Shown: piece after piece, positions 1 to 64,000 of the stretch
How the letters are laid out: each line of letters starts with the position of its first letter
Position numbering within the stretch: the first letter of the stretch is position 1
Virus record (IMG/VR): IMGVR_UViG_3300048625_000299
Coordinates: 1 to 64,000 of that record
DNA: 64,000 nt
Reading direction: 5' to 3' (one strand)
Program-made: the position numbers and the translations under genes
Notes under the pieces: model-generated
What the model saw: only the letters and a program-made list of their open reading frames with translations
Databases searched by the model: none
Told to the model about the DNA's origin: nothing

Positions 1-2
1 AC

Positions 3-1520
3 GACGATGGCGCAGTTGTAGTAGCTGCGGGTGGCTCCTATGGGACAGTTGTTGATCTAGAGGGTGCAGCGAAAAACGAAGGCGAGCTTGTTACCAAGTA
101 TCGTGAGATGGTTTTGCACCCGGAAGTCGACTCAGCAGTCGATGATATTGTCAATGAAACAATCGTAGTTGATGATAAAGACGAAACTATTGCAATTACG
201 TTAGAAGGCCTCCGCGACCTTCCAGATAACGTCAAAAAGGCGATAGACACAGAATTTGAAAATATACTAACCCTACTAGACTTTGAACACCAAGGATATG
301 ATGTGTTCAAGCGTTGGTATGTTGATGGTCGTTTGTATTACCACGCGATCATCGATAAGAAGAATCCCAAGGACGGGATTCAAGAATTGCGTTATATCGA
401 TCCACGCAAGATCAAAAAGATCAGAGAAAATAAGCGCAAGAAGATCACAAATACTCCGGTAGGCGGAGATGCTACAGTTCCAGTTGCAGGACAAGAATAC
501 TTCCTCTACAACGATAAGGGATTTGGCGGCAAGCCGGCTGTTGGTGGAATGTCGACGCCTGTTACGACAGGGATGAAGATTGCTAAGGATAGCATCATTC
601 ATTGTACGTCCGGTCTGCTCGACAAAACAAACTCGCTGATCATTTCTCACCTACACAAAGCAATCAAGCCACTCAATCAGCTGAGAGCGCTCGAAGATGC
701 TACTGTCATCTACCGTATTTCGCGCGCGCCAGAACGTAAGATTTTTTATATCGACGTTGGTAACCTTCCAAAGATGAAGGCTGAGCAGTATTTGCGTGAC
801 ATGATGACTCGCTATAAGAACAAAGTTGTCTACGATGCATCAAGTGGCGAAATCCGCGACGATCGCAAGTTCATGACGATGTTGGAGGATTACTGGTTAC
901 CACGTCGCGAAGGTAACAGAGGAACTCAAATCGAGACGTTGCCAGGAGGACAAAACCTCGGCGAAATGACTGATGTCGAATACTTCCAAAAAGGATTGTA
1001 TCGTTCTCTCAACGTTCCTGTTGGACGTATGCAGAGCGATCAGACATTCGGTATTGGTCGTGCGACAGAGATCTCTAGAGATGAGGTTAAGTTTTCTAAG
1101 TTCATTAGTCGCCTCCGCAACCGATTCAATCACCTATTCATCAAGACGCTCGAAAAGCAATTGGTGTTGAAGCAGATCATCACACAAGATGACTGGAAAG
1201 AGATTGCTCCAAAAATTAAGTTCAAGTATGCAAAGGACAACTTCTTTGCAGAGCTTAAAGACAATGAAATATTGAATGATAAGCTAACAACTTATCAGAA
1301 CCTATTGAACACGAATGTGATTGGCAGATACTATTCACACAAATGGGCACGTTCATACATCTTCGGACAAGACGAAGAGATGATGGAGCGTATGGATAAA
1401 GAGATCAGAGAAGAGTCTAATGATCCTATCCTCAATCCACCAGTGATGCCAGATGGCACACCAGTTCCACATGGCGGTGTAGTTCCACCACCAGTGCCTG
1501 ATGTTCCACAACAAAATTGA
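3..1520 (+). CDS. gp20: portal vertex protein (5' truncated by window edge)
   Basis: Open frame from nt 3; T4 gp20 motifs WYVDGR, YRISRAPERKIFYIDVGNLP, EDYWLPRREG. Confidence 0.97.
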   Translation, partial: DDGAVVVAAGGSYGTVVDLEGAAKNEGELVTKYREMVLHPEVDSAVDDIVNETIVVDDKDETIAITLEGLRDLPDNVKKAIDTEFENILTLLDFEHQGYDVFKRWYVDGRLYYHAIIDKKNPKDGIQELRYIDPRKIKKIRENKRKKITNTPVGGDATVPVAGQEYFLYNDKGFGGKPAVGGMSTPVTTGMKIAKDSIIHCTSGLLDKTNSLIISHLHKAIKPLNQLRALEDATVIYRISRAPERKIFYIDVGNLPKMKAEQYLRDMMTRYKNKVVYDASSGEIRDDRKFMTMLEDYWLPRREGNRGTQIETLPGGQNLGEMTDVEYFQKGLYRSLNVPVGRMQSDQTFGIGRATEISRDEVKFSKFISRLRNRFNHLFIKTLEKQLVLKQIITQDDWKEIAPKIKFKYAKDNFFAELKDNEILNDKLTTYQNLLNTNVIGRYYSHKWARSYIFGQDEEMMERMDKEIREESNDPILNPPVMPDGTPVPHGGVVPPPVPDVPQQN

Positions 1521-1524
1521 AATG

Positions 1525-1532
1525 TATAAATA
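1525..1532 (+). promoter_or_regulatory. T4-type late promoter TATAAATA
   Basis: Exact gp55 consensus upstream of head genes. Confidence 0.8.
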
Positions 1533-1544
1533 ATGGAGAGAAAT

Positions 1545-1838
1545 ATGACAACACCAACTTTTACCCCTGCAGACATCGTCCAATTTGCTATCAATAAGGA
1601 CGCAGTCAACACAACAGCAGCATTCGATCAGTTGTTAGGCCAACGCGTTGCAGATGCAATTCAAAACCGCAAGGTCGAGATTGCACAGACGATGTTCAAT
1701 GAACCTGAAGAACAACTCGAAGTCGAAGATCCATCAAGCGACGAAGTCGAAGCTGGATCAGCTGAGGAAGTATCTGCTGAGGAAGAGGATAACAAAGAGT
1801 CCGAGGAATCACATGAAAACGCTGAACAATCTGCTTGA
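1545..1838 (+). CDS. acidic prohead core protein (gp67-like)
   Basis: Position after portal, acidic tail, GGAG RBS. Confidence 0.6.
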   Translation: MTTPTFTPADIVQFAINKDAVNTTAAFDQLLGQRVADAIQNRKVEIAQTMFNEPEEQLEVEDPSSDEVEAGSAEEVSAEEEDNKESEESHENAEQSA

Positions 1839-2463
1839 AGGATTAAAAGGCTTCCAGGGTCCGAAGCACGATCAAGGCTCACGTAAGCCTGGCGAGATCG
1901 GCCCTAAGAAAGTATACAAAGACAATACAGTCACGTCCGAAAAGGGTGGCCCATCTGCAGCTACGCTAGGCTCGCAAGAATTTATCGATGACCATGAGGT
2001 CGAGAAAACGACAGATGCTAATGGCAATGATGATAAATTGTTCAAGGCTTCTAATATCAAGACAGTGGAACGTAAGAATACTCGCCACGGATATGATGCA
2101 AAGCAAAGCGAAGATGTGAACGAAAAGCATCTCTCGAATGCTGAATTGCTCAAGCGCAAAGAAATTGCAGATGCAATCAAGCGCGACCATCCAGAATACA
2201 GTGACGCTAAAAAAATGGCAATTGCTACAGCAAAAGCTAAACAAGTCGCAGAAGAAGAACAATTTGATAACATCCTCGATGCTATGCTAGCTGAACAAGC
2301 CGAGCAAGAAGTCGAAGCAATTACGACAATGCTCGAAGCAGTTTATGAAAGTTTAGAGGACGACGAGTCTCGCGAACAGTTTGTAGAGATGCTCGAGTCA
2401 GATGAACAATTTGAGCAGTTGCTTCAGATGGTTCAAAACGTACTGAATGAGAGCGAGGAGTAA
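1813..2463 (+). CDS. putative prohead core/internal head protein
   Basis: GAGGA RBS, N-terminus MKTLNNLLE resembles capsid-targeting sequence; lies between gp20 and gp21. Confidence 0.55.
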   Translation: MKTLNNLLEGLKGFQGPKHDQGSRKPGEIGPKKVYKDNTVTSEKGGPSAATLGSQEFIDDHEVEKTTDANGNDDKLFKASNIKTVERKNTRHGYDAKQSEDVNEKHLSNAELLKRKEIADAIKRDHPEYSDAKKMAIATAKAKQVAEEEQFDNILDAMLAEQAEQEVEAITTMLEAVYESLEDDESREQFVEMLESDEQFEQLLQMVQNVLNESEE

Positions 2464-2465
2464 TC

Positions 2466-2735
2466 ATGTCGGATAATATTAAACTTCTAGCTAATACAAT
2501 CACACTAACAACAGCCAACGCTGTGAGTAATGCAAAGGTTGTTCGCGTAGTTAATACTGGCGCAACACCGGCACTGGTTACACAGAAGTATGCTAACGGC
2601 ACAACTGTAGGTACGCTAGTTCTAGGTGCTACTGGGTGCAACTTCGATAGCGAGTCGGTTCTTAAGCAACCAACAGATACGCTCGAAAGTAATTCAGCTT
2701 CAGCAGTATTCGCTGTATCGATCGGATACTTTTAA
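2466..2735 (+). CDS. hypothetical (virion-associated?) protein
   Basis: ORF with GAGGAG RBS in head module. Confidence 0.6.
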   Translation: MSDNIKLLANTITLTTANAVSNAKVVRVVNTGATPALVTQKYANGTTVGTLVLGATGCNFDSESVLKQPTDTLESNSASAVFAVSIGYF

Positions 2736-2746
2736 AAGAGACTAAC

Positions 2747-3400
2747 ATGAAACTATTCACAGAATTAGTAGAAGATGTTCAATACGTAGTAGAGGAACGC
2801 GGCGGCAAGAAGGACTTGTTTATTGTCGGTCCTTTCATGCAAGCAGAACAACAAAACCGCAATGGCCGTATCTACCGCAAAAGCATCCTTGAGCGCGAAG
2901 TAGAGCGTTACTCAAACGACTACATCAAGACAAACCGTGCGCTAGGCGAACTAGGCCACCCAAACGGCCCAGCAATTAACCTTGACCGTGTGTGTATCAA
3001 GATTGTTGAGTTAAAACAAAATGGCAATGATTTCATGGGCAAGGCTAAGATCCTTGGCACACCGATGGGAGACATTGCAAGAAATCTATTAGAGAGTGGC
3101 GTTCAGTTGGGCGTTTCTACACGCGGCATGGGCTCTTTAAAAGAAGTTAATGGCATCATGGAAGTCCAGGACGACTTCTTCTTGGCTACTGCAGCTGACG
3201 TTGTGGCTGATCCATCAGCTCCGGATGCATTCGTTCAAGGGATTATGGAAGGCGTTGATTGGGTGTGGGATAACGGCGTTATCAAAGCCCGACAAGTTGA
3301 GCAAATCAAAGAGTCTATCGTAAAAGCAAGCGCAAAAGACTTGCAAGAAGCTAAGATTGCTGCGTTCCAACAATACTTAAAATTCCTTACTACTAAATAG
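2747..3400 (+). CDS. gp21: prohead protease
   Basis: NRNGRIY, ALGELGHP, GVSTRGMGS, DVVADPSAPDAFV motifs. Confidence 0.96.
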   Translation: MKLFTELVEDVQYVVEERGGKKDLFIVGPFMQAEQQNRNGRIYRKSILEREVERYSNDYIKTNRALGELGHPNGPAINLDRVCIKIVELKQNGNDFMGKAKILGTPMGDIARNLLESGVQLGVSTRGMGSLKEVNGIMEVQDDFFLATAADVVADPSAPDAFVQGIMEGVDWVWDNGVIKARQVEQIKESIVKASAKDLQEAKIAAFQQYLKFLTTK

Positions 3401-3403
3401 TTT

Positions 3404-3411
3404 TATAAATA
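3404..3411 (+). promoter_or_regulatory. late promoter TATAAATA
   Basis: Consensus upstream of gp22. Confidence 0.8.
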
Positions 3412-3433
3412 ATTACCATAACAGGAGAATTAC

Positions 3434-4447
3434 ATGTCCAAAAAAGAATTGTTAGAGAAGGCATCTGACCAAGTGGGCGGTGGTGTAACAGGCGGCTCTA
3501 AGTCGGCTGACCCAGTCGCTACTGGCAATGCTCATGCTAACCGTGGTGCTGATAAGAGTCAAGGCGAAACAGCTTCGAAGAAACTCGAAGGCGAAGTTCA
3601 GACTACAGACAGCGATAACAACACCGCTCCAACAGGCGACACAGCTGCTAAAAATAAGGCATCTGTTGCTGCTAAGCCATCCGCAGCTTCTTCTACAATG
3701 AAAGAAGAAATCGACGGATTGTTTGGAGATGATCTATCCGAAGAATTCAAAGACAAAGCATCGATCATTTTCGAAGCAGCTGTTGCAAGCCGTATCGCTG
3801 AAGAGCGTACAGCATTGGAAGAAGAATTTGCTGCTAAGCAAACTGAACTCGAAGAATCTTTCGAAGCAGCTAAGGCTGAGTTGACAGAAGAATTGTCAGA
3901 GCAAGTTTCCGACTATCTCGACTATGTCGTTGAACAATGGATGGAAACAAACGAAGTCGCTATCGAATCTTCATTGAATGCAATGATCGCAGAAGAATTC
4001 ATCGAGAAGCTAAAAGGCTTGTTCGAAGAATCTTACATTACAGTTCCAGCTGAAAAGATGGACCTAGTTGCTGAAATGGCAGAACGCGTTCAAGAACTCG
4101 AAGAAGCACTGAATACATCTATCGATGAGAATATCGAATTGAGCAAAATCGTTGAAGCAGCTTCACAAAAAGAAGTGTTCGACGAAGTCTCCGAAGGCCT
4201 TGCAATGACGCAAGTTGAAAAGCTCCGCACTCTTGCTGAAGGCGTTGAGTTTGATTCTGCTGATACATACCGTGCAAAGCTCGAAATCGTTAAAGAACAA
4301 TACTTTGGTGAAAAGAAAACAGTTGCAGCCAAGCTGATCGAAGAAAACGAAATCGTTGAACTCGATGAATCTGTTGTTACGCCAACTAAAGCAGCTGGAC
4401 AAGTTGCTGGATATGTTTCTGCTATCGCAAGAACAGTCAAAAAGTAA
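3434..4447 (+). CDS. gp22: prohead core scaffold protein
   Basis: LSEEFKDKASIIFEAAV, YLDYVVEQWM; synteny. Confidence 0.93.
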   Translation: MSKKELLEKASDQVGGGVTGGSKSADPVATGNAHANRGADKSQGETASKKLEGEVQTTDSDNNTAPTGDTAAKNKASVAAKPSAASSTMKEEIDGLFGDDLSEEFKDKASIIFEAAVASRIAEERTALEEEFAAKQTELEESFEAAKAELTEELSEQVSDYLDYVVEQWMETNEVAIESSLNAMIAEEFIEKLKGLFEESYITVPAEKMDLVAEMAERVQELEEALNTSIDENIELSKIVEAASQKEVFDEVSEGLAMTQVEKLRTLAEGVEFDSADTYRAKLEIVKEQYFGEKKTVAAKLIEENEIVELDESVVTPTKAAGQVAGYVSAIARTVKK

Positions 4448-4453
4448 AAGTTT

Positions 4454-4461
4454 TATAAATA
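4454..4461 (+). promoter_or_regulatory. late promoter TATAAATA
   Basis: Consensus upstream of gp23. Confidence 0.85.
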
Positions 4462-4499
4462 AGTTTAGTCAATAATTTTTTTTAAAAAAAGGGGAAAAA

Positions 4500-5813
4500 A
4501 TGTACTTAACCGAAGACATCCAAAACAAGTGGGCTCCAGTCATTGAGCATACTGATCTTCCAAAGATCGAAAATGCTCATAAGCGTGGCGTTACAGCTGT
4601 GCTTTTGGAAAACACAGAACGTGCTTTGCGCGAGTCTGGTTCACGTGGCTCACAAAGCCTGTTGAGCGAGGCTACACACGTTAACCAAACTGGCAGCGAG
4701 ATCGACAACTTCGATCCAGTGTTGATCAGCTTGGTCCGTCGTGCAATGCCAAACCTGATTGCTTACGACATTTGCGGTGTGCAACCGATGACTGGCCCAA
4801 CTGGCTTGATCTTCGCAATGCGTGCTCGCTATGCTAACCAAACTGGTACAGAAGCATTCTACAACGAAGTCGACACATCGTTCTCTTCAATCACATCTGG
4901 TGCTAACACATTGGGTCAAAAGCACGTTGGTGGCGTTCCTGGCGTCGCAAACAACGCTGAAGCAGGCGCATACAACTTTGGTTCTGGCATGGGTACAGCT
5001 AACGCTGAAGCCATCGGTATCACTGGTGGTACTGCTATTCCAGAAATGGCTTTCTCTATCGAGAAGGTTTCTGTTACTGCAAAGTCACGCGCTTTGAAGG
5101 CAGAATACACAATGGAACTTGCACAAGACTTGAAGGCTATCCACGGTCTTGACGCTGAAACAGAGTTGTCAAACATCTTGACAACTGAAATCTTGGCTGA
5201 AATCAACCGCGAAGTCGTTCGTACGATCGCTGTTACAGCTACTCAAGGCGCTTCTGCTGGTACAACAACTGCAGGTCGTTTCGACTTGGACGTTGATGCT
5301 AACGGTCGTTGGTCTGTTGAAAAGTTCAAGGGCTTGATGTTCCAAGTTGAACGCGAAGCTAACGCTATTGCCAAGGCTACACGTCGTGGTAAGGGTAACA
5401 TCATCATCTGTTCTTCGGACGTCGCTTCCGCATTGCAGATGGCTGGTGTTTTGGACTACGCTCCAGCATTGAACAGCAACAACTTGCAAGTTGATGACAC
5501 TGGCAACACATTTGCTGGTGTATTGAACGGTCGCATCAAGGTCTATATCGACCCATATGCAACTGGCAACTACATGGTTGTTGGCTACAAGGGTGCTTCT
5601 GCATTCGACGCTGGTCTGTTCTACTGCCCATACGTTCCATTGCAAATGGTCCGCGCTGTCGATCAAGGTTCTTTCCAACCTAAGATCGGCTTCAAGACTC
5701 GTTACGGCATGGTTGCAAACCCATTCGCTGGTGGCGAAACAGCAGGTCTTGGTGCTCTCACTAAAGACAGCAACGTGTACTACCGTCGCGTGTTGGTTGA
5801 CAACATCCTCTAA
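4500..5813 (+). CDS. gp23: major capsid protein
   Basis: GVQPMTGPTGLIFAMR, ELAQDLKAIHGLDAE, FQPKIGFKTRYG. Confidence 0.98.
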   Translation: MYLTEDIQNKWAPVIEHTDLPKIENAHKRGVTAVLLENTERALRESGSRGSQSLLSEATHVNQTGSEIDNFDPVLISLVRRAMPNLIAYDICGVQPMTGPTGLIFAMRARYANQTGTEAFYNEVDTSFSSITSGANTLGQKHVGGVPGVANNAEAGAYNFGSGMGTANAEAIGITGGTAIPEMAFSIEKVSVTAKSRALKAEYTMELAQDLKAIHGLDAETELSNILTTEILAEINREVVRTIAVTATQGASAGTTTAGRFDLDVDANGRWSVEKFKGLMFQVEREANAIAKATRRGKGNIIICSSDVASALQMAGVLDYAPALNSNNLQVDDTGNTFAGVLNGRIKVYIDPYATGNYMVVGYKGASAFDAGLFYCPYVPLQMVRAVDQGSFQPKIGFKTRYGMVANPFAGGETAGLGALTKDSNVYYRRVLVDNIL

Positions 5814-5853
5814 TAAGAGAGTTGACCAAGTCCACGAAGATGGACATTTTACA

Positions 5854-5884
5854 GGAGGCCTCGAAAGAGGCCTTCTTTTTTTTA
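5854..5884 (+). terminator. intrinsic terminator after gp23
   Basis: GGAGGCCTC-GAAA-GAGGCCTTC followed by T9. Confidence 0.9.
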
Positions 5885-5909
5885 TGCCTAAATAGTTCAG
5901 GAGGCACTA

Positions 5910-6407
5910 ATGTCATACATAACAGACGAACCATCTAATAAGAACTTCCTCTCACCATTAGGGTTCAAGTTTTCAATCAAGAAGACCCCACACGTCAATT
6001 ACTTCGTACAGAACGTCAATCTTCCTGGCGTGTCTCTAGGGTCTGCTAGTATACCTACGCCCTTCGTAAAGGTGCCTTTAGCCGGTGATCATATTGGATA
6101 TGGGGATCTGCAGATTACGTTCAAGGTCGATGAGGATATGGCGAACTACCTTGAAATCTTCAACTGGATTAAAACAATCGGTTTCCCTGATTCATACTCC
6201 CAATACAATCCCGCAGAAGTATACTCGGATGCCACACTTACAGTATTGTCTAGTGCTATGAACCCAAAGTTTGATATCACGTTCGTTGACCTGTATCCTA
6301 TGGACTTGGGCGGGTTCATGTTCAACTCTACTGCAGCCGATGTCGACTACATCGAGACTGTCGCTACATTCAGATTCCGTACCTTCAACATCACTCCGTT
6401 GACCTGA
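5910..6407 (+). CDS. gp3: tail completion/sheath stabilizer
   Basis: NFLSPLGFKF, VDEDMANYLEIFNW; synteny after gp23. Confidence 0.85.
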   Translation: MSYITDEPSNKNFLSPLGFKFSIKKTPHVNYFVQNVNLPGVSLGSASIPTPFVKVPLAGDHIGYGDLQITFKVDEDMANYLEIFNWIKTIGFPDSYSQYNPAEVYSDATLTVLSSAMNPKFDITFVDLYPMDLGGFMFNSTAADVDYIETVATFRFRTFNITPLT

Positions 6408-6469
6408 CATGCTGAACACATTATAGTCAGCCTTGTTGCTGTGAATATATTATTAGCTATTACTTTATT

Positions 6470-6904
6470 ATGAAATTAGAAGAAATCCAAAACCTATGGG
6501 ATGTAGATTCCCAAATTGATCGTTCTGAGTTGGGAGATGAATCATTGCGCATTGCTAGGATGCACGCAAAGTACTTCAAAATCTTTTCACAAGAGCGGTT
6601 AATGCTGCGCAAGATGGAAGCAAACTTTAAGGAATTATACCGGGATAAATATGAGTGGTACAACGGTACTCTTGCAAAGGAAGTAATGGATCGCTATGGC
6701 TGGCAGCCAAACCCGCTAAAGATCCTAAGAACAGATATTGCGATGTACCTTGAATCGGATGCTTCTATGAGGGAAGCACAACTGAAAGTGGACCTGCAAC
6801 AAGAAAAGGTAAACTTCCTCGAATCGATTATCAAGACACTCGGCACCCTAGGGTTCAATATAAAGAATGCCATCGAATGGAGTAAGTTTCAAAATGGAAT
6901 ATGA
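6470..6904 (+). CDS. uvsY: recombination mediator
   Basis: C-terminal FNIKNAIEW motif; synteny. Confidence 0.9.
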   Translation: MKLEEIQNLWDVDSQIDRSELGDESLRIARMHAKYFKIFSQERLMLRKMEANFKELYRDKYEWYNGTLAKEVMDRYGWQPNPLKILRTDIAMYLESDASMREAQLKVDLQQEKVNFLESIIKTLGTLGFNIKNAIEWSKFQNGI

Positions 6905-8355
6905 CCGACATTATTATAGAGAAATTCAATTCGATATCAAACAAGATACATTGTGAGCCAGCAATTGGCCAAGAATTGAATGACTACTTTACGTTCCAAT
7001 CTCCAGGAGCAAAGTACCATCCCCTAGTGAAAGCAAGAAAGTGGGATGGCAAGATACGGTTATATCATGCAGCCACGCAGCTAATATATGGTGGCCTCAA
7101 TCACTACATTGAGACGTTCGCAGAGGAACGCAATTACACAGTAGGACACCTTTCAGATTTTGAAGATGATGAGTTCTCATTCGAAGATGCTAAAGCATTC
7201 TGCGGTAAGCTAGAACTGACAATGGAGATACGTGACTATCAGCTAAAGACATTTGTCCATGCTGTTAGGAAGAAGAGAGTGTTGTTTTTGTCGCCGACAT
7301 CTTCTGGTAAGTCGTTTATGATTTTCCTGACACTGATGTATACGTTGATGAAGACGAGTAGTAGAGCACTTGTTGTTGTTCCTACCACGTCTCTCGTCCA
7401 CCAAATGGTATCGGACTTCCAGTCATACACTAGGATCGATCTTAGCAGTATGTGTCAGAAGATCATGGAAGGGTATTCTACCGACGTCAAAGCACGAATT
7501 GTTGTATCGACCTGGCAATCAATATATAAGATGCCACGCAAATGGTATGAACCATTCAAAGTCGTAGTAGGAGACGAGGCACACAACTTCAAAGCAAAGA
7601 GCCTAACAACTATCCTTAGTAAGATGACAGAATGCGACTATCGATATGGTTATACAGGTACGCTTGATGGTACACACACGCATAGACTTGTATTAGAGGG
7701 TGTATTCGGCCCTGTAGTTAAGTTTATCACTACTGCTGAACTGATAGAGCAGGGGTATGCTTCTAAGTTGAACATCAACTGTATTGTGTTGAAGCATACA
7801 GATGAGCATCGTCAGCTAATGAAGAAAGCTCAATATAGAGACGAGATTGCATGGATTGTTCAAAACAATGCAAGAAATATATTCATCCGCAATCTCGCAT
7901 TGAACCTCAAGGGCAATACATTAATATTATTTCAATTCGTTGAAAAGCACGGCAATGTCCTGTATGATTTGCTTAAAGATCAACCGAATGTGTACTATGT
8001 TCATGGTAAGGTCGATGTTGAAATACGCGAAGAGGTGAGAGCGATTGTTGAAAAGCAATCCGACGCGATCATCATTGCATCGTATGGAACATTCTCTACT
8101 GGTATCAACATTAAGAACCTACATAACATAGTATTTGCAAGTCCTTCTAAATCACGCGTACGTACGCTACAGTCCATTGGACGGAGCTTGCGTAAGAGTG
8201 ATACAAAGTCTGAAGCAACACTATATGACATTGCTGATGACTTGACATGGAAGGCTTGGAAGAACCATACAATTAAACACTTCGCTGAACGTGTGAAGAT
8301 CTATGGTGAAGAGAAGTTTGATTATAAGATACACATGATTCCGCTGAAAGGGTAA
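6901..8355 (+). CDS. uvsW: SF2 DNA helicase
   Basis: SPTSSGKS, DEAH, QSIGRSLR. Confidence 0.95.
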   Translation: MTDIIIEKFNSISNKIHCEPAIGQELNDYFTFQSPGAKYHPLVKARKWDGKIRLYHAATQLIYGGLNHYIETFAEERNYTVGHLSDFEDDEFSFEDAKAFCGKLELTMEIRDYQLKTFVHAVRKKRVLFLSPTSSGKSFMIFLTLMYTLMKTSSRALVVVPTTSLVHQMVSDFQSYTRIDLSSMCQKIMEGYSTDVKARIVVSTWQSIYKMPRKWYEPFKVVVGDEAHNFKAKSLTTILSKMTECDYRYGYTGTLDGTHTHRLVLEGVFGPVVKFITTAELIEQGYASKLNINCIVLKHTDEHRQLMKKAQYRDEIAWIVQNNARNIFIRNLALNLKGNTLILFQFVEKHGNVLYDLLKDQPNVYYVHGKVDVEIREEVRAIVEKQSDAIIIASYGTFSTGINIKNLHNIVFASPSKSRVRTLQSIGRSLRKSDTKSEATLYDIADDLTWKAWKNHTIKHFAERVKIYGEEKFDYKIHMIPLKG

Positions 8356-8356
8356 G

Positions 8357-8758
8357 ATGGCAATATCACTTGTTAAACTCAACAATGGCACAGAGCTGCT
8401 AGGGGACGTAAAGAAAACTACGTCCGGTCTTAGTATCACTGACCCATTGCAGATAAACTACAAGTTCGTATCATTCCAGCCGATGCCTACAGTTAGCGTT
8501 AGCCGGTACATGCCATTTGCAGCCGATCCGACGTTCATGTTCTTCCTAGATCAGGTAGTGCATGTTGTCGAGCCGAAACAAACGATGATCGAATACTACA
8601 CTCACGCATTGTCGAACTACCAAGATGAAATAGATGCACACATTGACAGTGAGTTGATGGGTGTAGTAGGTAGATCGTCGATCAAAAGCTCCGCCAATAA
8701 AGAAGAGCTCTATACTGCATTATTGGAGCGGTTGGAAGTAGAAGGCCCAGCAAACTAA
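8357..8758 (+). CDS. conserved T4-like hypothetical protein
   Basis: ORF between uvsW and gp55, VKLxNGxE start. Confidence 0.7.
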   Translation: MAISLVKLNNGTELLGDVKKTTSGLSITDPLQINYKFVSFQPMPTVSVSRYMPFAADPTFMFFLDQVVHVVEPKQTMIEYYTHALSNYQDEIDAHIDSELMGVVGRSSIKSSANKEELYTALLERLEVEGPAN

Positions 8759-8827
8759 CACTTTTTTGTTGACCCTATCCTTATAGGTCCGTATACTGGT
8801 ACTCTGGTATGGAACATAGGAGAAATA

Positions 8828-9451
8828 ATGGCTACCCATTATGTTGACAATAAAGAATTATATCGAGTGATGGTCGAATTTAGACAGGGATCACTCGATG
8901 CAAAAGCAAATGGAACGGAACGTCCGCGTATTCCGAACTATGTCGGTGAGTGTATTCTAATGATTGCGAAGCGGCTATCGACGAAGCCGAACTTTGTTAA
9001 TTATTCGTATAGAGAAGAGATGATATCGGATGGCATAGAAAACTGTATATGCTACATCGACAACTTTGACCCATTAAAATCGACCAACCCATTTGCATAT
9101 TTTACGCAAATCATTTATTATGCTTTCCTTCGCAGGATCCTGAAGGAAAAGAAACAGACATACATCAAGCATAAGACGCTTGAGAATTCTATGCTGTTAA
9201 ACGAATTGTTCGAGCAAGGTGAATTTAGTGAGCAAGAATTCACACCAACTCATATAGACCTCGACAATGACAATATGTTCGACTTCATTAAGTCGTTCGA
9301 AGACAACCTCATTTCAAAGAAAAAGAAGCGTGCTAAGAAGGGTGTGGAGAAATTCATTGAAGAAGATGTTATGTCGGAGGATGAGGTCGGACGTGAAGTG
9401 GATGACATGACTCCAGATGTTGATAATGATATTGATAAACTAGACGAATAA
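8828..9451 (+). CDS. gp55: late transcription sigma factor
   Basis: HYVDNK, NYSYREEMISDGIENC, NPFAYFTQI. Confidence 0.96.
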   Translation: MATHYVDNKELYRVMVEFRQGSLDAKANGTERPRIPNYVGECILMIAKRLSTKPNFVNYSYREEMISDGIENCICYIDNFDPLKSTNPFAYFTQIIYYAFLRRILKEKKQTYIKHKTLENSMLLNELFEQGEFSEQEFTPTHIDLDNDNMFDFIKSFEDNLISKKKKRAKKGVEKFIEEDVMSEDEVGREVDDMTPDVDNDIDKLDE

Positions 9452-9452
9452 T

Positions 9453-10508
9453 ATGAAGATAGCCCTGCTAGGTGACACGCATATTGGTGCGCGTAACGAC
9501 AACCTGAATTTCCATGAGTTCTTCAAGAAGTTTTACGACGAAGTATTCTTTCCATACCTCCATGAACATAAGATCGACCATGTGATTCAGCTTGGCGATA
9601 TGTTCGATCGTCGAAAATATATCAACTTTCAATCGTTGAAACATGGTCGTGAGTATTTGTTGAATCCGTTAAATGATCTCAACGCTTGGGCCTTGGTCGG
9701 CAATCACGACACCTACTACAAGAATACGAACGACGTCAATTCGTTGGAGCTGTTGCTTGATGGGTACAAAAACATCAACGTAATCAACACACCTACAGAG
9801 ATCCACTTCGAAGACAAGTTGTTCCTGCTGATGCCATGGATATGTCCAGAGAATGAGCGAGAGTGTATCGACGCAATAACAAACACCAAAGCAGATGTTG
9901 TTATCGGACATTTTGAAATCACCGGATTTGAAATGTATAGAGGAACTGTGTGTGATGAGGGATTGGATGTTAGCATCTTCCGTCGACCACCAATGGTGTT
10001 GTCTGGACACTTTCACCACAGATCGCAGAATGGAAATATCCACTATCTCGGAACACCATATGAAATGACATGGTCCGATCATGGAGACATCAAGGGATTC
10101 CACATCTACGACACTGACACTGGCGAGCTCGAATTCATCCCCAACCCTCATGTCATGTTCCATAAGATCCTGTATGATGATCAGGAGAAGACGATGGAAG
10201 AAGTCACAAGCATCGATTATGAGAAGTATAGTGGAACCATTGTCAAGCTGATTGTCAGGACCAAGAATAACCCAGCATGGTTCGATCTTATGATCGATAA
10301 GCTAGAGAAGGCTGGTGTTAGTGATATCCAAGTCGTTGAGGATCATTTCCACCTAGATGTGGAAACGGATGATGAAATCATTAACGAAGCTGAAGATACG
10401 CTAACCATCTTGACGAAGTACATCGACGGGCTGCAGATACAAGGTGACAGACAACGTCTTGATTCGCTAATGCAGAACTTATATCACGAAGCATTGAGTA
10501 CAGAATAA
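9453..10508 (+). CDS. gp47: recombination endonuclease subunit (Mre11-like)
   Basis: GDTHIG, LGDMFD, GNHD, SGHFH. Confidence 0.95.
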   Translation: MKIALLGDTHIGARNDNLNFHEFFKKFYDEVFFPYLHEHKIDHVIQLGDMFDRRKYINFQSLKHGREYLLNPLNDLNAWALVGNHDTYYKNTNDVNSLELLLDGYKNINVINTPTEIHFEDKLFLLMPWICPENERECIDAITNTKADVVIGHFEITGFEMYRGTVCDEGLDVSIFRRPPMVLSGHFHHRSQNGNIHYLGTPYEMTWSDHGDIKGFHIYDTDTGELEFIPNPHVMFHKILYDDQEKTMEEVTSIDYEKYSGTIVKLIVRTKNNPAWFDLMIDKLEKAGVSDIQVVEDHFHLDVETDDEIINEAEDTLTILTKYIDGLQIQGDRQRLDSLMQNLYHEALSTE

Positions 10509-11227
10509 TGAGATTCTTGATCACAGGACATGAGGGGTTTATTGGCCGCCATGTATTCGAATACTACTCATCTAAGTATGATTGTGTAGGACTGGATATC
10601 AAATCCGGCAACGATATTACCGAGTGTGTGTTGCCAGAATGTGATGTCATCATCCACCTTGCTGGGTTGCCTGGTGTAAGGCGTAGCAAGGAGTTTCCAG
10701 AAGACTATTGGCACGCCAATGTGATTGGTAGTCAGAGGGTATTTGAACATGCTGAACGCATTGGAGCAAGGCTGTTGTATGCGTCTAGTTCGTCCGTAAA
10801 GGGGTGGTACAACAATCCATATGCCACGACCAAGAAGGTGGTGGAAATGATTGCTCCTCCACGTTCATTGGGAATGAGATTCCATACTGTATATGGCCGC
10901 GATTCTCGACCCGACATGATGTATGATATGTTGATCGGCCATCGTGCAAGGTACATTACCAACCACATGCGAGACTTTACACACGTTGATGATGTTGTAA
11001 CAGCTATAGACGTACTGTATAATAATGGGGTTTGTGGTATTGTTGACATAGGATCTAACAATCCAGTATCTGTAATTGAGCTATCGCAGGCAGCAGGCCA
11101 ATCACTACCAATAATGCAAGTGGGTGGAGAGGCCCACATTACGTGCGCCAATACCACATTATTAACTTCGCTTGGTTGGAAGCCAACGAAGCATGTATTA
11201 ACTGAAATGCGTAATGATATACTTTAA
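10508..11227 (+). CDS. NAD-dependent epimerase/dehydratase
   Basis: ITGHEGFIG Rossmann motif, YASSSS, YATTK, RDFTHV. Confidence 0.88.
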   Translation: MRFLITGHEGFIGRHVFEYYSSKYDCVGLDIKSGNDITECVLPECDVIIHLAGLPGVRRSKEFPEDYWHANVIGSQRVFEHAERIGARLLYASSSSVKGWYNNPYATTKKVVEMIAPPRSLGMRFHTVYGRDSRPDMMYDMLIGHRARYITNHMRDFTHVDDVVTAIDVLYNNGVCGIVDIGSNNPVSVIELSQAAGQSLPIMQVGGEAHITCANTTLLTSLGWKPTKHVLTEMRNDIL

Positions 11228-12929
11228 GACTATACGATGGAAGAACTTGCTCAGCACAGGCAATGTCTTTACGGAAATTCAATTCGACAAACATAAGACC
11301 ACATTGATTGTGGGTGAGAATGGTGCTGGTAAGTCGACGATGCTTGATGCGTTGTCATTTGCGATGTATGGCAAGCCGTTCCGCAATATCAAGAAGAACC
11401 AATTGATCAATACAGTCAATGGTAAGGGTGCTACAGTTGAGCTTGAATTCTCTATCGGCAAAAAAGAGTACAAGATTGTACGTGGAATTAAACCAAACGT
11501 GTTTGATATCTTCGTCGATGGCAATTTGATTGATCAGAATGCCGATGCAAAAGAGTATCAAGCGATGCTCGAGACTCAGATTCTGAAATTGAACCAGAAG
11601 TCGTTTGCTCAGATCGTCATCTTAGGCAGCGCATCATTCGTACCCTTCATGCAGTTGCAAACGGCTCACAGAAGAGAGATTATTGAAGATCTTTTGGACA
11701 TCGGCATCTTCTCGACGATGAATAGCCTGCTGAAGGATAAGGTCGCTCTGAATAAGATCAAGATGTCTGATGCTGATAATGCGATTCGTTCGAATGCTGA
11801 CAAGATCGAGATGTACAACAAGCACATCCAAATATTGAAACAGAATAACGATGAGCTGATTGAACAGAAGCGCCAACAATCGTCCAAGCTGTTGGACGAT
11901 ATCGATAATGCTAACAGCAGTATCACGAGGATCAATGGTGAGATTGAGACACTCAATGGAAGCATTACAGACCAAGACAAGGTACGGAAGAAGCTAGAGA
12001 CGATCCGAACAATGTCGGGGAAGGTGGATCATCGTCTTGAAAAGATCAAAAAGGATATTGAATTCTTTAATGCCCATGATGACTGTCCGACATGCCGACA
12101 AGGAATTGCACACGAACATAAGGCTGAGATTCTAGAAAAGAACAATGCCCAGGTTTCTGAAATCGAACAAGGTAAGAGCCAGATTACAGAAGAGCTTGAA
12201 AGTATCAACACTAGACTTACCGAGATCTCCAGCGTATCATCTTCAATCTCTACTAAAAACAGAGAAGTGTCAGACCTACTCGTTCAAGTCCGCACTTGGT
12301 CCAACTTCGTAAGAGGGATCGAGCAAGAGATTGAGAAGCTGAATAACAATACGAAGCAGATCGACACTAACGATCAAGAGATCAACACATATAAAGAAGC
12401 ATTGAAATTGGCCATTGCTTCCAAAGAAGAGTTGACGAAGGACAAGTCTACGTTCGATGTTGCAAGCATCTTGTTAAAGGATACTGGTATCAAGACGAAA
12501 ATCATCAAGCAGTATGTACCCGTGATCAATAAGCTGATTAACAAATACTTGGCAGCGATGGACTTCTTTGTTAATTTTGAATTAAATGAGAGTTTTGAAG
12601 AAACAATTAAGTCGAGGTTCCGCGATGAATTTACATACGACTCCTTCAGTGAGGGAGAAAAGAGCCGTATTGATTTGGCTTTGTTATTCGCTTGGCGCGC
12701 TGTGGCTAAGTTGCGCAATAGCGCAAGTACCAATTTGCTGATTATGGATGAGGTATTCGATAGCTCACTCGATGTGCAGGGCGGTGATGAATTGATTAAG
12801 ATTATCCAAAGCATTGTCGGCGATTCTAATGTATTCGTGATCAGCCACAAGACAGACCAACTGATGGATAAGTTTGAGCATGTAATCAAATTCCAGAAGG
12901 TAAAGAACTTCAGCCAAATAGCAACATAA
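11214..12929 (+). CDS. gp46: recombination ATPase (Rad50-like)
   Basis: GENGAGKS, CPTC hook, FSEGEK, MDEVFD. Confidence 0.96.
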   Translation: MIYFKTIRWKNLLSTGNVFTEIQFDKHKTTLIVGENGAGKSTMLDALSFAMYGKPFRNIKKNQLINTVNGKGATVELEFSIGKKEYKIVRGIKPNVFDIFVDGNLIDQNADAKEYQAMLETQILKLNQKSFAQIVILGSASFVPFMQLQTAHRREIIEDLLDIGIFSTMNSLLKDKVALNKIKMSDADNAIRSNADKIEMYNKHIQILKQNNDELIEQKRQQSSKLLDDIDNANSSITRINGEIETLNGSITDQDKVRKKLETIRTMSGKVDHRLEKIKKDIEFFNAHDDCPTCRQGIAHEHKAEILEKNNAQVSEIEQGKSQITEELESINTRLTEISSVSSSISTKNREVSDLLVQVRTWSNFVRGIEQEIEKLNNNTKQIDTNDQEINTYKEALKLAIASKEELTKDKSTFDVASILLKDTGIKTKIIKQYVPVINKLINKYLAAMDFFVNFELNESFEETIKSRFRDEFTYDSFSEGEKSRIDLALLFAWRAVAKLRNSASTNLLIMDEVFDSSLDVQGGDELIKIIQSIVGDSNVFVISHKTDQLMDKFEHVIKFQKVKNFSQIAT

Positions 12930-12937
12930 GGAAAAAT

Positions 12938-13534
12938 ATGATTTTAAATTTAGTAGACACAGGCAATCCGCTGCTGTATAAAGAATTGGAAGAGTTTGAT
13001 TTTGCAAACCCACCTTGCGACCCAGTCGAGTTAGCAAACAACCTAATCGAAACGATGGCTCATCATCGCGGTCTGGGGTTGTCATCCAACCAGTGTGGAT
13101 TGCCATATCGAGTGTTTGCGTTGTGGTCGGAGCAACCGCTTGTTGTATTTAATCCACGTATTATCGACCAGTCCTCAGAATTCGTCCAATTGGAAGAAGG
13201 CTGCTTGACTTTTCCAAATCTTTTTATTAAAATAAAGCGTCCGAAGATTATCAAGGTTCGTTTCCAAGATGTCACAGGTGCTACTCATACTGAAAAGTTT
13301 ATCGGCATGACTGCTCGTGGCTTCCTCCACGAGATGGATCATTTGGACGGCATCATTTATCAGAAGCGCGCTTCTGTACCGCAGTTGAACAAATCTGTGA
13401 ATCAGCGCAAGATGCTAGAGCGTAGGTTGAAGCGTGGTGAGGTGTATTATAAGCCAGCCGAAGTACCAGGTGTTGTATCCACAGACGGTACCATCACATT
13501 CAACACACGTACTGATACAATTACAAACGGTTAA
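12938..13534 (+). CDS. def: peptide deformylase
   Basis: GLGLSSNQ, EGCLT, HEMDH motifs. Confidence 0.93.
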   Translation: MILNLVDTGNPLLYKELEEFDFANPPCDPVELANNLIETMAHHRGLGLSSNQCGLPYRVFALWSEQPLVVFNPRIIDQSSEFVQLEEGCLTFPNLFIKIKRPKIIKVRFQDVTGATHTEKFIGMTARGFLHEMDHLDGIIYQKRASVPQLNKSVNQRKMLERRLKRGEVYYKPAEVPGVVSTDGTITFNTRTDTITNG

Positions 13535-13542
13535 GGAATTAC

Positions 13543-14376
13543 ATGGCAAAATTAAAAGTAGCAGAGTTATTTTACAGCGTCCAAGGTGAAGGACGTTACA
13601 TGGGCGTGCCGTCCGTGTTCCTCCGCATCTTCGGATGCAACTTCAAATGTGAAGGCTTCGGATTGCCTAAAGGAGAATTGAGTAATGAAAGAAACCTCGT
13701 CGATGCTGACTCAATCAAGAACTACAAAGACCTCCCACTCGTTAGCACCGGATGTGACTCTTATGCGTCTTGGGATCCTCGTTTTAAGCATCTTAGTCCT
13801 GTTCTTAGCACCGATAGCGTTGCCGATGCTATTATGGATATGCTTCCGTTTGGTGAGTGGAAAGAAGAGCACTTAGTTATTACAGGCGGCGAGCCGTTGC
13901 TCGGCTGGCAACGTGCATACCCAGACCTGCTTAAGCATCCTAAGATGTTGGCATTGAAGGAACTGACATTCGAGACGAATGGTACACAAGAGCTGACCAA
14001 AGAGTTTGCGGACTTCTTAAAGGAGTCATTTGAGTATGACCAGCTGACATTCTCTGTTAGTCCTAAGCTCAGCGTCAGTGGCGAGAAATGGGAAGAGGCG
14101 ATCTGCCCTCAAATCGTCGCTGAGTACAACAAGATCGGATACACATACTTGAAGTTCGTGGTCGCATCTGAGGAAGATGTCCAAGAAGCTGTTAAGGCTA
14201 CTGCAGAATATCGTGCAGCTGGTTTTGATGGGCCGGTGTATTTGATGCCGGTTGGTGGTGTAGAGAGCGTGTACACCATGAACGCTAAAAACGTAGCAAT
14301 CGCTGCTATGAATCTAGGTTACCGCTACAGCGATCGTTTGCAGGTACCTCTTTTTAAGAATGAGTGGGGCACATGA
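13543..14376 (+). CDS. queE: 7-carboxy-7-deazaguanine synthase (radical SAM)
   Basis: ELFYSVQGEG, GCNFKC...GCDS, ITGGEP, FETNG, SVSPK. Confidence 0.93.
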   Translation: MAKLKVAELFYSVQGEGRYMGVPSVFLRIFGCNFKCEGFGLPKGELSNERNLVDADSIKNYKDLPLVSTGCDSYASWDPRFKHLSPVLSTDSVADAIMDMLPFGEWKEEHLVITGGEPLLGWQRAYPDLLKHPKMLALKELTFETNGTQELTKEFADFLKESFEYDQLTFSVSPKLSVSGEKWEEAICPQIVAEYNKIGYTYLKFVVASEEDVQEAVKATAEYRAAGFDGPVYLMPVGGVESVYTMNAKNVAIAAMNLGYRYSDRLQVPLFKNEWGT

Positions 14377-14825
14377 TCAATTACTCTAATACAGAATTTG
14401 TAGATGACATCGACAAACTAACACACCAGATCATTGGGTCTGGTAAGCATTACGATTACATCGTTGGCGTGGTTCGTGGAGGAGCGATCCCAGCAGTATG
14501 CCTTTCGCATAGATTAGGTCTCCCGATGAAATGTGTGTCGTGGTCAACATTTCATGGAGATCAGATGCGAGAGTCTGCATGGGACATTGCAGAAGACATC
14601 CATGACGGCAAGAAGGTACTTTTAGTAGACGACATCCTCGACTCTGGACGAACGATCAAAGAATTGTTTGAAGATTGGGATGTGCAAAAGGAACAAGTTG
14701 ATGTTGCAGTGTTGATCTATAACACCGATCAGTCTATAGTACCAGAATACTATGGCAGAAAAGTAAACAAAGGTGTCGATCCGAGTTGGATCACCTTTTG
14801 GTGGGAAACAGAGGATGAGGAATAA
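14373..14825 (+). CDS. type I phosphoribosyltransferase
   Basis: RGG motif and PRPP loop VLLVDDILDSGRT. Confidence 0.88.
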   Translation: MINYSNTEFVDDIDKLTHQIIGSGKHYDYIVGVVRGGAIPAVCLSHRLGLPMKCVSWSTFHGDQMRESAWDIAEDIHDGKKVLLVDDILDSGRTIKELFEDWDVQKEQVDVAVLIYNTDQSIVPEYYGRKVNKGVDPSWITFWWETEDEE

Positions 14826-14827
14826 TA

Positions 14828-15331
14828 ATGAGTAAACCAGTCGTACAGTACAAATATACAAGTACTAAAGAGTATCATAATGCGTTTCCGGTTGCATACC
14901 GCCAATGGCGTGCCGATTCGCATTGCAACTTGATTCATGGCTATGCATTCAGCATGAAGTTCTATTTTGGGACAGATGACTTGGATGTTCGCAACTGGGC
15001 AGCAGACTATGGCGGTCTGAAGGAATTGAAAAACGTGCTCGAAAGTCAATTTGACCACACGCTCCTTGTAGCAGAAGATGATCCAGAGCTTGATTTCTAT
15101 AAAGAGATGGAAAAGCGTAAGTTGGCTAAACTTACCATCCTACCAAAGCTAGGGTGTGAAGGCCTTTCGGATCAATTATACAAGTACGTGAATGGTGTAT
15201 ACATTCCAGATATGTGGGGTCCTGCAGAAGCAGCTCGTCTGTGGTGTTACAGAGTTGAAGTACGTGAGACTCAAAGTAACATGGCCTTCCGTGAAGGACA
15301 TCGTGAATGGAATGAGGACTTGTTCGCATAA
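14828..15331 (+). CDS. queD: 6-carboxytetrahydropterin synthase
   Basis: HCNLIHGY, FDH, EVRET motifs. Confidence 0.88.
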   Translation: MSKPVVQYKYTSTKEYHNAFPVAYRQWRADSHCNLIHGYAFSMKFYFGTDDLDVRNWAADYGGLKELKNVLESQFDHTLLVAEDDPELDFYKEMEKRKLAKLTILPKLGCEGLSDQLYKYVNGVYIPDMWGPAEAARLWCYRVEVRETQSNMAFREGHREWNEDLFA

Positions 15332-15549
15332 TGGCATTCAAGCAATTTGCATGGGTCCCAGATGGGACTTATGATTATAGAGAATACCTAGTACGCTACG
15401 TTCTGAAGGACGGCAATGCTACTACAGTTCTTTCAAAGATGTGGGTTGACTCTGGCCCACCTGATGAACTATCATCAGAGTTAAAGCAACCATGGGGAGC
15501 GTTTCCAGACTTCCCTCCTAAACCACCAAAGAAAGTAGAACAGAAATGA
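15331..15549 (+). CDS. hypothetical protein
   Basis: ORF translationally coupled to neighbours. Confidence 0.6.
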   Translation: MAFKQFAWVPDGTYDYREYLVRYVLKDGNATTVLSKMWVDSGPPDELSSELKQPWGAFPDFPPKPPKKVEQK

Positions 15550-16295
15550 TCGCAGAAGGATTTGACGATAAAGGAAAAGCAGCTTCTAAGAAGAAAGCTG
15601 ATGTAGAGGGTACGTACTTGGTATCCGCCACAGTACGCAATCGACTGAAGCAAGCTAATAAGCGCTTCAATGCAAACGACAATATCTCTGAGTTCCTGAA
15701 AGAGGACGAAATTCCTAAGCTGGTTGACGAGGTCGCTGGGAAGTTCCAAGGCGTGTTGGAGAGCTTGGTTATTGACGTTGAAAACGACCCAAATTCCCAT
15801 GACACAGCTCGCCGCTTGGCGAAGATGTACGTGTATGAATTGATGGCTGGTCGCTATGAGAAGCCACCAAAAGTAACTGCGTTCCCCAACACAGGACCAG
15901 AACGATTCGAAGGCATGTTAGTTGTACGTGCTGAATTGATCTCTATGTGTTCGCACCACCACCAGCCAGTTAAGGGTACTGCTATTATTGGCATCATCCC
16001 TACAGGCGAAGTTATTGGGCTATCGAAGTATGCTCGTATTGCTCAGTGGTGTGCTCGTCGTGGTACGTTGCAAGAAGACCTCGCGAATCAAATCGCTAAG
16101 GAAATTATGAATGCAACAGACACAGAGAATTGCGCAGTGTATATCCAAGCAACTCATGGTTGTATGGAAAACCGAGGTGTGATGGCTCACTCGAGCTTGA
16201 CACAGACAAGCGTGGTCCATGGCTTATTCCACAACGATTCAGTTAAGGCTGAGTTCATGTCGAATGTGAAGTTGCAATTCGCAACAGCACGCTAA
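15546..16295 (+). CDS. folE: GTP cyclohydrolase I
   Basis: SMCSHHHQP, GLSKYAR, LQE, HGCMENRG. Confidence 0.95.
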   Translation: MIAEGFDDKGKAASKKKADVEGTYLVSATVRNRLKQANKRFNANDNISEFLKEDEIPKLVDEVAGKFQGVLESLVIDVENDPNSHDTARRLAKMYVYELMAGRYEKPPKVTAFPNTGPERFEGMLVVRAELISMCSHHHQPVKGTAIIGIIPTGEVIGLSKYARIAQWCARRGTLQEDLANQIAKEIMNATDTENCAVYIQATHGCMENRGVMAHSSLTQTSVVHGLFHNDSVKAEFMSNVKLQFATAR

Positions 16296-16322
16296 TTATT
16301 TTATTATAGGAGTGATTATATT

Positions 16323-16547
16323 ATGACACAAAAAAAGCGTATCCTTACATCATTATCATCTGGCAAAGAGTTGTCTGCAAAACAACTGACATCTTTGTAT
16401 AAGATCGCATCCCCAACAAAGGTGATCTCTACCCTCCGTGCAGAGGGTCATAAGATCCAATTGAAGAAGCACACCGACCGTTCTGGTCGCACTACATCCA
16501 AATATCATTTGGTATCTAAGTCAACTCGCAAAACAGCTACAGCTTAA
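16323..16547 (+). CDS. small winged-helix DNA-binding protein
   Basis: Basic 74 aa, ISTLRAEGHKI, AGGAG RBS. Confidence 0.65.
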   Translation: MTQKKRILTSLSSGKELSAKQLTSLYKIASPTKVISTLRAEGHKIQLKKHTDRSGRTTSKYHLVSKSTRKTATA

Positions 16548-16590
16548 TGCAATACCCGCCTAGTGCGGGTTTCACATTGAAAGGTGTAGC

Positions 16591-17121
16591 ATGATTGTTA
16601 CCACATATGAGTTGGGCGATCTTGCTAATGGTGGATTTAAAAAGTCGAAGCTGGCTGAGGAAGCATTACTTAAATTAGTTGCCAGTAAGAAGAGATTGTC
16701 GTATAGTGTAGACTTGACTGAGGGAAAGAATACAGATTGGGATGGTATGTTAGGTACTGACCCAATCGAAATTAAGTTCTCAGCCAAGATGTTTACTGGC
16801 GAAAACCGATTCGGCAATTTCTTCGAGACGCATTATAAGAGCGGAAAACCATCTGCTCTTCTATTAACAAAAGCCACGAAATATATTACAGTAAGCCCTG
16901 GTTGGTCAAATAAGTACGCATCCGTTACAGGCAAAGTGCGTATGTGGAATGTAAATGAGCTATTGAATGTAATGGATAATCCATACCCTGTAGTCGAGTT
17001 TGATTATGGTGAAAAAGGATTCTTTGTACCAAACAAGTCTTCCCTAGTTAATCACGAATGGGTTGGCGACGTTTCGTTCGATCAAGAAAAGCGTAGTTAC
17101 AATATTTCAAATTGGATATAA
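16591..17121 (+). CDS. hypothetical protein, possible PD-(D/E)XK nuclease
   Basis: WDG...IEIK spacing. Confidence 0.45.
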   Translation: MIVTTYELGDLANGGFKKSKLAEEALLKLVASKKRLSYSVDLTEGKNTDWDGMLGTDPIEIKFSAKMFTGENRFGNFFETHYKSGKPSALLLTKATKYITVSPGWSNKYASVTGKVRMWNVNELLNVMDNPYPVVEFDYGEKGFFVPNKSSLVNHEWVGDVSFDQEKRSYNISNWI

Positions 17122-17125
17122 GATA

Positions 17126-17566
17126 ATGAATACTATTAATGTGACGGGGGATTCGGTAGTGACTATCAACACCCCACCTAAGTCATACATCTGGGTTACC
17201 TTCCAGAAAGAAGGAATCCACAAATACCCAGCAGCAGCGACTGATCCCAAACTGGCAACAGGCGATTGGCTTGATGTTAGCTTCCTAGGTGTACCGCATC
17301 GCCATATTTTCCACTTCCGTGTGGAGATGGAAGTGTTCCACGATGACCGTGATGTTGAATTTATCCAAGCAAAGCGCTGGATGGAGAGCTGGTATCAGGA
17401 CGGAACATTGGCACTCGACTTCAAGTCTTGCGAGATGATGGCTAAAGAATTGTATGCGAAATGCATCAAGCAATGGCCAGATCGTGATTATGTAGTCCAA
17501 GTATCGGAGGACGGCGAAAACGGCTGCCGCATTGTGTTCGATAAACCGAAGGTGTATGGTCAATGA
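17126..17566 (+). CDS. second QueD-like T-fold protein (DpdL-like candidate)
   Basis: EGIH, HRHIFHF, SCEMMA, VSEDGENG; inside the que cluster. Confidence 0.65.
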   Translation: MNTINVTGDSVVTINTPPKSYIWVTFQKEGIHKYPAAATDPKLATGDWLDVSFLGVPHRHIFHFRVEMEVFHDDRDVEFIQAKRWMESWYQDGTLALDFKSCEMMAKELYAKCIKQWPDRDYVVQVSEDGENGCRIVFDKPKVYGQ

Positions 17567-18408
17567 TTAACTTCTGCCACATTTCCCCAACCAAGTACCT
17601 AGAGCAGTTCACAGAGCAGAATGGCGCTCATTTGATTCTGGCTCACCTAGTCGAGACTGATCCTGACTACTGCGAATTCTATGCAAACCTAGAAGATGGC
17701 AAGTATAAGATCATGGACAACTCTGCATTCGAGATGTTCAAGCTTGGCCGTCCGATGTATGACTCTGATAAGCTGATCGAAATGGCAAAGGCATGTAAAG
17801 CTGATTGCGTCGTGATGTCTGATTATCCTAAGATGCATTCATCACATACAGTTAACGCTGCTGTCAAGATGATTCCTGAATTGAAGGGTGCAGGATTCGA
17901 TACATTCTTCTGCCCACAAAGTGAACTCGGCGACATTGAAGATCTGATGTCTACGATGGCATGGGCACTGAACAATCCAAACATCGATTTGATTGGTATG
18001 TCCATCCTAGCATGTCCTATTGCAATGGGCGTGAATGAAAGCACGTTCAATGATGGCAAGCGTTCTGATTCTTATAAGATGCAACGATTCACATCGCGCT
18101 TTGCTGTATTTGATGAAATGCAACGTCGTGGCCTATTGAACGACTTGGCAATGAAGCGTTTCCATTGTTTGGGGATGGTTGATGGCCCTAAAGAGATTCG
18201 CTTGCTTAAGCAATTCGAACAATACATCTTCTCATGGGATTCAAGTGCTGCTGTATGGGCTGGCATTCACGGTCTCCAGTTCGACGGATCTCCTACTGGT
18301 CTGACGAACGGTAAGTTTGAGAAGGAAGTGGAATTTGACTACGTCGGCGAAGTGAATACACAATCAGTACAATACAATATCAATTATATCAGCGGACTTC
18401 TTAAATGA
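17563..18408 (+). CDS. DpdA/TGT-like deazaguanine transglycosylase family protein
   Basis: IMDNSAFE, FHCLG, SWDSS motifs of TGT-like barrels; context. Confidence 0.6.
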   Translation: MINFCHISPTKYLEQFTEQNGAHLILAHLVETDPDYCEFYANLEDGKYKIMDNSAFEMFKLGRPMYDSDKLIEMAKACKADCVVMSDYPKMHSSHTVNAAVKMIPELKGAGFDTFFCPQSELGDIEDLMSTMAWALNNPNIDLIGMSILACPIAMGVNESTFNDGKRSDSYKMQRFTSRFAVFDEMQRRGLLNDLAMKRFHCLGMVDGPKEIRLLKQFEQYIFSWDSSAAVWAGIHGLQFDGSPTGLTNGKFEKEVEFDYVGEVNTQSVQYNINYISGLLK

Positions 18409-18962
18409 GTTTCAAGATAATCGCCCTGACAGGGCCGAAGGGCAGCGGGAAGGATACAGTTGGTCAGTTGATCTCTGATGCGATTCCTAATGCCCAGACG
18501 ATCGCTTTTGCTGACCCCATCAAGCAAGTGATCGTCGACATATTCAAGCTGGATGGTATTAGTGATTATGATTTGTTTAAGCGTACAGTCGTTGACTACA
18601 AACTCGACTATGTGCCAAAGCATCTTGCTGGCAGACACGTAGTTCGTGAAATTGGTATGTTGATGCGCAACTATGACGATAAACAATTCAACAACTATAT
18701 CCGCACACGTGTGGAGTCTGATCCCCACAAGGTATGGATTGTTACTGATCTAAGATTTGATAATGAGTACACGTTCCTGAGGTCGCTGGGTGCTAAAATT
18801 GTTAAAATTACACGCCCGTCATATACATATGATGGCCATATTACTGAACGTGAATTCAACGACTCGCTTGTAGACCATACCATTATGAATGATGGGTCGT
18901 TAGAATACTTGAAGATTAGAACTGAAATTGTTATGAAGAATATTATACAGGAGTGGGCATGA
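18405..18962 (+). CDS. deoxynucleoside monophosphate kinase (T4 gp1-like)
   Basis: GPKGSGKDT, FADPIK, DLRFDNE. Confidence 0.88.
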   Translation: MSFKIIALTGPKGSGKDTVGQLISDAIPNAQTIAFADPIKQVIVDIFKLDGISDYDLFKRTVVDYKLDYVPKHLAGRHVVREIGMLMRNYDDKQFNNYIRTRVESDPHKVWIVTDLRFDNEYTFLRSLGAKIVKITRPSYTYDGHITEREFNDSLVDHTIMNDGSLEYLKIRTEIVMKNIIQEWA

Positions 18963-19459
18963 AGCACATTATGAGCACACATTCGAAGTCTACACTTTCG
19001 AATGTATTGAATGAAGACGTTCAGCCGAACGCAGTAGATCTTAGACTGGGTCAAGTCTTTAAGATCAAGGAAGATCTGTTTGAGATCTCTAATGAACACA
19101 AGAAGCATCGCGGCACCGACTATGAACTCAAGGTGGACCCAGAAGGATACTTCAACCTTGAGCCAGGTCATTATGAGGTGGTGATGGAAAATATTATCCG
19201 TGTGGGTGAAGGTGAAGCAGGCTGGGTGATTACCCGTTCGACACTAAACCGCAATGGTCTGTTCCTTACATCTGGATTATATGATAGCGGATATCATGGA
19301 GTGATGGCTGGTGTATTGCATGTTACTATCGGTAACGCAAGAATCAAAAAGGGCACACGCGTTGGACAATATCTCAGTTTTGAAGCTGAGGCATTGAGCA
19401 GCTACGACGGTGACTATGGATTGGGTAAAGAGCATGACAATAAATATGGAGTTAAATAA
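18959..19459 (+). CDS. trimeric dUTPase/dCTP deaminase family
   Basis: QPNAVDLRL, RSTLNRNG, YDSGYHG. Confidence 0.85.
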   Translation: MKHIMSTHSKSTLSNVLNEDVQPNAVDLRLGQVFKIKEDLFEISNEHKKHRGTDYELKVDPEGYFNLEPGHYEVVMENIIRVGEGEAGWVITRSTLNRNGLFLTSGLYDSGYHGVMAGVLHVTIGNARIKKGTRVGQYLSFEAEALSSYDGDYGLGKEHDNKYGVK

Positions 19460-20313
19460 TGGAAATCAAAGCTGAAATTGCAGACTTGCAAAAAAAGAAA
19501 CTGTTCGTAGCGACGCCGATGTACGGTGGTGCTTGTGCAGGCATGTATACAAGATCTATCGCAGACTTGTCTGCTATCTGCGCAAAATACCAAATTCCGT
19601 TGCAATTGTACTTCTTGTTCAATGAGTCATTGATCACCCGTGCTCGTAACTATTGCGTTGATGAATTCCTGCGCAGTGGTGCAACTCATTTGATGTTCAT
19701 CGACTCTGACATTGGCTTTAATCCAAATGATGTCTTGGCGCTGCTGGCATTGATGTCTGATGATAGTCCTTATGACGTCATGGGCGGTCCATACCCTAAG
19801 AAGTGCATCTCTTGGGAAAAGATCAAGATGGCTGTCGATAAAGGAGTTGCGGACGAAGATCCAAACGTACTCGAGAAGTTCGTTGGCGACTATGTGTTCA
19901 ACCCTAAAGGCAATCAACGTGAGATTCCATTGGGCGCTCCAGTTGAAGTTATGGAGATCGGCACTGGGTTTATGATGGTACGTCGTAAGACGTTCGAGGA
20001 TTACGCAAAAGCATATCCACACCAGTCTTACAAGCCAGATCATGTCCGTACCGAGCACTTCGATGGAACACGTGAAATCATCGCTTATTTCGATTGTATC
20101 ATCGACCCACAAAGCAAGCGCTACTTGTCAGAAGACTACATGTTCTGTTACAACGTAGAGAAGATGGGTGGTCGTGTGTGGTTCTGTCCATGGATGCAAC
20201 TACAACACGTTGGTAGTTATGTGTTTGGCGGAAGCTTAGCTGATTTGGCATCGATCGGTGCATCAGCAACAGCGGATGTTAATAAACTTGGCGGCAAGCC
20301 AAAAGCTAAGTGA
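19459..20313 (+). CDS. GT-A fold glycosyltransferase-like protein
   Basis: ATPMYGG, ESLITRARN, FIDSD (DxD), GTGFM, SEDY. Confidence 0.7.
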   Translation: MEIKAEIADLQKKKLFVATPMYGGACAGMYTRSIADLSAICAKYQIPLQLYFLFNESLITRARNYCVDEFLRSGATHLMFIDSDIGFNPNDVLALLALMSDDSPYDVMGGPYPKKCISWEKIKMAVDKGVADEDPNVLEKFVGDYVFNPKGNQREIPLGAPVEVMEIGTGFMMVRRKTFEDYAKAYPHQSYKPDHVRTEHFDGTREIIAYFDCIIDPQSKRYLSEDYMFCYNVEKMGGRVWFCPWMQLQHVGSYVFGGSLADLASIGASATADVNKLGGKPKAK

Positions 20314-20320
20314 GGACTGA

Positions 20321-20977
20321 ATGAAACTTGAAGGACGCACAATTTCGATATTGAAAAACTTTGCGAGCATTAATCCTTCCATCATGTTTAAGCCAGGTCA
20401 GACTTTGAGGACGATGAGTCCTCAGAAGACGATCTTGGCTCAAGCAGTGATTAAAGAAGAGATGCCGAGTGAGTTTGCGATTTATGACCTAAGTCGTTTC
20501 CTGAGTGTGATGAGCTTGTTCCAACAACCATCACTTACGTGCCACGACAAGTATGCAGTAATTAGCGATGGGTCTCAGAAGGTGAACTATACGTTCGCCG
20601 ACCCAACAATGATCGTACTGCCTTCTGATAAGACGCCGAAGTTTGAGGCTGATGTCAGCTTTCAGCTATCGGCAGATGTGCTGAATAAGGTTCAGAAAGC
20701 TATGGGCGTATTGAATATGCCAGAACTTGCGGTTGTTGGTGACGGCAACAGTATCATGGTTCAAGCAATCGACTCAAAGAATCCATCCGGCGATAGCTTT
20801 GCTATTGAAGTTGGTGAAACAGAACACACATTCAGAATGATTTTTAGAGCCGAGAATATGAAGATTATTCAGGCTGATTATGATGTCGCCATCTCTTTTA
20901 AAGGCATCTCGCATTTCAAATGTGAAGATGTTGAATACTGGATCGCGACTGAATCTTACTCTACCCAAGGAAAATAA
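20321..20977 (+). CDS. gp45: sliding clamp
   Basis: LKNFASINPS, FAIYDL, YWIATE. Confidence 0.95.
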   Translation: MKLEGRTISILKNFASINPSIMFKPGQTLRTMSPQKTILAQAVIKEEMPSEFAIYDLSRFLSVMSLFQQPSLTCHDKYAVISDGSQKVNYTFADPTMIVLPSDKTPKFEADVSFQLSADVLNKVQKAMGVLNMPELAVVGDGNSIMVQAIDSKNPSGDSFAIEVGETEHTFRMIFRAENMKIIQADYDVAISFKGISHFKCEDVEYWIATESYSTQGK

Positions 20978-21150
20978 TGAAACCTACATCTAATTTCAGA
21001 CTCAGCAAATCTTTCAAGAACCTTCTTGGAAATGGCAAGTTTAAAGACGCACATGAGCGTGGCCATTTCAAGCGTATGTTGATTGATGCCCAACTGTCAG
21101 CAGAGCAGGCTAGCCGCGCAAAGCTTGACAAGAGCGCAAGAGAAGAGTAA
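20977..21150 (+). CDS. small hypothetical protein (57 aa)
   Basis: TAATG-coupled ORF MKPTSNFRLSK..., below ORF-track cutoff. Confidence 0.6.
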   Translation: MKPTSNFRLSKSFKNLLGNGKFKDAHERGHFKRMLIDAQLSAEQASRAKLDKSAREE

Positions 21151-21151
21151 A

Positions 21152-21295
21152 ATGCAACGTAGCGTGATAGATGACTTGATCGCTGAGCTTGAAGAAGCTA
21201 TTGCTAGTCTCCAAAACAGACCTGGCAATAGCGATGTTATAGCACAATTACAAACGCAGATTGATAGTCTGCGTCAACGTTATACAGAAGAGTGA
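21152..21295 (+). CDS. small hypothetical coiled-coil protein
   Basis: ATG 1 nt after previous stop. Confidence 0.5.
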   Translation: MQRSVIDDLIAELEEAIASLQNRPGNSDVIAQLQTQIDSLRQRYTEE

Positions 21296-21302
21296 ATATA
21301 TT

Positions 21303-21563
21303 ATGATTGAAGTTGATAAGAAAGCCCTCCGTGGCTACCTAGATGAAATGTCTGCCAGCATGTTCCGTGCTGGAGGTGAACGAGATTTTCAACGCGAAGC
21401 AACCAAGGATGCTGCTGAGAAATTTGAAATGAAACCAAAGACTTTAAAGAAACTTGCTCGCGTATACCATAAGCAAAACTTCACTGATGAAATTGCCGAT
21501 GCAGCAGAATTCCAAAAGCTGTATGAGGATACCGTATTGACTGCTCCTTCGATTGCGGAGTAA
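21303..21563 (+). CDS. dsDNA-binding protein (T4 DsbA-like)
   Basis: KKLARVYHKQNF...FQKLYE pattern. Confidence 0.7.
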   Translation: MIEVDKKALRGYLDEMSASMFRAGGERDFQREATKDAAEKFEMKPKTLKKLARVYHKQNFTDEIADAAEFQKLYEDTVLTAPSIAE

Positions 21564-21565
21564 AT

Positions 21566-22510
21566 ATGCGTGACGATTTCCTGTGGGTGGAAAAGTACCG
21601 CCCTCGTACCGTGGCTGACGCAGTACTGCCGGCCGAGCTGAAAGAGACATTCCAACAGTTTGTCAATGATGGTGTCGTTCCTAACTTGATCCTTACTGGC
21701 AGAGCTGGTACGGGTAAGACTACCGTTGCACGCGCCATGCTCGAAGAGCTCGAATGTGATTACATCGTAGTCAACGGCAGCTTGAATGGCAACATCGATA
21801 CGCTGCGCTATGAGATCCAGCAGTTTGCGTCGAGCATGTCGCTTTCTGGTGGCCGCAAGTATGTTATCCTCGATGAGGCAGACTACTTGAATGCAAATTC
21901 TACACAACCAGCTCTTCGCAACTTCATGGAAGAGTTCTCAAAGAATTGTGGATTCATTCTTACTTGCAACTATCCAAACCGAATTATTAAAGAGCTGCAT
22001 AGCCGTTGTAGCGTTATCAACTTTAAGATCCCATCTGCAGAGAAGCCAAAGCTAGCTGCTGGATTTTACCGCCGTGTAGTGGATATCCTTGGTCAAGAAG
22101 GTATTGCCTTCGAAGCAAAAGCAGTTGCTGCAGTCGTCGAGAAGCACTTCCCAGATTTTAGACGTACTCTGAACGAGCTGCAACGATACTCGTCCAACTC
22201 AAATAAGACGATCGATGTTGGTGTCCTAGCAAACGTCCAAGAAGAGTCGATCAAGCAATTAGTTGCTTCGATGAGGAATAAAGACTTTTCGGGCGTACGC
22301 AAGTGGGTAGTCGAACATATCGATATGGAGCCAAGCGTTCTGTTCAGACAGTTTTATGACTATTCGCACGAATACTTCTCCCCATCTGGTGTTGCTCAGC
22401 TTGTGCTGATCCTGGCCCAATACCAATATAAGCAAGCGTTCGTCGTTGATACGGAAATCAACCTCGTTGCATGTATGACCGAAATTATGATTGATTGTGA
22501 GTTTAAATAA
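21566..22510 (+). CDS. gp44: clamp loader large subunit
   Basis: LWVEKYRP, GTGKTT, DEAD, SRC. Confidence 0.96.
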   Translation: MRDDFLWVEKYRPRTVADAVLPAELKETFQQFVNDGVVPNLILTGRAGTGKTTVARAMLEELECDYIVVNGSLNGNIDTLRYEIQQFASSMSLSGGRKYVILDEADYLNANSTQPALRNFMEEFSKNCGFILTCNYPNRIIKELHSRCSVINFKIPSAEKPKLAAGFYRRVVDILGQEGIAFEAKAVAAVVEKHFPDFRRTLNELQRYSSNSNKTIDVGVLANVQEESIKQLVASMRNKDFSGVRKWVVEHIDMEPSVLFRQFYDYSHEYFSPSGVAQLVLILAQYQYKQAFVVDTEINLVACMTEIMIDCEFK

Positions 22511-22695
22511 TGTTCAAGTTTGGAAACTTTAATCCTGATCCAGTGTGGCACCGCCACATTAGCTTTGCTAAGAGCGCAGTTCGCATTGCAGCTGGTGCTG
22601 CGTTGATGTTGGTCGACTACAGCATGTGGGCGACAGTATCGGGAGCTTTATTCATTGCAGCAGAAGTACTTGGCATCATTGAAGAGATCGTATAA
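22510..22695 (+). CDS. small membrane protein
   Basis: Two hydrophobic segments. Confidence 0.65.
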   Translation: MFKFGNFNPDPVWHRHISFAKSAVRIAAGAALMLVDYSMWATVSGALFIAAEVLGIIEEIV

Positions 22696-22982
22696 TGTTC
22701 GATCTTCTTGCCCCGACATTTGATTGGATTAAGAATGACTGGAAAAGCAATCGATTTCGTTTTTGTGTTGAGGTCTTTGCTTGGGTTCTTAGTGTTAGCT
22801 GCGCTCTCACTATGGCACTCACCGTTCCAAACCCACCTCTCAAGTTTCTATACATTCCTTGGGTTACCAGTACTATTGTATATGCTGGGTGCGCTTATAG
22901 TCGGCGTTCCTTTGGCATGCTTGCTAATTACACCCTTCTTGCCATCATCGACGGCATCGCACTAATCAAGTGGTGGGCATAA
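22695..22982 (+). CDS. small membrane protein
   Basis: Three hydrophobic segments. Confidence 0.65.
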   Translation: MFDLLAPTFDWIKNDWKSNRFRFCVEVFAWVLSVSCALTMALTVPNPPLKFLYIPWVTSTIVYAGCAYSRRSFGMLANYTLLAIIDGIALIKWWA

Positions 22983-22984
22983 CC

Positions 22985-23386
22985 ATGACTCCATTTGATT
23001 TTGTAAACGCTATTAATATGTCCAAGAAGGACCTGATGACAGGTTCTGAGGACGACGTCCAAGCTGAAAAGGACTACGTCCCATTCGTCGTTAACCGCTC
23101 ATTGTCGTATTTTCCAGATACACTGATGTATGCAAATGAGATTAACCAGTATGGCGACCTCGACAAAAAGCTTCAATTCCACTTCCTGCTAAATAGTATT
23201 CGACCGGGAAAACGTTTTTCGAAATGGGTAAAAAAGGAAGAAAGTGCAGATCTAGAACTTGTTATGCAACACTTTAAGTATGGCATCGACAAGGCCAAGC
23301 AAGCGCTACCATTATTATCTGATGAACAACTATCCATTATAAGAACTATACAAACAAGTGGAGTTGAAAATGACAAATATACTTGA
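22985..23386 (+). CDS. gp62: clamp loader small subunit
   Basis: YVPFVVNRSLSYFPD, KRFSKW. Confidence 0.93.
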   Translation: MTPFDFVNAINMSKKDLMTGSEDDVQAEKDYVPFVVNRSLSYFPDTLMYANEINQYGDLDKKLQFHFLLNSIRPGKRFSKWVKKEESADLELVMQHFKYGIDKAKQALPLLSDEQLSIIRTIQTSGVENDKYT

Positions 23387-23768
23387 CTCATTAGTCGAGG
23401 TGAGGCTTGCAAAAGAAGATGATTTTTTAAAAGTACGTGAAACATTAACGCGAATCGGAGTCGCATCGAAGAAAGATAGAATTCTATTTCAATCGTGTCA
23501 CATTCTGCATAAGCAGGGAAAATACTACATCGTTCACTTTAAAGAACTCTTTGCTTTGGACGGTAAGCCAACAAATATCTCAGACGATGATTTATCAAGA
23601 CGCAATACAATTGCAAATCTAATTGCTGAGTGGGGATTGGTGACATTGGTAGATGAACTGAAATCGAAAGACCCAGTTTCACCACTATCACAAATAAAGG
23701 TACTTCCATTCAAAGAAAAGAATGAATGGGAATTGGTAGCCAAATACAACATTGGTCATAAAAAATAA
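23370..23768 (+). CDS. regA: translational repressor
   Basis: FLKVRETLTRIG, CHILHKQGKYYIVHFKELF. Confidence 0.97.
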   Translation: MTNILDSLVEVRLAKEDDFLKVRETLTRIGVASKKDRILFQSCHILHKQGKYYIVHFKELFALDGKPTNISDDDLSRRNTIANLIAEWGLVTLVDELKSKDPVSPLSQIKVLPFKEKNEWELVAKYNIGHKK

Positions 23769-23787
23769 TTGATATAGGGTTTTGGTT

Positions 23788-24240
23788 ATGAGAGGTAAAT
23801 GGCATACACGATTTTTTGATCTTGCAACTCATGTTGCACAATGGTCGAAGGATCCAAGCACAAAAGTTGGAGCATGTATTGTGAATGCAGACAACCAGGT
23901 GCTTAGTTTAGGGTTTAATGGGTTCCCGCGCGGGATATTCGATTTCGCAAAGAGATACGACGACAAGGAAACTAAGTACTTGTTTGTATCTCATGCTGAA
24001 CGCAATGCATTAGACAATGCGTTTGGAGATACACGAGGAGCGACGTTGTATACAACATTGTTCCCATGTAATGAGTGCACGAAGGGTATCATCCAAAAGG
24101 GAATACGGACGATCGTCACGCCTAGACCAGATACAACCAGAACACATAATCACTACGACATAACATTAGCAATGTTGCGCGAGGCTGAGATACAAGTTTT
24201 GTTCATTGAGCAGTTCGCTGAATTCGAAGAACAAAAATAA
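23788..24240 (+). CDS. cd: dCMP deaminase
   Basis: SKDPSTKVG, HAE, PCNEC. Confidence 0.93.
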   Translation: MRGKWHTRFFDLATHVAQWSKDPSTKVGACIVNADNQVLSLGFNGFPRGIFDFAKRYDDKETKYLFVSHAERNALDNAFGDTRGATLYTTLFPCNECTKGIIQKGIRTIVTPRPDTTRTHNHYDITLAMLREAEIQVLFIEQFAEFEEQK

Positions 24241-24253
24241 TTTACAAAAACTG

Positions 24254-24283
24254 TTGACTAGAGATATAATTTAGATATATACT
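24254..24283 (+). promoter_or_regulatory. sigma70-type promoter of the leader/tRNA island
   Basis: TTGACT-N18-TATACT. Confidence 0.6.
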
Positions 24284-24315
24284 AGACAAATATTAATCTT
24301 ACTTAAAAGAAACAA

Positions 24316-24432
24316 ATGTTCTCCATAGTCGTATCCACAACAAAACATGAGCAACCGAGCTATCTCAGCTTGGCCGCACGCTCATGCTTTATTGGTAATG
24401 GACGCGATTGGGCTAGCCGGGGAACCATGTAA
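24316..24432 (+). CDS. putative attenuator leader peptide (38 aa, all 20 amino acids)
   Basis: MFSIVVSTTKHEQPSYLSLAARSCFIGNGRDWASRGTM between a promoter and a terminator. Confidence 0.6.
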   Translation: MFSIVVSTTKHEQPSYLSLAARSCFIGNGRDWASRGTM

Positions 24433-24460
24433 CTGTCACTGTAAGTAACTAGAAACAAGG

Positions 24461-24497
24461 AACCCCAGGCATCGAAAGATCCTGGGGTTTTTTATTT
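24461..24497 (+). terminator. intrinsic terminator (attenuator candidate)
   Basis: AACCCCAGG...CCTGGGGTT followed by T-tract. Confidence 0.85.
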
Positions 24498-24513
24498 GTG
24501 GTTATCCAGACTG

Positions 24514-24683
24514 TTGACCAGAATGATGTTCTGGAATATAGTTTACGAATCGACTGAATTAATTTTTGATCGATCATGTTGATAAGATTGTTGTTCTGTA
24601 TTACAATCGAGTCTTCGGCAGATGAGTTAGTTGAAAAATTAATTACAAATGCTGTTGACTTTGATCTTGTATTGAACTACAAT
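24514..24683 (+). promoter_or_regulatory. tandem sigma70-like promoters
   Basis: Three TGTTGA-led boxes paired with TATAGT, TACAAT and TACAAT. Confidence 0.5.
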
Positions 24684-24790
24684 TGAGTCTGAGATAATTT
24701 TGCATTAGAGATCATCGAGTCTCTTAGCAGTAAAGGTTCTTTCACAATTTGTGGATGGTGGTTTCTGTAAGGGCTTGTTCTCTTACAGAG

Positions 24791-24918
24791 GCCATACCAA
24801 AATATGCTTACGCACATACTGCCGCAATTAGAGCGGTTGTTATCTGCGGTGGTTCTGACAGACTGCAAAAAGTCGACGGGTCAGCGTTGATGAACGTATG
24901 AGCATGTTTTGATATGGC
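24791..24918 (+). ncRNA. long-stem structured element S1
   Basis: GCCATACCAAAATATGCTTA / TGAGCATGTTTTGATATGGC terminal stem. Confidence 0.5.
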
Positions 24919-24921
24919 TAT

Positions 24922-24997
24922 GGTGTGTTCGTCTATCGGTTTAGGACGCTGCCCTTTCAAGGCGGAAAGACGAGTTCGATTCTCGTACGCACTACCA
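24922..24997 (+). tRNA. tRNA-Glu(TTC)
   Basis: Cloverleaf, TTCGA loop, CCA. Confidence 0.92.
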
Positions 24998-25119
24998 TTA
25001 ATTAAAATCTCTGTAAGCTCGGAGGCACAGTACATGCGTTATGTAACTATACTAATACGCCGTAATCGATCGTAAAGCGGTTGAGGTATAGCAAATAGTG
25101 CAGAGATTTTAATTAATGG
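24995..25119 (+). ncRNA. long-stem structured element S2
   Basis: CCATTAATTAAAATCTCTG / CAGAGATTTTAATTAATGG. Confidence 0.55.
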
Positions 25120-25123
25120 AAAT

Positions 25124-25200
25124 GCTTCGTTAGCTCAGTTGGTTAGAGCGCATGCCTGTCACGCATGAGGCCGTCGGTTCGAGCCCGATACGGGGCGCCA
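25124..25200 (+). tRNA. tRNA-Asp(GTC)
   Basis: Canonical cloverleaf, CCA. Confidence 0.95.
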
Positions 25201-25209
25201 AGTTATTTT

Positions 25210-25283
25210 ACCCGGATAGTTAAATGGTATAACGTGCGCTTGATAAGCGCTTATCGCAAGTTCGATTCTTGCTCTGGGTACCA
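25210..25283 (+). tRNA. tRNA-Ile(GAT)
   Basis: Cloverleaf, CCA. Confidence 0.9.
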
Positions 25284-25291
25284 AGTTTTAT

Positions 25292-25367
25292 ACCGTAGAG
25301 ATCCTCTGATGGGGATACCTCACTGTCTATGAGGATGTGGCGGGTTTGATTCCCGTCTACGGTGCCA
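25292..25367 (+). tRNA. tRNA-Asp(GTC), atypical
   Basis: All four arms pair; non-canonical D and T loops. Confidence 0.75.
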
Positions 25368-25371
25368 GTTT

Positions 25372-25442
25372 TAGAATAGTTACAGCAACACACAAAGAAC
25401 ACCAAACTTTTAATTTGACATGTTCGTCAACGCTATTCTGTT
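25372..25442 (+). ncRNA. stem-cassette RNA A (Lys-UUU anticodon-loop-like cargo)
   Basis: TAGAATAG-TTAC-AGCAA ... CTATTCTG-TT. Confidence 0.75.
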
Positions 25443-25448
25443 ATATTT

Positions 25449-25523
25449 GGGGACAGTAGTGGGCTACGGTTCTCCCTTGCAAGGAGGATGTCTAGAAGGA
25501 TTCGATTTCCTCGGTCTCCACCA
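25449..25523 (+). tRNA. tRNA-Ala(TGC), minimal D-arm
   Basis: G3:U70, TGC loop, CCA. Confidence 0.7.
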
Positions 25524-25532
25524 ATTTTTTAT

Positions 25533-25607
25533 ACTGCGTTCGACTTCAGGTGAGGTCATCACCCTTTCAAGGTGACTAGACGGGTTCGATACCCGTACGC
25601 AGTACCA
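25533..25607 (+). tRNA. tRNA-Glu(TTC)
   Basis: Cloverleaf, CCA. Confidence 0.9.
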
Positions 25608-25612
25608 GTTTT

Positions 25613-25687
25613 CGGTTGTAAGCTTTGATGGCGAAGTACCCGGCTCTTACCCGGATTAACGGAGTTCGATTCTCCGACGACCGACCA
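25613..25687 (+). tRNA. tRNA-Lys(CTT)
   Basis: Cloverleaf, CCA. Confidence 0.85.
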
Positions 25688-25691
25688 GTTT

Positions 25692-25813
25692 TAGGATACT
25701 TGCAGCAATGACTTAAAAGTCAGTAGGTTCGATTCCTACATTTGGAGCTTTCCAAATCCGTCGTAAGGTACGACAAACGATTGAAACTCGTTCAACTAAA
25801 AAGGTATCCTGTT
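25692..25813 (+). ncRNA. stem-cassette RNA B (permuted tRNA-Phe-like cargo)
   Basis: TAGGATAC-TTGC-AGCAA ... GTATCCTG-TT; cargo order V, T, acceptor, D, anticodon(GAA). Confidence 0.8.
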
Positions 25814-25821
25814 GTATTTGT

Positions 25822-25896
25822 AGGGGGCTTGTCGTCTGGTGATGACACTACGCTTTGACCGTAGGAAGATGAGTTCGATCCTCATGCCCCCCGCCA
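25822..25896 (+). tRNA. tRNA-Gln(TTG)
   Basis: Cloverleaf, CCA. Confidence 0.85.
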
Positions 25897-25929
25897 GTTT
25901 TTGTTTAACTAATTTAATGGAGGCAGTCT

Positions 25930-26064
25930 ATGAAAAAGACGAAACCGATCGTGCGCGAACGTAACTGCTTCGTTCGATTAGCACTATTCCGTAAAGCAGG
26001 ATCGCACCGCAAGTCTAACAAGGCATTGCGTAAAGCGATCAACCAATCATCGTTGGGTTTATAG
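25930..26064 (+). CDS. small basic protein (44 aa)
   Basis: GGAGG RBS; MKKTKPIVRERN...KAGSHRKSNK; stop lies inside tRNA-Lys. Confidence 0.6.
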   Translation: MKKTKPIVRERNCFVRLALFRKAGSHRKSNKALRKAINQSSLGL

Positions 26065-26131
26065 TTTAACGGCAAAAACATCTGGCTTTTAACCAGTAAG
26101 AGTCTCGGTTCGAATCCGAGTAGACCCACCA
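26055..26131 (+). tRNA. tRNA-Lys(TTT)
   Basis: Cloverleaf, CCA. Confidence 0.92.
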
Positions 26132-26210
26132 TATGAAAGCATACTACCGAAGTTGGTTCGGTTAGACAGGGAGATCCAATTGCCTATGTCGTTAGTGTGT
26201 TTTTATATGG
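26129..26210 (+). ncRNA. long-stem structured element S3
   Basis: CCATATGAAAGCATACTA / TAGTGTGTTTTTATATGG. Confidence 0.55.
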
Positions 26211-26273
26211 TACGTAATTTGAGTACAATGGTCACACGCCCTTGCTTAGATTACAAACGCCATAATAATTTAT

Positions 26274-26349
26274 TCCATCTTAGTATTCTCGGTGAGTACG
26301 CCCGGCTGTTAACCGGAGAAGGTTGGTTCGAATCCAACAGATGGAGCCA
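26274..26349 (+). tRNA. tRNA-Asn(GTT)
   Basis: Cloverleaf, CCA. Confidence 0.85.
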
Positions 26350-26354
26350 GTTAT

Positions 26355-26413
26355 GGGGCAAAAAGCGGATTCTGTCCAATGAATCTTTTGCAGCACACTG
26401 TAATGCCCCGCCA
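26355..26413 (+). ncRNA. 59-nt D-armless tRNA-like mini RNA
   Basis: GGGGCA/TGCCCC-GCCA acceptor plus two hairpins. Confidence 0.5.
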
Positions 26414-26417
26414 AATT

Positions 26418-26481
26418 TAGGATCCTTTCAGCAAAACTTATACTTTCACTTTTGGCTGTGAAAAGCAAAGCGGATCCTGTT
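26418..26481 (+). ncRNA. stem-cassette RNA C
   Basis: TAGGATCC-TTTC-AGCAA ... GGATCCTG-TT. Confidence 0.75.
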
Positions 26482-26487
26482 GAACAT

Positions 26488-26565
26488 GCCCACGTAGTGC
26501 AATTGGTAGGAGACAACGGTCTTAGAAGCCGAACAGTGTCGGTTCGAATCCGACCGTGGGCACCA
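26488..26565 (+). tRNA. tRNA-Leu(TAG), short variable loop
   Basis: Cloverleaf, A73, CCA. Confidence 0.88.
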
Positions 26566-26568
26566 AAT

Positions 26569-26637
26569 TTATACACAGATGTTGGTTCGATTCCAACCCT
26601 GATGAAGAGTAGCATAATATGGCAATGCAGTGTATAA
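26569..26637 (+). ncRNA. stand-alone permuted tRNA-elbow mimic
   Basis: TTATACAC / T-arm / short linker / D-arm / GTGTATAA. Confidence 0.55.
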
Positions 26638-26688
26638 TCCAAGCCTCGCGCTGACTTGTCGCGTATAATGAGATAAATTACAAGTCAC

Positions 26689-26791
26689 TTTTCTAGAGCA
26701 TATCGCGGCTGAGGCTAGGCCGTTATGTGGATCATAGCTGGGCCTTTCGGCTTGGTCGCCAGTTCAATTCTGGTAGATGTGTTCTAGAAAA
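26689..26791 (+). ncRNA. cloverleaf-like element S4 with extended terminal stem
   Basis: 16-bp closing stem, D-like arm, GCCAG-TTCAATT-CTGGT T-arm, no CCA. Confidence 0.5.
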
Positions 26792-26795
26792 GTTT

Positions 26796-26870
26796 GGGCT
26801 GATAGTGATAATGGGAGCACAGTGGCTTTGCAAGCCTCGGGTCGGGGTTCGATCCCCCGTCGGTCCACCA
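26796..26870 (+). tRNA. tRNA-Ala(TGC)
   Basis: G3:U70, CCA. Confidence 0.88.
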
Positions 26871-26879
26871 AATTTTAAT

Positions 26880-26956
26880 CCGTCCGTAGCACAATTGGAG
26901 AATGTTCCGTCCTACGAAGTCGAGAGGTGGGGGTTCGAATCCCTCCGGACGGACCA
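26880..26956 (+). tRNA. tRNA-Arg(ACG)
   Basis: Cloverleaf with weak anticodon stem, CCA. Confidence 0.82.
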
Positions 26957-27105
26957 TACTATAGTGTATTCTTCGTCATATGCGGGGTTTCAGGTTCCAC
27001 GTCAAATGTGCCAGAATGAGAATAGTCCTGCAGGTTAATGCTCAGGGTAACACATTAATACTTACAGACAGGTTGACACTTGTTTGGGAATGCATTATAA
27101 TATGG
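26954..27105 (+). ncRNA. long-stem structured element S5
   Basis: CCATACTATAGTGTATTCT / GGAATGCATTATAATATGG. Confidence 0.5.
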
Positions 27106-27110
27106 TTTAT

Positions 27111-27183
27111 GCGGGGTTAGTTTAGTGGTAAAACACTTTCCTTCCAAGTAAGAGTTGCGGGTTCGATTCCCGCACCCCGCTCC
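27111..27183 (+). tRNA. tRNA-Gly(TCC), no encoded CCA
   Basis: Canonical cloverleaf ending TCC-C. Confidence 0.9.
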
Positions 27184-27207
27184 CTTGAGTCGATGTCAAG
27201 ACTCGAA
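27182..27207 (+). repeat. 26-nt direct repeat, copy 1
   Basis: CCCTTGAGTCGATGTCAAGACTCGAA, identical to 28690-28715. Confidence 0.9.
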
Positions 27208-27223
27208 ACTTATAAATAAAAGT

Positions 27224-27763
27224 ATGGAAAAAACATACTATACAATTTATAAGATAACGAATCGGATTAATGGCAAGATCTATATTGGATCGCATAAGAC
27301 CAAAAATCTGAATGACAACTATATGGGTTCTGGAAAATACTTAAAGTATGCCCAAGACAAATATGGTATTGAAAAGTTTGAAAAAGAAATATTGTTCGTA
27401 TTTGATACGGCGCAAGAGATGTACGCTAAGGAAGCGGAAATTGTCAATGTTGAGTTCTTAGCTGAGCATAACACTTACAACATTAAAGTTGGAGGGTTTG
27501 GCGGTTGGGATCACATTAATAATGATGTAGAATTTCGTACGCAGAAAAATCAGCTAGCAAGGGCACGAGCTCAAGCTGCAGGGGCTTCGGATAAAGCAAA
27601 GTTATACAACACTGAACGGAGACGTCAGTATGATCTGAATCCAGCACGATGCGCTTCATGTAGCCAACCGCTTGATTTTTTAAAGCGCAAGAATAAATTC
27701 TGTGGGCATAGTTGTTCAGCTAAGTTGACCAACACCACTAGAGTTCGCAAATCGAACAAGTAA
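27224..27763 (+). CDS. GIY-YIG (Seg-like) homing endonuclease
   Basis: YTIYKITN...KIYIGSH, YMGSG, YN motif; late promoter at 27211. Confidence 0.9.
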   Translation: MEKTYYTIYKITNRINGKIYIGSHKTKNLNDNYMGSGKYLKYAQDKYGIEKFEKEILFVFDTAQEMYAKEAEIVNVEFLAEHNTYNIKVGGFGGWDHINNDVEFRTQKNQLARARAQAAGASDKAKLYNTERRRQYDLNPARCASCSQPLDFLKRKNKFCGHSCSAKLTNTTRVRKSNK

Positions 27764-27767
27764 GTTT

Positions 27768-27829
27768 TAGGATAGTTACCGCAATCAAAAAGCTAACTAT
27801 GGTTGTCTAGCGACAAAAGCTATCCTGTT
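27768..27829 (+). ncRNA. stem-cassette RNA D
   Basis: TAGGATAG-TTAC-CGCAA ... CTATCCTG-TT. Confidence 0.75.
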
Positions 27830-27836
27830 GATTAAT

Positions 27837-27918
27837 GGATGAGATGCTCTAATGGTAGGGCAGCGGGCTGTAACCCCGTGGCTTCGGCAAGTAGGTTCGA
27901 TCCCTACCTCATCCACCA
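27837..27918 (+). tRNA. tRNA-Tyr(GTA)
   Basis: Class II cloverleaf, CCA. Confidence 0.9.
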
Positions 27919-28104
27919 TTTAAGTGACCAGTTTCCGTAACAACTAGAGATGACTGGATCCATCATGATGAACAGTTACGGACGAAGCGTGGGAGTGGAA
28001 GAAGGTCTTGTTGTGTCTCCCGAAAATAAATGACGAAAGTCTTAGCGACAACGAGTAATATCAGTATAACCTAAGGGCGATGGCAAGCCTCTGATAGCCT
28101 TTAT

Positions 28105-28191
28105 GGACGTGTAGGAAAATTGGTAACCCCAGGAGACTGTAAATCTTCCGCCCGCAAGGCACTACTGGTTCGACTCCAGTCGCGTCCACCA
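28105..28191 (+). tRNA. tRNA-Tyr(GTA)
   Basis: Class II cloverleaf, CCA. Confidence 0.88.
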
Positions 28192-28193
28192 AA

Positions 28194-28376
28194 TTAATCG
28201 AATACAAATCTACAGTTGATTTGTTTTAACTGTCCGTCGAGTTTGAATTCAGTTTCGACTTTCGGATAGCAATCGGCAAATGTGCCAACGCAAGTAGACG
28301 TTTTAGTCTCTTTGTAAGGTTGACCATCAGCTAGCTTGTAAAGCAGTTTGAGGTTGTATTCATCATCATATGCCAT
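28194..28376 (-). CDS. small antisense-oriented protein (60 aa)
   Basis: GGAG upstream of ATG on the minus strand; exactly fills the gap between two tRNAs. Confidence 0.5.
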   Translation of the reverse strand: MAYDDEYNLKLLYKLADGQPYKETKTSTCVGTFADCYPKVETEFKLDGQLKQINCRFVFD

Positions 28377-28388
28377 AGAAATATTTAT

Positions 28389-28466
28389 CTCCGATTCGCC
28401 TAGTCTGGTATGGCACTTCGTTTGGGACGAAGAATAACGGGAGTTCAAATCTCTCATCGGAGACCA
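28389..28466 (+). tRNA. tRNA-Pro(TGG)
   Basis: Cloverleaf, CCA. Confidence 0.9.
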
Positions 28467-28618
28467 AGAATTAGTCGGAAAGCAAGAGCCGAAAAGTAAA
28501 TAGTAGGCGACCTAGCCACCTCGGTCGTCTTTGTAGTGTATACTGCGTCAGGGAGCCTGGAAGGGTAACTTGAGAAACACTGGGGTAAGAATCCCAATTG
28601 ATGGTGAGCGCAAATTTC

Positions 28619-28691
28619 CAGGGGGTATGATAGTGGTAGTCGCCGAGGTTTGGAACCTTGTAGTGGGAGTTCGATTCTCCCTCCCCTGACC
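28619..28691 (+). tRNA. tRNA-Pro(TGG), no encoded CCA
   Basis: Cloverleaf ending ACC-C. Confidence 0.85.
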
Positions 28692-28715
28692 CTTGAGTCG
28701 ATGTCAAGACTCGAA
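28690..28715 (+). repeat. 26-nt direct repeat, copy 2
   Basis: Identical to 27182-27207. Confidence 0.9.
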
Positions 28716-28726
28716 CGATTATAAAT

Positions 28727-29389
28727 ATGTGTATGTATTACACTGTTTATAAAACGACGAATAAGATTAATGGCAAGATCTATATTGGATCACATAAGAC
28801 CAAAAATCTTAATGATAATTACCTGGGTTCAGGTAAGTATTTGAAGCGTGCCATAGAAAAGTATGGAGTAGATTCTTTCACTAGGGAAATACTGTTCATA
28901 TTTGAAACAGCAGAGGAAATGTATGCTAAAGAGGCGGAGCTTGTGAACGCAGAGTTCCTAACTGAAGAAAATACATACAACCTCAAGGTTGGAGGTTTTG
29001 GTGGGTTTGACTATATAAATTCCAACCCCGAAAAATACCTAACGCCCAAGAGGCTTGCAGCGCTGATGCCTGGACATGAGTTGCAAAGGCGGCTGTGGGA
29101 AAAATATTATTCCGATCCTGCGTTTAGAGCCAAGCGCCAAGAGCAATCTAGACATGCTCTAAACGTAGCTAGAACAAAATCGCGTGCTCCCTTCAAAGGA
29201 CGCAAGCATTCGGATGTTGTAAAACAAAAAATAGCTGCAAAGGCTAGAGAAAGATCTGCAGATAATCCACAAGGAAACTCCCAGTATGGGACGATATGGA
29301 TTACAGATGGTGTTGAAAATAAGAAGATTAATAAAACTGATGTCTTACCAGATGGTTGGTATAGGGGCAGAGTTTTTAAAAAAGTATAA
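28727..29389 (+). CDS. GIY-YIG (Seg-like) homing endonuclease with NUMOD3-like segment
   Basis: YTVYKTTN...KIYIGSH; FKGRKHS; WITDG...GWYRGR; late promoter at 28720. Confidence 0.9.
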   Translation: MCMYYTVYKTTNKINGKIYIGSHKTKNLNDNYLGSGKYLKRAIEKYGVDSFTREILFIFETAEEMYAKEAELVNAEFLTEENTYNLKVGGFGGFDYINSNPEKYLTPKRLAALMPGHELQRRLWEKYYSDPAFRAKRQEQSRHALNVARTKSRAPFKGRKHSDVVKQKIAAKARERSADNPQGNSQYGTIWITDGVENKKINKTDVLPDGWYRGRVFKKV

Positions 29390-29390
29390 T

Positions 29391-29468
29391 GTCTGGGTGG
29401 CAGAGCGGCCCATTGCAACGGATTGCAAATCCGTAAAGTCGTCGGTTCAAATCCGACCCCAGATTCCA
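29391..29468 (+). tRNA. tRNA-Cys(GCA)
   Basis: U73, CCA. Confidence 0.9.
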
Positions 29469-29476
29469 ATTTTAAT

Positions 29477-29550
29477 GCGTGGTTAGTTTAATGGTAAAAT
29501 CAGACGTTGCCAACGTTTAGTTAAGGGTTCGATTCCCTTACCCCGCACCA
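29477..29550 (+). tRNA. tRNA-Gly(GCC)
   Basis: Cloverleaf, CCA. Confidence 0.88.
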
Positions 29551-29556
29551 GTTTAT

Positions 29557-29632
29557 GCTCCTTTCGTATAGTGATTTATTACATCGGTTTTGTAGTCCGA
29601 GAACAGCAGTTTGATTCTGCTAGGGAGCTCCA
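29557..29632 (+). tRNA. tRNA-Thr(TGT), atypical
   Basis: Cloverleaf, TTTGA T-loop, CCA. Confidence 0.78.
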
Positions 29633-29640
29633 GTTTATTT

Positions 29641-29716
29641 GCTCGCGAAGTATTAGTTGGTGGTATGCCGCTTTCGTAATGCGGAGGATCGGGTTCGAGG
29701 CCTGACGTGAGCACCA
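29641..29716 (+). tRNA. tRNA-Thr(CGT)
   Basis: Cloverleaf, CCA. Confidence 0.8.
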
Positions 29717-29720
29717 AAGT

Positions 29721-29940
29721 TTTGTAAGTGTCAGCAAGTGCAGTCACGCTAGTGATGGTAAGTTCGAACTACCTAACTAGTAAAAGGGGACGGGTTCAAC
29801 TCCCGGCTGATCGGAAGATCGGTGCAGATTGGTTGCTAACTGGACAGGTACCCAAGTGATATCCATCGCGTGACGGGGTCAGGCTAGGCGGCCGGTAGGT
29901 CCTGACTAAATCTACGATAAACGTGACGTAGGCTTACAAA
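29721..29940 (+). ncRNA. 220-nt structured RNA X with two T-loop-like hairpins
   Basis: TTTGTAAG-TGTC-AGCAA ... CTTACAAA; GTCACG/CGTGAC helix. Confidence 0.55.
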
Positions 29941-29949
29941 TTTAATTAT

Positions 29950-30024
29950 GGAGTAGTTAGTTTAGTGGCAAAACCGCGGGTTGTGATTCCGCTATCACGG
30001 GTTCGATTCCCGTACTTCTCCCCA
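29950..30024 (+). tRNA. tRNA-His(GTG)
   Basis: G-1:C73, CCA. Confidence 0.9.
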
Positions 30025-30141
30025 TATGAAAGTATTCTTGGTATAAGTCAAAGCGGAAGAAGAGACCCACGTGGATGCATACGCAACGGTCTCAGAGCTC
30101 AGTCTCCTTCTAGGCCTGCATTCGAGAGTGCTTTTATATGG
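30022..30141 (+). ncRNA. long-stem structured element S6
   Basis: CCATATGAAAGTATTCT / AGAGTGCTTTTATATGG. Confidence 0.55.
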
Positions 30142-30146
30142 CATAT

Positions 30147-30234
30147 GCCTCGGTGTTGGAATTTGGTAGACAAGCTAGAATGAGAGTCTAGTATCCGAAA
30201 GGATGTGTGGGTTCGATTCCCATCTGAGGCACCA
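30147..30234 (+). tRNA. tRNA-Leu(GAG)
   Basis: Class II cloverleaf, CCA. Confidence 0.9.
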
Positions 30235-30249
30235 ATTAAAAAGTACATT

Positions 30250-30325
30250 GCCTGTGTAGCTCCAATGGTAGAGCAGTGGATTGAAAATCCATGTGTTGCT
30301 GGTTCGAGTCCAGCCATAGGCACCA
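30250..30325 (+). tRNA. tRNA-Phe(GAA)
   Basis: Canonical, CCA. Confidence 0.95.
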
Positions 30326-30336
30326 AGTTTGACCAT

Positions 30337-30456
30337 TAGGTTCATTTCAGCAATCAAAATAATCTTTCTTAGAAAAAGAGGGTCTGGGTTCGAATCCCAG
30401 CGCGGAGTTGGTCTTCCGTGTGGTGTAAGGGTAGCACGAAAAAAGTTGAACCTGTT
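30337..30456 (+). ncRNA. stem-cassette RNA E (permuted tRNA, TAG anticodon)
   Basis: TAGGTTCA-TTTC-AGCAA ... TGAACCTG-TT; cargo order anticodon, T, acceptor, D. Confidence 0.82.
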
Positions 30457-30470
30457 AAAATAAATGCAAT

Positions 30471-30547
30471 GGCTCAGTAGTTCCAATTGGCAGAACGGCG
30501 GATTCCAAATCCGCGTGTTGGAGGTTCGAATCCTTCCTGGGTCGCCA
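30471..30547 (+). tRNA. tRNA-Trp(CCA)
   Basis: Canonical, G73, CCA; U11-A24. Confidence 0.95.
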
Positions 30548-30554
30548 AAAGTTT

Positions 30555-30656
30555 TAGGATAGTTACAGCAAAACAAAACGCTTGTCATTGGTTGACAATT
30601 TGCCTTCTAAGCAAACCTAGCAGGTTCAATTCCTGCAGCAAAACAACTATCCTGTT
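30555..30656 (+). ncRNA. stem-cassette RNA F (acceptor-less tRNA-Arg(TCT)-like cargo)
   Basis: TAGGATAG-TTAC-AGCAA ... CTATCCTG-TT; D, anticodon and T arms in normal order. Confidence 0.8.
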
Positions 30657-30665
30657 GATTATCAC

Positions 30666-30756
30666 GGAGAGCGAAGCAGACAGGCGCGCTGCCACCGCCT
30701 TGAAAGCGGCTGGATCCTGAAAGGGATTGGATTTCGAGTATACCCGCTCTCCGCCA
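30666..30756 (+). tRNA. tRNA-Ser(TGA), atypical T-arm
   Basis: Class II, G73, CCA. Confidence 0.8.
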
Positions 30757-30763
30757 AAATTAT

Positions 30764-30878
30764 GTCGCGATGGTGTAATGGTAGCACGCTATAAAAGGTG
30801 ATCCTGATTAGGATACGTGCAGCATACATTTTCCACTGTCAATGGAGATGCCCAGGTTCGATTCCTGGTCGCGACGCC
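30764..30878 (+). tRNA. tRNA-Asp(GTC) interrupted by a 42-nt insertion (30789-30830)
   Basis: GTCGCGA/TCGCGAC acceptor with D, anticodon and T arms intact; insert carries cassette motifs in swapped order. Confidence 0.75.
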
Positions 30879-30883
30879 TCTTT

Positions 30884-30989
30884 TAGGATGAATGCAGCAA
30901 CATAAAAACTCTTCCACCATTCAGGGAGGCCGGCCCGCAGGGGGCATGTCGTTGGGTTCGAGTCCCGGTCTTAGACACATCATCCTGTT
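30884..30989 (+). ncRNA. stem-cassette RNA H (T-arm-containing cargo)
   Basis: TAGGATGA-ATGC-AGCAA ... TCATCCTG-TT. Confidence 0.78.
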
Positions 30990-30998
30990 ATTCAATGT

Positions 30999-31074
30999 TC
31001 CCTCTTCGCCAAGTTGGTAAGGCATCGGATTTTGATTCCGACATTCGGTGGTTCGAGTCCATCAGGGGGAGCCA
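30999..31074 (+). tRNA. tRNA-Gln(TTG)
   Basis: Canonical, CCA. Confidence 0.93.
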
Positions 31075-31221
31075 AGTTTTTGCAGTCTTAGCCTGGAGCT
31101 AGGGTAAAGGGTGTTGCGGGTGGCATCGAGACTCTACGGAGATTCGAGCGTTAAAGTTATCACCGATAAACATCGTAGCGCAACTTCAATCAATATGTGG
31201 AGCCTGCTGCAGAATTAATAT

Positions 31222-31310
31222 GGAAGATACAGCTGTGTGGTCACAGCATCCGCCTGGAACGCGGACGGTTGGTTCTGCTGGCCGGAGTTCGACTCTCCTA
31301 TCTTCCTCCA
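31222..31310 (+). tRNA. tRNA-Ser(GGA)
   Basis: Class II, CCA. Confidence 0.82.
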
Positions 31311-31434
31311 TATAAAAGCTCTTTGAGCAGCTACACTGGAGTTCATCAAGTAACCGCCAAGTCGACTACGCGGTAAACGTTGCCAGGAAGTAGGGCTGCC
31401 ATGGATTCAAGTACCGCAGAGAGCCTCTATATGG
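31308..31434 (+). ncRNA. long-stem structured element S7
   Basis: CCATATAAAAGCTCT / AGAGCCTCTATATGG. Confidence 0.55.
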
Positions 31435-31520
31435 ACGATTACCTAGTCAGGGACTAGCACTGATTCGAAACCAGTTGGATTCAGAAATGGGTTGGGGTTC
31501 GATACCTCAGTCGTCCGCCA
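31433..31520 (+). tRNA. tRNA-Ser(CGA)
   Basis: Class II, G73, CCA. Confidence 0.85.
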
Positions 31521-31542
31521 TTCACAAATTAAGGGGATACCG

Positions 31543-31677
31543 ATGAAACGAAAAGATGTATTCGATAAGGCATATGGTAGTGTCCCCCATGAAGTTGGCT
31601 TCAATGTCGACCTAGATATTAATGTATTCAGAGGATTCAGGTATTATTACTTGAAGATGATACGTTTCTTTAGATAG
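31543..31677 (+). CDS. small hypothetical protein
   Basis: AAGGGG RBS, 44 aa. Confidence 0.55.
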   Translation: MKRKDVFDKAYGSVPHEVGFNVDLDINVFRGFRYYYLKMIRFFR

Positions 31678-31684
31678 GAGCATT

Positions 31685-31933
31685 ATGTCAAATGAGCAAC
31701 ACAAAGAACAACATTCCAAACGTCTGCATCAAAAAGAGACGCATGTTGCAAAGCAAGTAAAGATCGCTAAGGCGTATGGCATATCTGTTAAAGAGCCACA
31801 CAAGCTAGCAAAGCATAATGCAATGAATTGTGGAGATCCAAACTGCTTGATGTGTATGAATCCCCGCAAAGCATTTAATGAGAAGACGATTCAAGAACGT
31901 CGATTTGATCAGCCTTTAGCTCAAGGAGAGTAA
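31685..31933 (+). CDS. conserved phage hypothetical protein (CxxxxCxxC)
   Basis: AGGAG RBS; CGDPNCLMCMNPRK. Confidence 0.7.
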   Translation: MSNEQHKEQHSKRLHQKETHVAKQVKIAKAYGISVKEPHKLAKHNAMNCGDPNCLMCMNPRKAFNEKTIQERRFDQPLAQGE

Positions 31934-31934
31934 A

Positions 31935-32609
31935 ATGAAAAAGGTAATCGAGATTCGCGCTGCTGAAGGCGGCGACGATAGTAAATTATTCGTAAAGGAC
32001 CTAGCGCAAAGCTACGTCAAGTTCGCAGACCGCAAGGGCTGAACTACCCGCCTGATAGGTGAGTACCTCGGAGAGCTTCATATTGAAGTCAAGGGGTCTG
32101 ACTTATCCGGACTAGAAAACGAAGCAGGCGGGCATCGAATCCAAAGAGTTCCTCCGACGGAACGAAAAGGTAGAGTACATACTAGCACCGTCACGGTCGC
32201 TATCATTGATAGCGCATCCGAGATCAAGACGGAATCTATACCAGACCATGAATTAAAAGTGGAGTGGTATAGCGGGACGGGGGCTGGTGGGCAACATCGA
32301 AACAAGCATCAAAACAGTTGTAGACTAACACACATTCCAACTGGAATAGTAACTACTGCACAATGTCGTAGTAGAGAGAATAGTCTGAACGAAGCACGAT
32401 CGTCATTGACACATCGTGTGAACTCGTTGACTAAGGATGCGTTTCATAGTAATGTAGCCAGTAACAGAAAACAACAAGTTGGTTCTGGGATGCGTGGCGA
32501 TAAGATCAGGACATATCGTTTCCAAGATGATCGTGTGCAAGACCATAGAACCGATAAAGTAGTCAGCTTGAAGAAAGTGATGGCTGGCGCGTTTGATCTG
32601 TTTTGGTAA
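31935..32609 (+). CDS. class I peptide release factor-like protein with in-frame TGA at codon 36
   Basis: EIRAAEGG, HRIQRVPPTERKGRVHTS, GAGGQHRNK, KIRTY in one frame across TGA 32040-32042. Confidence 0.85.
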
Positions 32610-32628
32610 ACACAACAAAGGAAGTATA

Positions 32629-32820
32629 ATGGCAAATCGTATTAACGAGTTTGAAGAAGTAGTTTCAGCAATGCGTGCTGATTTCGAAAAGTTCTATGAT
32701 AAAGAAACTAATGCTGCTGGCGCTCGCGTCCGTAAGCATTGCCAAGCGCTGGCTGTTCTCTGTAAGGAAGTTCGTAAGGACGTCACTGAAGTGAAAGCTG
32801 CACGCGCTGCTGCAAAGTAA
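32629..32820 (+). CDS. histone H1-like (Hc1-type) small protein
   Basis: KFYDKETNAAGARVRK...KEVRKDV. Confidence 0.65.
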   Translation: MANRINEFEEVVSAMRADFEKFYDKETNAAGARVRKHCQALAVLCKEVRKDVTEVKAARAAAK

Positions 32821-32905
32821 TTCTGCTTGCAAGCTGATCTCGGTGCTCCCGTTCTCCCGAGTTAGAATAGCTGATAATGTTTCAGTAAGACGGGGCCAAA
32901 TTTAA

Positions 32906-32995
32906 GGTGCGGTCCCATAATGGTATTGGAGCGGATTGCTAATCCGTCGGTCGGCGAAAGCCGGCTTCTGAGTTCGAGTCTCAGTCGCACCGCCA
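32906..32995 (+). tRNA. tRNA-Ser(GCT)
   Basis: Class II, CCA. Confidence 0.9.
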
Positions 32996-33000
32996 GTTCT

Positions 33001-33090
33001 CCCGCTGTAGCTCAAGGAGAGCAGGGGGTCTTATAAGCCCTTAATCTAGATAAGGTCCAGGATGTGGTTCGATTCCACACAGCGGGACCA
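33001..33090 (+). tRNA. tRNA-Ile(TAT) with long variable region
   Basis: CTTATAA loop, A73, CCA. Confidence 0.8.
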
Positions 33091-33097
33091 AAAGTTT

Positions 33098-33300
33098 TAG
33101 GATCCATGCAGCAACATAAAATGCATTGAAAGCCTCGTGTTGGTGGTGCAAGTCCACCCTCCCTCACTAAGGGCACTTTATGGAGTGACCCGCCATACTA
33201 CTAAAGGATCGCAACCTGTAGTAATATCCAACGTATGGTATTGTGCCCTTAGTGAGGGAGTAGCTCAAGTAGTAGAGCAGAGTAAAAAGCGGATCCTGTT
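33098..33300 (+). ncRNA. stem-cassette RNA I (YrlA-like permuted module with 18-bp acceptor)
   Basis: TAGGATCC-ATGC-AGCAA ... GGATCCTG-TT; T-arm, CTCCCTCACTAAGGGCAC/GTGCCCTTAGTGAGGGAG, D-arm. Confidence 0.82.
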
Positions 33301-33307
33301 GTTTAAG

Positions 33308-33385
33308 GCCCAGGTAGTGCAATTGGTAGGAGACAACGGTTTCAAACGCCGTACAGTGTGGGTTCGAATCCCATCCTGGGCACCA
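33308..33385 (+). tRNA. tRNA-Leu(CAA), short variable loop
   Basis: Cloverleaf, CCA. Confidence 0.88.
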
Positions 33386-33400
33386 AATTGAAAGTTAATT

Positions 33401-33625
33401 ATGTTTAAGGTTTACTGGACAAGTGATGGTGGTGTACATGCAAGTACGTTCGACGGCTTGTCGGAAGCTATTAAAGAATGTGAAGTGTTACGTAAGGATG
33501 GAATGACCTTTGTTACGATGGTATCAGAGAATCCAAACTCAGTAGGCAAGCCTGGAGTAGATGCTGTCGTCGATGGCAAATGTCCAGACGGTGTAGATTA
33601 CACTTGGAAGAAGAGAAGAATATGA
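33401..33625 (+). CDS. conserved hypothetical protein
   Basis: FVTMVSENPNSVGKPGVD...YTWKKRR. Confidence 0.7.
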   Translation: MFKVYWTSDGGVHASTFDGLSEAIKECEVLRKDGMTFVTMVSENPNSVGKPGVDAVVDGKCPDGVDYTWKKRRI

Positions 33626-34329
33626 TCGGTCTAATTGGAAGAGGCGTTGTGGGTGGCGCAATCGAAAACGCCTACACTAAATTAAATCGTCCGCTTGTCG
33701 TTGTTGATAGGGGCGATGATTTCCGCGCACTCGACCAATGTACCATGATTTGGGTAGCTGTCCCCGAGTGGGAAATTGCTAATGTAGCAAGACAGGTCAC
33801 CAACCGCAATGCGCTGTATGTGATTAAGAGCACTGCAGTACCTGCTCAATTCGAAACGCTATTCAAGCGATTTGTATATGTGCCTGAATTTTTGACAGCA
33901 AAGAATGCCAACGCTGATTTCTTCAACCCACCGCTGCTTCCGATCGGAACAGATAATCAGCAAGATGCTGACATGGTGTTGGATGAGATGTTTGCATTGA
34001 ATGTATACTGCTATCATGCTAGATATGTGACAGTCGCTGAAGCGTCTGCCATTAAGTACTACGCAAATTCGTTCCTAGCAACAAAAGTGATATTCAACAA
34101 TCAGTTTGCGAACTATTGTGAAGACATGGGAGTTGAGTGGAATAAGATTGCAAGCGTTCTTGGTGAGGATACCCGACTCGGACATACGCACTGGCAAGTG
34201 CCTGGGCCTGATGGGCTGCCAGGATATGGGGGAGCATGCTTTCCGAAAGATGTCCGTGCATTGGTACATGCTACAGATCGGTTGACATTATTAGAACAAG
34301 TCGATATAATAAACAAATCGATGAGATAA
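33622..34329 (+). CDS. UDP-glucose/GDP-mannose dehydrogenase-like protein
   Basis: GRGVVG, IKST, PEFL, KYYANSFLATKV, GYGGACFPKD. Confidence 0.88.
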   Translation: MIGLIGRGVVGGAIENAYTKLNRPLVVVDRGDDFRALDQCTMIWVAVPEWEIANVARQVTNRNALYVIKSTAVPAQFETLFKRFVYVPEFLTAKNANADFFNPPLLPIGTDNQQDADMVLDEMFALNVYCYHARYVTVAEASAIKYYANSFLATKVIFNNQFANYCEDMGVEWNKIASVLGEDTRLGHTHWQVPGPDGLPGYGGACFPKDVRALVHATDRLTLLEQVDIINKSMR

Positions 34330-34333
34330 CAAT

Positions 34334-34408
34334 CTGGCGTTCGTTCAACGGATAGGACATTTCTCTTCTAAAGAAATTATGGGGGTTCGATTCCCTCACG
34401 CCGGACCA
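34334..34408 (+). tRNA. tRNA-Arg(TCT)
   Basis: Cloverleaf, CCA. Confidence 0.92.
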
Positions 34409-34413
34409 AATTT

Positions 34414-34488
34414 GCGTTCATAGTTCAACGGATAGAATTCAGTCTTCCGAAGTCTGAGATTGTGGTTCAATTCCACATGGACGCACCA
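34414..34488 (+). tRNA. tRNA-Arg(CCG)
   Basis: Cloverleaf, CCA. Confidence 0.88.
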
Positions 34489-34577
34489 TAATAAAACGTA
34501 AAAGCGGTGGTATGGGCCGGATCAACGAGCGAGTGCTTCCTACATGCAGGAGCGGCGATTGGTACGTTTTATTATGG
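34486..34577 (+). ncRNA. long-stem structured element S8
   Basis: CCATAATAAAACGTA / TACGTTTTATTATGG. Confidence 0.55.
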
Positions 34578-34722
34578 TAAGGTCACATCTGAAAAGAAAA
34601 CATCCCTTCGAAAAGGATTGTAGCAGTAAGACAAGATAAGCAGCGAGATTAGGTAGGTAAGGGATAGCGGCCCAACGTTACCACTTAGTTTGCTTAGTAA
34701 GGCGCACGAAAGGCAAACTGGC

Positions 34723-34751
34723 TTGACTTATCATAACTAATGAAGTATAAT
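34723..34751 (+). promoter_or_regulatory. sigma70 promoter
   Basis: TTGACT-N17-TATAAT. Confidence 0.7.
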
Positions 34752-34829
34752 GCGGCGGTAGTGCAATTGGTAGGAGACAAGAGACTTAAACCCTCTACAG
34801 TATGGGTTCGAATCCCATCCGCCGCACCA
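34752..34829 (+). tRNA. tRNA-Leu(TAA), short variable loop
   Basis: Cloverleaf, CCA. Confidence 0.88.
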
Positions 34830-34831
34830 AT

Positions 34832-34907
34832 GCGTTGGTAGCTCAATGGTTAGAGCAGTGGTCTCATAAACCATTGGTTACAGGTTCGAGTCCTGTCCGA
34901 CGCACCA
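34832..34907 (+). tRNA. tRNA-Met or Ile2 (CAT)
   Basis: Canonical, CCA. Confidence 0.92.
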
Positions 34908-34944
34908 TGTTATTTTTATGATGATTATTTTGAAAGGTGAATAT

Positions 34945-35715
34945 ATGACGAAGTTACACGAATTGCTGGCAGTTGAGAAAACACGCACATCAGCATCAAC
35001 GAAGATCTTGCAAGAGACTGTTCAGAAGTTCAGTAAATCTGAAATGTTCTCTGGTCAAGTTAAGACGTTGTCGATGATCGAAGACTCCCCAACAAACAAA
35101 GTGTTGGAAGCCACTGCTTATGAAGAGCGTGAGTTGCCAACAACTGTTGCAGAGACATTGAGCTATGCATTGAACATCTGGGCTACGGCTGAAGATGTGT
35201 TGATGCAAAAGAACTCAACCAACCAAACTGCTGTTGCAGACTTATTCTACAATGGCGAAGTGATCGCAGACAATGTTCCAGTTGATGAATTGCTCGGCTT
35301 GGAAAATCGTTTGGAAACATTGCGCAAAGTGTTTGAAGCAATGCCAACATTGTCTGCTGCAGTGTCTTGGGATCGTGACCTCCAATCAGGCCGTCAAGGC
35401 GCTTGGAAGGCAACTGATGTCGACAAGACAATCAAGACAGAAAAGACAACGGTGCCTGTTGTGTTGTACGAAGCAACTGACAAGCACCCAGCACAAGTTA
35501 AGGAAGTCAGTCAAGATAAGACTGTCGGTACTTTCAATATTGTGAAGTTCAGTGGCGCTGCTACATCTGCTCAAAAAGCAGAAGTGTTGGCAATCGTCGA
35601 TGAATTGCTCACTGAAGTGAAACAAGCACGTATGCGTGCAAACAGCGTTGATGCTGTCAATCGTCGAATTGGTCAAACATTGACTAAGTTGATCTTGGCT
35701 CCATTCAGCGTGTAA
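34945..35715 (+). CDS. uncharacterised helical protein upstream of a large ncRNA
   Basis: AAAGGTG RBS; MTKLHELLAVEK...ARMRAN; codon style resembles highly expressed genes. Confidence 0.8.
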   Translation: MTKLHELLAVEKTRTSASTKILQETVQKFSKSEMFSGQVKTLSMIEDSPTNKVLEATAYEERELPTTVAETLSYALNIWATAEDVLMQKNSTNQTAVADLFYNGEVIADNVPVDELLGLENRLETLRKVFEAMPTLSAAVSWDRDLQSGRQGAWKATDVDKTIKTEKTTVPVVLYEATDKHPAQVKEVSQDKTVGTFNIVKFSGAATSAQKAEVLAIVDELLTEVKQARMRANSVDAVNRRIGQTLTKLILAPFSV

Positions 35716-35735
35716 TGTAAAGAATTGTAAGTTTT

Positions 35736-36226
35736 TGAGGACAGCGTTATAGTTATCGTCAGATCGTAACGCACCTGATAACTCTAAATGTGGTGGTTCG
35801 AATCCATCCCCAAGCACAAATCGTAGTGATAGTATTATTTGTGCTTGGGTAGCCGAAGTGGTAGAGGCAAAGAGACGGGTGTAGAGATCAAGTATCGTTA
35901 TAGTAGTTGTATCGACCTCACAGACTTATTGTAAGGGTTTAACTTACCCGCCGGAGAGCTTATCCTTATACTAAACATATAAAGATAAACAAGATTATGC
36001 TGGTTCGAGTCCAGCCTGCGTCGCCAAAGTGATACGTAGATTGCTTTGGGACGCAGTGAGCAAATGGTAAAGCTGCTTGTTAATTAATACATCGTTATCG
36101 TAACGGCTCTAGTGTGCAAAACTAAGTTAAACGTGAAGAATCTTCACAAGAGACGCTTATACTCAACAGCTACGTTGTATAAGCGGTTCTTCTAAAGCGA
36201 TCTGTAAAAGATTTCTTCAGAAGAAT
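35736..36226 (+). ncRNA. ~500-nt structured RNA with two permuted tRNA modules
   Basis: T-arm, closed acceptor, D-arm modules at 35782-35875 and 35988-36081. Confidence 0.7.
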
Positions 36227-36228
36227 AT

Positions 36229-36303
36229 GGACGGTTATTTCAGCGGTAGAATATCACATTGACATTGTGAAGGTCACTGGTTCGATCCCAGTACCGTCCA
36301 CCA
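36229..36303 (+). tRNA. tRNA-Val(GAC)
   Basis: Cloverleaf, CCA. Confidence 0.92.
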
Positions 36304-36325
36304 TATTTTGAACATATATAATTGT

Positions 36326-36401
36326 AGCGGAGTGGAGAAGTGGTATCTCGTCAGTCTCATAAGCTGAAGATCGGTGGTTCGAATCCACCCTTTCGCAACC
36401 A
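36326..36401 (+). tRNA. tRNA-Met(CAT), initiator-like
   Basis: 1:72 mismatch, A11-U24, CCA. Confidence 0.85.
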
Positions 36402-36406
36402 AATAT

Positions 36407-36482
36407 TGGCATATAGCTCAGTCGGTAGAGCATTTGACTGTTAATCAAAGGGTCCCTGGTTCGAGCCCAGGTTTGCCAGCCA
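36407..36482 (+). tRNA. tRNA-Asn(GTT)
   Basis: Canonical, CCA. Confidence 0.95.
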
Positions 36483-36498
36483 ACGTAAAGGAATTGAA

Positions 36499-36579
36499 AT
36501 GAAATCAGAAGGTAGCGGTTACGCAGTCGAAGGTTGGGATGATATCACCAACGACGACCTCAATCCGATTGCAATTTAA
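36499..36579 (+). CDS. 26-aa acidic micro-protein
   Basis: AAGGA RBS; MKSEGSGYAVEGWDDITNDDLNPIAI. Confidence 0.4.
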   Translation: MKSEGSGYAVEGWDDITNDDLNPIAI

Positions 36580-36588
36580 TTCTCAAAC

Positions 36589-36664
36589 GCCGAAGTAGCA
36601 CAATTGGTAGTGCAGTGCTCTTGTAAAGCAAAGGTTGAGGGTTCAAGTCCTTTCTTCGGCACCA
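36589..36664 (+). tRNA. tRNA-Thr(TGT)
   Basis: Canonical, CCA. Confidence 0.93.
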
Positions 36665-36674
36665 AAAATTTAGA

Positions 36675-36745
36675 CGCGGGGAGTCAGGTGAGGAAGCAGT
36701 CTCATAAGCTCGTTTCAGAAGGTTCAAATCCTTCCCCCGCAACCA
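36675..36745 (+). tRNA. degenerate initiator-like tRNA-Met(CAT)
   Basis: CGCGGGG/CCCCGCA-ACCA, reduced D-arm. Confidence 0.65.
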
Positions 36746-36750
36746 CACAT

Positions 36751-36825
36751 GGTGATATGGCGTAGATGGATGCGCACTGGCTTCATAAGCCAAGGAGAGT
36801 GGTTCGATACCACTTATCACCACCA
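36751..36825 (+). tRNA. tRNA-Met(CAT)
   Basis: Cloverleaf, CCA. Confidence 0.85.
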
Positions 36826-36842
36826 ACACACAGGAGTTCGTT

Positions 36843-37031
36843 ATGTCAGATGGTGGAAAAGGGTCTGCACCAAGGCCTTTCAGTGTTAGCCAACAAGAAT
36901 GGGACAATCGCTGGGATGCGATCTTCTCGCGCGATCTTGATAAGAAACAAGAAGCACAGGAGAAGATTGAAATGCCAGGCACCACAGGTGGTGCAAAGAT
37001 CGTTTTTCCCGAAGACGAATCCAACAAATAA
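36843..37031 (+). CDS. conserved small phage protein
   Basis: AGGAG RBS; GGKGSAPRP...WDAIF. Confidence 0.7.
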   Translation: MSDGGKGSAPRPFSVSQQEWDNRWDAIFSRDLDKKQEAQEKIEMPGTTGGAKIVFPEDESNK

Positions 37032-37044
37032 TTAAATACCAAAA

Positions 37045-37080
37045 TAGTAGACCTTATAAATAAAAAGAAAAGGTCTACTA
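37045..37080 (+). promoter_or_regulatory. late promoter within a start-codon-sequestering hairpin
   Basis: TAGTAGACCTT...AAGGTCTACTA with TATAAATA at 37055. Confidence 0.75.
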
Positions 37081-37499
37081 TGAAAACATATAAATGTGTT
37101 TCGTGTGGTGTTGATGCTAAATTTGGGTATAGCAAGCTGAATAAGTTTTGCAGTAATATATGCCAAGGAGCATTTAAATGGCTCACGGAAACTGTTCCTC
37201 GTATTGAGCGAGGTGAGTGTGGGGAAGCTTCTACACTTAGAAAGTATTTAATTGAAAAGCACAGTGAGTGCTGTACACAATGTGGTACGACAGGCACTTG
37301 GCAAGATAAGCCACTAACGTTGCACGTTGACCATATAGATGGAAACAGCGATAATAATACAACAGATAATTTGAGACTGCTATGTCCTAACTGTCATTCC
37401 CAAACGGACACATGGGGAAGCAAGGGGCACGGTAGCAGACTCAAGAAGCAGTCTAAGCGTGCTATAAGCAGCAGACTGTATAGAGGTATGCCTCGGTAG
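37080..37499 (+). CDS. HNH homing endonuclease
   Basis: HVDHIDGNSDNN...LCPNCHSQT. Confidence 0.9.
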   Translation: MKTYKCVSCGVDAKFGYSKLNKFCSNICQGAFKWLTETVPRIERGECGEASTLRKYLIEKHSECCTQCGTTGTWQDKPLTLHVDHIDGNSDNNTTDNLRLLCPNCHSQTDTWGSKGHGSRLKKQSKRAISSRLYRGMPR

Positions 37500-37563
37500 T
37501 TTAATGGTAGAACGCCATCCTTACACGGTGGATACGGGAGTTCAATTCTCCAACGAGGTACCA
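37490..37563 (+). tRNA. tRNA-Val(TAC)
   Basis: Cloverleaf, CCA; overlaps HNH stop. Confidence 0.88.
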
Positions 37564-37567
37564 AATT

Positions 37568-37641
37568 GCTCTTGTCGTATAGTGACATTACACATCCTTG
37601 GTACGGATGTTACACGAGTTTGATTCTCGTCGAGAGCACCA
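37568..37641 (+). tRNA. tRNA-Thr(GGT)
   Basis: Cloverleaf, CCA. Confidence 0.82.
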
Positions 37642-37642
37642 G

Positions 37643-37671
37643 TTGCATATTATGTCGGTCTTCGATATAAT
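37643..37671 (+). promoter_or_regulatory. sigma70 promoter for cassettes J, K and the TROVE-like gene
   Basis: TTGCAT-N17-TATAAT. Confidence 0.6.
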
Positions 37672-37688
37672 AACGCCAACATAGAATT

Positions 37689-37926
37689 TAGAGTAGATTC
37701 AGCAAACCAAAAAATCCAGGAGTAACGTCCTGATTACTACCCCCTACCGTACCCCGAAAAGGGTTTCCGAAAGGATGGAGGGAATGCGTCAACCTAGTAA
37801 TAGGTTGGCTTTGTAGTCTTGCGAGATCAAGGATCGGGCGCCAACGATTGGCGATAGGGTCATGGGGCTATGGCAAGTGCCAGATGTGGATGACCAGAAA
37901 ATAATTACTGTCCCGCCTACTCTGTT
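37689..37926 (+). ncRNA. stem-cassette RNA J (long multi-hairpin cargo)
   Basis: TAGAGTAG-ATTC-AGCAA ... CTACTCTG-TT. Confidence 0.78.
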
Positions 37927-37931
37927 GTTTT

Positions 37932-37988
37932 TAGGTTAAGTTCCGCACAACAATTTCTATTCATAAAAGAGAAAAAGTTTAACCTGTT
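37932..37988 (+). ncRNA. stem-cassette RNA K
   Basis: TAGGTTAA-GTTC-CGCA ... TTAACCTG-TT, 19 nt before the ATG. Confidence 0.75.
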
Positions 37989-38007
37989 GATTGAAAAGGA
38001 GTTCATT

Positions 38008-39441
38008 ATGTCAACATTCGCTGAAGCTGTAGTAAACCAAGAAGCCCGTACCACGAATGGTATGGTGGCACGCAAGTCCACTGCAAATGCGTGCGTCGAT
38101 TTATTCTTCAAGATCGGTGCTTCCCGCGGTAAGGACATCACGAAGGATTTCGTGGCCGCATACGCTGAGAACAAAGATGTCGCGTTGCGCATCGCTCAAT
38201 GGGTCCGTGATGCTCGTGGTGGGGCAGGCGAACGTGATCTGTACCGCCAGATCTTGAAGTATCTCGAAAAGCACGATAAGGACGCTGCTGCAGCTTTGCT
38301 GTTGAAGACTCCTGAAATCGGTCGCTGGGATGATATCTTCGTGTTCGAAGACAAAGATTTGAAGGCTAAGGCTTTCACGATGTTGGGAGATGCTCTCCGC
38401 GTACGTAACGGTCTCGCTGCAAAGTGGACGCCACGTCAAGGTAAGCTCGCTGCTGAAATCCGGTCATTCTTCGGAATGTCCCCAAAGTTCTATCGTAAGT
38501 CGTTGGTTGAATTGACCAACGTTGTGGAACAACAAATGTGTGCAAAAGAATGGGATGCAATCAACTTCTCGCATGTGCCGTCCGTGGCTGCTGCTCGTTA
38601 CAAGAAAGCATTCAGCCGTAACACACAAGAGTATACCAAGTACGTTGCTGAGTTGATGAAGGATCCAAAGGATCGTAAAGTCAACGTCAAGATCAACGCT
38701 GGCGCTGTGTTTCCATATGATGTGTTGAAGGGCGTTATCGGTGCATACCGCAACAACTACAGCGCAACTGAACTCGGAGCATTGCAAGCTCAATGGGATG
38801 CGATGGAAAACTTCATCGGCGACGCAAACGTCTTGCCGTTGGTAGACGTGTCTGGTTCGATGTCATGTCGTGCTGGTGGTTCTGCTTCCCAAAGCACGAC
38901 TACTTGTATGGATGTCGCAGTGTCGCTAGGTTTGTACCTTGCTGACAAGAACAAGGGTAAGTTCAAGGATACGTTCTTGACATTCTCAGGTTCACCAGAG
39001 TTGCTGAACCTGAAGGGCAACATTGTTCAGAAAGTCCAACAAATGTCATCCTCTAACTGGGGTATGAACACAGACTTGGTGAAGGCGATGGATAAGATCT
39101 TGAGCACAGCCAAGAACGGCAATGTTCCTCAAGAAGAAATGCCAGACATGCTGTTGATTCTTTCAGACATGCAATTCGATCAATGCGCTCGTTTCGACGA
39201 CTCTGCAATGAAGATGATTGCACGTAAGTTCGAAGAAGCAGGCTACGAATTGCCAAAGATCGTATTCTGGAACCTGAACGCTGCGGACAATGTCCCAGTT
39301 AAGTACGACACTCGTGGTGTTGCTTTGGTGTCTGGCTTCTCGCCAGCTATCATGACGGCAGTACTCGGTGGCGATGCTGATAAGTTCACACCAGAAGCTA
39401 TGATGCTGAAGGCAGTGATGCTTCCACGTTACGATCTGTAA
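38008..39441 (+). CDS. Ro60/TROVE-like protein with vWA domain (DUF2828-type)
   Basis: RDARGGAGER, GRWDD, AAKWTPR, MIDAS DVSGSM, SDMQFD, VFWNL, VSGFS. Confidence 0.82.
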   Translation: MSTFAEAVVNQEARTTNGMVARKSTANACVDLFFKIGASRGKDITKDFVAAYAENKDVALRIAQWVRDARGGAGERDLYRQILKYLEKHDKDAAAALLLKTPEIGRWDDIFVFEDKDLKAKAFTMLGDALRVRNGLAAKWTPRQGKLAAEIRSFFGMSPKFYRKSLVELTNVVEQQMCAKEWDAINFSHVPSVAAARYKKAFSRNTQEYTKYVAELMKDPKDRKVNVKINAGAVFPYDVLKGVIGAYRNNYSATELGALQAQWDAMENFIGDANVLPLVDVSGSMSCRAGGSASQSTTTCMDVAVSLGLYLADKNKGKFKDTFLTFSGSPELLNLKGNIVQKVQQMSSSNWGMNTDLVKAMDKILSTAKNGNVPQEEMPDMLLILSDMQFDQCARFDDSAMKMIARKFEEAGYELPKIVFWNLNAADNVPVKYDTRGVALVSGFSPAIMTAVLGGDADKFTPEAMMLKAVMLPRYDL

Positions 39442-39454
39442 GACGTAACACCCA

Positions 39455-39478
39455 GCCAAGGCTTCGGCCTTGGCGTTT
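39455..39478 (+). terminator. hairpin after the TROVE-like gene
   Basis: GCCAAGGC-TTCG-GCCTTGGC-GTTT. Confidence 0.55.
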
Positions 39479-39495
39479 AAAAATTGAGGTGTACC

Positions 39496-39993
39496 ATGAA
39501 GAAAATTGATCTTGCTGAAGTGAAAAGATTCATCGAAGCACAATCTGAAGATACCAAAATCTATATCGGCGCCGATTCGACGCGATTCAAGATGGAGGGC
39601 AGATGGTATGCTGACTACACTCTTGCAGTTGTAGTCCACATCGACGGTAACCATGGTTGCAAAATCTTTGGTGAAGTACAACGTGAACTAGACTACGACC
39701 AAAAGAAGTCGAAGCCAGCAATGCGTCTGATGAACGAAGTGTATAAGGTTTCGGAACTATTCCAAAATCTTTCGGAAGTGTTAGAGGACCGTTATGTCGA
39801 AGTTCACTTGGACATTAACCCTAACATGATGTATGGCTCCTCGTGCGTCGTACAACAAGCTATCGGATACATCAAGGGTACGTGTAACGTCACGCCAATG
39901 GTGAAGCCACAAGCGTTCGCAGCTTCGTATGCAGCTGACAGACTGAAAGAAGTCTTGGCATCCGACAAGATGAAAGCAGTAGCGACAGCATAA
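39496..39993 (+). CDS. RNase H-like YkuK family protein
   Basis: IYIGADS, RLMNEV, EVHLDIN, AASYAAD. Confidence 0.8.
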   Translation: MKKIDLAEVKRFIEAQSEDTKIYIGADSTRFKMEGRWYADYTLAVVVHIDGNHGCKIFGEVQRELDYDQKKSKPAMRLMNEVYKVSELFQNLSEVLEDRYVEVHLDINPNMMYGSSCVVQQAIGYIKGTCNVTPMVKPQAFAASYAADRLKEVLASDKMKAVATA

Positions 39994-39994
39994 G

Positions 39995-40020
39995 AAAGGA
40001 CCTTCGGGTCCTTTTTTTTT
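39995..40020 (+). terminator. intrinsic terminator
   Basis: AAAGGACC-TTCG-GGTCC-T9. Confidence 0.9.
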
Positions 40021-40176
40021 GTTCCATTCAATGGTTGATTTTACCCATTGGAGAGAATATAATAGATAAATACCCCATCTCATCGGGATGGGAACTAGGC
40101 TGGTATCCTAGTCAATATCTACCTCTAATGCCTTCGGGGTTAGACTTTTTAAACTCGCTTATTTAAGGAGCACAAT

Positions 40177-40389
40177 ATGACTTTTTTCGCAGACACAGCT
40201 ATTGACGCAGTTCAAGACGCTAAGGCCACATTCGTTAAAACTTTCGTTAAAGACGAAAAGCTGGCAACTCCACTCCAATCATTTGTAGAATCGCAACGCG
40301 CATTTGCTAAGCAAGTCGCAAAGACGACAGGCGATATCTTCACAGCTTCGTATGATGCTGCTCAGAAGTTTGCATACCCTGCTAAGTGA
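40177..40389 (+). CDS. small phasin-like protein
   Basis: IDAVQDAKATFV...FVESQRAFAKQ. Confidence 0.55.
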   Translation: MTFFADTAIDAVQDAKATFVKTFVKDEKLATPLQSFVESQRAFAKQVAKTTGDIFTASYDAAQKFAYPAK

Positions 40390-40401
40390 TAGGAGACAGC
40401 C

Positions 40402-40863
40402 ATGACAATACTCACAACATTTAAGGACTTCGATAAGTTCTTCGTTGGTTTCGATGATCAGTTTAATCGTCTCGCAAAGATGCATGACGACCTGACAAAG
40501 AACATCCCTAATTACCCACCTTACAACATCAAGAAGACAGGCGATACGACGTATGTCATCGAACTCGCTGTTGCTGGCTTTGCCAAGCAAGACATCGAAA
40601 TCGATCTTGAGGATAATAAGATGATCATCAAGGGCAACGTCCAAAATGACGAAGGCAACGACAACTTTCTATTCAAGGGAATCGCTACACGTAACTTCAC
40701 ACGCACATTCGCATTGGATGACCAAGTGGAAGTTAAAAACGCTGAGATGTTGAATGGTATGCTTCAGGTGTTCTTGGAACGAATCATTCCAGAACACAAG
40801 AAGCCAAAGAAGATCGAAGTTAAGGAATCCAAAGCTAAGGCTCTTTTAACAGACAAGGCTTAA
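40402..40863 (+). CDS. small heat-shock protein Hsp20
   Basis: NYPPYNI, AVAGF, KGIATRNFTRTF, NGML. Confidence 0.95.
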   Translation: MTILTTFKDFDKFFVGFDDQFNRLAKMHDDLTKNIPNYPPYNIKKTGDTTYVIELAVAGFAKQDIEIDLEDNKMIIKGNVQNDEGNDNFLFKGIATRNFTRTFALDDQVEVKNAEMLNGMLQVFLERIIPEHKKPKKIEVKESKAKALLTDKA

Positions 40864-40873
40864 CATACCTTCG

Positions 40874-40904
40874 CCGACTCTCACAAGGGGTCGGCTTTTA
40901 TTTT
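40874..40904 (+). terminator. intrinsic terminator
   Basis: GCCGACTCT...GGGGTCGGC-TTTTATTTT. Confidence 0.8.
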
Positions 40905-40929
40905 GTCCAAAAGACATATGGGTAGAACC

Positions 40930-41070
40930 ATGCACATACTTTCTAAAATCGTTGGATACTTTTTCAACAATACGCGCCGCCTAGACATAGACTCATACCT
41001 CGCCGAGAGTCAAGACATATTCGATCTCGAACAGCGGATCAATTTGTTAGCACGTAAAGGCATATTATGA
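40930..41070 (+). CDS. DUF3563-like small protein
   Basis: YLAESQDIFDLEQRI. Confidence 0.55.
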   Translation: MHILSKIVGYFFNNTRRLDIDSYLAESQDIFDLEQRINLLARKGIL

Positions 41071-41627
41071 TCCCCCATCGCTTATTCCGTTCGTTTCATA
41101 TTGCAATGGTGATTGAACATTTGAAGCGATTAAAAGAAACTGATCGGCGACTGCGCTTTGGTGCAATGTTGCCGGACGATGCAATCGAAGATTATGTGTC
41201 TCGCAGCTGGAGCGATAATGATGTTTGGTTTGGTGTAGTGCAGGACGGTGAAGTGATCGCTGCAGTACACGTTGCTCAGGAAGACACCCATACGCGTGCC
41301 GAGTTGGGATTGTCTGTTGATCCTGAGTGGCGCGGCAATAAGCTAGGACAGTCGCTATTTGAACGAGCTGTCATTGCTCTAAAGGCTAGAAACATCCGTG
41401 ACGTGTATATGCATTGCCTAGCAGAGAATGCAGTCATCAAACACATCGCTCGTAAGAATAAAATGGTGATGGTCACTGAGTATGGTGAAACGGACGCCGA
41501 CCTCATCCTAACGGAAAGCACGCCAGCTGATATAAGCACAAACATAGCATTTGAGCAGCTCGCACTATACGATTCGTTGATTAGAAACACTAGCGGTGCA
41601 TGGAAGAAAATATATGAAAACAATTAA
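41067..41627 (+). CDS. GNAT acetyltransferase
   Basis: DRRLRFG, AELGLSV, WRGNKLG, CLAEN. Confidence 0.85.
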   Translation: MIPHRLFRSFHIAMVIEHLKRLKETDRRLRFGAMLPDDAIEDYVSRSWSDNDVWFGVVQDGEVIAAVHVAQEDTHTRAELGLSVDPEWRGNKLGQSLFERAVIALKARNIRDVYMHCLAENAVIKHIARKNKMVMVTEYGETDADLILTESTPADISTNIAFEQLALYDSLIRNTSGAWKKIYENN

Positions 41628-41709
41628 ACAAATAGTCGTTGCCTTTGTCGAGGCAATCCAGGAAAGTAGACAAGCTAAAGCACGCCGCTATCTAATCGGC
41701 GGTTATTAA
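41614..41709 (+). CDS. 31-aa hypothetical peptide
   Basis: Short ORF filling a gap. Confidence 0.4.
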   Translation: MKTIKQIVVAFVEAIQESRQAKARRYLIGGY

Positions 41710-41724
41710 TTAAAGGAATATATT

Positions 41725-42021
41725 ATGAGCGTTATCTGTTTGAAAATGACAAGCGGTGAAGAATTGATCGGCACATTAGTTAAAGATACTGAACAGGCAT
41801 TTCAGATTAAGGAAGTGTCTGCAGTAATGATGATGCAAGGCGAAGTTCCAGGCCAATTCCGTATGGGATTGATGCCGTTCCTTCCATACTCTGATACAGA
41901 AGAATTCACAATTGCCAAACATGCAGTGGTGACGAGCTTTGCACCGAGCCTCGAAATGATCAACAACTACAACCGCAAGCATGGTGCAGGCATTCAAGTT
42001 GTTCAGTCGCTGAACGGTTGA
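41725..42021 (+). CDS. conserved T4-like hypothetical protein
   Basis: LKMTSGEELIG; RBS. Confidence 0.7.
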   Translation: MSVICLKMTSGEELIGTLVKDTEQAFQIKEVSAVMMMQGEVPGQFRMGLMPFLPYSDTEEFTIAKHAVVTSFAPSLEMINNYNRKHGAGIQVVQSLNG

Positions 42022-42066
42022 CCTCCCATCAAATAAGTAGTATAATATACTGTTAATGGAGTTGCT

Positions 42067-42987
42067 ATGAAACTTGCTTTATGTTCTGATCTGCATTTGG
42101 AATTCGGTCCTATCTCTTTGGAGAATACTGAAGGTGCAGACGTGTTGATTTTGTCTGGCGATATTTGTATCGCCAAAGAAGTGATGGACCACGATCCATA
42201 TGGATTAGTTCCAAACACTCGCAGCTCCATGTTCCACACATTCTTCCAAGAATGTAGCGCTCGTTTTCCTCATGTGATTTACATTGCAGGCAACCATGAG
42301 CACTATCATGGCGACTACGCCAAATCGCTTCCGAACCTTAAAGAACGACTCGCGTACCTGAAGAACGTCCATGTATTGGATAAAGAAGTGCGAGCCATCG
42401 GCGACGTCATCTTTATCGGTGGTACATTGTGGACAGACATGAACAAAGAAGACCCAAACACTTTGTTCACGATCAAAGGGTACATGAACGACTACAAGAT
42501 CATCGAAGATAGTAGTGAGGTAGTTCATTATAAGGTGTACCATGATAAGATGAAGAGTGTTGGCATGACTGATGAGGAGTGGGTCGCTCTTCCACCAGAA
42601 GAGCGTGTGTATGTTGAATTTAAGACACGCCCTGCCAAATTTTCACCCGAAAAGTCGGTAGAAGATCACAAGAAGATGCTGGAGTTTATTCGCACTACCA
42701 TCGCGACGAACCCGTTCAGCAAGTTTGTGATAGTCGGACATCACGCTCCATGCAAGATGTCTACAAAGCCGCAGTATGAAAAGGACGTAGTCGTTAATGG
42801 TGCGTATAGTTCTGATTTATCGGAGTTCATCTTGGACCATCCACAAATCAAGTTGTGGACGCATGGACATACCCATGATGTGTACGACTACCTAGTCGGC
42901 ACAACTCGAGTTGTATGTAATCCTCGCGGGTATATTGCATATGAAGATCGAGCAGACCGATTCGAACTCAAGTTCCTAGACGTTTGA
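42067..42987 (+). CDS. metallophosphoesterase
   Basis: SDLHLE, GD, GNHE, HH, HGHTH. Confidence 0.9.
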   Translation: MKLALCSDLHLEFGPISLENTEGADVLILSGDICIAKEVMDHDPYGLVPNTRSSMFHTFFQECSARFPHVIYIAGNHEHYHGDYAKSLPNLKERLAYLKNVHVLDKEVRAIGDVIFIGGTLWTDMNKEDPNTLFTIKGYMNDYKIIEDSSEVVHYKVYHDKMKSVGMTDEEWVALPPEERVYVEFKTRPAKFSPEKSVEDHKKMLEFIRTTIATNPFSKFVIVGHHAPCKMSTKPQYEKDVVVNGAYSSDLSEFILDHPQIKLWTHGHTHDVYDYLVGTTRVVCNPRGYIAYEDRADRFELKFLDV

Positions 42988-43048
42988 TTGTTGCCCCAGC
43001 GTATAATATCTCCGATAATGCGCTGGGGCCTTTTTATTGGAGCTTGTT

Positions 43049-43339
43049 ATGGAAAAAGAGTGGGTATTAGTCGAGACCATTAGCCAATTTCGTATGCGCT
43101 ACATGGTTCAGGTGCCAAAGGGTAGAGATACATGGGCATTAGACACCGTCACCCTAAACGAAGCAAAAGAATTCTCACAGCAACACTTGGGTGAGACTAT
43201 CGTTTCTCATCGCGTGCTGACTGAGAAAGCAGCACTGATCCAGTGCGATATTGATAATGATTATGTCTATGGCAAATGGACAGATGAACAAAAGATGAAT
43301 GCCTTCTTCACAGAAGAAGGTTATAAACCGGAAGACTAA
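43049..43339 (+). CDS. hypothetical protein
   Basis: GGAG RBS, abuts gp43. Confidence 0.7.
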   Translation: MEKEWVLVETISQFRMRYMVQVPKGRDTWALDTVTLNEAKEFSQQHLGETIVSHRVLTEKAALIQCDIDNDYVYGKWTDEQKMNAFFTEEGYKPED

Positions 43340-45853
43340 ATGAAATTTTACACGAACGTACACTTATACCGCAATGAAATCTTATTGAGAGGGTATGAGG
43401 ACGGTCAGCGTGTACAAAGATCTATAGCATATCAGCCGTATCTATTTGAACCAAATAAAGTATACCGAGAACGGGGCGTAGAGACCCCATATCGCACATT
43501 GCGTGGCGAGCCTCTCTACAAGCGAGATTTTGATTCAATGCGCGATGCGCGTGATTATGTTAAAGAGTATCGTGAGATAACAAACAAACAGATCTATGGG
43601 CTGACCAACTACCAATACGCATTTATCAACGACTCATATCCTGGCGCGATCGATTATGATCCGAAGATGATCTCTGTCGTTACACTCGACATTGAGACGT
43701 CCACACAGGGCGGATTCCCAGATATTGAGACAGCAAACCAATCAATCACAGCTATCACTGTTCGTAAGAACGGAATGTCGTTAGTACTTGGGTTGAGACC
43801 ATATACACCTAAGCTCGATGGTGTCAAATACTTCCACTGTAAGAGTGAAGAAGACCTGCTCGAAAAGTTTCTGACTATTTGGCAATCGAAGGAATTCTCA
43901 CCCGACGTTGTTACTGGATGGAACGTTGAGTTCTTCGATATTCCATACCTCGTCAATCGTATCCGTAGACAGCTTGGCGACAAGTCTGCTAAGCGTCTAT
44001 CGCCTTGGGGTATCTTGGAAGAACGTCAGCTTGAGATCATGGGTCGGATGTATACATGCTACATTCCTGTTGGCATCAGTATCCTCGACTACTTGCAAGC
44101 GTACAAGAAGTTCTCATTCTCACAACAAGAATCATTCAAGCTCGACCACATTGCATTCGTTGAACTCGGTGAGCGTAAGTTGGATTACTCTGAGTATGAA
44201 TCGATGCATGAGTTCTATGAGAAGGACTTCGAGAAGTACATCGACTATAACATCCATGACGTTATCTTGGTAGATAAGCTCGAAGACAAGCTGAAGTTCC
44301 TTGAACAGATCTTTGCTATTGCATATGACGGCCATGTCAACTTTGTCGATGCGTTCACGTCTGTGCGTATGTGGGATATTATTATCCACAACTACCTGCT
44401 ATCTCAAGGGATCGCTATTCCTATGACCAGCCGTCAAGAGAAGGACGGCCAGATCGTTGGTGCTTATGTTAAGGATCCGCAAGTCGGCATGCACGACTGG
44501 ACAGTATCATTTGACTTGAACAGTTTGTACCCACACTTGATCATGCAGTACAACATCTCACCTGAGACGTATGTCGGTCAGCTGCAAGGTTTGTCGATCG
44601 AGTCAATCCTCGATGGGGCATTAGATGAGCACCAAGAATATATGATCCAACAGAACGTTGCAGTTGCAGCTTCTGGGTGCATGTTCGATCGTGATCGTCA
44701 AGGGTTCCTGCCAGCACTGATGTTGAAGATGTATAACGATCGTGTGTTGTATAAGAAGCAGATGATTGCAGCCAAACAACAATATGAAAAGACGCCAACA
44801 TACGAGCTCGAGAAGGAAATCGCTCGCTGTCATAATATGCAGCTTGCTAAGAAGATTCAATTGAACTCAGCTTATGGTGCTCTCTCGAACGTATACTTCC
44901 GTTGGTTTGATATCGATCTCGCCGAGTCGATCACGAAGTCTGGTCAGCTGTCTATTCGTTGGATGGAACGTCACATCAACCAATACCTCAACAAGACGTT
45001 GAACACGACTGGCGTCGATTATGTGATTGCTTGTGACACGGACTCGATGTATTTGAAGCTCGGCAAGCTCGTCGAGCAAACATGCCAAGGTAAGTCGACA
45101 GACGAGATTGTTAAGTTCCTCGATAACGCATGCGAAAAGATATTCGAGCCATACATCGACAAGACGTATCAGAAACTCGCCGACTATGTTAATGCATATG
45201 ATCAGAAGATGAAGATGAAGCGTGAAGCTATCGCTGATAAGGGCATCTGGACTGCGAAGAAGCGTTATATCTTGAACGTGTATAATAACGAAGGTGTGCA
45301 GTACGCTGAGCCTAAGTTGAAGTTGTCTGGGATTGAAGCTGTTCGTTCATCTACGCCATCCGCTTGCCGTGATAACATTAAGGAAGCGCTGAAGGTTATT
45401 ATGAATGGAAAGGAAAGCGAGCTCGTTGACTTCGTACAGAATTTCAAAGAGCAGTATCAAAATCTACCATTTGAAGAGATTGCGTTTCCGCGTTCAGTTC
45501 GTGGATTGTCGAAGTATATCGACAGCACAACGATCTATCGTAAGTCGACTCCGATTCACGTTAAGGGTGCTTTGATATACAACCACATCCTAAGAGTGCG
45601 TGGGCTATCAAATAAATATCCTGTAATCGGTGAGGGTGAGAAGATTAAATTCTGCCATCTACGTCAGCCGAACCCAACAACAGCTACGGTGATAGGAGCT
45701 CCTGGTTCCATTCCACCCGAACTCAACCTCGAGCAATACATCGACCGAGAGGTACAGTTCAACAAATCTTTCGTTGAACCAATTAAGACAATCACGGATG
45801 CTATCGGCTGGAGTATTGAGGGTAAGCGTAATACGATCGAAGACTTTTTCTAA
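43340..45853 (+). CDS. gp43: family B DNA polymerase
   Basis: DIET, FDLNSLYP, KIQLNSAYG, DTDS, KKRY. Confidence 0.98.
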   Translation: MKFYTNVHLYRNEILLRGYEDGQRVQRSIAYQPYLFEPNKVYRERGVETPYRTLRGEPLYKRDFDSMRDARDYVKEYREITNKQIYGLTNYQYAFINDSYPGAIDYDPKMISVVTLDIETSTQGGFPDIETANQSITAITVRKNGMSLVLGLRPYTPKLDGVKYFHCKSEEDLLEKFLTIWQSKEFSPDVVTGWNVEFFDIPYLVNRIRRQLGDKSAKRLSPWGILEERQLEIMGRMYTCYIPVGISILDYLQAYKKFSFSQQESFKLDHIAFVELGERKLDYSEYESMHEFYEKDFEKYIDYNIHDVILVDKLEDKLKFLEQIFAIAYDGHVNFVDAFTSVRMWDIIIHNYLLSQGIAIPMTSRQEKDGQIVGAYVKDPQVGMHDWTVSFDLNSLYPHLIMQYNISPETYVGQLQGLSIESILDGALDEHQEYMIQQNVAVAASGCMFDRDRQGFLPALMLKMYNDRVLYKKQMIAAKQQYEKTPTYELEKEIARCHNMQLAKKIQLNSAYGALSNVYFRWFDIDLAESITKSGQLSIRWMERHINQYLNKTLNTTGVDYVIACDTDSMYLKLGKLVEQTCQGKSTDEIVKFLDNACEKIFEPYIDKTYQKLADYVNAYDQKMKMKREAIADKGIWTAKKRYILNVYNNEGVQYAEPKLKLSGIEAVRSSTPSACRDNIKEALKVIMNGKESELVDFVQNFKEQYQNLPFEEIAFPRSVRGLSKYIDSTTIYRKSTPIHVKGALIYNHILRVRGLSNKYPVIGEGEKIKFCHLRQPNPTTATVIGAPGSIPPELNLEQYIDREVQFNKSFVEPIKTITDAIGWSIEGKRNTIEDFF

Positions 45854-45861
45854 GGACACAA

Positions 45862-46149
45862 ATGGCTACAACTAATCTAGGTGATTTTGATTTCGGATTC
45901 ACCGCAGTTTCTGAGACAGAGCTGAAAGCAAAAGAGGCTCAACTACAACAAACTGTACAAGAGAAGAGCGCTGAGCTAGAAGAAGTATCTCGCACATATG
46001 AAGAGAAGCTCAATACATTATACAAGATGGTGATGCCTTTGCTGAAAAACTTAGCAAAGGATAGCGACAAGGACTACATCTTTTGGCCCGACCGTCAAAA
46101 GAAGATGGTTGACTTCATCGCTAAAGTCAACACACTAATGGAAAAGTGA
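45862..46149 (+). CDS. conserved hypothetical protein
   Basis: FDFGFTAV...YIFWPDR. Confidence 0.75.
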   Translation: MATTNLGDFDFGFTAVSETELKAKEAQLQQTVQEKSAELEEVSRTYEEKLNTLYKMVMPLLKNLAKDSDKDYIFWPDRQKKMVDFIAKVNTLMEK

Positions 46150-46150
46150 A

Positions 46151-47050
46151 ATGCTGAATTATCTCATGTTGCTGGTAGCATTAGCGCTATCTGCAGTTGC
46201 TGCATATTATTCGATTGCTGGATTGGTTGTGCTGTTCGCAGCCGCAGCTATCCCAGTGATGGTTATGGCATCGACTCTAGAGCTTGCTAAGGTCGTCGCA
46301 ACGTCATGGGTGTACCGTAACTGGCACACCGCCCCAAGAATAATCAAGTACTATCTCGTGATTGCTATCTTCATTCTGATGGCAATCACATCGATGGGTA
46401 TTTTTGGTTTCTTGAGTAAGGCTCATTTAGATCAAGCGATTCCTAGTGGCGACGTCGCTGCCAAGATCGGAATATATGATGAGAAGGTGAAGATCTCGAA
46501 GGACAATATAGATGCAAACCGCAAAGCTCTTAAACAACTTGATGAAGCGGTCGATCAGGTTATGGGCAGATCGACAGACGAAAAGGGTGCCGATAAAGCG
46601 GTGGCAATACGTCGATCGCAAAACAAAGACCGAGCAAGGCTCTTATTGGAGATCCAAACCGAACAGGCAACTATTAGTAAGATCATGGAAGAGTCGGCTC
46701 CACTTCGCGCAGAGGCTCGCAAGGTCGCTATCGAAGTTGGTCCAATAAAGTATGTTGCTGAATTGTTCTATGGCAGCTCTGATGCAGAGATCGTAGATAA
46801 GGCGGTGCGTTGGGTGATCGTTATGATTGTCGCTGTGTTTGATCCGATGGCGATCATTCTGCTAGTAGCAGCAAACCATTCACTAACGAATCCAATGGTG
46901 CCAGGCGCGCAACAACAAAATAAACTTGTCAAGGCCAAAATGCCGGATTGGTTGAGAACGGCCACCCGCGCAAAGCGTATGAAGAGGATTCACGAGAATC
47001 GCCGTAAGAATACAATCGAGATTGACAAGGCATCTATCTTTAAAATGTAA
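46151..47050 (+). CDS. membrane protein with coiled coil
   Basis: Several TM segments; GIFGFLSKAH, VGPIKY, VFDP. Confidence 0.75.
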   Translation: MLNYLMLLVALALSAVAAYYSIAGLVVLFAAAAIPVMVMASTLELAKVVATSWVYRNWHTAPRIIKYYLVIAIFILMAITSMGIFGFLSKAHLDQAIPSGDVAAKIGIYDEKVKISKDNIDANRKALKQLDEAVDQVMGRSTDEKGADKAVAIRRSQNKDRARLLLEIQTEQATISKIMEESAPLRAEARKVAIEVGPIKYVAELFYGSSDAEIVDKAVRWVIVMIVAVFDPMAIILLVAANHSLTNPMVPGAQQQNKLVKAKMPDWLRTATRAKRMKRIHENRRKNTIEIDKASIFKM

Positions 47051-47364
47051 TGTCGCCAGAGAAGTTAGCATCGCTTAATCGTGAGGTGGTTCAAGCGGGA
47101 ATATACATACAACCCAAGCTTCCGCCCTTAGCCAGCCATCCTAATGGACGAAATGGAATAGCTCACGTATATTCCGTCATCCAAATGGTGATGGGTGTGC
47201 CAATGAAGGAATGTAGAGATTGCCGATACCTCGATATCTCAAGTATCATAACATCACTGTACGCTGTTGCAGATGGGCACCTAACATTGAATGAAGCGGT
47301 TGAACGGTTGAAGCTTGAGAGAGAGCCCTACTGTGAGCCTGCAACGCTCGAAAAGTTTATATGA
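47050..47364 (+). CDS. hypothetical protein
   Basis: HPNGRN motif, TAATG-coupled. Confidence 0.6.
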   Translation: MSPEKLASLNREVVQAGIYIQPKLPPLASHPNGRNGIAHVYSVIQMVMGVPMKECRDCRYLDISSIITSLYAVADGHLTLNEAVERLKLEREPYCEPATLEKFI

Positions 47365-47409
47365 GTTGACTATAGCTAGTTAGCGTAGTATAGTATAATG
47401 GAGTTTATT

Positions 47410-47625
47410 ATGAAAATAGTTTTGGGATTACCCATTGCTCTAATGATGTACATCTTATTACAGGTCACATCTTTGCTAGCAAGGGGAATGGCGGTACTGT
47501 CTGTCGCTGTAGCAGCTGTCACTGTCAATATAATATTATGGACTGGATCACAATGGTTGATAGACCGAGTGTTAACTAGAATGTTGAATACAGATACAAA
47601 CGATAATACGAAGGAAATACAATGA
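47410..47625 (+). CDS. small membrane protein
   Basis: GGAG RBS, hydrophobic; follows TTGACT/TATAGT promoter. Confidence 0.55.
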   Translation: MKIVLGLPIALMMYILLQVTSLLARGMAVLSVAVAAVTVNIILWTGSQWLIDRVLTRMLNTDTNDNTKEIQ

Positions 47626-48689
47626 GCTTATTAGATAAAATACGCAAGAATACAACGATCAAAGACACCGACATACTAGCAAAATCTAAGTTCTTCACTA
47701 AGAAGGACATGATCCCAACAGCAATCCCAGCAATCAATGTGGCACTTAGCGGCCGCTTGGATGGTGGATTGACACCAGGCCTCACAATGTGGGCAGGCCC
47801 ATCAAAACACTTTAAGACTGCATTCAGCTTGCTGATGGCTAAGTCATATATGGACAAGTACCCAGAATCGGTCATGTTGTTCTATGACTCAGAATTCGGT
47901 ACACCGCAAGCATACTTCGATTCTTTCGGTATCGATACAGGACGTGTTGTCCACACTCCAATCACCGATGTTGAGCAATTGAAGTTCGACATCATGCAGC
48001 AATTGAACAACATCGAACGCAATGAGCGCGTGATCATCATCATCGACTCCATCGGCAACTTGGCTTCCAAGAAAGAAGTTGAAGATGCATTGGAAGGTAA
48101 GTCTGTTGGCGATATGTCTCGTGCCAAGCAAATCAAATCATTGTTCCGTATGGTTACACCACACTTGACAATGAAGGATATTCCGATGGTTGTCGTCAAC
48201 CACACATACAAGACTTTGGAATTATATTCTAAGGACGTCGTTGGTGGCGGTACTGGTTCATACTACTCTGCAGACAACATCTTCATCTTGGGTCGTCAGC
48301 AAGAAAAAGAAGGTACAGAAGTCGTTGGTTACAACTTCATTATCAACGTCGAGAAGTCGCGCCACGTACGTGAGAAGTCAAAGATCCCAGTTACAGTCAA
48401 GCATGATGGTGGTATCTCCACGTGGTCTGGCTTGCTCGACATGGCTCTTGAGTCTGGACACGTTGTTAAACCATCAAATGGTTGGTATAGCCGAGTCGAT
48501 GAAGATGGCGTCGTGGAAGATAAGAAGTGGCGTATCAAAGACACCGACTCTAAAGAGTTCTGGAGTCAGCTGATCACCGCTAAAGGCTTCCAAGAAGCTA
48601 TCAAGAACAAGTACCAAGTTGCTCACGGATCGATCATGTCGACTGAAGAGAGCATTGACGAAGAATTGAAAGCAATCCTAGAAGAATGA
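47622..48689 (+). CDS. uvsX: RecA-like recombinase
   Basis: GPSKHFKT, YDSEFG, DSIGNLASKKE. Confidence 0.97.
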   Translation: MSLLDKIRKNTTIKDTDILAKSKFFTKKDMIPTAIPAINVALSGRLDGGLTPGLTMWAGPSKHFKTAFSLLMAKSYMDKYPESVMLFYDSEFGTPQAYFDSFGIDTGRVVHTPITDVEQLKFDIMQQLNNIERNERVIIIIDSIGNLASKKEVEDALEGKSVGDMSRAKQIKSLFRMVTPHLTMKDIPMVVVNHTYKTLELYSKDVVGGGTGSYYSADNIFILGRQQEKEGTEVVGYNFIINVEKSRHVREKSKIPVTVKHDGGISTWSGLLDMALESGHVVKPSNGWYSRVDEDGVVEDKKWRIKDTDSKEFWSQLITAKGFQEAIKNKYQVAHGSIMSTEESIDEELKAILEE

Positions 48690-48865
48690 TACTAATGGCA
48701 CACACTACAGGAACACCCGCAAAACTGGTAACTAAGAAACCTAAGAAACCAAAGCAGGAGAAAGCTCCTGTAGTTGCTGTGTCTTTAGAGGATTATTACA
48801 GCACGACGCCGATACGACGCGATGAAATGAAGTGCTACCTACTGACGAAACCGAAAAAATAATAT

Positions 48866-50251
48866 ATGATTGAACAGGTGATTTTCGCCAACCTAGTTGG
48901 TAATGAAGAGTTTGCAAGAAAAGCCCTGCCATTCATCAAGACTGAATACTTCAAGAACCGACTAGACAAGGTCCTCTATGATATTATTCAGAAGTTCGTT
49001 GTCAATTACAATCAGCTGCCAACAAAGGCAGCATTGATTGTTGAAGCTGACAACCAAACTTCTTTGAACGACGATGAGTGCTCTAAACTAAAAGACCAGA
49101 TTGCTGCAATAGAGACCAGCAAAGTAGACCTACAATGGTTGTTGGATGAGACTGAAAAGTTCTGCCAAGACAAGGCGATCTACAACGCCATCTTTAAGAG
49201 CATCAGCATCATTGACGGAAAGAGCGACGATTCAAAAGGGTCGATCCCGCAAATCCTATCTGAAGCCTTGGCGATATCGTTCGACTCACACATCGGTCAC
49301 GATTTCTTAGAGGACTCAGAATCTCGCTATGACTTCTACCACAAGAAAGAGAAGCGTGTCGCGTTCGACATCGACTTCCTCAACCGAGTGACGAAGGGCG
49401 GCGTCCCAAACAAAACACTAAACATCATCCTTGCTGGTACTGGCGTTGGTAAGTCGTTGGCTATGTGTCACATGGCGGCTGCCAACCTAACCAAGGGATT
49501 GAATGTCCTCTACATTACAATGGAAATGGCAGAGGAAAGAATTGCTGAGCGTATCGATGCTAATTTACTAAATACGTCGTTAGATGAGTTAGAGATCATG
49601 CCGCGCGATGCCTATCAGAAAAAGATGGAACGCGTAAAGCAAACAACGAAAGGTAAACTGATCGTCAAAGAGTACCCAACCTCTTCTGCCGGATCAGCAA
49701 ACTTTCGCCACCTGTTGAACGAATTGAAGCTGAAGCGCAATTTTAAGCCTGATATCATCTATATCGACTACTTAAATATCTGTGCTTCATCAAGGATCAA
49801 ACATGGCGCGAACGTCAACTCGTACACTTACATTAAAGCAATTGCGGAGGAGTTACGTGGTTTGGCGGTCGAGTTCGATGTACCGATTTGGAGTGCGACT
49901 CAAACTACTCGCTCTGGATTTTCAAGTTCAGACGTTGGCCTCGAAGATACAAGTGAATCGTTCGGACTCCCAGCAACCGCCGACTTTATGATTGCATTGA
50001 TCTCTACGGAAGAATTGGCTGAACTGAACCAGATCCTGATCAAACAGCTGAAAAACCGTTATGCAGATCCTGGCAACTACCGTAAGTTCATTGTCGGCGT
50101 AGATCGTTCCAAAATGAAGCTATACGACGTCGAACAACATGCTCAAGACGACTTGGTTGATTCGGGACCTGCGTTCGACAACACAGATTCTGGTAAACGA
50201 GTGGGCCAAGAACGCAAGTTTGACAAAGACAAATTCAAAGGGTTCAATTGA
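48866..50251 (+). CDS. gp41: replicative helicase
   Basis: AGTGVGKS, EMAEERI, IDYLNI, SESFGLP. Confidence 0.97.
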   Translation: MIEQVIFANLVGNEEFARKALPFIKTEYFKNRLDKVLYDIIQKFVVNYNQLPTKAALIVEADNQTSLNDDECSKLKDQIAAIETSKVDLQWLLDETEKFCQDKAIYNAIFKSISIIDGKSDDSKGSIPQILSEALAISFDSHIGHDFLEDSESRYDFYHKKEKRVAFDIDFLNRVTKGGVPNKTLNIILAGTGVGKSLAMCHMAAANLTKGLNVLYITMEMAEERIAERIDANLLNTSLDELEIMPRDAYQKKMERVKQTTKGKLIVKEYPTSSAGSANFRHLLNELKLKRNFKPDIIYIDYLNICASSRIKHGANVNSYTYIKAIAEELRGLAVEFDVPIWSATQTTRSGFSSSDVGLEDTSESFGLPATADFMIALISTEELAELNQILIKQLKNRYADPGNYRKFIVGVDRSKMKLYDVEQHAQDDLVDSGPAFDNTDSGKRVGQERKFDKDKFKGFN

Positions 50252-50452
50252 GATTCCTAACATTATTAGGTGCGTGGGTGGTGATTTTCCCGATAAAACT
50301 GCTAGTTTTGTTGTTTGAGATCGCCTGCCTCACAATAGAATTACCGGCTCAAGTGTGGAGTGATTTGGAAGAGATCCTAGATGATATACATAGAAGTGGG
50401 TAGTTCAGCAACTCACTGATAGGTACGTATGAGAAGATGTAGGAAGCCTAAA

Positions 50453-50923
50453 ATGGATCTCGAAATAACAGGAATCAAGTCCAAACGCGAGCAGGTAATC
50501 ATAGAAGACGCAATGACGTTTTACCTATGCAAACTCCTTCCCCATAGGATTACTAAGTCCCTAATCATAGACCTAGCTTTCAGCAAAAAGCTGGATGATG
50601 ATGCAGACGGATACTGCATGGTTACTGGGTATAATACCAAGAAACGCGCTCGTGAGTTTGAAATCGATGTCCAAAATAACCCGTCGATGAGGTATAAACT
50701 GATGACGCTTGCGCACGAATGTGTGCATCTCAAGCAATATGCGCTTGGCGAAATCGATGAAAAAATGAACACCTGGAAGGGTGTTAGAATATCTAATTCG
50801 GTGGATTACTGGGATTCTCCATGGGAAATCGAAGCACATGGCCGTGAGCGCGGCCTTTATATACGTTTTTGTGAAGCATATGGCCTCAAATTCCCAATCA
50901 CCCAAAAAGAACGCGACGCGTAA
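50453..50923 (+). CDS. HExxH metallopeptidase-like protein
   Basis: LAHECVHLKQ, PWEIEA. Confidence 0.75.
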   Translation: MDLEITGIKSKREQVIIEDAMTFYLCKLLPHRITKSLIIDLAFSKKLDDDADGYCMVTGYNTKKRAREFEIDVQNNPSMRYKLMTLAHECVHLKQYALGEIDEKMNTWKGVRISNSVDYWDSPWEIEAHGRERGLYIRFCEAYGLKFPITQKERDA

Positions 50924-51139
50924 GACGTTCAGGTTGGTATCGCTGGAACCCATTCATATGAATGGGTGGATAGTGCAATCCAACGTGCTTAACAACGTAA
51001 CCATCTGTATTATGCTATACAATACAGTCACATTCGAATGCCTCATTAGGTATTTCCGAGATGAGGTGGAAGCACATATGTTCTTTACAGATGTGGTTCA
51101 TGGAAGCGGTGATCCGCTATCAGACGAATATTAAGTGAT

Positions 51140-51147
51140 TATAAATA
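51140..51147 (+). promoter_or_regulatory. late promoter TATAAATA
   Basis: Consensus before virion gene block. Confidence 0.8.
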
Positions 51148-51192
51148 GATTACTATCAGTATAGGCTAAGGCAAACCTGAACAGGAATCACA

Positions 51193-52227
51193 ATGAAGAA
51201 AACGAAATCCCAACCAGGGAAGCAAAAAGCTGCCCCTGCGTCCAAGACAACCAAGCAAAAGGCCGGCACTACGCTGCTCGGAACCCCTGCTGATCTGGTT
51301 GTAGTTAACCCCGAAGATAAAAGATTAAACGAAAAAGTTGTCAACATGACAACTCGCATGCATCGTGCCGTCAGTGCAAGAAAGAATAAATCACGTCTTT
51401 CTCGTGCTCGCGAACTTGCGCGCCACCGCCTAGCTAAAGCACCAGCTCTTTCACGCCGGTCGATGAAAAGAGCGAAGAACATCCTTCGCAACCGTCTTGC
51501 TGGCCAAGCTGGCAAGAATTATAGCACCCTCACAGTATCGCAAAAGATTGCTATTGATAAGATGGTCGACCGTAAAAAGGGTGCAATCAAGAAAATTGCA
51601 TTGAAGATTGCACCTAGAATCAAGGGTGACGAAATGCGTAGATTGCAAGCTGCAACGGCAGGCAAGAGCTATAAGACATCAACACTCGTCGTATCATCAT
51701 TCCAACAACTCGCGGCTAATATGCTGACTGAGAAAGAACAGCGAGCGATCATCGAGAAAGCAGAAGCGTCTGGTTTCAATTACGAAACGTTGCTATCAGT
51801 ATTCAATCGTGGCAAGACGGCTTTCAATAAAACAAACACAGCACCAGGCAAAACGCCAAGCCAATATGCGTTTGATAGATTGAATTCATATATCAAGGGC
51901 GGCAAAGCCTTTAAAGAGGATGTAGATTTGCACGAACAAGTCAAACCGACGATCAGAGATATACTTGCAAAGGGCATGCATACAGCCCGTAATATCGAAA
52001 CAATCGATACAAAGAACATCAAACCAGTTCAACCGGCTGCACAACATGCAGCTCACATCAAGGACACTAACGACGATCCTGAAGATGTAAAGAAGAGAAA
52101 GCGTGCAAACATCATTAGACGCAAAACGACTGAGTATGTGCGTAAGGTAGTTGAGGCACGTGGCGTGAGAGACACAACTAGCCCATCTCTTTCCGAATCA
52201 GTTGCAGCTCTAGTAAAGGTAAAATAA
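51193..52227 (+). CDS. basic late protein, putative internal head protein
   Basis: Late promoter; K/R-rich; VFNRG...QYAFDRLNSYI. Confidence 0.65.
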   Translation: MKKTKSQPGKQKAAPASKTTKQKAGTTLLGTPADLVVVNPEDKRLNEKVVNMTTRMHRAVSARKNKSRLSRARELARHRLAKAPALSRRSMKRAKNILRNRLAGQAGKNYSTLTVSQKIAIDKMVDRKKGAIKKIALKIAPRIKGDEMRRLQAATAGKSYKTSTLVVSSFQQLAANMLTEKEQRAIIEKAEASGFNYETLLSVFNRGKTAFNKTNTAPGKTPSQYAFDRLNSYIKGGKAFKEDVDLHEQVKPTIRDILAKGMHTARNIETIDTKNIKPVQPAAQHAAHIKDTNDDPEDVKKRKRANIIRRKTTEYVRKVVEARGVRDTTSPSLSESVAALVKVK

Positions 52228-52772
52228 TGGAACAACTAATCATCAAAATGAATGAACTGCAGGCCACGACGTTTGCGTTCTACCTCAAAGCACATAACTT
52301 CCATTGGAATGTCCGTGGAAAAGATTTCAGCCAGCTCCATGAATTCTTCGGTGACCTGTACGCCGAAGTGTGGGGTGCTGTAGACACGACTGCTGAACAA
52401 ATTAGAGCACTAGGCTCCCCTGTTGCAGGTGCACTAGGCGTATATCAAAGCCAATCGCGCATCAACGATGAAATGGGTGTCCCATCCGCTGCAGCTATGA
52501 TATTCTCACTCTACTACGACAACAATACTGTAATCGATGTCCTCAACGAAGCACACGAACTAGCAACAATTAATAAGCAATATGGTCTTATTAATTTCAT
52601 CGAAGGCCGTCTTGATACACATAAGAAGCATGGTTGGATGTTGAGCGCCAGCATGGATACTCCTGTTGCCGAGCAAGCTGAGTCTAGCACTGCTGTAGTC
52701 GAAGAAAATATCCAAGAAATAGAATCACTGACGGAAGAAGTGAAAACATACTTCCTGAATCCAGAACAATAA
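52227..52772 (+). CDS. dps: Dps/ferritin-like protein
   Basis: HNFHWNVRG, LHEFF, AEQIRALG, HKKHGWML. Confidence 0.88.
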   Translation: MEQLIIKMNELQATTFAFYLKAHNFHWNVRGKDFSQLHEFFGDLYAEVWGAVDTTAEQIRALGSPVAGALGVYQSQSRINDEMGVPSAAAMIFSLYYDNNTVIDVLNEAHELATINKQYGLINFIEGRLDTHKKHGWMLSASMDTPVAEQAESSTAVVEENIQEIESLTEEVKTYFLNPEQ

Positions 52773-52805
52773 ATAATACAACATTTTAATTAACTAAGGA
52801 ACAAA

Positions 52806-54359
52806 ATGAACCACTTCAATCTACCAAAAGGCCTTCTCGACTCCGTCAGCAAAGTGATGAAAGAAACGAAAGTCGACAACACACCTTTGCAAGAGAAACT
52901 TATTCAAGGCAACCAAGCTGCTGTTAAATCTACGACAGATTTCGACAACGCTGTTGCTTCCGTCGTTGCAGAAGGTCGTAAAAAGGCTGCTGCTGATCAA
53001 GCTAGATTCTTCGAAGCTTCTGTCGCTGCACATAAGGGTATGGGCAAGTCGATTGCTGAAAGCAATGTTGCTAAAGAAGAAGCGACTGTTGATTGTATCA
53101 TCGCTGAAAGCGCATTTGTAGAGATTGCTACTCGCATGAAGAATGTTGGTGTTGCTCGTCGCATGCAAAATGTGACAGAACAAAAAGAAACAATCGCTCA
53201 AATGGCACGCACATTCGCTGCTTCGTTTGACCAAGTGGTCGAATCTAATCTGTCAGCCGAGCTTCGTAGTGAGGAAGCTATCCAAGAAGCATTGCAAGCT
53301 GTTAAGGCTGAAATCCGCACTCAAATGTTGAATGCTGTCAATGTTGCTAATGCAGCACGTGTCGTCGACGAAGCATATAAGATTGTTGCTTTGTTGTCTG
53401 TTCAAGAGGCATTGAAGGGCAAGCAAAAGAAGCTCGATGCTAACAAGAATGGCAAGATCGATGCAAATGATTTTGAAGTATTGAAGTCACGCCATGCTAA
53501 GACAGGTTCTGATGCTGTTGACGAAGGCAAAGTCCTTGATACGCTGAAGAAGGTCGGCAAGAAAGCACTCGAAACTCTCGGCCACGGCTCCGATGAAGAT
53601 CTGAGAAAAGATCTCCAAAAGAAGATGGGTGCTAAGCCAGAACAACAAACTGGCAAGAAAAGCATGGCTACGTACAACGAAGATGTTGAGCAAGTTGATG
53701 AATTGAAGAAGTCTACACTAGCATCCTATGTCGATAAAGCAGCTCAATCTGCTGTTGGTAGCGGTATGGCTGCAGGCGATAAGCACACATTTACGGACAA
53801 CGCTCGCGCTAAGAATTTCAACAGCGCATTGACTCGCTTGTCTAACATCAAGAAGGCCACAAAACGTCTGGCCAAAGAAGAAGTAGAAATAGGAGAAGAT
53901 GTGGAATTGACGTTGGAAGATTTTACATTGGAAGAGTTGCAAGACTTCATCATCTCTGAAGATTTCCAACAATTGGACGAACTTGGCCGTGCAACATTGA
54001 CTAACTATATCACAAAGGTTGCTAACCAACGTGGCGCTCAAGCTGGTTCACGTACAGCTGGTTTGATGGCTGCTGCTAAGAGACTTCGTGCAATGAAGAA
54101 GAAGCCAGCTATGGCTGAGGAAGTCGAACAAGTCGAAGAAGATCGTTCAACTGGTACAGTGTTTGATGCCAAGGTTGCAGCTCAATTCAAGAAGAAGAAG
54201 CCAGGCGAAAGTGCTGGATTTGATTCTAAGAAGACTTCCACAGGCACTGTGTATAATAGAAAGCCAAAGAAGGACGAAGAAGACGATGTGAAGGAATCTG
54301 TGTTGTCTTCTGAAGAAGCAGATCGCATCGCCCAAATTGCTAAAGATCTGGGGCTGTAA
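52806..54359 (+). CDS. putative internal head protein with repeats
   Basis: E-rich linkers, repeated EL-x3-TLxxYxxK module. Confidence 0.65.
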   Translation: MNHFNLPKGLLDSVSKVMKETKVDNTPLQEKLIQGNQAAVKSTTDFDNAVASVVAEGRKKAAADQARFFEASVAAHKGMGKSIAESNVAKEEATVDCIIAESAFVEIATRMKNVGVARRMQNVTEQKETIAQMARTFAASFDQVVESNLSAELRSEEAIQEALQAVKAEIRTQMLNAVNVANAARVVDEAYKIVALLSVQEALKGKQKKLDANKNGKIDANDFEVLKSRHAKTGSDAVDEGKVLDTLKKVGKKALETLGHGSDEDLRKDLQKKMGAKPEQQTGKKSMATYNEDVEQVDELKKSTLASYVDKAAQSAVGSGMAAGDKHTFTDNARAKNFNSALTRLSNIKKATKRLAKEEVEIGEDVELTLEDFTLEELQDFIISEDFQQLDELGRATLTNYITKVANQRGAQAGSRTAGLMAAAKRLRAMKKKPAMAEEVEQVEEDRSTGTVFDAKVAAQFKKKKPGESAGFDSKKTSTGTVYNRKPKKDEEDDVKESVLSSEEADRIAQIAKDLGL

Positions 54360-54360
54360 T

Positions 54361-55611
54361 ATGAAGAAGTTCATCCAACTGGTCAATGAGATCAAGATGA
54401 GCGACAGCGAGGAAGCGCGTAGTGTTGCATATAGTGGCAAACGCGCTACTAATCTTCTCAAGCACTCATGGGCACAACATGATGTCAGCAAAGAGAAGAA
54501 GACAGCCGGCGATGTAGAGGGTGCAGCGAAGGCTGCGTCTACTGGCAGCCGCGCCCACAAGCTGTATTTGAAAGCTCAGAAACAACATCAGGCCCGTACG
54601 CCAGAGCAACACAATGCTCGCGCATCACAAATGATGTCTGGCGCATCGCAAGACTATAAAGACCAAGAAAAGAAGCGTGGTGTTGGTCACGTTCGTGATT
54701 CTGTAGAATTGAGTGGCCCAGCAATCAATGAGATTAGTAAGCAGCTAAGAGATCGCTACGTGGAACGTGCTGTAACCGCCCATGGCGGTTATAATATGGC
54801 TCGTCGCAACACGACAGGTAAGGACCAAGAGTACTTTGCTCGTAAAGAAGCCAATACTAAGAAGGGCATCGCCCGTGCCCTCAGCGATCACCGCCTTGCT
54901 AAAGAAGAAGTCGAACAGGTCAATGAAATCTCTAAAGAGCTTGCAAACCGGTACATGCATTCGGCCATTGCTGATCGCAGAAATATTGACCGTAAGACGT
55001 TAAAGTTGCAGGCCAAGCAAAGTGGTGGAGATAAGTTTTTTGTAAATCACAAGAAAATTTCAAAGTTGCTAGCAAAGAGTGATAAGCGCACTACTGGTAT
55101 TAGTCGCGCCCTGTCTACAATTACTAAAGAAGAAAGCGACGTTTGCCACGTATGCGGTCAGACGCCTTGTAACTGTACTCATATCGCCGAAGTATCTAAG
55201 AAGGCATTGGGTTCATATATCGAAAAGGCAGTTGCTGACAAAGAAACTGCAGCTACTGCATCATCGTTTGTCGCAGGACGTCATGGTAAACAAGTGTATA
55301 ATGATGCTAGTGAATCGCCACGCGAACAAAAGCGTGCCGTAGGAATCAAAAAAGCATTGACACGTCTTACTAAAGAAGAAAATGAACTACAGTCCAAGGA
55401 AAATATCAACGAGTTGAAAGTTTCTACGTTACTGCGTTATACTACGAAAGCCAACAGATCTGCAACCAAACTTGGCGGGGATGCTGCGCGCGCAAGAGAC
55501 AGCGGCGATATGGAATCATGGGCTAAGAAAGCAAATAAGGCCGATGTCCGCGAAAAGGGTATCCGTGTTGCTACTTTCAAAATGCATAAACAATTAAACA
55601 AGGGTAAGTGA
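54361..55611 (+). CDS. putative internal head protein with four repeats
   Basis: MKKFIQLVNE start; repeated modules. Confidence 0.65.
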   Translation: MKKFIQLVNEIKMSDSEEARSVAYSGKRATNLLKHSWAQHDVSKEKKTAGDVEGAAKAASTGSRAHKLYLKAQKQHQARTPEQHNARASQMMSGASQDYKDQEKKRGVGHVRDSVELSGPAINEISKQLRDRYVERAVTAHGGYNMARRNTTGKDQEYFARKEANTKKGIARALSDHRLAKEEVEQVNEISKELANRYMHSAIADRRNIDRKTLKLQAKQSGGDKFFVNHKKISKLLAKSDKRTTGISRALSTITKEESDVCHVCGQTPCNCTHIAEVSKKALGSYIEKAVADKETAATASSFVAGRHGKQVYNDASESPREQKRAVGIKKALTRLTKEENELQSKENINELKVSTLLRYTTKANRSATKLGGDAARARDSGDMESWAKKANKADVREKGIRVATFKMHKQLNKGK

Positions 55612-56471
55612 TGAAAAAATTAACAGATATTGTTGAGGTTGCAAAGTTGATGCATCCGAACGCACTGCATGTGAGTCCAGTAAAGGTTGACGGCCAGACA
55701 AAATATAAAGTCAAAGCTGTTGGTAAGAACCTTGCCGATGGTATCAAGGTAGGTGAACATTTGACCGATACTCACTTGGACGATGCTGCCGAGATGGGCG
55801 CTAAGATCAAACACATCAAGGAAGATGTCGAACTCGATGAAGCAATTAAGATCGGTTCTAAAGTAAAAGTTCATGCTCCAGGTAAAGACTACCACGGTGA
55901 GGTTGGACACGTTGGCGAAATCCGCCATGGTGCATACAAAGGCGCTCCGAAGACGTACACAGTTGACTATAGCGATAGCAAATCGGTGCAGCTTGGTAAG
56001 GATAGTATCAAATCAATCAAAGAAGAAGCTGAGCAGATCGATGAGATCTCTACTGGCAAGTTGGCCGACTATGTCGCCGCTGCATCAAGAGATGTCGGCC
56101 GCCGCATCGAAAAGGCTGAGCCGGGCATTGAGCCATTCAAGAAAGTACTGAAGCGTTCAGGAAAGATCGGTAGAGCATTGGGTGCTATCAAATACAAGGC
56201 TAAACAAGGCGTGAAAGAAGAAGTTGAGCCAGAAGCAGATATGAACATCTTGGTTCAACTGAGAAAGCCAATCGATATTCTAGAACATGGCACACAAGGT
56301 GGTGCTGATATCGTGTTCGGAGATGGACAAAAATTATTCGTTGAAGGTACTGTGGCTAAGAAGCTAGTCGAATCAATGGAACAACTCAAACCAGAAGACA
56401 GAGTGAAGGTTGCAGAGTTTCTGTACCAATCGCACGACAATATGATGTCTGTGTTTGCCCGTCTCAAATAA
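55608..56471 (+). CDS. putative internal head protein
   Basis: One repeat module; E-rich linkers. Confidence 0.6.
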   Translation: MMKKLTDIVEVAKLMHPNALHVSPVKVDGQTKYKVKAVGKNLADGIKVGEHLTDTHLDDAAEMGAKIKHIKEDVELDEAIKIGSKVKVHAPGKDYHGEVGHVGEIRHGAYKGAPKTYTVDYSDSKSVQLGKDSIKSIKEEAEQIDEISTGKLADYVAAASRDVGRRIEKAEPGIEPFKKVLKRSGKIGRALGAIKYKAKQGVKEEVEPEADMNILVQLRKPIDILEHGTQGGADIVFGDGQKLFVEGTVAKKLVESMEQLKPEDRVKVAEFLYQSHDNMMSVFARLK

Positions 56472-56515
56472 TCCATAAATAACAACAATAACAATAATTC
56501 TTAGGAGAGAAAACC

Positions 56516-57364
56516 ATGGCACTATGGGGAAAAAACGATGCTGCTTCTAACAGCGTCATCTATGCAGTAAACCAATTTGGCGTAACTGCTAATAGCGACA
56601 ACAGAACAGCATTCTATGGCAACACTACTCAGGGCGCTATCCAAGCTGGCGTTGCTGTCGGTCAATTTGCTGTTAGCGCTGCAGAAGCTGGCGTTGATGG
56701 TGGTCCAGTCGTCGACATTGTGATTCTTACTAGCGGCTCTGGATACACTGCTAATGCGACAGTCACTTTGACAGCAGTCAATGGTGGATCTAGCGCAGTG
56801 GCAAATGCTCAAGCCAACGCAACTGGTCGTATCGCAGCATTGAATGTGTCTACAGCAGGTTCTGGATACAAGTCTAGCCCAACAGTAACAGTCGCAGCTC
56901 CAGCTGCTACAGCGTTCAATGCTAACACAGCTGTTACAGGCGGTACAGGCAACAACGGCAATAGCGTTATCACTATCGCATCAGCTGGCAAGTTTGCTGC
57001 TGGTGATAAGATCACATACGCAGTCGCTGCAGGCAACACAGCAGTTAGCCCATTGGTAACTGGCACACAATACTTCGTTCAATTTGCTAATTCCACAGTC
57101 GTTGCTCTTGCAGCTACTAAGGGCGGCTCACGTATCGTGTTGGTTCCAAGCGATACGAGCGAAACTGGCCACACTCTGCAAGGTGAGACTGCTACTGGCG
57201 TCGCATCTGTTGGTGGCGGTGCAAACAAGAAAGCAACTGCTGGCTGGAACATCCGTAAAGAAGGTTCTGGCGGCCGTGCAGGACGCGTGCAGTACGAGTG
57301 TTTGGTTGCTATGCGCAACATCACCGGCGACGGCAGCGACGATACTGTTCTTCCAGACGCATAA
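56516..57364 (+). CDS. virion structural/decoration protein
   Basis: A/G/T/V-rich; MALWG...GRAGRVQYECLVAM. Confidence 0.7.
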   Translation: MALWGKNDAASNSVIYAVNQFGVTANSDNRTAFYGNTTQGAIQAGVAVGQFAVSAAEAGVDGGPVVDIVILTSGSGYTANATVTLTAVNGGSSAVANAQANATGRIAALNVSTAGSGYKSSPTVTVAAPAATAFNANTAVTGGTGNNGNSVITIASAGKFAAGDKITYAVAAGNTAVSPLVTGTQYFVQFANSTVVALAATKGGSRIVLVPSDTSETGHTLQGETATGVASVGGGANKKATAGWNIRKEGSGGRAGRVQYECLVAMRNITGDGSDDTVLPDA

Positions 57365-57368
57365 GTAG

Positions 57369-57698
57369 ATGACGATCAATCGCGCAAAAAAGATATCAGA
57401 GTTGGTGGCGATGACGTCGCCTTCTCCTGATGACTTGCTGGTCATAGTAGACACACCTTCCGCCAACGCTGTTACTAAAAAGGTGACTGTTGGCGCTTTG
57501 TTGGGCAACAGTTCTGCTAACGTAACTGTTAGCAATAATTCGTTCTTGTCTACGAGAAATATGATCGTCCGCCGTAAAGAAACGCCCATTGGTTCTAATA
57601 CCAACGACCAATTGGGCACGATTTACTTTGATGATAACTATCTTTATATTGCTACATCAAATGGTGCGATAAAGAGGGTTCCCCTAAACTCATTCTGA
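57369..57698 (+). CDS. putative fibre-associated structural protein
   Basis: KKISEL, DDNYLYIA. Confidence 0.6.
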   Translation: MTINRAKKISELVAMTSPSPDDLLVIVDTPSANAVTKKVTVGALLGNSSANVTVSNNSFLSTRNMIVRRKETPIGSNTNDQLGTIYFDDNYLYIATSNGAIKRVPLNSF

Positions 57699-57702
57699 TA
57701 TT

Positions 57703-58101
57703 ATGACAGACAAGGTTGACGAGACCAATTTTTTATTATACGCTGCGAAGCACTACGACAACCCTCATTGTTATGATACTGTTGAGTTCTATGAAGATTT
57801 AAACAGGTTCAAATATATCAAACGATTGTTGAACAAATACCAGGAGAGTGGTGATATCAAAGAAAGATTGATTATCAACCACTTGACTGTGATTTATAAT
57901 GTATTCGGTGCTGTTGCTGGGACGAGATTGTTGTTCTTGAAATTGAGAGAACACTTATCGATGGTCAAGCCATTCCTCTTACTGATGGGCACATGCCCTG
58001 ATGTTGTAGAGGCGATCGGACTAGAAGGTAAGAATATACACACCAGCGACATAGATATGGATCCGGTAATAGTGGAAGTACTAAGGAAAATAAATGGCTA
58101 A
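57703..58101 (+). CDS. conserved T4-like hypothetical protein
   Basis: YAAKHYDNP, DLNRFKYIKRL, RLIINH. Confidence 0.8.
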   Translation: MTDKVDETNFLLYAAKHYDNPHCYDTVEFYEDLNRFKYIKRLLNKYQESGDIKERLIINHLTVIYNVFGAVAGTRLLFLKLREHLSMVKPFLLLMGTCPDVVEAIGLEGKNIHTSDIDMDPVIVEVLRKING

Positions 58102-58597
58102 TAAATTAGTCGACTCATATTTGGTATACCAACTTGTCAGCCGACTGATTAAGCCATTTGCTCAGTGGGATGCTTTCAGACTGGGTATCATTGACAAAGA
58201 CGGTAATGTCATTAAACACCGTAAAGATTTAACACCCCAAGAGGAAGAGACTTGGGGTTATTTTGATATTCTCGTTGCGAATATTAAGAAGATGATTGGT
58301 AAGTTGCCTGGCGGGAAAACTCGCCTTGCAAACTTTGCTGCTGCGGTGTTCTTGATGAAGGAGCACAAGCAGTACTCTGAAGATCAAATTGATCAATTGG
58401 TTGAGGCTTGTGAAAAGCATCTCACTTCCTTGCAGGAGGATATGGGCGCTGTTGCTATTAATAATGTAGGCCAAGGTAGCATTGCGAGTGTGGGTGTAGG
58501 GCCTAATGGTGAACCTCCTGGCAAGCTGGCTGTAATGAAAAAAGCAAGAATGCTGACGAGGAAAAAACTAAATGTGGGTTCTAAAATTTCTACCTGA
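58094..58597 (+). CDS. conserved T4-like hypothetical protein
   Basis: WDAFRLGIIDKDG. Confidence 0.75.
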   Translation: MANKLVDSYLVYQLVSRLIKPFAQWDAFRLGIIDKDGNVIKHRKDLTPQEEETWGYFDILVANIKKMIGKLPGGKTRLANFAAAVFLMKEHKQYSEDQIDQLVEACEKHLTSLQEDMGAVAINNVGQGSIASVGVGPNGEPPGKLAVMKKARMLTRKKLNVGSKIST

Positions 58598-58985
58598 TTG
58601 GGTATTCTACGGATTAACACTAATCGGTTTCGCTGGTTTATTTTTAAGTAAATACATTCCCGCCTACTATAGAACAGCCGCGCTACCAGTAGCAGCGGCT
58701 TTCTTCGTTTTCGGCGTCTATATGAGTGGCGCTATTTCCAACGAAGCATGGTGGCAGGCTAAAGTAAAAGAGCTGGAAGAAAAGATCGCAGTAGCTGAAC
58801 AACAAAGCAAAGAAGCAATTAACAAACTGACGACAAAGCTAGATACCAAGACAGAAGCGTTGAAGCAACGTAATGTAGAGAGTATCAAATACATAGAAAT
58901 TGAACGCGAGAAGATCGATGCTACATGCACGGTTCCACAAGAGTTCATATTCATAGTTAACAAAGCTGCAGAGCAACCACAATGA
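58572..58985 (+). CDS. inner-membrane spanin (Rz-like)
   Basis: N-terminal TMs plus coiled coil; lysis context. Confidence 0.65.
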   Translation: MWVLKFLPDWVFYGLTLIGFAGLFLSKYIPAYYRTAALPVAAAFFVFGVYMSGAISNEAWWQAKVKELEEKIAVAEQQSKEAINKLTTKLDTKTEALKQRNVESIKYIEIEREKIDATCTVPQEFIFIVNKAAEQPQ

Positions 58986-59290
58986 AATCATTTATAGCAT
59001 TCATAAGAGAGTCTGAACTAGCGGACGTAATTGTTCGTCTAGACGCACACAGAGCGAAGCTGGCGAAACTACCAGCAGATAAGCATATCGAGAAGTTGGA
59101 TAAGACTGCTCATACTATCCGCAATCATGTAATGTCGGGCGGCAATACAAATCATGCTCGTGCACATGAGTTGATTAGTAGATATGATAGTCACTATGAG
59201 GCATTGAAGGACAATCATCCAGAAGCGCACCGTGCATGGTTAAAGAGTAGGGGTGCTGTTTCGCATAGTGGGTTCGACCTATACGCATAA
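58982..59290 (+). CDS. hypothetical protein with capsid-targeting-like N-terminus
   Basis: MKSFIAFIRE; His-rich. Confidence 0.55.
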   Translation: MKSFIAFIRESELADVIVRLDAHRAKLAKLPADKHIEKLDKTAHTIRNHVMSGGNTNHARAHELISRYDSHYEALKDNHPEAHRAWLKSRGAVSHSGFDLYA

Positions 59291-59300
59291 GAGGAAAAGT

Positions 59301-59561
59301 ATGAAGTATGCATTGATTATGGCTTTAGTATTGACTGGTTGTTCGACAGCTGTCCCGGTGAGTAGAAGCTTTCCTGGCATCCCGGATAAATTAATGGAGA
59401 AGTGTCCTCCACTAAAAACACTCAAAGAAGATGTGCGGTTGAGCGATGTCGCAGAAACGACGGTGAGCAACTACACGACATATTATGAATGTTCAGTGAA
59501 AAATGATGGATGGATTGAATGGTATCAAGAACAGAAACGCATATTTGAAAGTGTGAAGTAG
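59301..59561 (+). CDS. outer-membrane spanin lipoprotein (Rz1-like)
   Basis: Lipobox LTGC, Pro-rich, CPPL. Confidence 0.75.
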   Translation: MKYALIMALVLTGCSTAVPVSRSFPGIPDKLMEKCPPLKTLKEDVRLSDVAETTVSNYTTYYECSVKNDGWIEWYQEQKRIFESVK

Positions 59562-59627
59562 CACTTTGTGAAAAGCTGATTGGAGTTTATATGATGGTTA
59601 CAAAAATAACAACTATAAGGAATCATC

Positions 59628-60251
59628 ATGGAACTGACGAAAGAACAGCTAAAGCAGCTGCTCCCTAAAAACCCATATATCGACCACTGGCACCACGCTC
59701 TAGAGCAATTGCTGCCAGATTATGAAATCAATACACCCGAGCGTATTGCAGCATTCATTGCTCAATGTTCACATGAGTCTGGTGGCTTCATGGTCCTCAA
59801 AGAAAACCTCAACTACAGACCAGCTTCATTACGTAAGCTATTCAGTAAGTACTTCCCAACAGACGACCTTGCTGAAGCGTACTGCAAGATGCCTAACAAG
59901 CAAGAAGCAATCGCCAATAGAATCTATGCTAACCGCATGGGTAATGGCGATGAGCATTCTGGAGACGGATACCGCTACTGTGGACGCGGTCTTATCCAGC
60001 TGACTGGTAAATCTAATTACGAAGCATTCGCTGCATCGTTGGAAATCACACCAGAAGAAGCTTCTGAATACCTAGCAACTTTCGAAGGTGCAGCACAGTC
60101 TGCATGTTGGTTCTGGGAAAACAACAATCTAAATCAATGGGCCGATAAGGGTGATATTCTTACATTAACGAAGCGAATTAACGGCGGAACTATCGGATTA
60201 GAGGATCGAGTTAAACATTACGATCACGCTTTGCACGTATTAGGAGTATAA
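59628..60251 (+). CDS. glycoside hydrolase 19 endolysin
   Basis: FIAQCSHES, ENLNY, GRGLIQLTG, TKRINGG. Confidence 0.92.
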   Translation: MELTKEQLKQLLPKNPYIDHWHHALEQLLPDYEINTPERIAAFIAQCSHESGGFMVLKENLNYRPASLRKLFSKYFPTDDLAEAYCKMPNKQEAIANRIYANRMGNGDEHSGDGYRYCGRGLIQLTGKSNYEAFAASLEITPEEASEYLATFEGAAQSACWFWENNNLNQWADKGDILTLTKRINGGTIGLEDRVKHYDHALHVLGV

Positions 60252-60252
60252 C

Positions 60253-60723
60253 ATGGCAGAAGAAGTAAAAGTAGAAAAACAAGAAGAAGATTGGATGACG
60301 AAAAAATGGCGTCCAATGATGGCAATGATGTATATGCTTTGCTGTCTATGCGACTTCGCAATATTTCCGATCATGTTTACGATCGTTCAGTTCTGGGAAG
60401 TCCAGGCAGCGAATGATGCGTTCAGACAATGGGTTCCAATTACACTCCAAGGTGGTGGTCTATTCCACGTTGCCATGGGTGGTGTACTTGGTGTATCCGC
60501 ATATGGACGCACTCAAGAGAAGCTGGGTGGAGCGACCACTCCTAGCGTACCAACTCCAACGTTGACGACAGCTACACCAGTAGTCACAGCTCCAGTTGCT
60601 ACACCAGACCCTGCACCTACATACTCTACACCAGTCGTTGCTGCAGCGCCAGCTCCTGGTCCAGTCGTAGCAGGTTTCGGAGGTAAGGCAGCACCGCCAG
60701 CAGCTCCACAACCACTGATTTAA
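60253..60723 (+). CDS. putative holin
   Basis: WRPMM, TM segments, AYGRTQEK; next to endolysin. Confidence 0.65.
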   Translation: MAEEVKVEKQEEDWMTKKWRPMMAMMYMLCCLCDFAIFPIMFTIVQFWEVQAANDAFRQWVPITLQGGGLFHVAMGGVLGVSAYGRTQEKLGGATTPSVPTPTLTTATPVVTAPVATPDPAPTYSTPVVAAAPAPGPVVAGFGGKAAPPAAPQPLI

Positions 60724-60735
60724 GGATTCATAAAT

Positions 60736-60951
60736 ATGTCATACATCAAACTAATCATCTTGTCTATCGCTCTGACGATGGGCCTAGCATCTCCTGTCTT
60801 CGCTGAGGCACAGCTCAAAGAAGTATGTAAGGATACAGTCGGCAAGGACGGTAAGCCAGTCAAAAACAAAGACGGCTCAGTCAAGCAGACTTGTAAAAAG
60901 ATCAAGGTTCATAAAAAGCTCGAAGGGACGGAAGTACCTGTAAAGAAATAA
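60736..60951 (+). CDS. small exported protein
   Basis: Signal peptide, two Cys. Confidence 0.6.
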   Translation: MSYIKLIILSIALTMGLASPVFAEAQLKEVCKDTVGKDGKPVKNKDGSVKQTCKKIKVHKKLEGTEVPVKK

Positions 60952-60955
60952 GAAA

Positions 60956-61321
60956 ATGTCAGACAATGTCACTCGTATACGTGATTATGGTGGAGATGTT
61001 AGACAGCGTATTGCTTCCTTGGAAACGCAAATGCTAAACGTCGCCCACAGTGTGGAAAAGATTGAGACTCGTGTAGATACTCACTATCAAACCTTGCACT
61101 CGCGTATTAGTGATATGCGTGATGAACTCCGACAGGACATCGACGATAAGCACGAGAAACTGATTGCGAAATTGGACGAGCATGCTAAGAGCGAATCAGA
61201 AACAAATAAGTCTATGTCCACTAAAATTTCAGCGATGGAAAAATGGAGATGGATGATTATGGGAGGTGCTATTGTCGTGGGATACATCATCGCTCACGTC
61301 AAACTAGACAAATTGATTTGA
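60956..61321 (+). CDS. coiled-coil protein with C-terminal TM
   Basis: EKWRWMIMGG. Confidence 0.65.
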   Translation: MSDNVTRIRDYGGDVRQRIASLETQMLNVAHSVEKIETRVDTHYQTLHSRISDMRDELRQDIDDKHEKLIAKLDEHAKSESETNKSMSTKISAMEKWRWMIMGGAIVVGYIIAHVKLDKLI

Positions 61322-61391
61322 TTTGCAGTTGAATCGATCAACTAACCCCGGTATAGTCGACTTGTAGTTGAAAATATCGGGGTTTTATTTT

Positions 61392-62411
61392 ATGGATTGG
61401 ATTGATCAGAAGTATATTGGGCTTATTAGTAATAGAGTACAACTATTCAAGCGCCAGTCTAATACTTCTTACAACATGCGGTGTCCTATTTGTGGGGACT
61501 CTAAGACAAACAAACACAAAGCACGCGGTTACATTATCGAAAAGCCAGTTGTTGGGACGATTTACTTCTGTCACAACTGTGGTGCATCGATGTCGCTTAC
61601 TAATTTTCTCAGTCACATCGATAGCGATCTTACGGAGCAGTATAAACGCGACCGTTTCTTAGAACGTAACAATGTTGCTGAAAAGCCTCCTGAGCCAGAC
61701 ATTGCGAAGGTTGTGGTACCGAAGTATCTCAAAGGAAACGAGCCACTAAAGGCATTAAAGAAGATTTCACAGCTGGCACACGACCATCCTGCAAAGATAT
61801 ACGTGCAGAGAAGGAAAATCCCTTCCTCGTCGCATTTCAAGCTGTTCTATGCGCCAAAATTCAATGCTTGGGTTAATACGATTATACCTGAGAAGTTGAA
61901 CGAAGAGCACGATCAGCCTCGTCTTGTTATTCCGTTCATCGATAGAGCTGGAAATTTGTTTGGCTTCCAAGGTCGTTCCTTTGCAAAGAATCCCGCAATC
62001 CGGTATATTACGATTATGATCGACCCCATGAAACATAAGGTGTTTGGGCTAGATACATTAAACCCTTCAGGAATGGTGTGGTGTGTGGAAGGGCCAATCG
62101 ACTCGTTGTTTTTACCGAATTGTGTTGCGATGGCTGGAGCTGATGTCGATCTAAATACAATACTCCCTAATAAGCCCGCTAGCGAGTTCGTCGTCATCAT
62201 GGATAACGAACCACGCAACGAGCAGATCATTCGACGGATCGAAAATTCAATCGATCGTGGATACAACGTTTGCATCTGGCCAAACGACCTTCCTTATAAG
62301 GACGTCAATGATATGGTACTTGCGGGGCTTGATCCTGAGGCCATCATTAGAGATAATATTAAGTCTGGGTTGTCTGCGCTTGCAGCATTAACACAATGGA
62401 AAAAAATATGA
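61392..62411 (+). CDS. gp61: DNA primase
   Basis: RCPICGDS, CHNC, EGPIDSLF, DNEPRN, KDVND. Confidence 0.96.
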   Translation: MDWIDQKYIGLISNRVQLFKRQSNTSYNMRCPICGDSKTNKHKARGYIIEKPVVGTIYFCHNCGASMSLTNFLSHIDSDLTEQYKRDRFLERNNVAEKPPEPDIAKVVVPKYLKGNEPLKALKKISQLAHDHPAKIYVQRRKIPSSSHFKLFYAPKFNAWVNTIIPEKLNEEHDQPRLVIPFIDRAGNLFGFQGRSFAKNPAIRYITIMIDPMKHKVFGLDTLNPSGMVWCVEGPIDSLFLPNCVAMAGADVDLNTILPNKPASEFVVIMDNEPRNEQIIRRIENSIDRGYNVCIWPNDLPYKDVNDMVLAGLDPEAIIRDNIKSGLSALAALTQWKKI

Positions 62412-62596
62412 GTAAATTATTGAGTGAATTTGTACAGGATAGTCGTCGAGCTGTTGTACTCGCAGTCGACAACGGGTATGCAGTCGAGTTATGGGAAAGC
62501 GATACACTAAAGCGCACCCAAACTATTACTGGACATACAGAGCAGTATGCAGATGACTGCGCAGAGAATTGGGTAATCGGAGTAACTAAACAATAA
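62408..62596 (+). CDS. hypothetical protein
   Basis: YADDCAENWV. Confidence 0.65.
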   Translation: MSKLLSEFVQDSRRAVVLAVDNGYAVELWESDTLKRTQTITGHTEQYADDCAENWVIGVTKQ

Positions 62597-62600
62597 CATT

Positions 62601-63290
62601 ATGAAAATTAAATTAGTGAGCCATTCAAAGCCAACGAGAGATTTGGCATCAGAAGGTCTTTATGATATGCAGGAGCTGGTAGCATACTGCGCTAGGGTAT
62701 CTAATCCAGCTAATCAGATGAATATGGCGACATCTGAGAAATTGATCAAGTATCTAATCGCTAACCAACATTGGTCACCGCTCGAGATGGTTAGCGCATG
62801 TATCGAGATTGAAACGACCCGAGACATTGCAAGACAGATCCTACGTCATCGATCATTCTCTTTCCAAGAATTTAGCCAACGCTACGCTGACCCTACAAAA
62901 GAGTTGGATGAAGCCTTTGTCCTAAGAGAATGCCGGTTGCAAGATGAGAAGAATCGTCAGAACAGTATTCAGATTGATATTTCTAATCCCGATCAGCGTG
63001 CACTCGCTATCGAATGGGAAAGATCACAGAAGCGTGTTCTCACGTGGGTTAAACAAGAGTATGCATGGGCAATCAAGAGCGGTATTGCCAAGGAGCAGGC
63101 CCGCGCATTGCTCCCAGAAGGCCTAACAATCTCGCGTCTTTATATGAACGGAACATTGCGTTCTTGGATTCACTATATACAACTCCGTGCAGCAAACGGG
63201 ACTCAACGAGAGCATATTGAAATCGCTAAAGCATGTGCTGAAGTAATTGCAGAAGTCTTCCCACTGACTAAGCAATTGGTACAAGAATAA
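62601..63290 (+). CDS. thyX: flavin-dependent thymidylate synthase
   Basis: RHRSFSFQEFSQRY. Confidence 0.96.
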   Translation: MKIKLVSHSKPTRDLASEGLYDMQELVAYCARVSNPANQMNMATSEKLIKYLIANQHWSPLEMVSACIEIETTRDIARQILRHRSFSFQEFSQRYADPTKELDEAFVLRECRLQDEKNRQNSIQIDISNPDQRALAIEWERSQKRVLTWVKQEYAWAIKSGIAKEQARALLPEGLTISRLYMNGTLRSWIHYIQLRAANGTQREHIEIAKACAEVIAEVFPLTKQLVQE

Positions 63291-63309
63291 TAATAAAATT
63301 GGAGTGTTT

Positions 63310-64000
63310 ATGGAAGATGTAGTTCACGGCATCAAGGTCGACTATTCGCGAGACCAGCTGTTCGATATATTAGGTATTAAGCGACTCAGAGAGTCGTATA
63401 TGAAAGAAGAAGAGAAGTCCCCACAAGAAAGATTCGCGTATGTATCAAATGCGTTCGGCTCAAATGAAGCGCACGCTCAACGTCTGTATAACTATGCTAG
63501 TAAGCATTGGTTGTCATATAGCACTCCTATTCTTAGTTATGGCCGCTCTGCCCGTGGTCTTCCTATATCATGTTTCCTACCTTATCTCCATGATTCGTCG
63601 TCGGGATTGGTAGACACGCTTTCAGAAGTTAACTGGCTGAGCATGCTCGGCGGTGGAGTTGGTATTGGTGTCGGCATTCGGTCAGCGGACGACAAATCGG
63701 TCGGCGTAATGCCTCACCTCCGCACATATGATGCTAGCAGCTTGGCATATCGTCAAGGTTCTACTAGACGTGGATCGTATGCTGCTTACCTTGATATCAG
63801 CCATCCAGATATTCACATCTTCTTGGATATGCGCAAGCCAACAGGTGATCCTAATATGCGTGCATTGAATCTGCACCACGGAATCAATATTCCAGATGCG
63901 TTCATGGAAATCATCGAACGCTGTATGAAGGACCCTACTGCAAATGATGATTGGGAATTGAAAGATCCCCATGATGGAGCCGTTCGCGAAGTTGTGTCGG
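63310..64000 (+). CDS. nrdA: ribonucleotide reductase alpha subunit (3' truncated)
   Basis: STPILS, LPISCF, GGGVG, QGSTRRGSYAAYL, HPDI. Confidence 0.93.
   Translation, partial: MEDVVHGIKVDYSRDQLFDILGIKRLRESYMKEEEKSPQERFAYVSNAFGSNEAHAQRLYNYASKHWLSYSTPILSYGRSARGLPISCFLPYLHDSSSGLVDTLSEVNWLSMLGGGVGIGVGIRSADDKSVGVMPHLRTYDASSLAYRQGSTRRGSYAAYLDISHPDIHIFLDMRKPTGDPNMRALNLHHGINIPDAFMEIIERCMKDPTANDDWELKDPHDGAVREVVS

What the first reader, a model, noticed from the sequence alone, without database searches (positions are those of the whole stretch)
25372..39441. Expanded Ro60/Y-RNA-like system: 10-12 RNA cassettes sharing one handle, linked to a TROVE/DUF2828-vWA gene
Seen: ten elements between tRNAs (starts 25372, 25692, 26418, 27768, 30337, 30555, 30884, 33098, 37689, 37932) share the layout T-run, 8-nt arm, NTNC(A/C)GCA, A-rich linker, variable cargo, complementary arm, TT. 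The arms covary: TAGAATAG/CTATTCTG, TAGGATAC/GTATCCTG, TAGGATCC/GGATCCTG (twice), TAGGATAG/CTATCCTG (twice), TAGGTTCA/TGAACCTG, TAGGATGA/TCATCCTG, TAGAGTAG/CTACTCTG and TAGGTTAA/TTAACCTG. The terminal pair is always U-G, which points to RNA rather than DNA structure. Elements are 57-238 nt long and many cargos mimic tRNA. The last two copies lie between a sigma70 promoter (37643) and the RBS of a Ro60/TROVE-like vWA gene. Known: bacterial Ro60 (Rsr) binds Y RNAs through a terminal stem, and YrlA-type Y RNAs carry a permuted tRNA-like module. Inference: the stem plus C(A/C)GCA is the protein-binding handle, and the phage makes a library of RNPs displaying different tRNA mimics. These could be decoys or adaptors against host anticodon nucleases, or serve RNA repair/quality control. 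I do not recognise this handle as a described Y-RNA motif.
Basis: partly seen in the sequence, partly recalled or inferred. Interest (0 to 1): 0.96.

Follow-up and report, generated by a model that had tools for sequence, protein, structure and literature searches.

The report
Ro60-like protein with tRNA-mimic RNA set
A T4-like phage encodes twelve small RNAs that share one conserved stem-plus-CAGCAA "handle" and display pieces of tRNA. The same handle RNAs sit beside the same Ro60-like (DUF2828) gene in many unrelated phage families, which points to an undescribed, widespread counterpart of the Ro60/Y-RNA particle.

Summary
All ten elements lie at the stated coordinates, with perfectly complementary, covarying 8-nt arms. 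The 5' motif occurs 11 times in the window against 0.12 expected, and nowhere else in the 235-kb genome.

I add two "closed" copies (30764-30878 and 26355-26417). In these the handle is a hairpin inside a tRNA-shaped RNA.

Cargos are tRNA parts: anticodon stem-loops, T arm + closed acceptor + D arm, or D + anticodon + T arms. Three of them have 7-nt loops identical to the loops of the phage's own tRNAs.

The gene at 38008-39441 is Pfam DUF2828+DUF7788. Its AlphaFold model (pLDDT 90.8) matches only Ro60/TROVE structures over its full length.

Handle RNAs flank this gene in 67 of 69 related metagenomic loci. They also flank it in KVP40, Cronobacter S13, a cyanophage, a FelixO1-like phage, Listeria P100, Campylobacter PC14, mycobacteriophage LeBron and Sinorhizobium phiM7. 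A handle model hits 8 of 9 DUF2828-positive named phages and 0 of 10 negative ones, including the canonical TROVE/YrlA phages.

A metatranscriptome shows about 40-60-fold excess depth over the 236-nt copy. Rfam has no matching family.

Physical binding and biological function are untested. The terminal U-G pair is not universal.

Verdict: a new Y-RNA-like family paired with a Ro60-like clade.

The parts
25372..25440 (+). Open handle RNA 1 (69 nt). The cargo is a pseudoknot-like fold containing an anticodon-loop mimic, CAAACUUUUAAUUUG (loop CUUUUAA = Lys UUU).
   Evidence: (R1 53.3 bits)
25692..25811 (+). Open handle RNA 2 (120 nt). The cargo is a circularly permuted tRNA: hairpin, T arm, 7-bp acceptor closed by GCUU, D-like arm, and an anticodon arm mimic (loop UUGAAAC, GAA).
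   Evidence: (34.6 bits)
26355..26417 (+). Closed handle RNA: a minihelix GGGGCA/UGCCCC + G + CCA that encloses the handle hairpin GGAUUC-UGUCCAAU-GAAUCU followed by UUUGCAGCA.
   Evidence: read directly from the sequence
26418..26479 (+). Open handle RNA 3 (62 nt), with a single hairpin as cargo.
   Evidence: 60.9 bits
27768..27827 (+). Open handle RNA 4 (60 nt; CCGCA variant). The cargo GCUAAC..UAGC / UUGUC..GACAA is conserved with compensatory changes in relatives.
   Evidence: 52.2 bits
30337..30454 (+). Open handle RNA 5 (118 nt). Cargo: anticodon-arm mimic (loop CUUAGAA, UAG), T arm, 7-bp closed acceptor, D arm.
   Evidence: (37.9 bits)
30555..30654 (+). Open handle RNA 6 (100 nt). Cargo in native tRNA order: D-like hairpin, anticodon arm (loop CUUCUAA, UCU), T arm. 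The handle stands in place of the acceptor stem.
   Evidence: (41.9 bits)
30764..30878 (+). Closed handle RNA: a tRNA-shaped molecule with a 7-bp acceptor, D arm, variable hairpin and T arm. Its anticodon arm is replaced by ..AAAAG GUGAUCCUG-AU-UAGGAUAC GUGCAGCA.
   Evidence: (Rfam tRNA 50.3 bits with a long insertion)
30884..30987 (+). Open handle RNA 7 (104 nt). Cargo: hairpins plus a T arm.
   Evidence: 36.1 bits
33098..33298 (+). Open handle RNA 8 (201 nt). Cargo: T arm, long acceptor-like stem with an insertion, D arm.
   Evidence: orthologues in L024, L037, L040
37643..37671 (+). Promoter-like site TTGCAT-17 nt-TATAAT, 18 nt upstream of element 9.
   Evidence: Read from the sequence. Not listed by the consensus scan because the -35 is 3/6. 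RNA depth rises in the bin starting at 37650. Similar promoters precede the arrays in L059 and P100.
37689..37924 (+). Open handle RNA 9 (236 nt), with a large structured cargo that is not tRNA-like. It is highly abundant in a metatranscriptome.
   Evidence: (word depth 36,664 against about 600-890 in the flanks; the DNA run is flat)
37932..37986 (+). Open handle RNA 10 (55 nt, minimal). It ends 21 nt before the start codon and 9 nt before the RBS. It is a candidate operator for autoregulation as well as a free RNA.
   Evidence: 59.7 bits; an element ends within 60 nt of the start codon in 62/69 loci
38008..39441 (+). Gene for the DUF2828+DUF7788 protein (477 aa): a Ro60-like HEAT-repeat ring plus a vWA domain with an intact MIDAS site (D280, S282, S284, T355, D387 invariant). 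RBS AAGGAG at 37996-38001.
39484..39993 (+). Downstream PF04308 RNase H-like gene. It is the neighbour of the DUF2828 gene here and in KVP40, but not in P100, Alf5 or LeBron, so it is an accessory at most.

Best explanation
The twelve elements are genes for a previously undescribed family of Y-RNA-like non-coding RNAs.

Shared module: an 8-bp stem (consensus U/A-A-G-G-A-U-N-N paired with N-N-A-U-C-C-U-G), followed on the 5' strand by a single-stranded N-U-N-C-A-G-C-A-A and an A-rich linker, and preceded on the 3' strand by an A-rich stretch.

Inference: this module is the docking site for the Ro60-like ring/vWA protein encoded at 38008-39441 (Pfam DUF2828+DUF7788).

The variable part of each RNA displays a fragment or a permuted copy of a tRNA. 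The forms seen are an anticodon stem-loop alone; T arm + closed acceptor + D arm; D + anticodon + T arms; or a whole tRNA body with the handle replacing the anticodon arm.

The RNAs are made as part of the tRNA-operon transcripts, and from a dedicated promoter just upstream of the protein gene. They are probably released by cleavage in the conserved U-rich 7-nt spacers.

By analogy with Ro60/Y RNA, each RNP would use its tRNA-like cargo to dock onto tRNA-binding host or phage factors. Candidates are nucleases that attack the anticodon loop or the acceptor end, modification or repair enzymes, and PNPase-type exonucleases. The vWA/MIDAS face and the ring would then sequester, block or recruit those factors. 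The copy abutting the RBS would let the protein repress its own translation.

Shown: sequence and structure conservation, covariation, tRNA mimicry, the Ro60 fold, strict genomic linkage across phage families, and RNA accumulation of one copy.

Inferred: binding, processing sites, the decoy/adaptor role and autoregulation.
For: Motif statistics:
- 11 matches against 0.12 expected, all on one strand.
- 10 of 11 have a perfect 8-nt complement within 240 nt.
- Arm pairs 2, 4, 5, 7 and 8 change on both sides across 50-68 diverse copies. These copies were selected for pairing.

tRNA mimicry:
- Folds are shown.
- 99 of 204 short cargos hold a 5-bp/7-nt U33-R37 hairpin, against 2.1 +/- 1.4 in shuffles.
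- The 7-nt loops are identical to the phage's own tRNA-Lys, tRNA-Leu and tRNA-Arg loops.

Protein:
- AF2 pLDDT 90.8, pTM 0.90.
- The top 11 PDB matches are all Ro60/TROVE; the next hits are vWA-only at E>=0.017.
- MIDAS residues are invariant.

Linkage:
- 323 forward against 9 reverse elements in 79 loci fetched by the protein.
- An element ends <=60 nt before the start codon in 62/69 loci, and lies <=300 nt on either side in 67/69. The two exceptions carry variant handles seen by eye.
- A pattern-first scan gave 24 records with complete elements. Of these, 20 hold the gene, including all 3 complete genomes, and the 4 without it are 15-62% fragments. None of 5 chance-match records holds it.
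- Handles lie next to the gene in KVP40, S13, Ahp1, BUCT-ZZ01, Alf5, P100, LeBron, PC14 and phiM7.
- Model R2 hits 8/9 DUF2828+ and 0/10 DUF2828- named genomes.

RNA: the metatranscriptome X2 has depth 36,664 and 4,630 over 37650-38049, against about 600 and 890 in the flanks. The DNA run is flat.

Precedent: Ro60 binds upstream-encoded Y-like RNAs in Thermus phage phiLo (PMC12135203) and in bacteria and phages generally (PMC4201824).
Against: - No direct evidence that the protein binds the handle.
- The handle bears no resemblance to the known Ro60 sites (GGUCCGA; GNCGAAN0-1G), and none of the 12 RNAs contains either.
- Pfam TROVE does not hit the protein, and the PDB sequence-profile hits are only E 0.05-0.16.
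- Co-occurrence is partly phylogenetic, and several positives in the R2 panel contributed training sequences.
- RNA depth comes from assembled contigs of one metatranscriptome, is elevated for one copy only (the 201-nt copy at 33098 is not elevated), and gives no ends.
- In closed copies the two outermost 'pairs' cannot form, so the terminal stem end is not itself essential.
- The proposed targets of the cargos are unknown.
Confidence: 0.6

Rival explanations
1. The handle is recognised by something other than the DUF2828 protein, such as a host or phage processing nuclease, a chaperone like Hfq (A-rich linkers), or RNase E. The elements would then be stabilised spacers or by-products of tRNA-operon maturation, or free-standing tRNA decoys. 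The DUF2828 gene would simply be another tRNA-related gene kept in the same operon.
For: Elements start 3-4 nt after tRNA 3' ends and are separated by conserved U-rich 7-nt spacers typical of endonuclease sites. DUF2828 genes sit next to tRNA arrays in many phages, so both could be linked to tRNAs rather than to each other. No binding data exist.
Against: - Handles follow the gene even where no tRNA array adjoins it. LeBron has three directly downstream of gp53, and phiM7 has a minimal copy at the RBS.
- tRNA-rich phages without DUF2828 (T5, Bxz1, CcrColossus, S-PM2, phage G, T4) have none.
- Closed copies are embedded in mature tRNA-shaped bodies, not in spacers.
- The conserved single-stranded CAGCAA plus sequence-specific stem looks like a ligand site, not a cleavage site.
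Confidence: 0.2
2. The elements are only cis-regulatory: 5'-leader operators or processing signals that control translation or stability of the DUF2828 mRNA. They would have no trans-acting role.
For: In 62/69 loci a copy ends within 60 nt of the start codon. Here the last copy ends 9 nt before the RBS.
Against: - Ten of the twelve copies lie 4.7-12.6 kb upstream, between tRNAs.
- In L076, L079, S13, Alf5 and LeBron the copies are downstream of the gene.
- Cargos are elaborate tRNA mimics under purifying selection.
- The promoter-proximal copy is far more abundant than the mRNA.
Confidence: 0.1
3. They are permuted or split tRNA genes. After cleavage and ligation at the handle and opening of the acceptor loop, as for the permuted tRNAs of Cyanidioschyzon, they would mature into functional tRNAs.
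For: Open copies 25692, 30337 and 33098 have the order T arm - closed acceptor - D arm. The closed copy 30764 is what ligation of the ends plus opening of the acceptor loop would give. The phage has an Rnl2-type RNA ligase.
Against: The product would still carry the 8-bp handle and CAGCAA in place of, or beside, a normal anticodon arm. About half of the copies carry only an anticodon hairpin or non-tRNA cargo. The phage already encodes 40 conventional tRNAs, including the same anticodons.
Confidence: 0.04
4. They are DNA-level repeats: miniature mobile elements or homing-endonuclease targets spread through the tRNA region.
For: GIY-YIG and HNH homing-endonuclease genes lie among them. The arms are short inverted repeats.
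Against: Strict single-strand orientation (11:0 here, 323:9 in relatives). The arms differ between copies but stay complementary, with G-U pairs allowed. The conserved core is asymmetric. There are no target-site duplications. The copies are orthologous and positionally conserved across distant phages.
Confidence: 0.02

Closest known systems
Ro60 (TROVE+vWA) / Y RNA ribonucleoproteins, including bacterial Rsr with Yrn1 and YrlA (Rfam RF00019, RF02553; Chen et al. 2014, PMC4201824)
   Same: - A ring-shaped HEAT-repeat protein with a C-terminal vWA/MIDAS domain.
- Partner RNAs encoded next to the gene.
- 5' and 3' ends paired in a stem that carries the conserved motif.
- A variable effector module that mimics tRNA in permuted order (T arm, closed acceptor, D arm), exactly the YrlA layout.
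- More than one RNA per locus.
   Different: - The protein is about 14% identical to Ro60 and is not hit by Pfam TROVE.
- The conserved RNA motif is NUNCAGCAA plus a UAGGAU/AUCCUG stem, not GGUCCGA or GNCGAAN0-1G.
- Rfam models do not score the RNAs.
- There are 12 copies per genome rather than 1-4.
- Cargos include bare anticodon stem-loops and native-order tRNA bodies.
- A second, closed topology exists.
- The RNAs are interleaved with real tRNA genes.
Phage-encoded Ro60 with Y-like RNAs: Thermus phage phiLo phiRo60-Yrl1/Yrl2 (PMC12135203; PDB 9KOP, 9L5Y); YrlA in mycobacteriophages, CcrColossus and Bacillus phage G (PMC4201824)
   Same: A phage carries the protein with two or more partner RNAs just upstream. 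A role in hijacking host RNA enzymes (PNPase) has been proposed.
   Different: Those are canonical TROVE proteins with CGAA-motif RNAs. Bxz1, CcrColossus and phage G have neither a DUF2828 homologue nor a handle match, so the two systems are separate lineages.
Listeria phage CKA15 (P100-like): abundant non-coding RNAs upstream of CKA15_055, speculated to be Y RNAs (PMC12282133)
   Same: CKA15_055 is the DUF2828 orthologue. P100 has three tandem handle RNAs between a strong sigmaA-type promoter and that gene.
   Different: The paper defines no motif. Its most active region (26,236-26,727) lies 0.6-1.1 kb upstream of the handle triplet (25,214-25,612 in cka15), so it is not direct evidence for these RNAs.
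Phage tRNAs and tRNA repair as counter-defence against anticodon nucleases (T4 Pnk/Rnl1 against PrrC; T5 tRNAs against retron and PARIS effectors). This entry rests on my own knowledge and was not tested here.
   Same: tRNA-centred phage countermeasures encoded in tRNA regions. The anticodon loops are copied exactly.
   Different: These RNAs cannot decode, because they lack either the acceptor end or a normal anticodon arm. They carry a protein-type handle.
T4 species 1 and species 2 RNAs (rnaC, rnaD)
   Same: Stable tRNA-like RNAs of unknown function at the end of a T4-type tRNA cluster.
   Different: They have no handle motif. T4 has no DUF2828 gene and no R1 or R2 match.

Membership tests
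Ro60 / TROVE protein family | Significant match to the Pfam TROVE domain (PF05731) | tested here: not met
   Pfam scan to E 0.1 gives only DUF7788 (1.3e-49), DUF2828 (3.8e-21) and weak HAM1_N and VWA_2.
Ro60 / TROVE protein family | HEAT-repeat ring followed by a vWA domain, as in solved Ro60 structures | tested here: met
   AF2 model has pLDDT 90.8. Foldseek PDB top 11 hits are all Ro60/TROVE over the full length, E 4.5e-9 to 4e-6, TM 0.52-0.62.
Ro60 / TROVE protein family | MIDAS motif (DxSxS...T...D) in the vWA domain | tested here: met
   D280, S282, S284, T355 and D387 are invariant in 69 homologues. The weak profile hits to Ro60 align at this motif.
Ro60 / TROVE protein family | Binds Y RNA on the outer rim and misfolded RNA in the central hole | not testable with these tools
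   Needs EMSA, CLIP or a structure.
Y RNA / YrlA (Rfam RF00019, RF02553) | Covariance-model score at or above the gathering threshold | tested here: not met
   No hit at gathering. At E<=5 the only YrlA hits (21-28 bits against 69) lie outside the elements.
Y RNA / YrlA (Rfam RF00019, RF02553) | Ro60-binding motif GGUCCGA (animal) or GNCGAAN0-1G (bacterial) near the 5' end | tested here: not met
   Absent from all 12 RNAs. NUNCAGCAA takes its place.
Y RNA / YrlA (Rfam RF00019, RF02553) | 5' and 3' ends paired in a terminal stem | tested here: met
   8-bp stem with compensatory changes. Not met for the two closed copies.
Y RNA / YrlA (Rfam RF00019, RF02553) | tRNA-like module in the order T arm - acceptor stem-loop - D arm | tested here: met
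   Present in 25692, 30337 and 33098. The other copies carry different tRNA parts.
Y RNA / YrlA (Rfam RF00019, RF02553) | Encoded adjacent to the Ro60 orthologue | tested here: met
   Adjacent to the Ro60-like DUF2828 gene in 67/69 loci and in 9 named phages.
tRNA (RF00005) | Cloverleaf with a 5-bp anticodon stem, 7-nt loop and open acceptor end | tested here: not met
   The closed copy 30764-30876 scores 50.3 bits only with a roughly 40-nt insertion replacing the anticodon arm. Open copies have closed or missing acceptor stems.

The most novel reading that the evidence does not exclude
DUF2828 proteins and CAGCAA-handle RNAs form a modular display system found in hundreds of phages, including FelixO1-like, P100/A511, KVP40-like, Campylobacter, cluster L and cyanophage groups. 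One Ro60-like scaffold would be loaded with a genome-encoded library of RNAs. Each RNA would present a different tRNA fragment: exact anticodon loops, the acceptor/T-arm elbow, or a whole body. Together they would act as decoys or traps that neutralise the host's tRNA-targeting immune effectors, namely anticodon nucleases and acceptor-end toxins. The library content would then track the defence repertoire of the host.
Probability: 0.3. Interest if true: 0.92.

Novelty: new variant of a known kind. Interest (0 to 1): 0.85.

Why it matters
It would give the large orphan DUF2828 family (PHROG 850 'RNA-binding protein') a cognate RNA and a testable role. The family has 6,120 clusters at 50% identity and homologues in 709 isolate phage genomes.

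It extends the Ro60/Y-RNA paradigm to a second, sequence-unrelated handle.

It explains long 'aberrant' or 'pseudo' tRNAs annotated in RefSeq phage genomes.

It offers a tractable system, in model phages with genetics, for a long-open question: what the tRNA-like modules of Y RNAs are for.

If the decoy reading holds, it would be a new class of RNA-based anti-defence.

Tried and rejected
- Rfam at gathering and at E<=5: nothing but tRNA. The YrlA hits fall elsewhere.
- PDB sequence search: no hit with the single sequence, and only E 0.05-0.16 with the profile. The fold search was needed.
- T4 rnaC/rnaD as relatives: no handle.
- PF04308 RNase H-like neighbour as the universal partner: conserved in KVP40 but absent next to the gene in P100, Alf5, LeBron and PC14.
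- RtcB or Rnl1 linkage: absent from the genome. Only an Rnl2-type ligase is present, 55 kb away.
- Consensus structure of the long promoter-proximal cargo: 24 orthologues align only at the handle, so there is no shared fold.
- Using the CKA15 transcriptome paper as direct evidence: its named hot region is not the handle triplet.
- Supplement of Chen 2014, to see whether cluster L phages were included: not held.
- Model R1, trained on short copies, misses the 201- and 236-nt copies. Model R2 under strict filters missed phiM7, although copies there are visible by eye.
- A loose scan for closed forms is noisy. Only the two copies in the tRNA region are credible.

Full report
CONTEXT. The window is the first 64 kb of a complete, terminally redundant 234,864-bp virus record from a freshwater metagenome. 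The phage is a T4-like myovirus, with gp20 portal, gp23 capsid, UvsW, gp43 polymerase and UvsX. Between 24.9 and 37.6 kb it carries 40 tRNA genes on the + strand. These are interspersed with GIY-YIG and HNH homing-endonuclease ORFs and an RF-1-domain ORF.

- Each of the ten starts has TAG + 5 nt + NTNC(A/C)GCA, and the exact reverse complement of arm positions 2-8 followed by G lies 47-228 nt downstream.
- The 16-nt degenerate pattern occurs 11 times in the window, all on the + strand, against 0.12 +/- 0.36 in shuffles. In the whole genome it occurs 11 times forward and 0 times reverse, all in the tRNA region.
- A covariance model built from short relatives (R1) recovers eight of the ten at 35-61 bits and nothing else in the genome. 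The 201- and 236-nt copies are missed because of their inserts.

TWO CLOSED COPIES. The 11th pattern match (30809) lies inside a tRNA-shaped RNA at 30764-30878. This RNA has a perfect 7-bp acceptor stem, a D arm, a variable hairpin and a T arm. In place of the anticodon arm it reads ..AAAAG GUGAUCCUG-AU-UAGGAUAC GUGCAGCA.., which is the handle with its two ends joined by 2 nt. A second closed copy sits in a CCA-ended minihelix at 26355-26417. The locus therefore holds 10 open and 2 closed copies.

ANATOMY OF THE HANDLE. From 263 unique copies in this and related phages the consensus is:
(A)GUUU | U-A-G-G-A-U-N-N | N-U-N-C-A-G-C-A-A, A-rich ... A-rich (AAAAN) | N-N-A-U-C-C-U-G | UUGUUU.
Tandem copies are spaced by exactly 7 nt. 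Pairs 2, 4, 5, 7 and 8 change on both sides. These sets were selected for complementarity, so the independent evidence for pairing is the 10-of-11 result above.

In more distant relatives position 1 is A (A*G) or C. In closed copies the outer two pairs cannot form at all. The truly invariant features are CAGCA(A), placed 3-4 nt after the 5' arm, and the 3'-terminal G.

CARGOS ARE tRNA PARTS.
- Element 25692 has a hairpin, a T arm, a 7-bp acceptor closed by a tetraloop, a D-like arm and an anticodon-arm mimic (GAA).
- Element 30337 has an anticodon-arm mimic (UAG), a T arm, a closed acceptor and a D arm.
- Element 30555 has a D-like hairpin, an anticodon arm (UCU) and a T arm in native order, with the handle in place of the acceptor stem.
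- Element 33098 has a T arm, a long acceptor-like stem and a D arm.

Across relatives, 99 of 204 short copies (<=75 nt) carry a 5-bp stem with a 7-nt loop that has U33 and a purine at 37, against 2.1 +/- 1.4 in shuffles. The commonest loops are CUUGUAA, CUUUUAA, CUGUUAA, CUUCUAA and CUGGAAA.

In this window the mimic loops of 25372, 30337 and 30555 are identical to the 7-nt anticodon loops of the phage's own tRNA-Lys(UUU), tRNA-Leu(UAG) and tRNA-Arg(UCU). The loop of 25692 matches tRNA-Phe(GAA) at 6 of 7 positions. The stems differ. The 236-nt copy has a large cargo that is not tRNA-like, and its orthologues share no common fold.

THE PROTEIN.
- The 477-aa product of 38008-39441 matches Pfam DUF7788 (1.3e-49) and the C-terminal part of DUF2828 (3.8e-21), but not TROVE. 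It belongs to PHROG 850, 'RNA-binding protein'.
- The family is very large: 6,120 representatives at 50% clustering and homologues in 709 isolate phage records.
- An AlphaFold2 model built on 69 homologues is confident, with pLDDT 90.8 and pTM 0.90.
- Its eleven best PDB matches are all Ro60/TROVE proteins: Xenopus and human Ro60, Deinococcus Rsr, and Thermus phage phiLo Ro60. They have E 4.5e-9 to 4e-6 and TM 0.52-0.62 over the full length at about 14% identity. The next matches are isolated vWA domains at E>=0.017.
- The MIDAS residues are invariant.

The protein is therefore Ro60-like by fold, although sequence models do not place it in TROVE.

LINKAGE BETWEEN HANDLE AND GENE. This is the main evidence for a partnership.
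(i) In 79 IMG/VR loci retrieved by the protein (41-94% identity), a strict scan finds 323 elements on the gene's strand and 9 on the other. In 62 of 69 loci with enough upstream sequence an element ends within 60 nt of the start codon. In 67 of 69 one lies within 300 nt on either side. The two exceptions have variant handles visible by eye.
(ii) Going the other way, a pattern scan of IMG/VR gave 118 loci, of which 101 hold complete elements. Of 24 tested records with complete elements, 20 hold the gene, including all three complete genomes (168-424 kb). The four without it are 15-62% fragments. None of five records with only a chance pattern match holds it.
(iii) Variant handles lie beside the gene in named phages of very different lineages: KVP40, Cronobacter S13, Aeromonas Ahp1 (Straboviridae), Synechococcus BUCT-ZZ01 (Kyanoviridae), FelixO1-like Alf5, Listeria P100 (Herelleviridae), Campylobacter PC14, mycobacteriophage LeBron and Sinorhizobium phiM7. 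Protein identity to the window falls to about 32% in this set.
(iv) In S13, Ahp1 and BUCT-ZZ01 the closed form dominates. RefSeq annotates these copies as 113-121-nt 'tRNA-Ser/OTHER' or 'tRNA-Pseudo'.
(v) A broader model (R2) hit 8 of 9 DUF2828-positive named genomes and 0 of 10 DUF2828-negative ones: T4, T5, Bxz1, CcrColossus, S-PM2, phiKZ, RaK2, phage G, phage K and SPO1.

Two caveats apply to (v). Six of the positives contributed training sequences. However, the hits in KVP40, S13 and Ahp1, and two of the hits in BUCT-ZZ01, are independent, and R1, which was trained only on metagenomic T4-like copies, already found copies in KVP40, BUCT-ZZ01, P100, Alf5 and PC14. The canonical TROVE/YrlA phages (Bxz1, CcrColossus, phage G) have neither the gene nor the handle, so this is a separate protein-RNA lineage.

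EXPRESSION. One freshwater metatranscriptome (X2) covers 97% of the sampled words of 33000-39500. Its assembled-contig word depth is 36,664 in 37650-37849 and 4,630 in 37850-38049. It is about 600 upstream and about 890 over the gene. A DNA run from the likely source sample is flat at 250-300.

The 236-nt copy downstream of TTGCAT-17-TATAAT therefore accumulates far above its neighbours. The measure is coarse: it comes from contigs of one run and gives no ends. The 201-nt copy at 33098 shows no excess. tRNA-sized and heavily structured RNAs are poorly captured by such libraries.

WHAT IS KNOWN.
- Ro60 binds Y RNAs through a terminal stem. Bacterial YrlA carries a permuted tRNA-like module and the motif GNCGAAN0-1G, and is encoded next to Ro60 in more than 250 bacteria and phages (PMC4201824).
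- Thermus phage phiLo Ro60 binds two upstream Y-like RNAs and assembles with host PNPase (PMC12135203).
- A comparative study noted TROVE proteins in some jumbo phages (PMC7824862).
- For the P100-like phage CKA15, three very abundant non-coding regions upstream of the DUF2828 orthologue were tentatively called Y RNAs, and the protein was found in virions (PMC12282133). No motif was defined. The paper's named hot region lies 0.6-1.1 kb upstream of the handle triplet I find.
- LeBron gp53 ('Ro-like') is moderately toxic when overexpressed (PMC13148394).
- I found no paper and no Rfam family describing the CAGCAA handle.

MECHANISM (inference). The layout parallels Y RNAs: a stem plus a conserved single-stranded motif, with a variable effector module. 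Together with the Ro60 fold and the strict linkage, this makes the DUF2828 protein the most likely ligand of the handle. I put this at about 0.6.

The cargos copy anticodon loops exactly and reproduce the acceptor/T-arm elbow, which points to tRNA-binding factors as targets. Whether the RNP decoys tRNA-targeting defence nucleases, tethers an exonuclease as in RYPER, or serves tRNA quality control or repair cannot be decided here. The genome has an Rnl2-type ligase but no RtcB.

The copy abutting the RBS suggests autoregulation. The rival readings (another ligand or processing signal, a purely cis role, permuted tRNA genes, DNA repeats) are weighed in the rivals section of this report.

VERDICT. 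It is best described as a new, widespread Y-RNA-like family paired with a Ro60-like (DUF2828) protein clade. Its unusual features are many copies per genome, modular tRNA-part cargos and two topologies. Binding and function need experiments.

Noticed in passing
window 26132-26273 and 30025-30146 (also 31307-31432): Strongly folded, unannotated spacers that begin TATGAAAG.AT.CT and end TTTTATATGG. They may be a second repeated RNA family in the tRNA region, without the handle.
   Followed up: no
window 24998-25123: A 126-nt hairpin closed by an 18-bp perfect inverted repeat (TTAATTAAAATCTCTGTA...), lying between two tRNAs.
   Followed up: no
window 26566-26645: A handle-less permuted tRNA-like RNA with stem UAUACAC/GUGUAUA, a T arm, a CUGAUGA-containing linker and a D-like arm. 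It is the best, but still weak, Rfam YrlA hit at 23.8 bits, E 0.25.
   Followed up: partly
window 25441-25532, 36665-36750, 29717-29950: Further tRNA-like or highly structured RNAs that fall below the tRNA-finder thresholds. The 234-nt stretch folds at -70 kcal/mol.
   Followed up: no
window 27155-27763, 28727-29389, 37080-37499: Two SegE-like GIY-YIG ORFs and one HNH homing-endonuclease ORF embedded in the tRNA array.
   Followed up: no
window 32259-32609 (with 31934-32258 upstream): A 116-aa ORF consisting of an RF-1 domain only (ArfB / peptidyl-tRNA-hydrolase-like) inside the tRNA region, preceded by a 325-nt strongly folded stretch.
   Followed up: no
window 33580-34329: An ORF matching only the central domain of UDP-glucose/GDP-mannose dehydrogenase. 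It may be a fragment or a repurposed domain.
   Followed up: no
window 39484-39993; L206 6949-7479 (KVP40.0299): A PF04308 RNase H-like gene directly follows the DUF2828 gene both here and in KVP40. Here it is followed in turn by Hsp20 and a GNAT acetyltransferase.
   Followed up: partly
L208 5812-5932 and 5942-6054 (Cronobacter phage S13); L209 7170-7283 (Aeromonas phage Ahp1); L210 5180-5430 (Synechococcus phage BUCT-ZZ01): RNAs annotated, or annotatable, as over-long tRNA-Ser, tRNA-OTHER or tRNA-Pseudo are closed handle RNAs. They are tRNA bodies whose anticodon arm is replaced by the handle hairpin plus AUUC(A/U)GCA.
   Followed up: yes
L212 2960-4029 (Listeria phage P100): Two long non-coding stretches, each behind a strong TTGACA-type promoter, lie upstream of the handle triplet and lack the handle. 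They probably correspond to the most abundant CKA15 RNAs reported in PMC12282133.
   Followed up: partly
PMC12282133, Table 1: The DUF2828 orthologue of Listeria phage CKA15 was detected in purified virions at 57% sequence coverage. This raises the possibility that the protein or RNP is packaged and delivered with the DNA.
   Followed up: no
L214 (Campylobacter phage PC14), record 41544-42038: A second, partial DUF2828-like ORF (profile positions 44-207, E 8.8e-35) elsewhere in the genome.
   Followed up: no

What the first reader, a model, noticed from the sequence alone, without database searches (positions are those of the whole stretch)
25692..33300. Circularly permuted tRNAs opened at different points within cassettes B, E and I
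Seen: B has a variable hairpin, T-arm (GTAGG-TTCGATT-CCTAC), loop-closed acceptor (ATTTGGA-GCTT-TCCAAAT), D-arm (GTCG/CGAC) and anticodon arm (AACGA-TTGAAAC-TCGTT, GAA). E has an anticodon arm (TCTTT-CTTAGAA-AAAGA, TAG), T-arm, closed acceptor (CGCGGAG/TTCCGTG) and D-arm. I has a T-arm, a perfect 18-bp acceptor enclosing a ~75-nt insert, and a D-arm, with the handle in place of the anticodon arm as in YrlA. Known: permuted tRNA genes occur in some algae and archaea; YrlA lacks an anticodon arm. Permuted bodies that keep an anticodon arm are unusual for a phage, and standard tRNA finders would miss them.
Basis: partly seen in the sequence, partly recalled or inferred. Interest (0 to 1): 0.8.

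Follow-up and report, generated by a model that had tools for sequence, protein, structure and literature searches.

The report
Ro-linked small RNAs carrying rearranged tRNAs
Cassettes B, E and I are tRNA look-alikes written in rotated order inside a conserved RNA "handle", most likely partner RNAs of the phage's own Ro60-like ring protein rather than working tRNAs, and the same unannotated element occurs in many cultured phages.

Summary
B and E each contain all four tRNA arms in circularly permuted order, with the acceptor stem capped by a 4-6 nt loop. After in-silico re-ordering ARAGORN calls them tRNA-Phe(GAA) and tRNA-Leu(UAG); reversed and shuffled controls give nothing. I has a T arm, an 18-bp closed acceptor and a D arm but no anticodon arm, which is the YrlA layout.

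They are probably not permuted tRNA genes of the algal or archaeal kind. They are three of at least ten "handle" cassettes in the tRNA array of a T4-like freshwater jumbo phage. The handle is a closing stem, then UUNCAGCAA, the cargo, an A-run, the returning stem and GUU. The last cassette ends 16 nt before a DUF2828/DUF7788 gene whose AlphaFold model matches Ro60.

The link between cassette and Ro-like gene recurs in IMG/VR contigs and in KVP40, Felix O1-like, Listeria A511 and mycobacteriophage genomes. E-type cassettes show compensatory changes in the helices, while the anticodon triplet varies.

Unexpectedly, short cassettes match Rfam's Dictyostelium Class I RNA model below its threshold.

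Best reading: Y-RNA-like tRNA mimics, a new variant of a known kind. Function and protein binding are inferred, not shown.

The parts
25369..25445 (+). Cassette A: handle plus an anticodon-loop-like hairpin (loop CUUUUAA)
25689..25816 (+). Cassette B. Order: handle, variable hairpin, T arm, closed acceptor (loop GCUU), D arm, anticodon arm (GAA). The RNA ends lie in the variable-loop position.
   Evidence: RNAfold; coordinates; ARAGORN after re-ordering gives tRNA-Phe(gaa) with a long variable arm
26415..26484 (+). Cassette C: short handle cassette
   Evidence: Rfam Class I RNA 20.7 bits
27765..27832 (+). Cassette D: short handle cassette
30334..30459 (+). Cassette E. Order: handle, anticodon arm (UAG), 4-nt variable loop, T arm, closed acceptor (loop UUGGUC), U8 G9, D arm. 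The RNA ends lie between nt 26 and 27.
   Evidence: ARAGORN after re-ordering gives a 71-nt tRNA-Leu(tag); covariation in 9 orthologues
30552..30659 (+). Cassette F: handle, hairpin, anticodon arm (UCU), T arm; no acceptor or D arm
30764..30876 (+). Cassette G: a normal-order tRNA-Asp(GUC)-like body with the handle closed into a hairpin (AUCCU-GAUU-AGGAU, then GCAGCA) inserted between nt 26 and 27. It is the un-rotated counterpart of E and has nearly the same D arm (one D-loop base differs).
   Evidence: Rfam tRNA 50.3 bits with a 43-nt insert; coordinates; analogues in L020 and L028
30881..30992 (+). Cassette H: handle, two hairpins and a T arm
33095..33303 (+). Cassette I. Order: handle, T arm (loop UGCAAGU), 18-bp closed acceptor with a 66-nt insert, U8 A9, D arm. 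The handle takes the place of the anticodon arm (YrlA layout).
   Evidence: orthologues L009, L107, L116 with compensating acceptor stems
37929..37991 (+). Cassette J: short handle cassette ending 16 nt before the start codon of the Ro-like gene. Orthologues in related contigs carry a tRNA-like cargo.
38008..39441 (+). Ro60-like ring protein (DUF2828 + DUF7788), the inferred protein partner of the handle
   Evidence: Pfam; AF2 model pLDDT 91.6; Foldseek top nine PDB hits are all Ro60/TROVE (E 1.5e-9, TM 0.62)
39484..39993 (+). PF04308 RNaseH-like gene directly after the Ro-like gene; the same pair is found in KVP40

Best explanation
B, E and I are members of a family of small non-coding RNAs cut out of the phage's long tRNA transcript.

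Architecture. Each RNA is closed by a conserved handle: UUUU, then AGGAUnnn, then U(A/U)CAGCAA, the cargo, an A-run, nnnAUCCU and GUU. I infer that this handle is the docking site of the phage's own Ro60-like ring protein, which would make the cassettes Y-RNA-like. The cargo is made of tRNA parts. It can be an anticodon stem-loop alone (short cassettes), a YrlA-type T arm, closed acceptor and D arm (I), or a whole cloverleaf in rotated order with the acceptor capped (B, E). In every case the handle leaves the tRNA body at the central junction, where a long variable arm would sit.

Function. Because the acceptor end is sealed and lacks CCA, these RNAs most likely do not decode. They would present a tRNA elbow and, in B and E, an anticodon loop to tRNA-recognising factors while tethered to the Ro-like ring. 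My preferred function is bait or adaptor against tRNA-directed host defence or RNA turnover.

Shown: the anatomy, its conservation and covariation, the synteny with the Ro-like gene, and the Ro60-like fold.
Inferred: protein binding, processing by tRNA enzymes, and the anti-defence role.
For: - Fold and re-ordering tests. Twenty of 77 long cassettes give consistent tRNA calls after re-ordering; reversed controls give 0.
- E family: 94% of cells paired, 13 pairs with compensatory change, 0 of 500 shuffles as good, about 50% paired when the partners are slid.
- Handle stem: 97.6% paired across 24 cassettes, including ones from Listeria and mycobacterial phages.
- Ro60-like fold of ORF 38008-39441.
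- Synteny: in 35 of 119 IMG/VR loci the gene is present, and in most of them a cassette ends within about 100 nt (often 15-30 nt) upstream of it on the same strand, at 56-74% protein identity.
- The same arrangement is seen in KVP40, Felixounavirus HY02, A511 and Krypton555.
- Rfam YrlA model hits relatives' cassettes at E 7e-8 to 3e-3.
- In a contig otherwise identical over 189 nt, three of the four differences are the E anticodon (UAG to GUA).
- A Felixounavirus Ro60-like protein (Bas63 gp130) was shown to counter the Ppl defence system, and its authors guessed that neighbouring 'tRNAs' are Y RNAs.
Against: - There are no binding data.
- The handle lacks the GNCGAA/CGAA motif of known bacterial and phage Y RNAs.
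- The Rfam YrlA model does not hit B, E or I themselves.
- B lies 12 kb and E 7.6 kb from the Ro-like gene.
- Only metatranscriptome contigs were available, so transcript ends, processing and even transcription are not proven.
- The cassette sets were collected with a filter that required a closing stem, so the covariation of the handle stem is partly built in.
- G-type relatives with an open acceptor and encoded CCA (L020, L028) suggest some family members could be chargeable.
Confidence: 0.6

Rival explanations
1. They are true permuted or split tRNA genes. RNase P and a 3' nuclease open the acceptor loop and CCA is added. The two pieces, clamped by the handle (or ligated after the handle is removed), then work as a decoding tRNA.
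For: - Re-ordered B and E pass ARAGORN.
- A 7-bp acceptor stacked on a T arm is the RNase P determinant, and M. smegmatis YrlA is cut by RNase P and receives CCA in vivo.
- Some relatives carry ACCA right after the acceptor 3' strand (L107:5900, L116:5614).
- G-type relatives have open ends with CCA.
Against: - B, E and I have no CCA in the loop, while 36 of 39 real tRNAs here encode it.
- The loop UUGGUC is conserved in most of the 9 E orthologues, which is unexpected for a discarded spacer.
- One class-I body carries Leu, Phe, Arg, Tyr and Ser anticodons. From textbook identity rules (not tested here), that body would not suit LeuRS, TyrRS or SerRS.
- B lacks U8 and A14.
- Each anticodon duplicates an ordinary tRNA already in the array.
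- There is no bulge-helix-bulge, and no RNA ligase in the 64-kb window.
Confidence: 0.12
2. The same Ro-type particle, but acting as in the Deinococcus/Thermus-phage RYPER complex. The RNA only tethers or gates the ring for an exoribonuclease such as PNPase. The tRNA shape merely stabilises the RNA, and the anticodon has no meaning.
For: This has precedent for bacterial Y RNAs and for Thermus phage phiLo Ro60, its Yrl RNAs and host PNPase. Many cassettes have no anticodon arm.
Against: Anticodon-like loops are about 12-fold enriched and canonical in form (CU-NNN-AA). The triplet is the part that changes between near-identical strains and between E orthologues.
Confidence: 0.2
3. They are DNA-level debris or selfish elements: tRNA fragments shuffled by recombination and homing endonucleases in the array, flanked by inverted repeats, with no RNA function.
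For: Two SegE-like GIY-YIG genes and an HNH gene sit inside the array. Cargo is very variable. The relation between E and G fits permutation by tandem duplication.
Against: - All ten cassettes are on the tRNA strand.
- The helices keep pairing through compensatory and G-U changes.
- The scaffold and its position next to the Ro-like gene persist down to 32% protein identity, in phages of Proteobacteria, Firmicutes and Actinobacteria.
- Two independent Rfam models hit them.
Confidence: 0.05

Closest known systems
YrlA / bacterial and phage Y RNAs (Rfam RF02553; Chen et al. 2014, PMC4201824)
   Same: - Encoded beside a Ro60-type gene on the same strand.
- The 5' and 3' ends pair.
- Internal tRNA-like module in the order V, T, closed acceptor, D, which is exactly cassette I and, with an extra arm, B.
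- Several Y RNAs per genome, including short hairpin forms.
- The YrlA model hits relatives' cassettes at up to 48.9 bits.
   Different: - No GNCGAA motif; a different conserved handle (UUNCAGCAA plus an A-run).
- The partner is a DUF2828-type rather than a Pfam-TROVE-type Ro.
- B and E keep a canonical anticodon arm.
- E opens at nt 26/27.
- Ten copies are scattered through a tRNA array.
- B, E and I are below any YrlA score.
Class I RNAs of dictyostelid amoebae (Rfam RF01414; Kjellin et al. 2021, PMC7919456)
   Same: - A short covarying stem joins the 5' and 3' ends.
- A conserved motif lies right after the 5' arm: CCUUACAGCAA in Class I RNAs, UUNCAGCAA here, and ACAGCAAUUA in A511 and Krypton555.
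- An A-rich run precedes the 3' arm.
- The 3' end is ...CUGU.
- Length is about 60 nt, with many copies per genome and a variable middle.
- Nine full-length model hits in 19.5 kb, eight of them on cassettes I had called independently.
   Different: - Scores of 23-33 bits are under the gathering score of 41.5.
- Class I RNAs are eukaryotic, have their own promoter element, and are reported as unique to Dictyostelia with an RRM protein partner.
- No tRNA cargo is known for them.
- Whether Dictyostelium has a DUF2828 protein was not testable here.
Permuted tRNA genes of Cyanidioschyzon merolae and some archaea
   Same: The 3' half of the tRNA is encoded before the 5' half, and ordinary tRNA finders miss them.
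   Different: Those are matured by a splicing endonuclease acting on a bulge-helix-bulge, through a circular intermediate, into working tRNAs (my own knowledge, not tested). Here the ends form a plain conserved stem, the acceptor is sealed without CCA, and the context is a Ro-type particle.
Bas63 gp130, a Ro60-like anti-defence protein of a Felix O1-like coliphage (preprint 10.1101/2024.10.10.617714)
   Same: A Ro60-like protein next to a tRNA array. Felix O1-like phages carry a DUF2828 homologue (38-39% identity) with a short cassette and an E-type cassette 0.8-1.0 kb downstream.
   Different: That work showed a protein phenotype (counter to Ppl). It only guessed that some neighbouring tRNA genes are Y RNAs and did not identify the RNAs. 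That gp130 is the DUF2828 homologue rests on my memory of Bas63's taxonomy, not on a test.

Membership tests
Functional tRNA (RF00005) | Contiguous cloverleaf in the order acceptor-D-anticodon-variable-T-acceptor | tested here: not met
   ARAGORN and Rfam miss B, E and I in genomic order. The cloverleaf is met only after in-silico re-ordering of B and E. I gives inconsistent calls.
Functional tRNA (RF00005) | Free acceptor end with a discriminator base and CCA | tested here: not met
   The acceptor is closed by GCUU (B), UUGGUC (E) or a 66-nt insert (I), with no CCA. 36 of 39 array tRNAs encode CCA.
Functional tRNA (RF00005) | Conserved core nucleotides (U8, A14, G18 G19, T54 Psi55 C56, A58) | tested here: inconclusive
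   E has all of them. B has C8 and U14. I has T loop UGCAAGU and no GG in the D loop.
Permuted tRNA gene (algal/archaeal type) | 3' half encoded upstream of the 5' half | tested here: met
Permuted tRNA gene (algal/archaeal type) | Transcript ends form a bulge-helix-bulge for the splicing endonuclease | tested here: not met
   The ends form an uninterrupted 7-10 bp stem.
Permuted tRNA gene (algal/archaeal type) | Circular intermediate and a mature linear tRNA | not testable with these tools
   Only assembled contigs of metatranscriptomes were available, with no read ends or back-joins.
YrlA / Y RNA | Encoded near a Ro60 orthologue on the same strand | tested here: met
   Ro60-like fold. J ends 16 nt upstream of the gene, I lies 4.7 kb, E 7.6 kb and B 12 kb away. 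The synteny recurs.
YrlA / Y RNA | GNCGAA(N)G motif near the 5' end | tested here: not met
   The handle has U(A/U)CAGCAA instead.
YrlA / Y RNA | tRNA-like module with T arm, closed acceptor stem-loop and D arm | tested here: met
YrlA / Y RNA | Rfam RF02553 gathering score (69 bits) | tested here: not met
   No hit on B, E or I at E<10. Relatives score 30.8-48.9 bits, E down to 7e-8.
YrlA / Y RNA | Bound by the Ro protein | not testable with these tools
   Needs pull-down or gel shift.
Dictyostelid Class I RNA (RF01414) | Short covarying stem joining the 5' and 3' ends | tested here: met
   Caveat: the cassette finder required a stem.
Dictyostelid Class I RNA (RF01414) | 11-nt motif CCUUACAGCAA next to the 5' arm; conserved ends AAG...CUGU | tested here: inconclusive
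   CAGCAA was required by the search pattern, so it is not independent. The final A is present in 95% and the preceding U in 85% of cassettes. The 3' end is CCUGUU. A511 and Krypton555 cassettes read ACAGCAAUUA.
Dictyostelid Class I RNA (RF01414) | Rfam gathering score (41.5 bits) | tested here: not met
   Best score 33.1 bits. There were nine full-length hits of 23-33 bits in 19.5 kb, against about 6e-4 expected for a single family at that E-value. B scores 13.4, C 20.7 and E 19.0.
Dictyostelid Class I RNA (RF01414) | Length 42-65 nt; dictyostelid host with DUSE promoter | tested here: not met
   Short cassettes fit the length. B, E and I (126-209 nt) do not. The elements are in phages.

The most novel reading that the evidence does not exclude
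The handle is the phage form of the dictyostelid Class I RNA scaffold, and both are the cognate RNAs of DUF2828-type Ro60-like rings. Class I RNAs, abundant since their discovery in 2004 but of unknown mechanism and reported as unique to Dictyostelia, would then be the Y RNAs of a second branch of the Ro family. On this reading phages use the same scaffold to display tRNA parts, including whole rotated tRNAs whose anticodon is exchanged between strains, as baits in conflicts over tRNA.
Probability: 0.3. Interest if true: 0.9.

Novelty: new variant of a known kind. Interest (0 to 1): 0.78.

Why it matters
tRNA-like Y RNAs are known, but this variant differs in four ways:
- It has a different, sharply conserved scaffold.
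- Its partner is a different branch of Ro-like proteins, present in more than 700 cultured phage genomes.
- It comes as arrays of up to ten copies.
- Its cargo ranges from a bare anticodon loop to a complete rotated tRNA.

The elements are unannotated even in Felix O1-like, KVP40-like, A511-like and mycobacterial phages that are easy to work with. One Ro-like homologue already has an anti-defence phenotype. The RNAs found here are the obvious missing partners, and the idea can be tested at once.

The sub-threshold but repeated match to Dictyostelium Class I RNA gives a concrete hypothesis, with a named candidate protein, for an RNA class whose mechanism has been open for twenty years.

For annotation, these cassettes explain many "gaps" and some "pseudo-tRNAs" in phage tRNA arrays.

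Tried and rejected
- Megablast of the region against 50,697 phage records found only short tRNA matches, so there is no close cultured relative.
- ARAGORN on the rotated sequence with the handle left in failed, apart from one spurious intron call. The handle has to be removed.
- The Rfam YrlA model on B, E and I alone gave nothing.
- A sequence-profile search of the PDB gave only a weak Ro60 vWA hit (E 0.07). The fold search was needed.
- Read laying returned assembled contigs only. There were no transcript ends, no back-joins and no strand. The listed "joints" are differences between related phages or graph joins through the repeated T arm and handle, not RNA processing.
- Considered and dropped: pairing of CAGCA with UGUUG as a pseudoknot (geometrically impossible across a 9-bp stem); integron attC core sites (no GTTRRRY); a hammerhead core at 26598 (no stems); a bulge-helix-bulge at the termini.
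- The ESM Atlas listed only viral DUF2828 clusters, so it gave no help on Dictyostelium.
- Not held in the library, so not read: Avesson 2011, Aspegren 2004 and Sim 2020. The other three Class I RNA-binding proteins could therefore not be checked.
- B-type cassettes (anticodon arm after the D arm) are rare. The two nearest relatives have a 6-nt or 3-nt loop there, so the anticodon-likeness of B is less secure than that of E.

Full report
**What the window is.** The window is part of a 234,864-bp IMG/VR contig. It encodes T4-type portal, major capsid, UvsW, UvsX, clamp loader and DNA polymerase genes. A plus-strand array of about 40 tRNA genes runs from 24.9 to 37.6 kb. It has no close relative among 50,697 deposited phage genomes. 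It is found in freshwater metatranscriptomes.

**The observation.**
- B (25689-25816) folds as a five-way junction: a closing stem, a small hairpin, a canonical T arm, a 7-bp acceptor capped by GCUU, a D arm, and a 5-bp/7-nt anticodon arm reading GAA.
- E (30334-30459) has the order closing stem, anticodon arm (UAG), 4-nt variable loop, T arm, 7-bp acceptor capped by UUGGUC, U8 G9, D arm.

The cargo was joined head to tail, with 0-45 and 0-50 nt trimmed at the junction.
- B is called tRNA-Phe(gaa), with a long variable arm, in 229 of 2250 variants.
- E is called tRNA-Leu(tag) in 214 of 2250 variants (295 junction-spanning calls in all).
- Reversed sequences gave 0 calls, and none of 40 dinucleotide shuffles of each gave any.
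- I gives only scattered, inconsistent calls.

In genomic order none of the three is found by ARAGORN or by the Rfam tRNA model.

**The cassette family.** B, E and I are three of at least ten cassettes (A to J). All are on the tRNA strand and all lie inside the array. Each is framed by the same handle: UUUU, AGGAUnnn, U(A/U)CAGCAA, the cargo, an A-run, nnnAUCCU and GUU.

Cassette G (30764-30876) is the same design un-rotated. It is a normal-order tRNA-Asp(GUC)-like body scoring 50.3 bits with the Rfam tRNA model. The two handle halves are fused into a hairpin inserted between nt 26 and 27, and its D arm is nearly that of E, with one D-loop base different.

So E opens at 26/27, B opens in the variable region, and in I the handle replaces the anticodon arm. 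These three positions meet at the same junction of the cloverleaf. This is one architecture, not three unrelated break points.

**Related contigs.** The handle pattern occurs in more than 119 IMG/VR contigs. From these I extracted 160 unique cassettes. They fall into two size classes.
- The 57-78 nt class is a handle plus one hairpin, often a perfect anticodon stem-loop with loop CUUUUAA, CUUCUAA or CUUGUAA.
- The 120-130 nt class carries tRNA-like bodies.

Anticodon-arm-like hairpins number 56 against 4.7 expected from shuffles. T-arm-like hairpins number 42 against 0.4 expected.

About 31 cassettes have the T arm, closed acceptor, N8 N9, D arm series. Fourteen of these are E-type, fourteen I-type, and B-type is nearly unique. 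Twenty of the 77 long cassettes give consistent tRNA calls after re-ordering, and none do when reversed.

**Covariation in the E family.** Nine E orthologues align cleanly. On the five helices 94% of cells pair. Thirteen of 28 pairs show compensatory change, six of them among the seven acceptor pairs. No shuffle of 500 does as well, and slid partners give about 50% pairing. These internal helices were not used to collect the sequences, so the test is fair.

The anticodon stem UCUUU/AAAGA is almost constant, but the triplet differs among orthologues: UAG, GAA, ACG, GUA, GGA. The closing loop UUGGUC is kept in most of the nine.

In metatranscriptome contigs a strain identical over 189 nt except at four positions has three of those four differences in the E anticodon (UAG to GUA, 30370-30372).

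**The protein next door.** Cassette J ends 16 nt before ORF 38008-39441 (DUF2828 + DUF7788). Its AlphaFold model is confident (pLDDT 91.6, pTM 0.90). The nine best PDB matches are all Ro60/TROVE rings, including the Thermus phage phiLo Ro60 (E 1.5e-9, TM 0.62 over about 550 columns).

In 35 of the 119 short IMG/VR loci the gene is present. In most of them a handle cassette ends within about 100 nt upstream of it (often 15-30 nt) on the same strand, at 56-74% protein identity.

The protein family occurs in 711 cultured phage records, variously annotated as "RNA-binding protein", "vWFA protein" or "Ro-like RNA binding protein". I looked at four of them:
- KVP40 has two cassettes in its tRNA array.
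- Felixounavirus HY02 has a short cassette and an E-type rotated tRNA-like cassette 0.8-1.0 kb downstream. Its D arm is identical to that of most E orthologues and of G. The pair is conserved and mostly unannotated in 248 records.
- Listeria phage A511 has three cassettes in tandem just upstream of gp57.
- Mycobacteriophage Krypton555 has three just downstream of gp56, one with a T arm, closed acceptor and D arm, and one with an anticodon-like loop.

Across these lineages the stem sequence changes but keeps pairing (97.6%; the finders required a stem, so this figure is partly built in). The motif ACAGCAA, the A-run and the 3' (U)GU persist.

**Comparison with known RNAs.** Chen et al. 2014 described YrlA: Y RNAs encoded beside Ro60 whose middle mimics a tRNA in the order V, T, closed acceptor, D. 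In M. smegmatis YrlA is cut by RNase P and receives CCA. Cassette I is that plan, and B is that plan plus an anticodon arm.

The Rfam YrlA model does not reach B, E or I. It does hit relatives' cassettes full-length at 30.8-48.9 bits (E down to 7e-8), below the gathering score of 69. The GNCGAA Ro-binding motif is absent.

Unexpectedly, the recurring weak hit on the cassettes is Rfam RF01414, the Class I RNA of Dictyostelium. There are nine full-length hits of 23-33 bits in 19.5 kb, eight of them on cassettes I had called independently. About 6e-4 hits would be expected for one family at that E-value.

Kjellin et al. 2021 define Class I RNAs by a short covarying terminal stem, the motif CCUUACAGCAA next to the 5' arm, the ends AAG...CUGU and a length of about 60 nt. 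They report them as unique to Dictyostelia. The phage handle shares each of these features in part. It stays under the gathering score of 41.5, so I do not file it as a member.

**How it most likely works.** Shown:
- the anatomy;
- conservation and covariation;
- the Ro60-like fold;
- the synteny.

Inferred:
- The cassettes are released from the tRNA precursor by the enzymes that trim the flanking tRNAs.
- The handle binds the Ro-like ring.
- The sealed, CCA-less acceptor keeps the RNA out of translation.
- The tRNA elbow and, in B and E, the anticodon loop are offered to tRNA-recognising factors.

I prefer a bait or adaptor role in conflicts over tRNA for two reasons. First, the anticodon is the fast-changing part. 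Second, a Felix O1-like phage's Ro60-like protein (Bas63 gp130) is needed to overcome the Ppl defence system, and its authors already suspected that neighbouring "tRNAs" are its Y RNAs. This is an inference, and I give the whole reading 0.6.

**Rivals.**
- A true split or permuted tRNA: 0.12.
- A PNPase-tethering RYPER-type particle in which the anticodon is irrelevant: 0.2.
- Recombination debris: 0.05.

**Limits.**
- Only assembled metatranscriptome contigs could be laid on the window. They match it exactly, with depth varying about 150-fold along the array, which points to RNA rather than DNA. They give no ends, strand or processing sites.
- Whether Dictyostelium encodes a DUF2828 protein could not be tested with these tools.
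- B-type cassettes are rare, and the matching hairpin in the two nearest relatives is not anticodon-like. The claim "keeps an anticodon arm" is therefore solid for E and weaker for B.

Noticed in passing
window 29734-29875 (within the gap 29718-29948): A very abundant small RNA in metatranscriptome X1: depth about 9,640 against 60-330 nearby, with sequencing adaptor on both sides. The 230-nt gap begins GUUUU-GUAAGUG-U-CAGCAA and ends ...AGGCUUAC, so it may be an eleventh cassette with a divergent handle. It contains two T-arm-like hairpins. It has no Rfam hit.
   Followed up: partly
window 27806-28077: A second depth peak (about 2,700) covers tRNA-Tyr 27837-27918 and the unannotated 150 nt after it.
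   Followed up: no
window 31935-32609: A release-factor-like gene is interrupted by an in-frame TGA at 32040-32042. The piece before it matches PCRF positions 103-134. The piece after it matches PCRF 153-194 plus the RF-1 domain with its GGQ motif.
   Followed up: partly
window 30370-30372: The anticodon of cassette E reads GTA instead of TAG in contigs of four metatranscriptomes. In one contig these are three of only four differences over 189 nt.
   Followed up: partly
window 26566-26640: An element without a handle: a closing stem UAUACAC/GUGUAUA around a canonical T arm and a D-arm-like hairpin. It gives a weak Rfam YrlA hit (23.8 bits).
   Followed up: partly
window 27184-27212 and 28692-28720: The same hairpin-forming stretch of about 27 nt follows tRNA-Gly(TCC) and tRNA-Pro(TGG), two of the three array tRNAs that lack an encoded CCA. 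In both cases it precedes a SegE-like GIY-YIG endonuclease gene (27224-27763, 28727-29389). This looks like a homing cassette inserted at the tRNA 3' end.
   Followed up: no
L121 7222-7298 and 7314-7437 (Escherichia phage HY02): A short cassette and an E-type rotated tRNA-like cassette lie 0.8-1.0 kb downstream of the Ro-like gene. The pair is conserved at 78-100% identity in 248 cultured Felix O1-like phage records, nearly always unannotated.
   Followed up: yes
L122 4659-4923 (Listeria phage A511); L123 5483-5739 (Mycobacterium phage Krypton555); L120 354-564 and 2595-2841 (KVP40): Tandem cassettes with a stem, ACAGCAA, an A-run, the returning stem and GU lie directly beside the DUF2828 Ro-like gene in phages of Firmicutes and Actinobacteria, and in the KVP40 tRNA array.
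   Followed up: partly
window 39484-39993: A PF04308 RNaseH-like gene follows the Ro-like gene both here and in KVP40 (KVP40.0299). This suggests a conserved two-gene module.
   Followed up: no
L020 about 3265-3410; L028 (minus strand): G-type elements: normal-order tRNA-His(GUG)-like genes with encoded CCA and a closed handle hairpin inserted after the D arm.
   Followed up: partly
window 25823-25893 and 31223-31306: Two tRNA genes found by the Rfam tRNA model (32.7 and 41.7 bits) but not by ARAGORN.
   Followed up: no

What the first reader, a model, noticed from the sequence alone, without database searches (positions are those of the whole stretch)
30764..30878. tRNA-Asp with the cassette handle inserted inside-out between the D and anticodon arms
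Seen: a linear tRNA-Asp(GTC) has a 42-nt insert (30789-30830) reading AAAAGGTG-ATCCTG-AT-TAGGATAC-GTGC-AGCA, i.e. the 3' handle arm placed before the 5' arm and motif. This is the circular permutation of cassette E, which opens at the same D/anticodon junction. Inference: either a tRNA with free acceptor ends carrying a built-in protein-docking tag, or a small intron-like element. In the intron case the other cassettes would be permuted intron-exon arrangements yielding circular or re-ligated tRNAs. No CCA is encoded (ends GCCTC).
Basis: partly seen in the sequence, partly recalled or inferred. Interest (0 to 1): 0.84.

Follow-up and report, generated by a model that had tools for sequence, protein, structure and literature searches.

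The report
tRNA-Asp carrying a Ro-like docking hairpin
A freshwater jumbo phage encodes a tRNA-Asp-shaped RNA with a 42-base hairpin at its hinge, and that hairpin is the capped form of a conserved "CAGCAA handle" found next to a Ro60-like protein gene in many phages, so it is most likely a one-piece Y-RNA/tRNA chimera and not an intron.

Summary
Window 30764-30876 folds as a canonical tRNA-Asp(GUC): 50.3 bits on the Rfam tRNA model against a threshold of 29. A 42-nt insert (30789-30830) sits between G26 and the anticodon stem. The insert holds the two halves of the array's repeated handle in swapped order, so the helix is capped by a loop.

The handle occurs 9 times in the window against 0.06 expected, all on the + strand. 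Its stems covary and tolerate G.U but never A.C, so it acts as RNA. It ends within 45 nt of a DUF2828+vWA gene (38008-39441) in 41 of 57 distinct related loci. The predicted fold of that protein matches only Ro60 over its full length.

The same handle lies beside this gene family in Listeria phage P100plus, mycobacteriophage MsGreen and E. coli phage wV8. The tRNA-with-internal-handle is a family of its own: 16 distinct sequences in IMG/VR, 94.9% of cells paired, 14 pairs with changes on both sides.

The docking-tag reading is supported. The intron reading is not: the insert is too small to self-splice, no spliced contig was seen, and in some relatives the handle replaces the anticodon arm. 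Binding has not been shown. I rate it a new variant of the Ro60/Y-RNA kind.

The parts
30764..30876 (+). Whole chimeric gene: a tRNA-Asp(GUC)-shaped RNA with an internal handle hairpin
   Evidence: Rfam tRNA model 50.3 bits, positions 1-71 of 71. There are 16 distinct homologues with covarying stems.
30764..30788 (+). Acceptor 5' strand (30764-70), U8/G9, D arm (30773-87) and G26 (30788)
   Evidence: Read from the sequence. The acceptor helix is 100% paired, with 5 of 7 pairs changed on both sides across the family.
30789..30830 (+). 42-nt insert at the 26/27 hinge, containing the capped (inside-out) handle
   Evidence: The same junction carries the insert in all 16 family members.
30798..30816 (+). 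Handle helix: 3'-type arm 30798-30806, AT 30807-08, 5'-type arm TAGGATAC 30809-16. It forms 7 bp with one bulged base.
   Evidence: Fold. The helix is 100% paired in the family. Two pairs covary, and one of them was not constrained by the search pattern.
30820..30825 (+). CAGCAU, the conserved CAGCAA motif of the handle's inner loop. The A-run of the opposite strand lies at 30793-30796.
   Evidence: Consensus of 225 unique cassettes. CAGCA is invariant in the family.
30831..30847 (+). Anticodon arm, loop CUGUCAA, anticodon GUC at 30838-30840
30852..30878 (+). T arm (30852-68), acceptor 3' strand (30869-75), discriminator G (30876), encoded CC (30877-78). A76 is not encoded.
30337..30454 (+). 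It is the circular permutation of the chimera.
25372..25440 (+). Handle cassette with a short payload
25692..25811 (+). Handle cassette whose tRNA-like payload is permuted at the variable region. The acceptor is closed by a 4-nt loop and the anticodon-like loop reads GAA.
   Evidence: z -3.8
26418..26479 (+). Handle cassette with a hairpin payload
27768..27827 (+). Handle cassette with a short payload
30555..30654 (+). Handle cassette in which the handle takes the place of the acceptor stem of a tRNA-like body (D, anticodon UCU and T arms)
30884..30987 (+). Handle cassette starting 6 nt after the chimera's encoded CC
33098..33298 (+). Handle cassette with a large payload
37689..37924 (+). Handle cassette with a large payload
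37932..37986 (+). Last handle cassette. It ends 21 nt before the start codon of the Ro60-like gene, next to its ribosome-binding site.
38008..39441 (+). Ro60-like protein gene (Pfam DUF2828 + DUF7788/vWA, PHROG 850 'RNA-binding protein'), the proposed partner of the handle
   Evidence: The MIDAS motif DxSxS is invariant.
39484..39993 (+). PF04308 RNase H-like gene, often linked to the Ro60-like gene
25124..25200 (+). Ordinary tRNA-Asp(GUC) of the same array, with CCA. The chimera is therefore not needed for decoding.

Best explanation
The locus encodes one RNA with two modules. The first is a complete tRNA-Asp(GUC) body with free acceptor ends. I infer that RNase P makes the 5' end and that A76 is added after trimming to the encoded G73-CC. 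The second is a 42-nt module at the hinge between G26 and the anticodon stem. This module is the phage's CAGCAA handle: a 7-8 bp helix whose inner end opens into a loop with CAGCA(A/U) on one strand and an A-run on the other.

In the normal cassettes the RNA's own 5' and 3' ends form the helix and the payload sits inside. Here the outer end is capped by a loop and the tRNA's acceptor end is the free end. The face of the handle towards the payload is unchanged.

I propose that the handle is the docking site of the Ro60-like ring protein encoded at 38008-39441. The handle RNAs would then be this protein family's Y RNAs. The chimera would tether or present the Ro-like protein to whatever recognises tRNA-Asp: processing and CCA enzymes, the synthetase, or tRNA-targeting nucleases. 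The likely setting is RNA quality control, repair or counter-defence during infection. It would be a genetically hard-wired, one-piece counterpart of the RNase P-cleaved, CCA-tailed YrlA of M. smegmatis.

Shown: the anatomy, the conservation and covariation, the genetic linkage, and the Ro60-like fold. Inferred: binding, end processing and biological role.
For: 1. The tRNA body is real. It scores 50.3 bits on the Rfam tRNA model.

2. The chimera is a conserved family. It has 16 distinct members with 94.9% of cells paired and 14 pairs changed on both sides. No shuffle out of 500 reached these values, and slid controls gave 41-51% paired.

3. The handle is non-random and acts as RNA of the + strand. 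It occurs 9 times against 0.06 expected. There are 225 unique cassettes in relatives with a shared consensus. Among 249 cassettes the non-Watson-Crick stem pairs include 14 G.U and 0 A.C.

4. The handle is linked to the protein gene.
- A handle ends within 45 nt of the start codon in 41 of 57 distinct loci by a strict test. By eye, variant handles are also present in loci with only 41-48% protein identity.
- The same architecture lies beside the homologous gene in Listeria phage P100plus (3 strict hits against 0.0 in shuffles), mycobacteriophage MsGreen (2 against 0.0) and E. coli phage wV8.

5. The protein is Ro60-like. The AlphaFold2 model has pLDDT 75.8. Its five best PDB matches, all full-length, are Ro60 from Xenopus, human and Thermus phage phiLo (E 1.5e-6 to 2.6e-5, TM about 0.55). 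The MIDAS motif is invariant. Homologues are annotated 'Ro-like RNA binding protein' in mycobacteriophages.

6. There is precedent.
- Y RNAs are modular, with a Ro-binding stem and a tRNA-like domain, and are encoded near Ro60 on the same strand. M. smegmatis YrlA is opened by RNase P and receives CCA in vivo (PMC4201824).
- Phage phiLo Ro60 binds Y-like RNAs encoded upstream of its gene (PMC12135203).
- Bas63 gp130 is Ro60-like, sits next to tRNA genes and counters the Ppl defence (bioRxiv 10.1101/2024.10.10.617714).

7. Other capped-handle forms exist: a His/Tyr-like type, a type where the handle replaces the anticodon arm, and an acceptor minihelix with CCA. So the handle is a module in its own right.
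Against: No binding or expression experiment exists for this RNA.

The handle does not resemble the known Ro-binding motifs (GGUCCGA; GNCGAAN0-1G). The Rfam YrlA model does not match it: the best hits elsewhere in the array score 21-28 bits against a threshold of 69.

The protein is Ro60-like by fold only. Pfam TROVE is not detected and the profile search of PDB sequences gives E 0.58.

The handle in this gene departs from the consensus, with CAGCAU and one bulged base, although that bulge is conserved in the family.

The window's copy lacks A76.

The RNA evidence consists of assembled contigs from metatranscriptome libraries. These could contain DNA and cannot show RNA ends.

The perfect identity with the 94%-protein relative L003 lies inside a locally 98%-identical block, so it is not evidence of selection.
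Confidence: 0.6

Rival explanations
1. The 42 nt are a small intron-like element. It is removed and the halves are ligated to give a normal tRNA-Asp. The permuted cassettes would be intron-exon permutations that yield circular or re-ligated tRNAs.
For: The insert interrupts an otherwise canonical tRNA at a single phosphodiester. From general knowledge, archaeal tRNAs carry introns at non-canonical positions and red-algal permuted tRNA genes mature through circles.
Against: 42 nt is too small for a group I or group II intron, and by eye I saw no bulge-helix-bulge at the junctions. RNA-library contigs carry the unspliced form (X2 contig 30374-30879 without differences), and no run shows a joint across 30789-30830, although contigs can miss rare forms. 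In relatives the capped handle replaces the anticodon arm or sits on a minihelix, so excision would not give a tRNA. The insert sequence is under handle-type constraint, with covarying helix and invariant CAGCA, rather than only splice-site constraint. Permuted cassettes close the acceptor with 4-6 nt loops lacking CCA, whereas 36 of 40 tRNA calls encode CCA. A normal tRNA-Asp(GUC) is already present.
Confidence: 0.05
2. The handle is a processing or stability element that works without the Ro-like protein. For example, it could be a recognition helix for a host or phage nuclease that frees cassettes from the polycistronic tRNA transcript, or a clamp that protects small RNAs. Its closeness to the Ro-like gene would then reflect shared operon regulation only.
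For: Handles are flanked by conserved U-rich sequence, UUU on the 5' side and UUG on the 3' side. They usually follow a tRNA's CCA by AGUUU or AAUUU, which looks like RNase E-type trailer sites (my inference). The handle differs from known Ro-binding motifs.
Against: A pure processing signal does not explain why a handle sits in the 5' leader of the Ro-like gene in phages of Actinobacteria, Firmicutes and Proteobacteria at 31-42% protein identity. It also does not explain why a capped copy, which has no ends to free, is conserved inside a tRNA body. In P100plus the three cassettes have their own promoter directly before the gene.
Confidence: 0.2
3. It is a working decoding tRNA-Asp, and the hairpin is tolerated on the ribosome, for example as a regulatory tag.
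For: The cloverleaf is intact, with U8, A14, G18G19, G26, U33 and the T-loop. GUC is kept in 12 of 16 family members and CCA is encoded in 13 of 16.
Against: From general knowledge of ribosome structures, the 26/27 hinge region lies close to 23S helix 69 in the A and P sites, so a 42-nt branch there should clash. I did not test this. Family members switch the anticodon to GUU, GCC, UCC or GAC and the discriminator between G and A without changing the body. A canonical tRNA-Asp(GUC) is present in the same array. Sister forms lack an anticodon arm altogether.
Confidence: 0.1
4. It is a dead tRNA gene that was hit by a mobile mini-cassette at the DNA level.
For: The array contains mobile elements: two GIY-YIG genes and one HNH gene. 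The window's copy lacks A76.
Against: Sixteen distinct homologues keep all helices through compensatory changes. The G.U against A.C asymmetry shows selection at the RNA level.
Confidence: 0.03

Closest known systems
Bacterial and phage Y RNAs of the YrlA type with Rsr/Ro60 (Chen et al. 2014, PMC4201824; Thermus phage phiLo Ro60 with Yrl1/2, PMC12135203)
   Same: Both are modular small RNAs with a protein-binding stem plus internal loop and a tRNA-like domain. Both are encoded close to, and on the same strand as, a ring-shaped HEAT+vWA protein, with several Y RNAs per genome. M. smegmatis YrlA is opened by RNase P and gets CCA, which gives the same end state as the chimera.
   Different: The handle motif (UAGGNNNN-N3-CAGCAA ... 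AAAAR-N-NNNNCCUG) is unrelated to GNCGAAN0-1G or GGUCCGA, and the Rfam YrlA model does not match. The protein is DUF2828+DUF7788 and is Ro60-like by fold only. There are about 10 handle RNAs per genome, embedded in a 40-tRNA array. In the chimera the binding module is an internal capped hairpin and the RNA's termini are a true acceptor stem, all in one piece.
Ro60-like proteins of cultured phages: Bas63 gp130, which counters Ppl (bioRxiv 10.1101/2024.10.10.617714), and Listeria phage CKA15_055, found in virions with abundant ncRNAs upstream (PMC12282133)
   Same: The protein family and genomic setting next to tRNA genes are the same, judged from the wV8 and P100plus homologues. The authors of both papers suspected Y RNAs among or near the tRNAs.
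   Different: Neither paper, in the passages I read, defines an RNA motif. The CAGCAA handle and the capped form inside a tRNA are not described there. That Bas63 gp130 is the orthologue of wV8 gp047 is my inference.
Circularly permuted tRNA genes of red algae and split or intron-containing archaeal tRNAs
   Same: Gene order is permuted relative to the mature tRNA, and an interruption lies at a non-anticodon-loop position.
   Different: Those are matured by the bulge-helix-bulge endonuclease and a ligase into ordinary tRNAs. Here there is no such motif by eye, the acceptor stems of the permuted forms are capped without CCA, and the inserted module is itself conserved.
Stable small RNAs of the phage T4 tRNA cluster (species 1 and 2), recalled from memory only
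   Same: They are small stable tRNA-like RNAs of unknown function, co-transcribed with phage tRNAs.
   Different: No handle or Ro-like partner is known for them. I did not examine them here.

Membership tests
tRNA (Rfam RF00005) | Cloverleaf matching the covariance model above the gathering score | tested here: met
   50.3 bits against 29, model positions 1-71 of 71, with the 42 nt treated as an insertion
tRNA (Rfam RF00005) | 3' CCA end, encoded or added | tested here: inconclusive
   G73-CC is encoded and A76 is not. 13 of 16 homologues encode CCA. Addition of A76 is not testable here.
tRNA (Rfam RF00005) | Aminoacylation and decoding | not testable with these tools
   Needs charging and translation assays
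Y RNA / YrlA (Rfam RF02553) | Match to the YrlA covariance model | tested here: not met
   No hit on the locus. The best hits in the array score 21-28 bits against 69 and fall on ordinary tRNAs. There are none in MsGreen, KVP40 or wV8.
Y RNA / YrlA (Rfam RF02553) | Conserved Ro-binding motif GNCGAAN0-1G (or GGUCCGA) in the 5' strand of a stem formed by the RNA's ends | tested here: not met
   The handle has CAGCAA instead. In this gene the stem is an internal hairpin.
Y RNA / YrlA (Rfam RF02553) | Encoded near a Ro60 orthologue on the same strand | tested here: met
   The gene lies 7.1 kb upstream on the same strand. Handles of the family abut the gene.
Y RNA / YrlA (Rfam RF02553) | tRNA-like module | tested here: met
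   A T-loop is present in 55 of 75 cassettes of 80-119 nt.
Y RNA / YrlA (Rfam RF02553) | Physical binding to Ro60 | not testable with these tools
   Needs EMSA, RIP or a structure
Ro60 / TROVE protein family (the partner protein) | HEAT-repeat ring plus vWA domain fold | tested here: met
   The five best Foldseek matches are Ro60 structures, full length, E 1.5e-6 to 2.6e-5. The model is of moderate confidence, pLDDT 75.8 and pTM 0.69.
Ro60 / TROVE protein family (the partner protein) | Sequence-profile membership (Pfam TROVE) | tested here: not met
   Pfam gives DUF2828 + DUF7788 only. The profile search against PDB gives phiLo Ro60 at E 0.58.
Ro60 / TROVE protein family (the partner protein) | MIDAS motif DxSxS in the vWA domain | tested here: met
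   D280, S282 and S284 are invariant in 20 homologues
tRNA intron (group I, or BHB-dependent) | Self-splicing ribozyme core, or a bulge-helix-bulge at both junctions | tested here: not met
   The insert is 42 nt, Rfam reports no intron family there, and I saw no 3-4-3 bulge-helix-bulge by inspection
tRNA intron (group I, or BHB-dependent) | Spliced product exists | tested here: inconclusive
   No joint appears across the insert in 3 RNA-library runs and 1 DNA run, but these are assembled contigs that drop rare forms

The most novel reading that the evidence does not exclude
The chimera is a chargeable, CCA-ended tRNA-Asp that is permanently bound, through its hinge hairpin, to a Ro60-like ring. 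It would be one member of a large, undescribed class of phage 'handle RNAs'. These would let one Ro-like protein be aimed at many tRNA-recognising partners, such as synthetases, processing enzymes or anticodon nucleases of host defence systems. That could explain why the protein counters a defence system in Bas63 and why many 'pseudo-tRNAs' sit in phage tRNA arrays.
Probability: 0.25. Interest if true: 0.85.

Novelty: new variant of a known kind. Interest (0 to 1): 0.72.

Why it matters
If the handle is the docking site of the DUF2828 Ro-like proteins, then a protein family present in at least 711 cultured phage records gains its missing RNA partners and a simple, searchable motif. These phages include KVP40, the Felix O1 group, the P100/A511 group and mycobacteriophages.

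The capped form inside a true tRNA shape shows that nature has built a one-piece tRNA/Y-RNA hybrid. That bears directly on the open question of what the tRNA-like domain of bacterial Y RNAs is for. The same handle occurs in laboratory phages of E. coli, Listeria and M. smegmatis, so the idea can be tested with ordinary phage genetics and biochemistry.

It also warns annotators that some 'tRNA-OTHER' or pseudo-tRNA calls, and some short hypothetical ORFs in phage tRNA arrays, are probably handle RNAs. One example is wV8 gp048.

Tried and rejected
- A short-word BLAST of the locus against 79 related loci found only the near-identical L003. Structure-aware pattern scans were needed.
- Rfam at gathering and at permissive thresholds gave no Y RNA, ribozyme or intron family for the handle.
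- Sequence searches of the protein against PDB and NCBIfam gave nothing significant. Only the fold search was informative.
- Perfect conservation of the locus in L003 and in runs X4 and X9 looked like purifying selection. It lies in a locally 98%-identical block while the rest is 84-90% identical, so I do not use it.
- I considered that capped-handle tRNAs all carry GUN anticodons, the queuosine family, because I first saw GUC, GUG and GUA. The wider family includes GCC, UCC and GAC, so I dropped the idea.
- I tried to equate the three most abundant CKA15 transcripts (26,236-26,727) with the three P100-type handle cassettes. The cassettes map to about 25.2-25.6 kb of CKA15, so they are not the same interval. 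Whether the second unannotated highly transcribed region is the cassette block could not be settled.
- KVP40 gave only weaker handle variants, and none passed the strict test.
- No capped-handle tRNA was found in the limited regions fetched from KVP40, wV8, MsGreen and P100plus.
- The reads laid were assembled contigs, so RNA ends and rare spliced forms could not be assessed.

Full report
**Source and setting.** The window is the first 64 kb of IMG/VR contig IMGVR_UViG_3300048625_000299 (234,864 bp), and window and contig coordinates coincide. The sequencing runs that hold it are labelled freshwater metagenomes. GenBank phages contain no close relative at the DNA level. Between 24.9 and 37.7 kb the + strand carries about 40 tRNA genes. 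Interspersed are homing-endonuclease genes, two GIY-YIG and one HNH, and a few other ORFs.

**The observation.**
- The region 30764-30876 reads as acceptor strand, D arm and G26, then 42 extra bases, then anticodon arm (loop CUGUCAA), variable region, T arm, acceptor strand and discriminator G, followed by CCTC.
- ARAGORN mis-called it as 30801-30878, and Rfam's default filters missed it. With lax filters the tRNA model aligns end to end at 50.3 bits, E 1.7e-8.
- The 42 bases contain an A-run, a 9-nt arm ending CCUG, two bases, the arm UAGGAUAC, GUG and CAGCAU.
- Elsewhere in the array the order is reversed: UAGGNNNN-N3-CAGCAA, then a payload, then AAAAR-N-NNNNCCUG. That normal form occurs 9 times against 0.06 expected, always on the + strand. 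The swapped form occurs once against 0.00 expected.
- Folding gives a 7-bp hairpin with one bulged base for the insert. For the normal cassettes it gives an 8-bp helix closing payloads that are often tRNA-like.
- Those payloads are permuted at the variable region (25692-25811) or at the D/anticodon junction (30337-30454), or have the handle in place of the acceptor stem (30555-30654).
The only adjustment is that CC is encoded and just A76 is missing.

**The handle is an RNA element.** In 79 loci from related phages I found 225 unique normal cassettes with a shared consensus. The stems covary, with 47 different 5' arms. When one non-Watson-Crick pair is allowed, 14 are G.U and none is A.C, apart from the near-invariant outer U.G. 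This asymmetry means the helix is selected in the + strand transcript, not as a DNA repeat.

**The partner protein.**
- Directly after the last cassette starts a 477-aa ORF (38008-39441). The cassette ends 21 nt before the ATG, next to the ribosome-binding site.
- Pfam calls the protein DUF2828 + DUF7788 and PHROGs calls it 'RNA-binding protein'.
- An AlphaFold2 model built on 20 homologues (pLDDT 75.8, pTM 0.69) has Ro60 structures as its five best PDB matches, all full-length. They come from Xenopus (1YVR, 1YVP), Thermus phage phiLo (9L5Y) and human (9NEN, 9NEP), with E 1.5e-6 to 2.6e-5 and TM about 0.55. Isolated vWA domains follow.
- The MIDAS motif DxSxS is invariant.
- At the sequence level there is no significant link to TROVE.
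- Homologues occur in 711 cultured phage records and are annotated 'Ro-like RNA binding protein' in mycobacteriophages.

**Linkage of handle and protein.**
- A handle ends within 45 nt of the start codon in 41 of 57 distinct upstream regions by a strict test. By eye, most of the rest carry variants, including loci whose protein is only 41-48% identical.
- The same architecture recurs in cultured phages whose proteins are 31-42% identical to the window's.
- Listeria phage P100plus has three tandem cassettes behind their own promoter, 74 nt before the gene.
- Mycobacteriophage MsGreen has three cassettes just after the gene. One has a permuted tRNA-like payload of T arm, loop-closed 8-bp acceptor and D arm.
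- E. coli phage wV8 has a cassette in the tRNA array 1 kb downstream. Its payload has the same permutation as the window's 30337 cassette. Its D arm is identical over 17 nt to that of the Asp chimera.
- A strict pattern gives 3, 2 and 2 hits in these loci against 0.0-0.1 in shuffles and none on the opposite strand.
- KVP40 shows only weaker variants, plus UUACAGCAA in the gene's 5' leader.

**The chimera is a family.**
- Pattern scans of IMG/VR retrieved 16 distinct tRNA-shaped genes with the capped handle at the same 26/27 junction.
- On their alignment, 94.9% of cells pair, against 41-51% when partners are slid. Fourteen of 28 pairs show changes on both sides. None of 500 shuffles reaches the observed values.
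- The handle helix is 100% paired. One of its two covarying pairs was left free by the search pattern.
- Anticodons are GUC in 12 members and GUU, GCC, UCC or GAC in one member each. CCA is encoded in 13 of 16.
- Nearly all these loci also carry normal cassettes on the same strand.
- Other capped-handle forms exist in relatives. A His/Tyr-like type has the same junction. In another type the handle replaces the anticodon arm. A third is a bare acceptor minihelix ending in CCA.

**Expression.**
- One metatranscriptome run (X2) holds 85% of the sampled words of the 4-kb stretch searched, 29301-33300.
- Its contig 30374-30879 covers the chimera unspliced and without differences, at a depth similar to its neighbours. 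No run shows a joint across the insert.
- These are assembled contigs from libraries that may contain DNA. They show presence only.

**Interpretation.**
- Known Y RNAs are modular: a stem with a conserved motif binds Ro60 and a second module binds other factors. Bacterial YrlA carries a tRNA-like module. M. smegmatis YrlA is even cut by RNase P at its acceptor-like stem and receives CCA in vivo (PMC4201824).
- The handle RNAs have the same logic with a different motif and a divergent Ro-like protein. The chimera is the one-piece, genetically fixed version of an opened, CCA-ended Y RNA.
- I therefore take the insert to be a docking hairpin for the Ro-like protein, and the RNA to be a tRNA-Asp mimic or hybrid that couples that protein to tRNA-recognising partners.
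- Three observations point to RNA repair, quality control or counter-defence as the setting: Bas63 gp130 counters the Ppl defence, an RtcB ligase lies near the P100 gene, and a release-factor-like gene sits inside this array. The actual role is unknown.

**Alternatives.** The intron reading fails on size, on the absence of a splicing motif by eye, on the unspliced contigs, and above all on the sister forms in which removal would not give a tRNA. A processing or stability signal independent of the protein remains possible (0.2) but does not explain the cross-phylum linkage to the gene. A decoding role is unlikely, given the branch at the hinge and the redundant normal tRNA-Asp at 25124-25200. 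A pseudogene is excluded by the covariation.

**Novelty.** Ro60 homologues and Y-like RNAs in phages are known (PMC4201824, PMC12135203). Two recent papers suspected Y RNAs near DUF2828-type genes. In the library I could search I found no description of the CAGCAA handle, of its many cassettes inside tRNA arrays, or of a tRNA carrying the capped handle. I rate it a new variant of a known kind.

Noticed in passing
L134:3620-3885 (Listeria phage P100plus); L133:4484-4740 (Mycobacterium phage MsGreen); L132:8368-8494 (Escherichia phage wV8): The same CAGCAA handle cassettes lie beside the DUF2828/Ro-like gene of cultured phages. The wV8 cassette is a permuted tRNA-like RNA that overlaps the annotated hypothetical CDS gp048 on the opposite strand, which is probably a mis-annotation.
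   Followed up: partly
window 31935-32609: A release-factor-like gene (PCRF fragment + RF-1 domain) is interrupted by an in-frame TGA at 32040-32042. The frame continues with clear RF similarity after the stop. This could be readthrough, recoding or autoregulation. No tRNA with anticodon UCA was called in the array.
   Followed up: partly
window 29721-29945 (core 29735-29875): A variant handle (ends UUUGUAAG/CUUACAAA, CAGCAA at 29731) encloses a payload of about 200 nt. The inner 141 nt reach a depth of about 9,500-10,800 in RNA run X2 against 64-290 for neighbours, with sequencing adapters at both ends. It is therefore a very abundant discrete small RNA. Rfam has no match.
   Followed up: partly
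window 27111-27763 and 28619-29389: Two SegE-like GIY-YIG endonuclease genes each follow a tRNA (Gly-UCC, Pro-UGG). In both, CCA is truncated to CC by the same junction sequence CTTGAGTCGATGTCAAGACTCGAA, which looks like a repeated homing insertion at tRNA 3' ends.
   Followed up: partly
window 30664-30756: A tRNA-Ser(UGA)-like sequence with an 8-bp acceptor stem, a long variable arm and CCA has an aberrant T arm. Neither ARAGORN nor Rfam calls it.
   Followed up: no
window 35720-36030: Structured intergenic RNA with T-arm-like and acceptor-like pieces in permuted order ends in CCA. There is a weak Rfam hit to the permuted beta-proteobacterial tmRNA (19.8 bits, E 0.008), so it may be a permuted tmRNA-like gene.
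   Followed up: no
window 39484-39993; L131:7482-8012 (KVP40.0299): A PF04308 RNase H-like gene directly follows the Ro-like gene here and in KVP40. It lies within the fetched flanks in 45 of 79 related loci, so it may be a functional partner.
   Followed up: partly
L134:6809-8020 (P100plus); paper PMC12282133: An RtcB-type RNA ligase lies 1.3 kb downstream of the P100plus Ro-like gene. The CKA15 orthologue (CKA15_055) was detected in purified virions with 57% sequence coverage.
   Followed up: no
window 26570-26637: A permuted tRNA-like piece (T arm, closed stem, D-like arm) is closed by the helix UAUACAC/GUGUAUA and has no CAGCAA handle. It is the site of a weak YrlA hit (23.8 bits).
   Followed up: no
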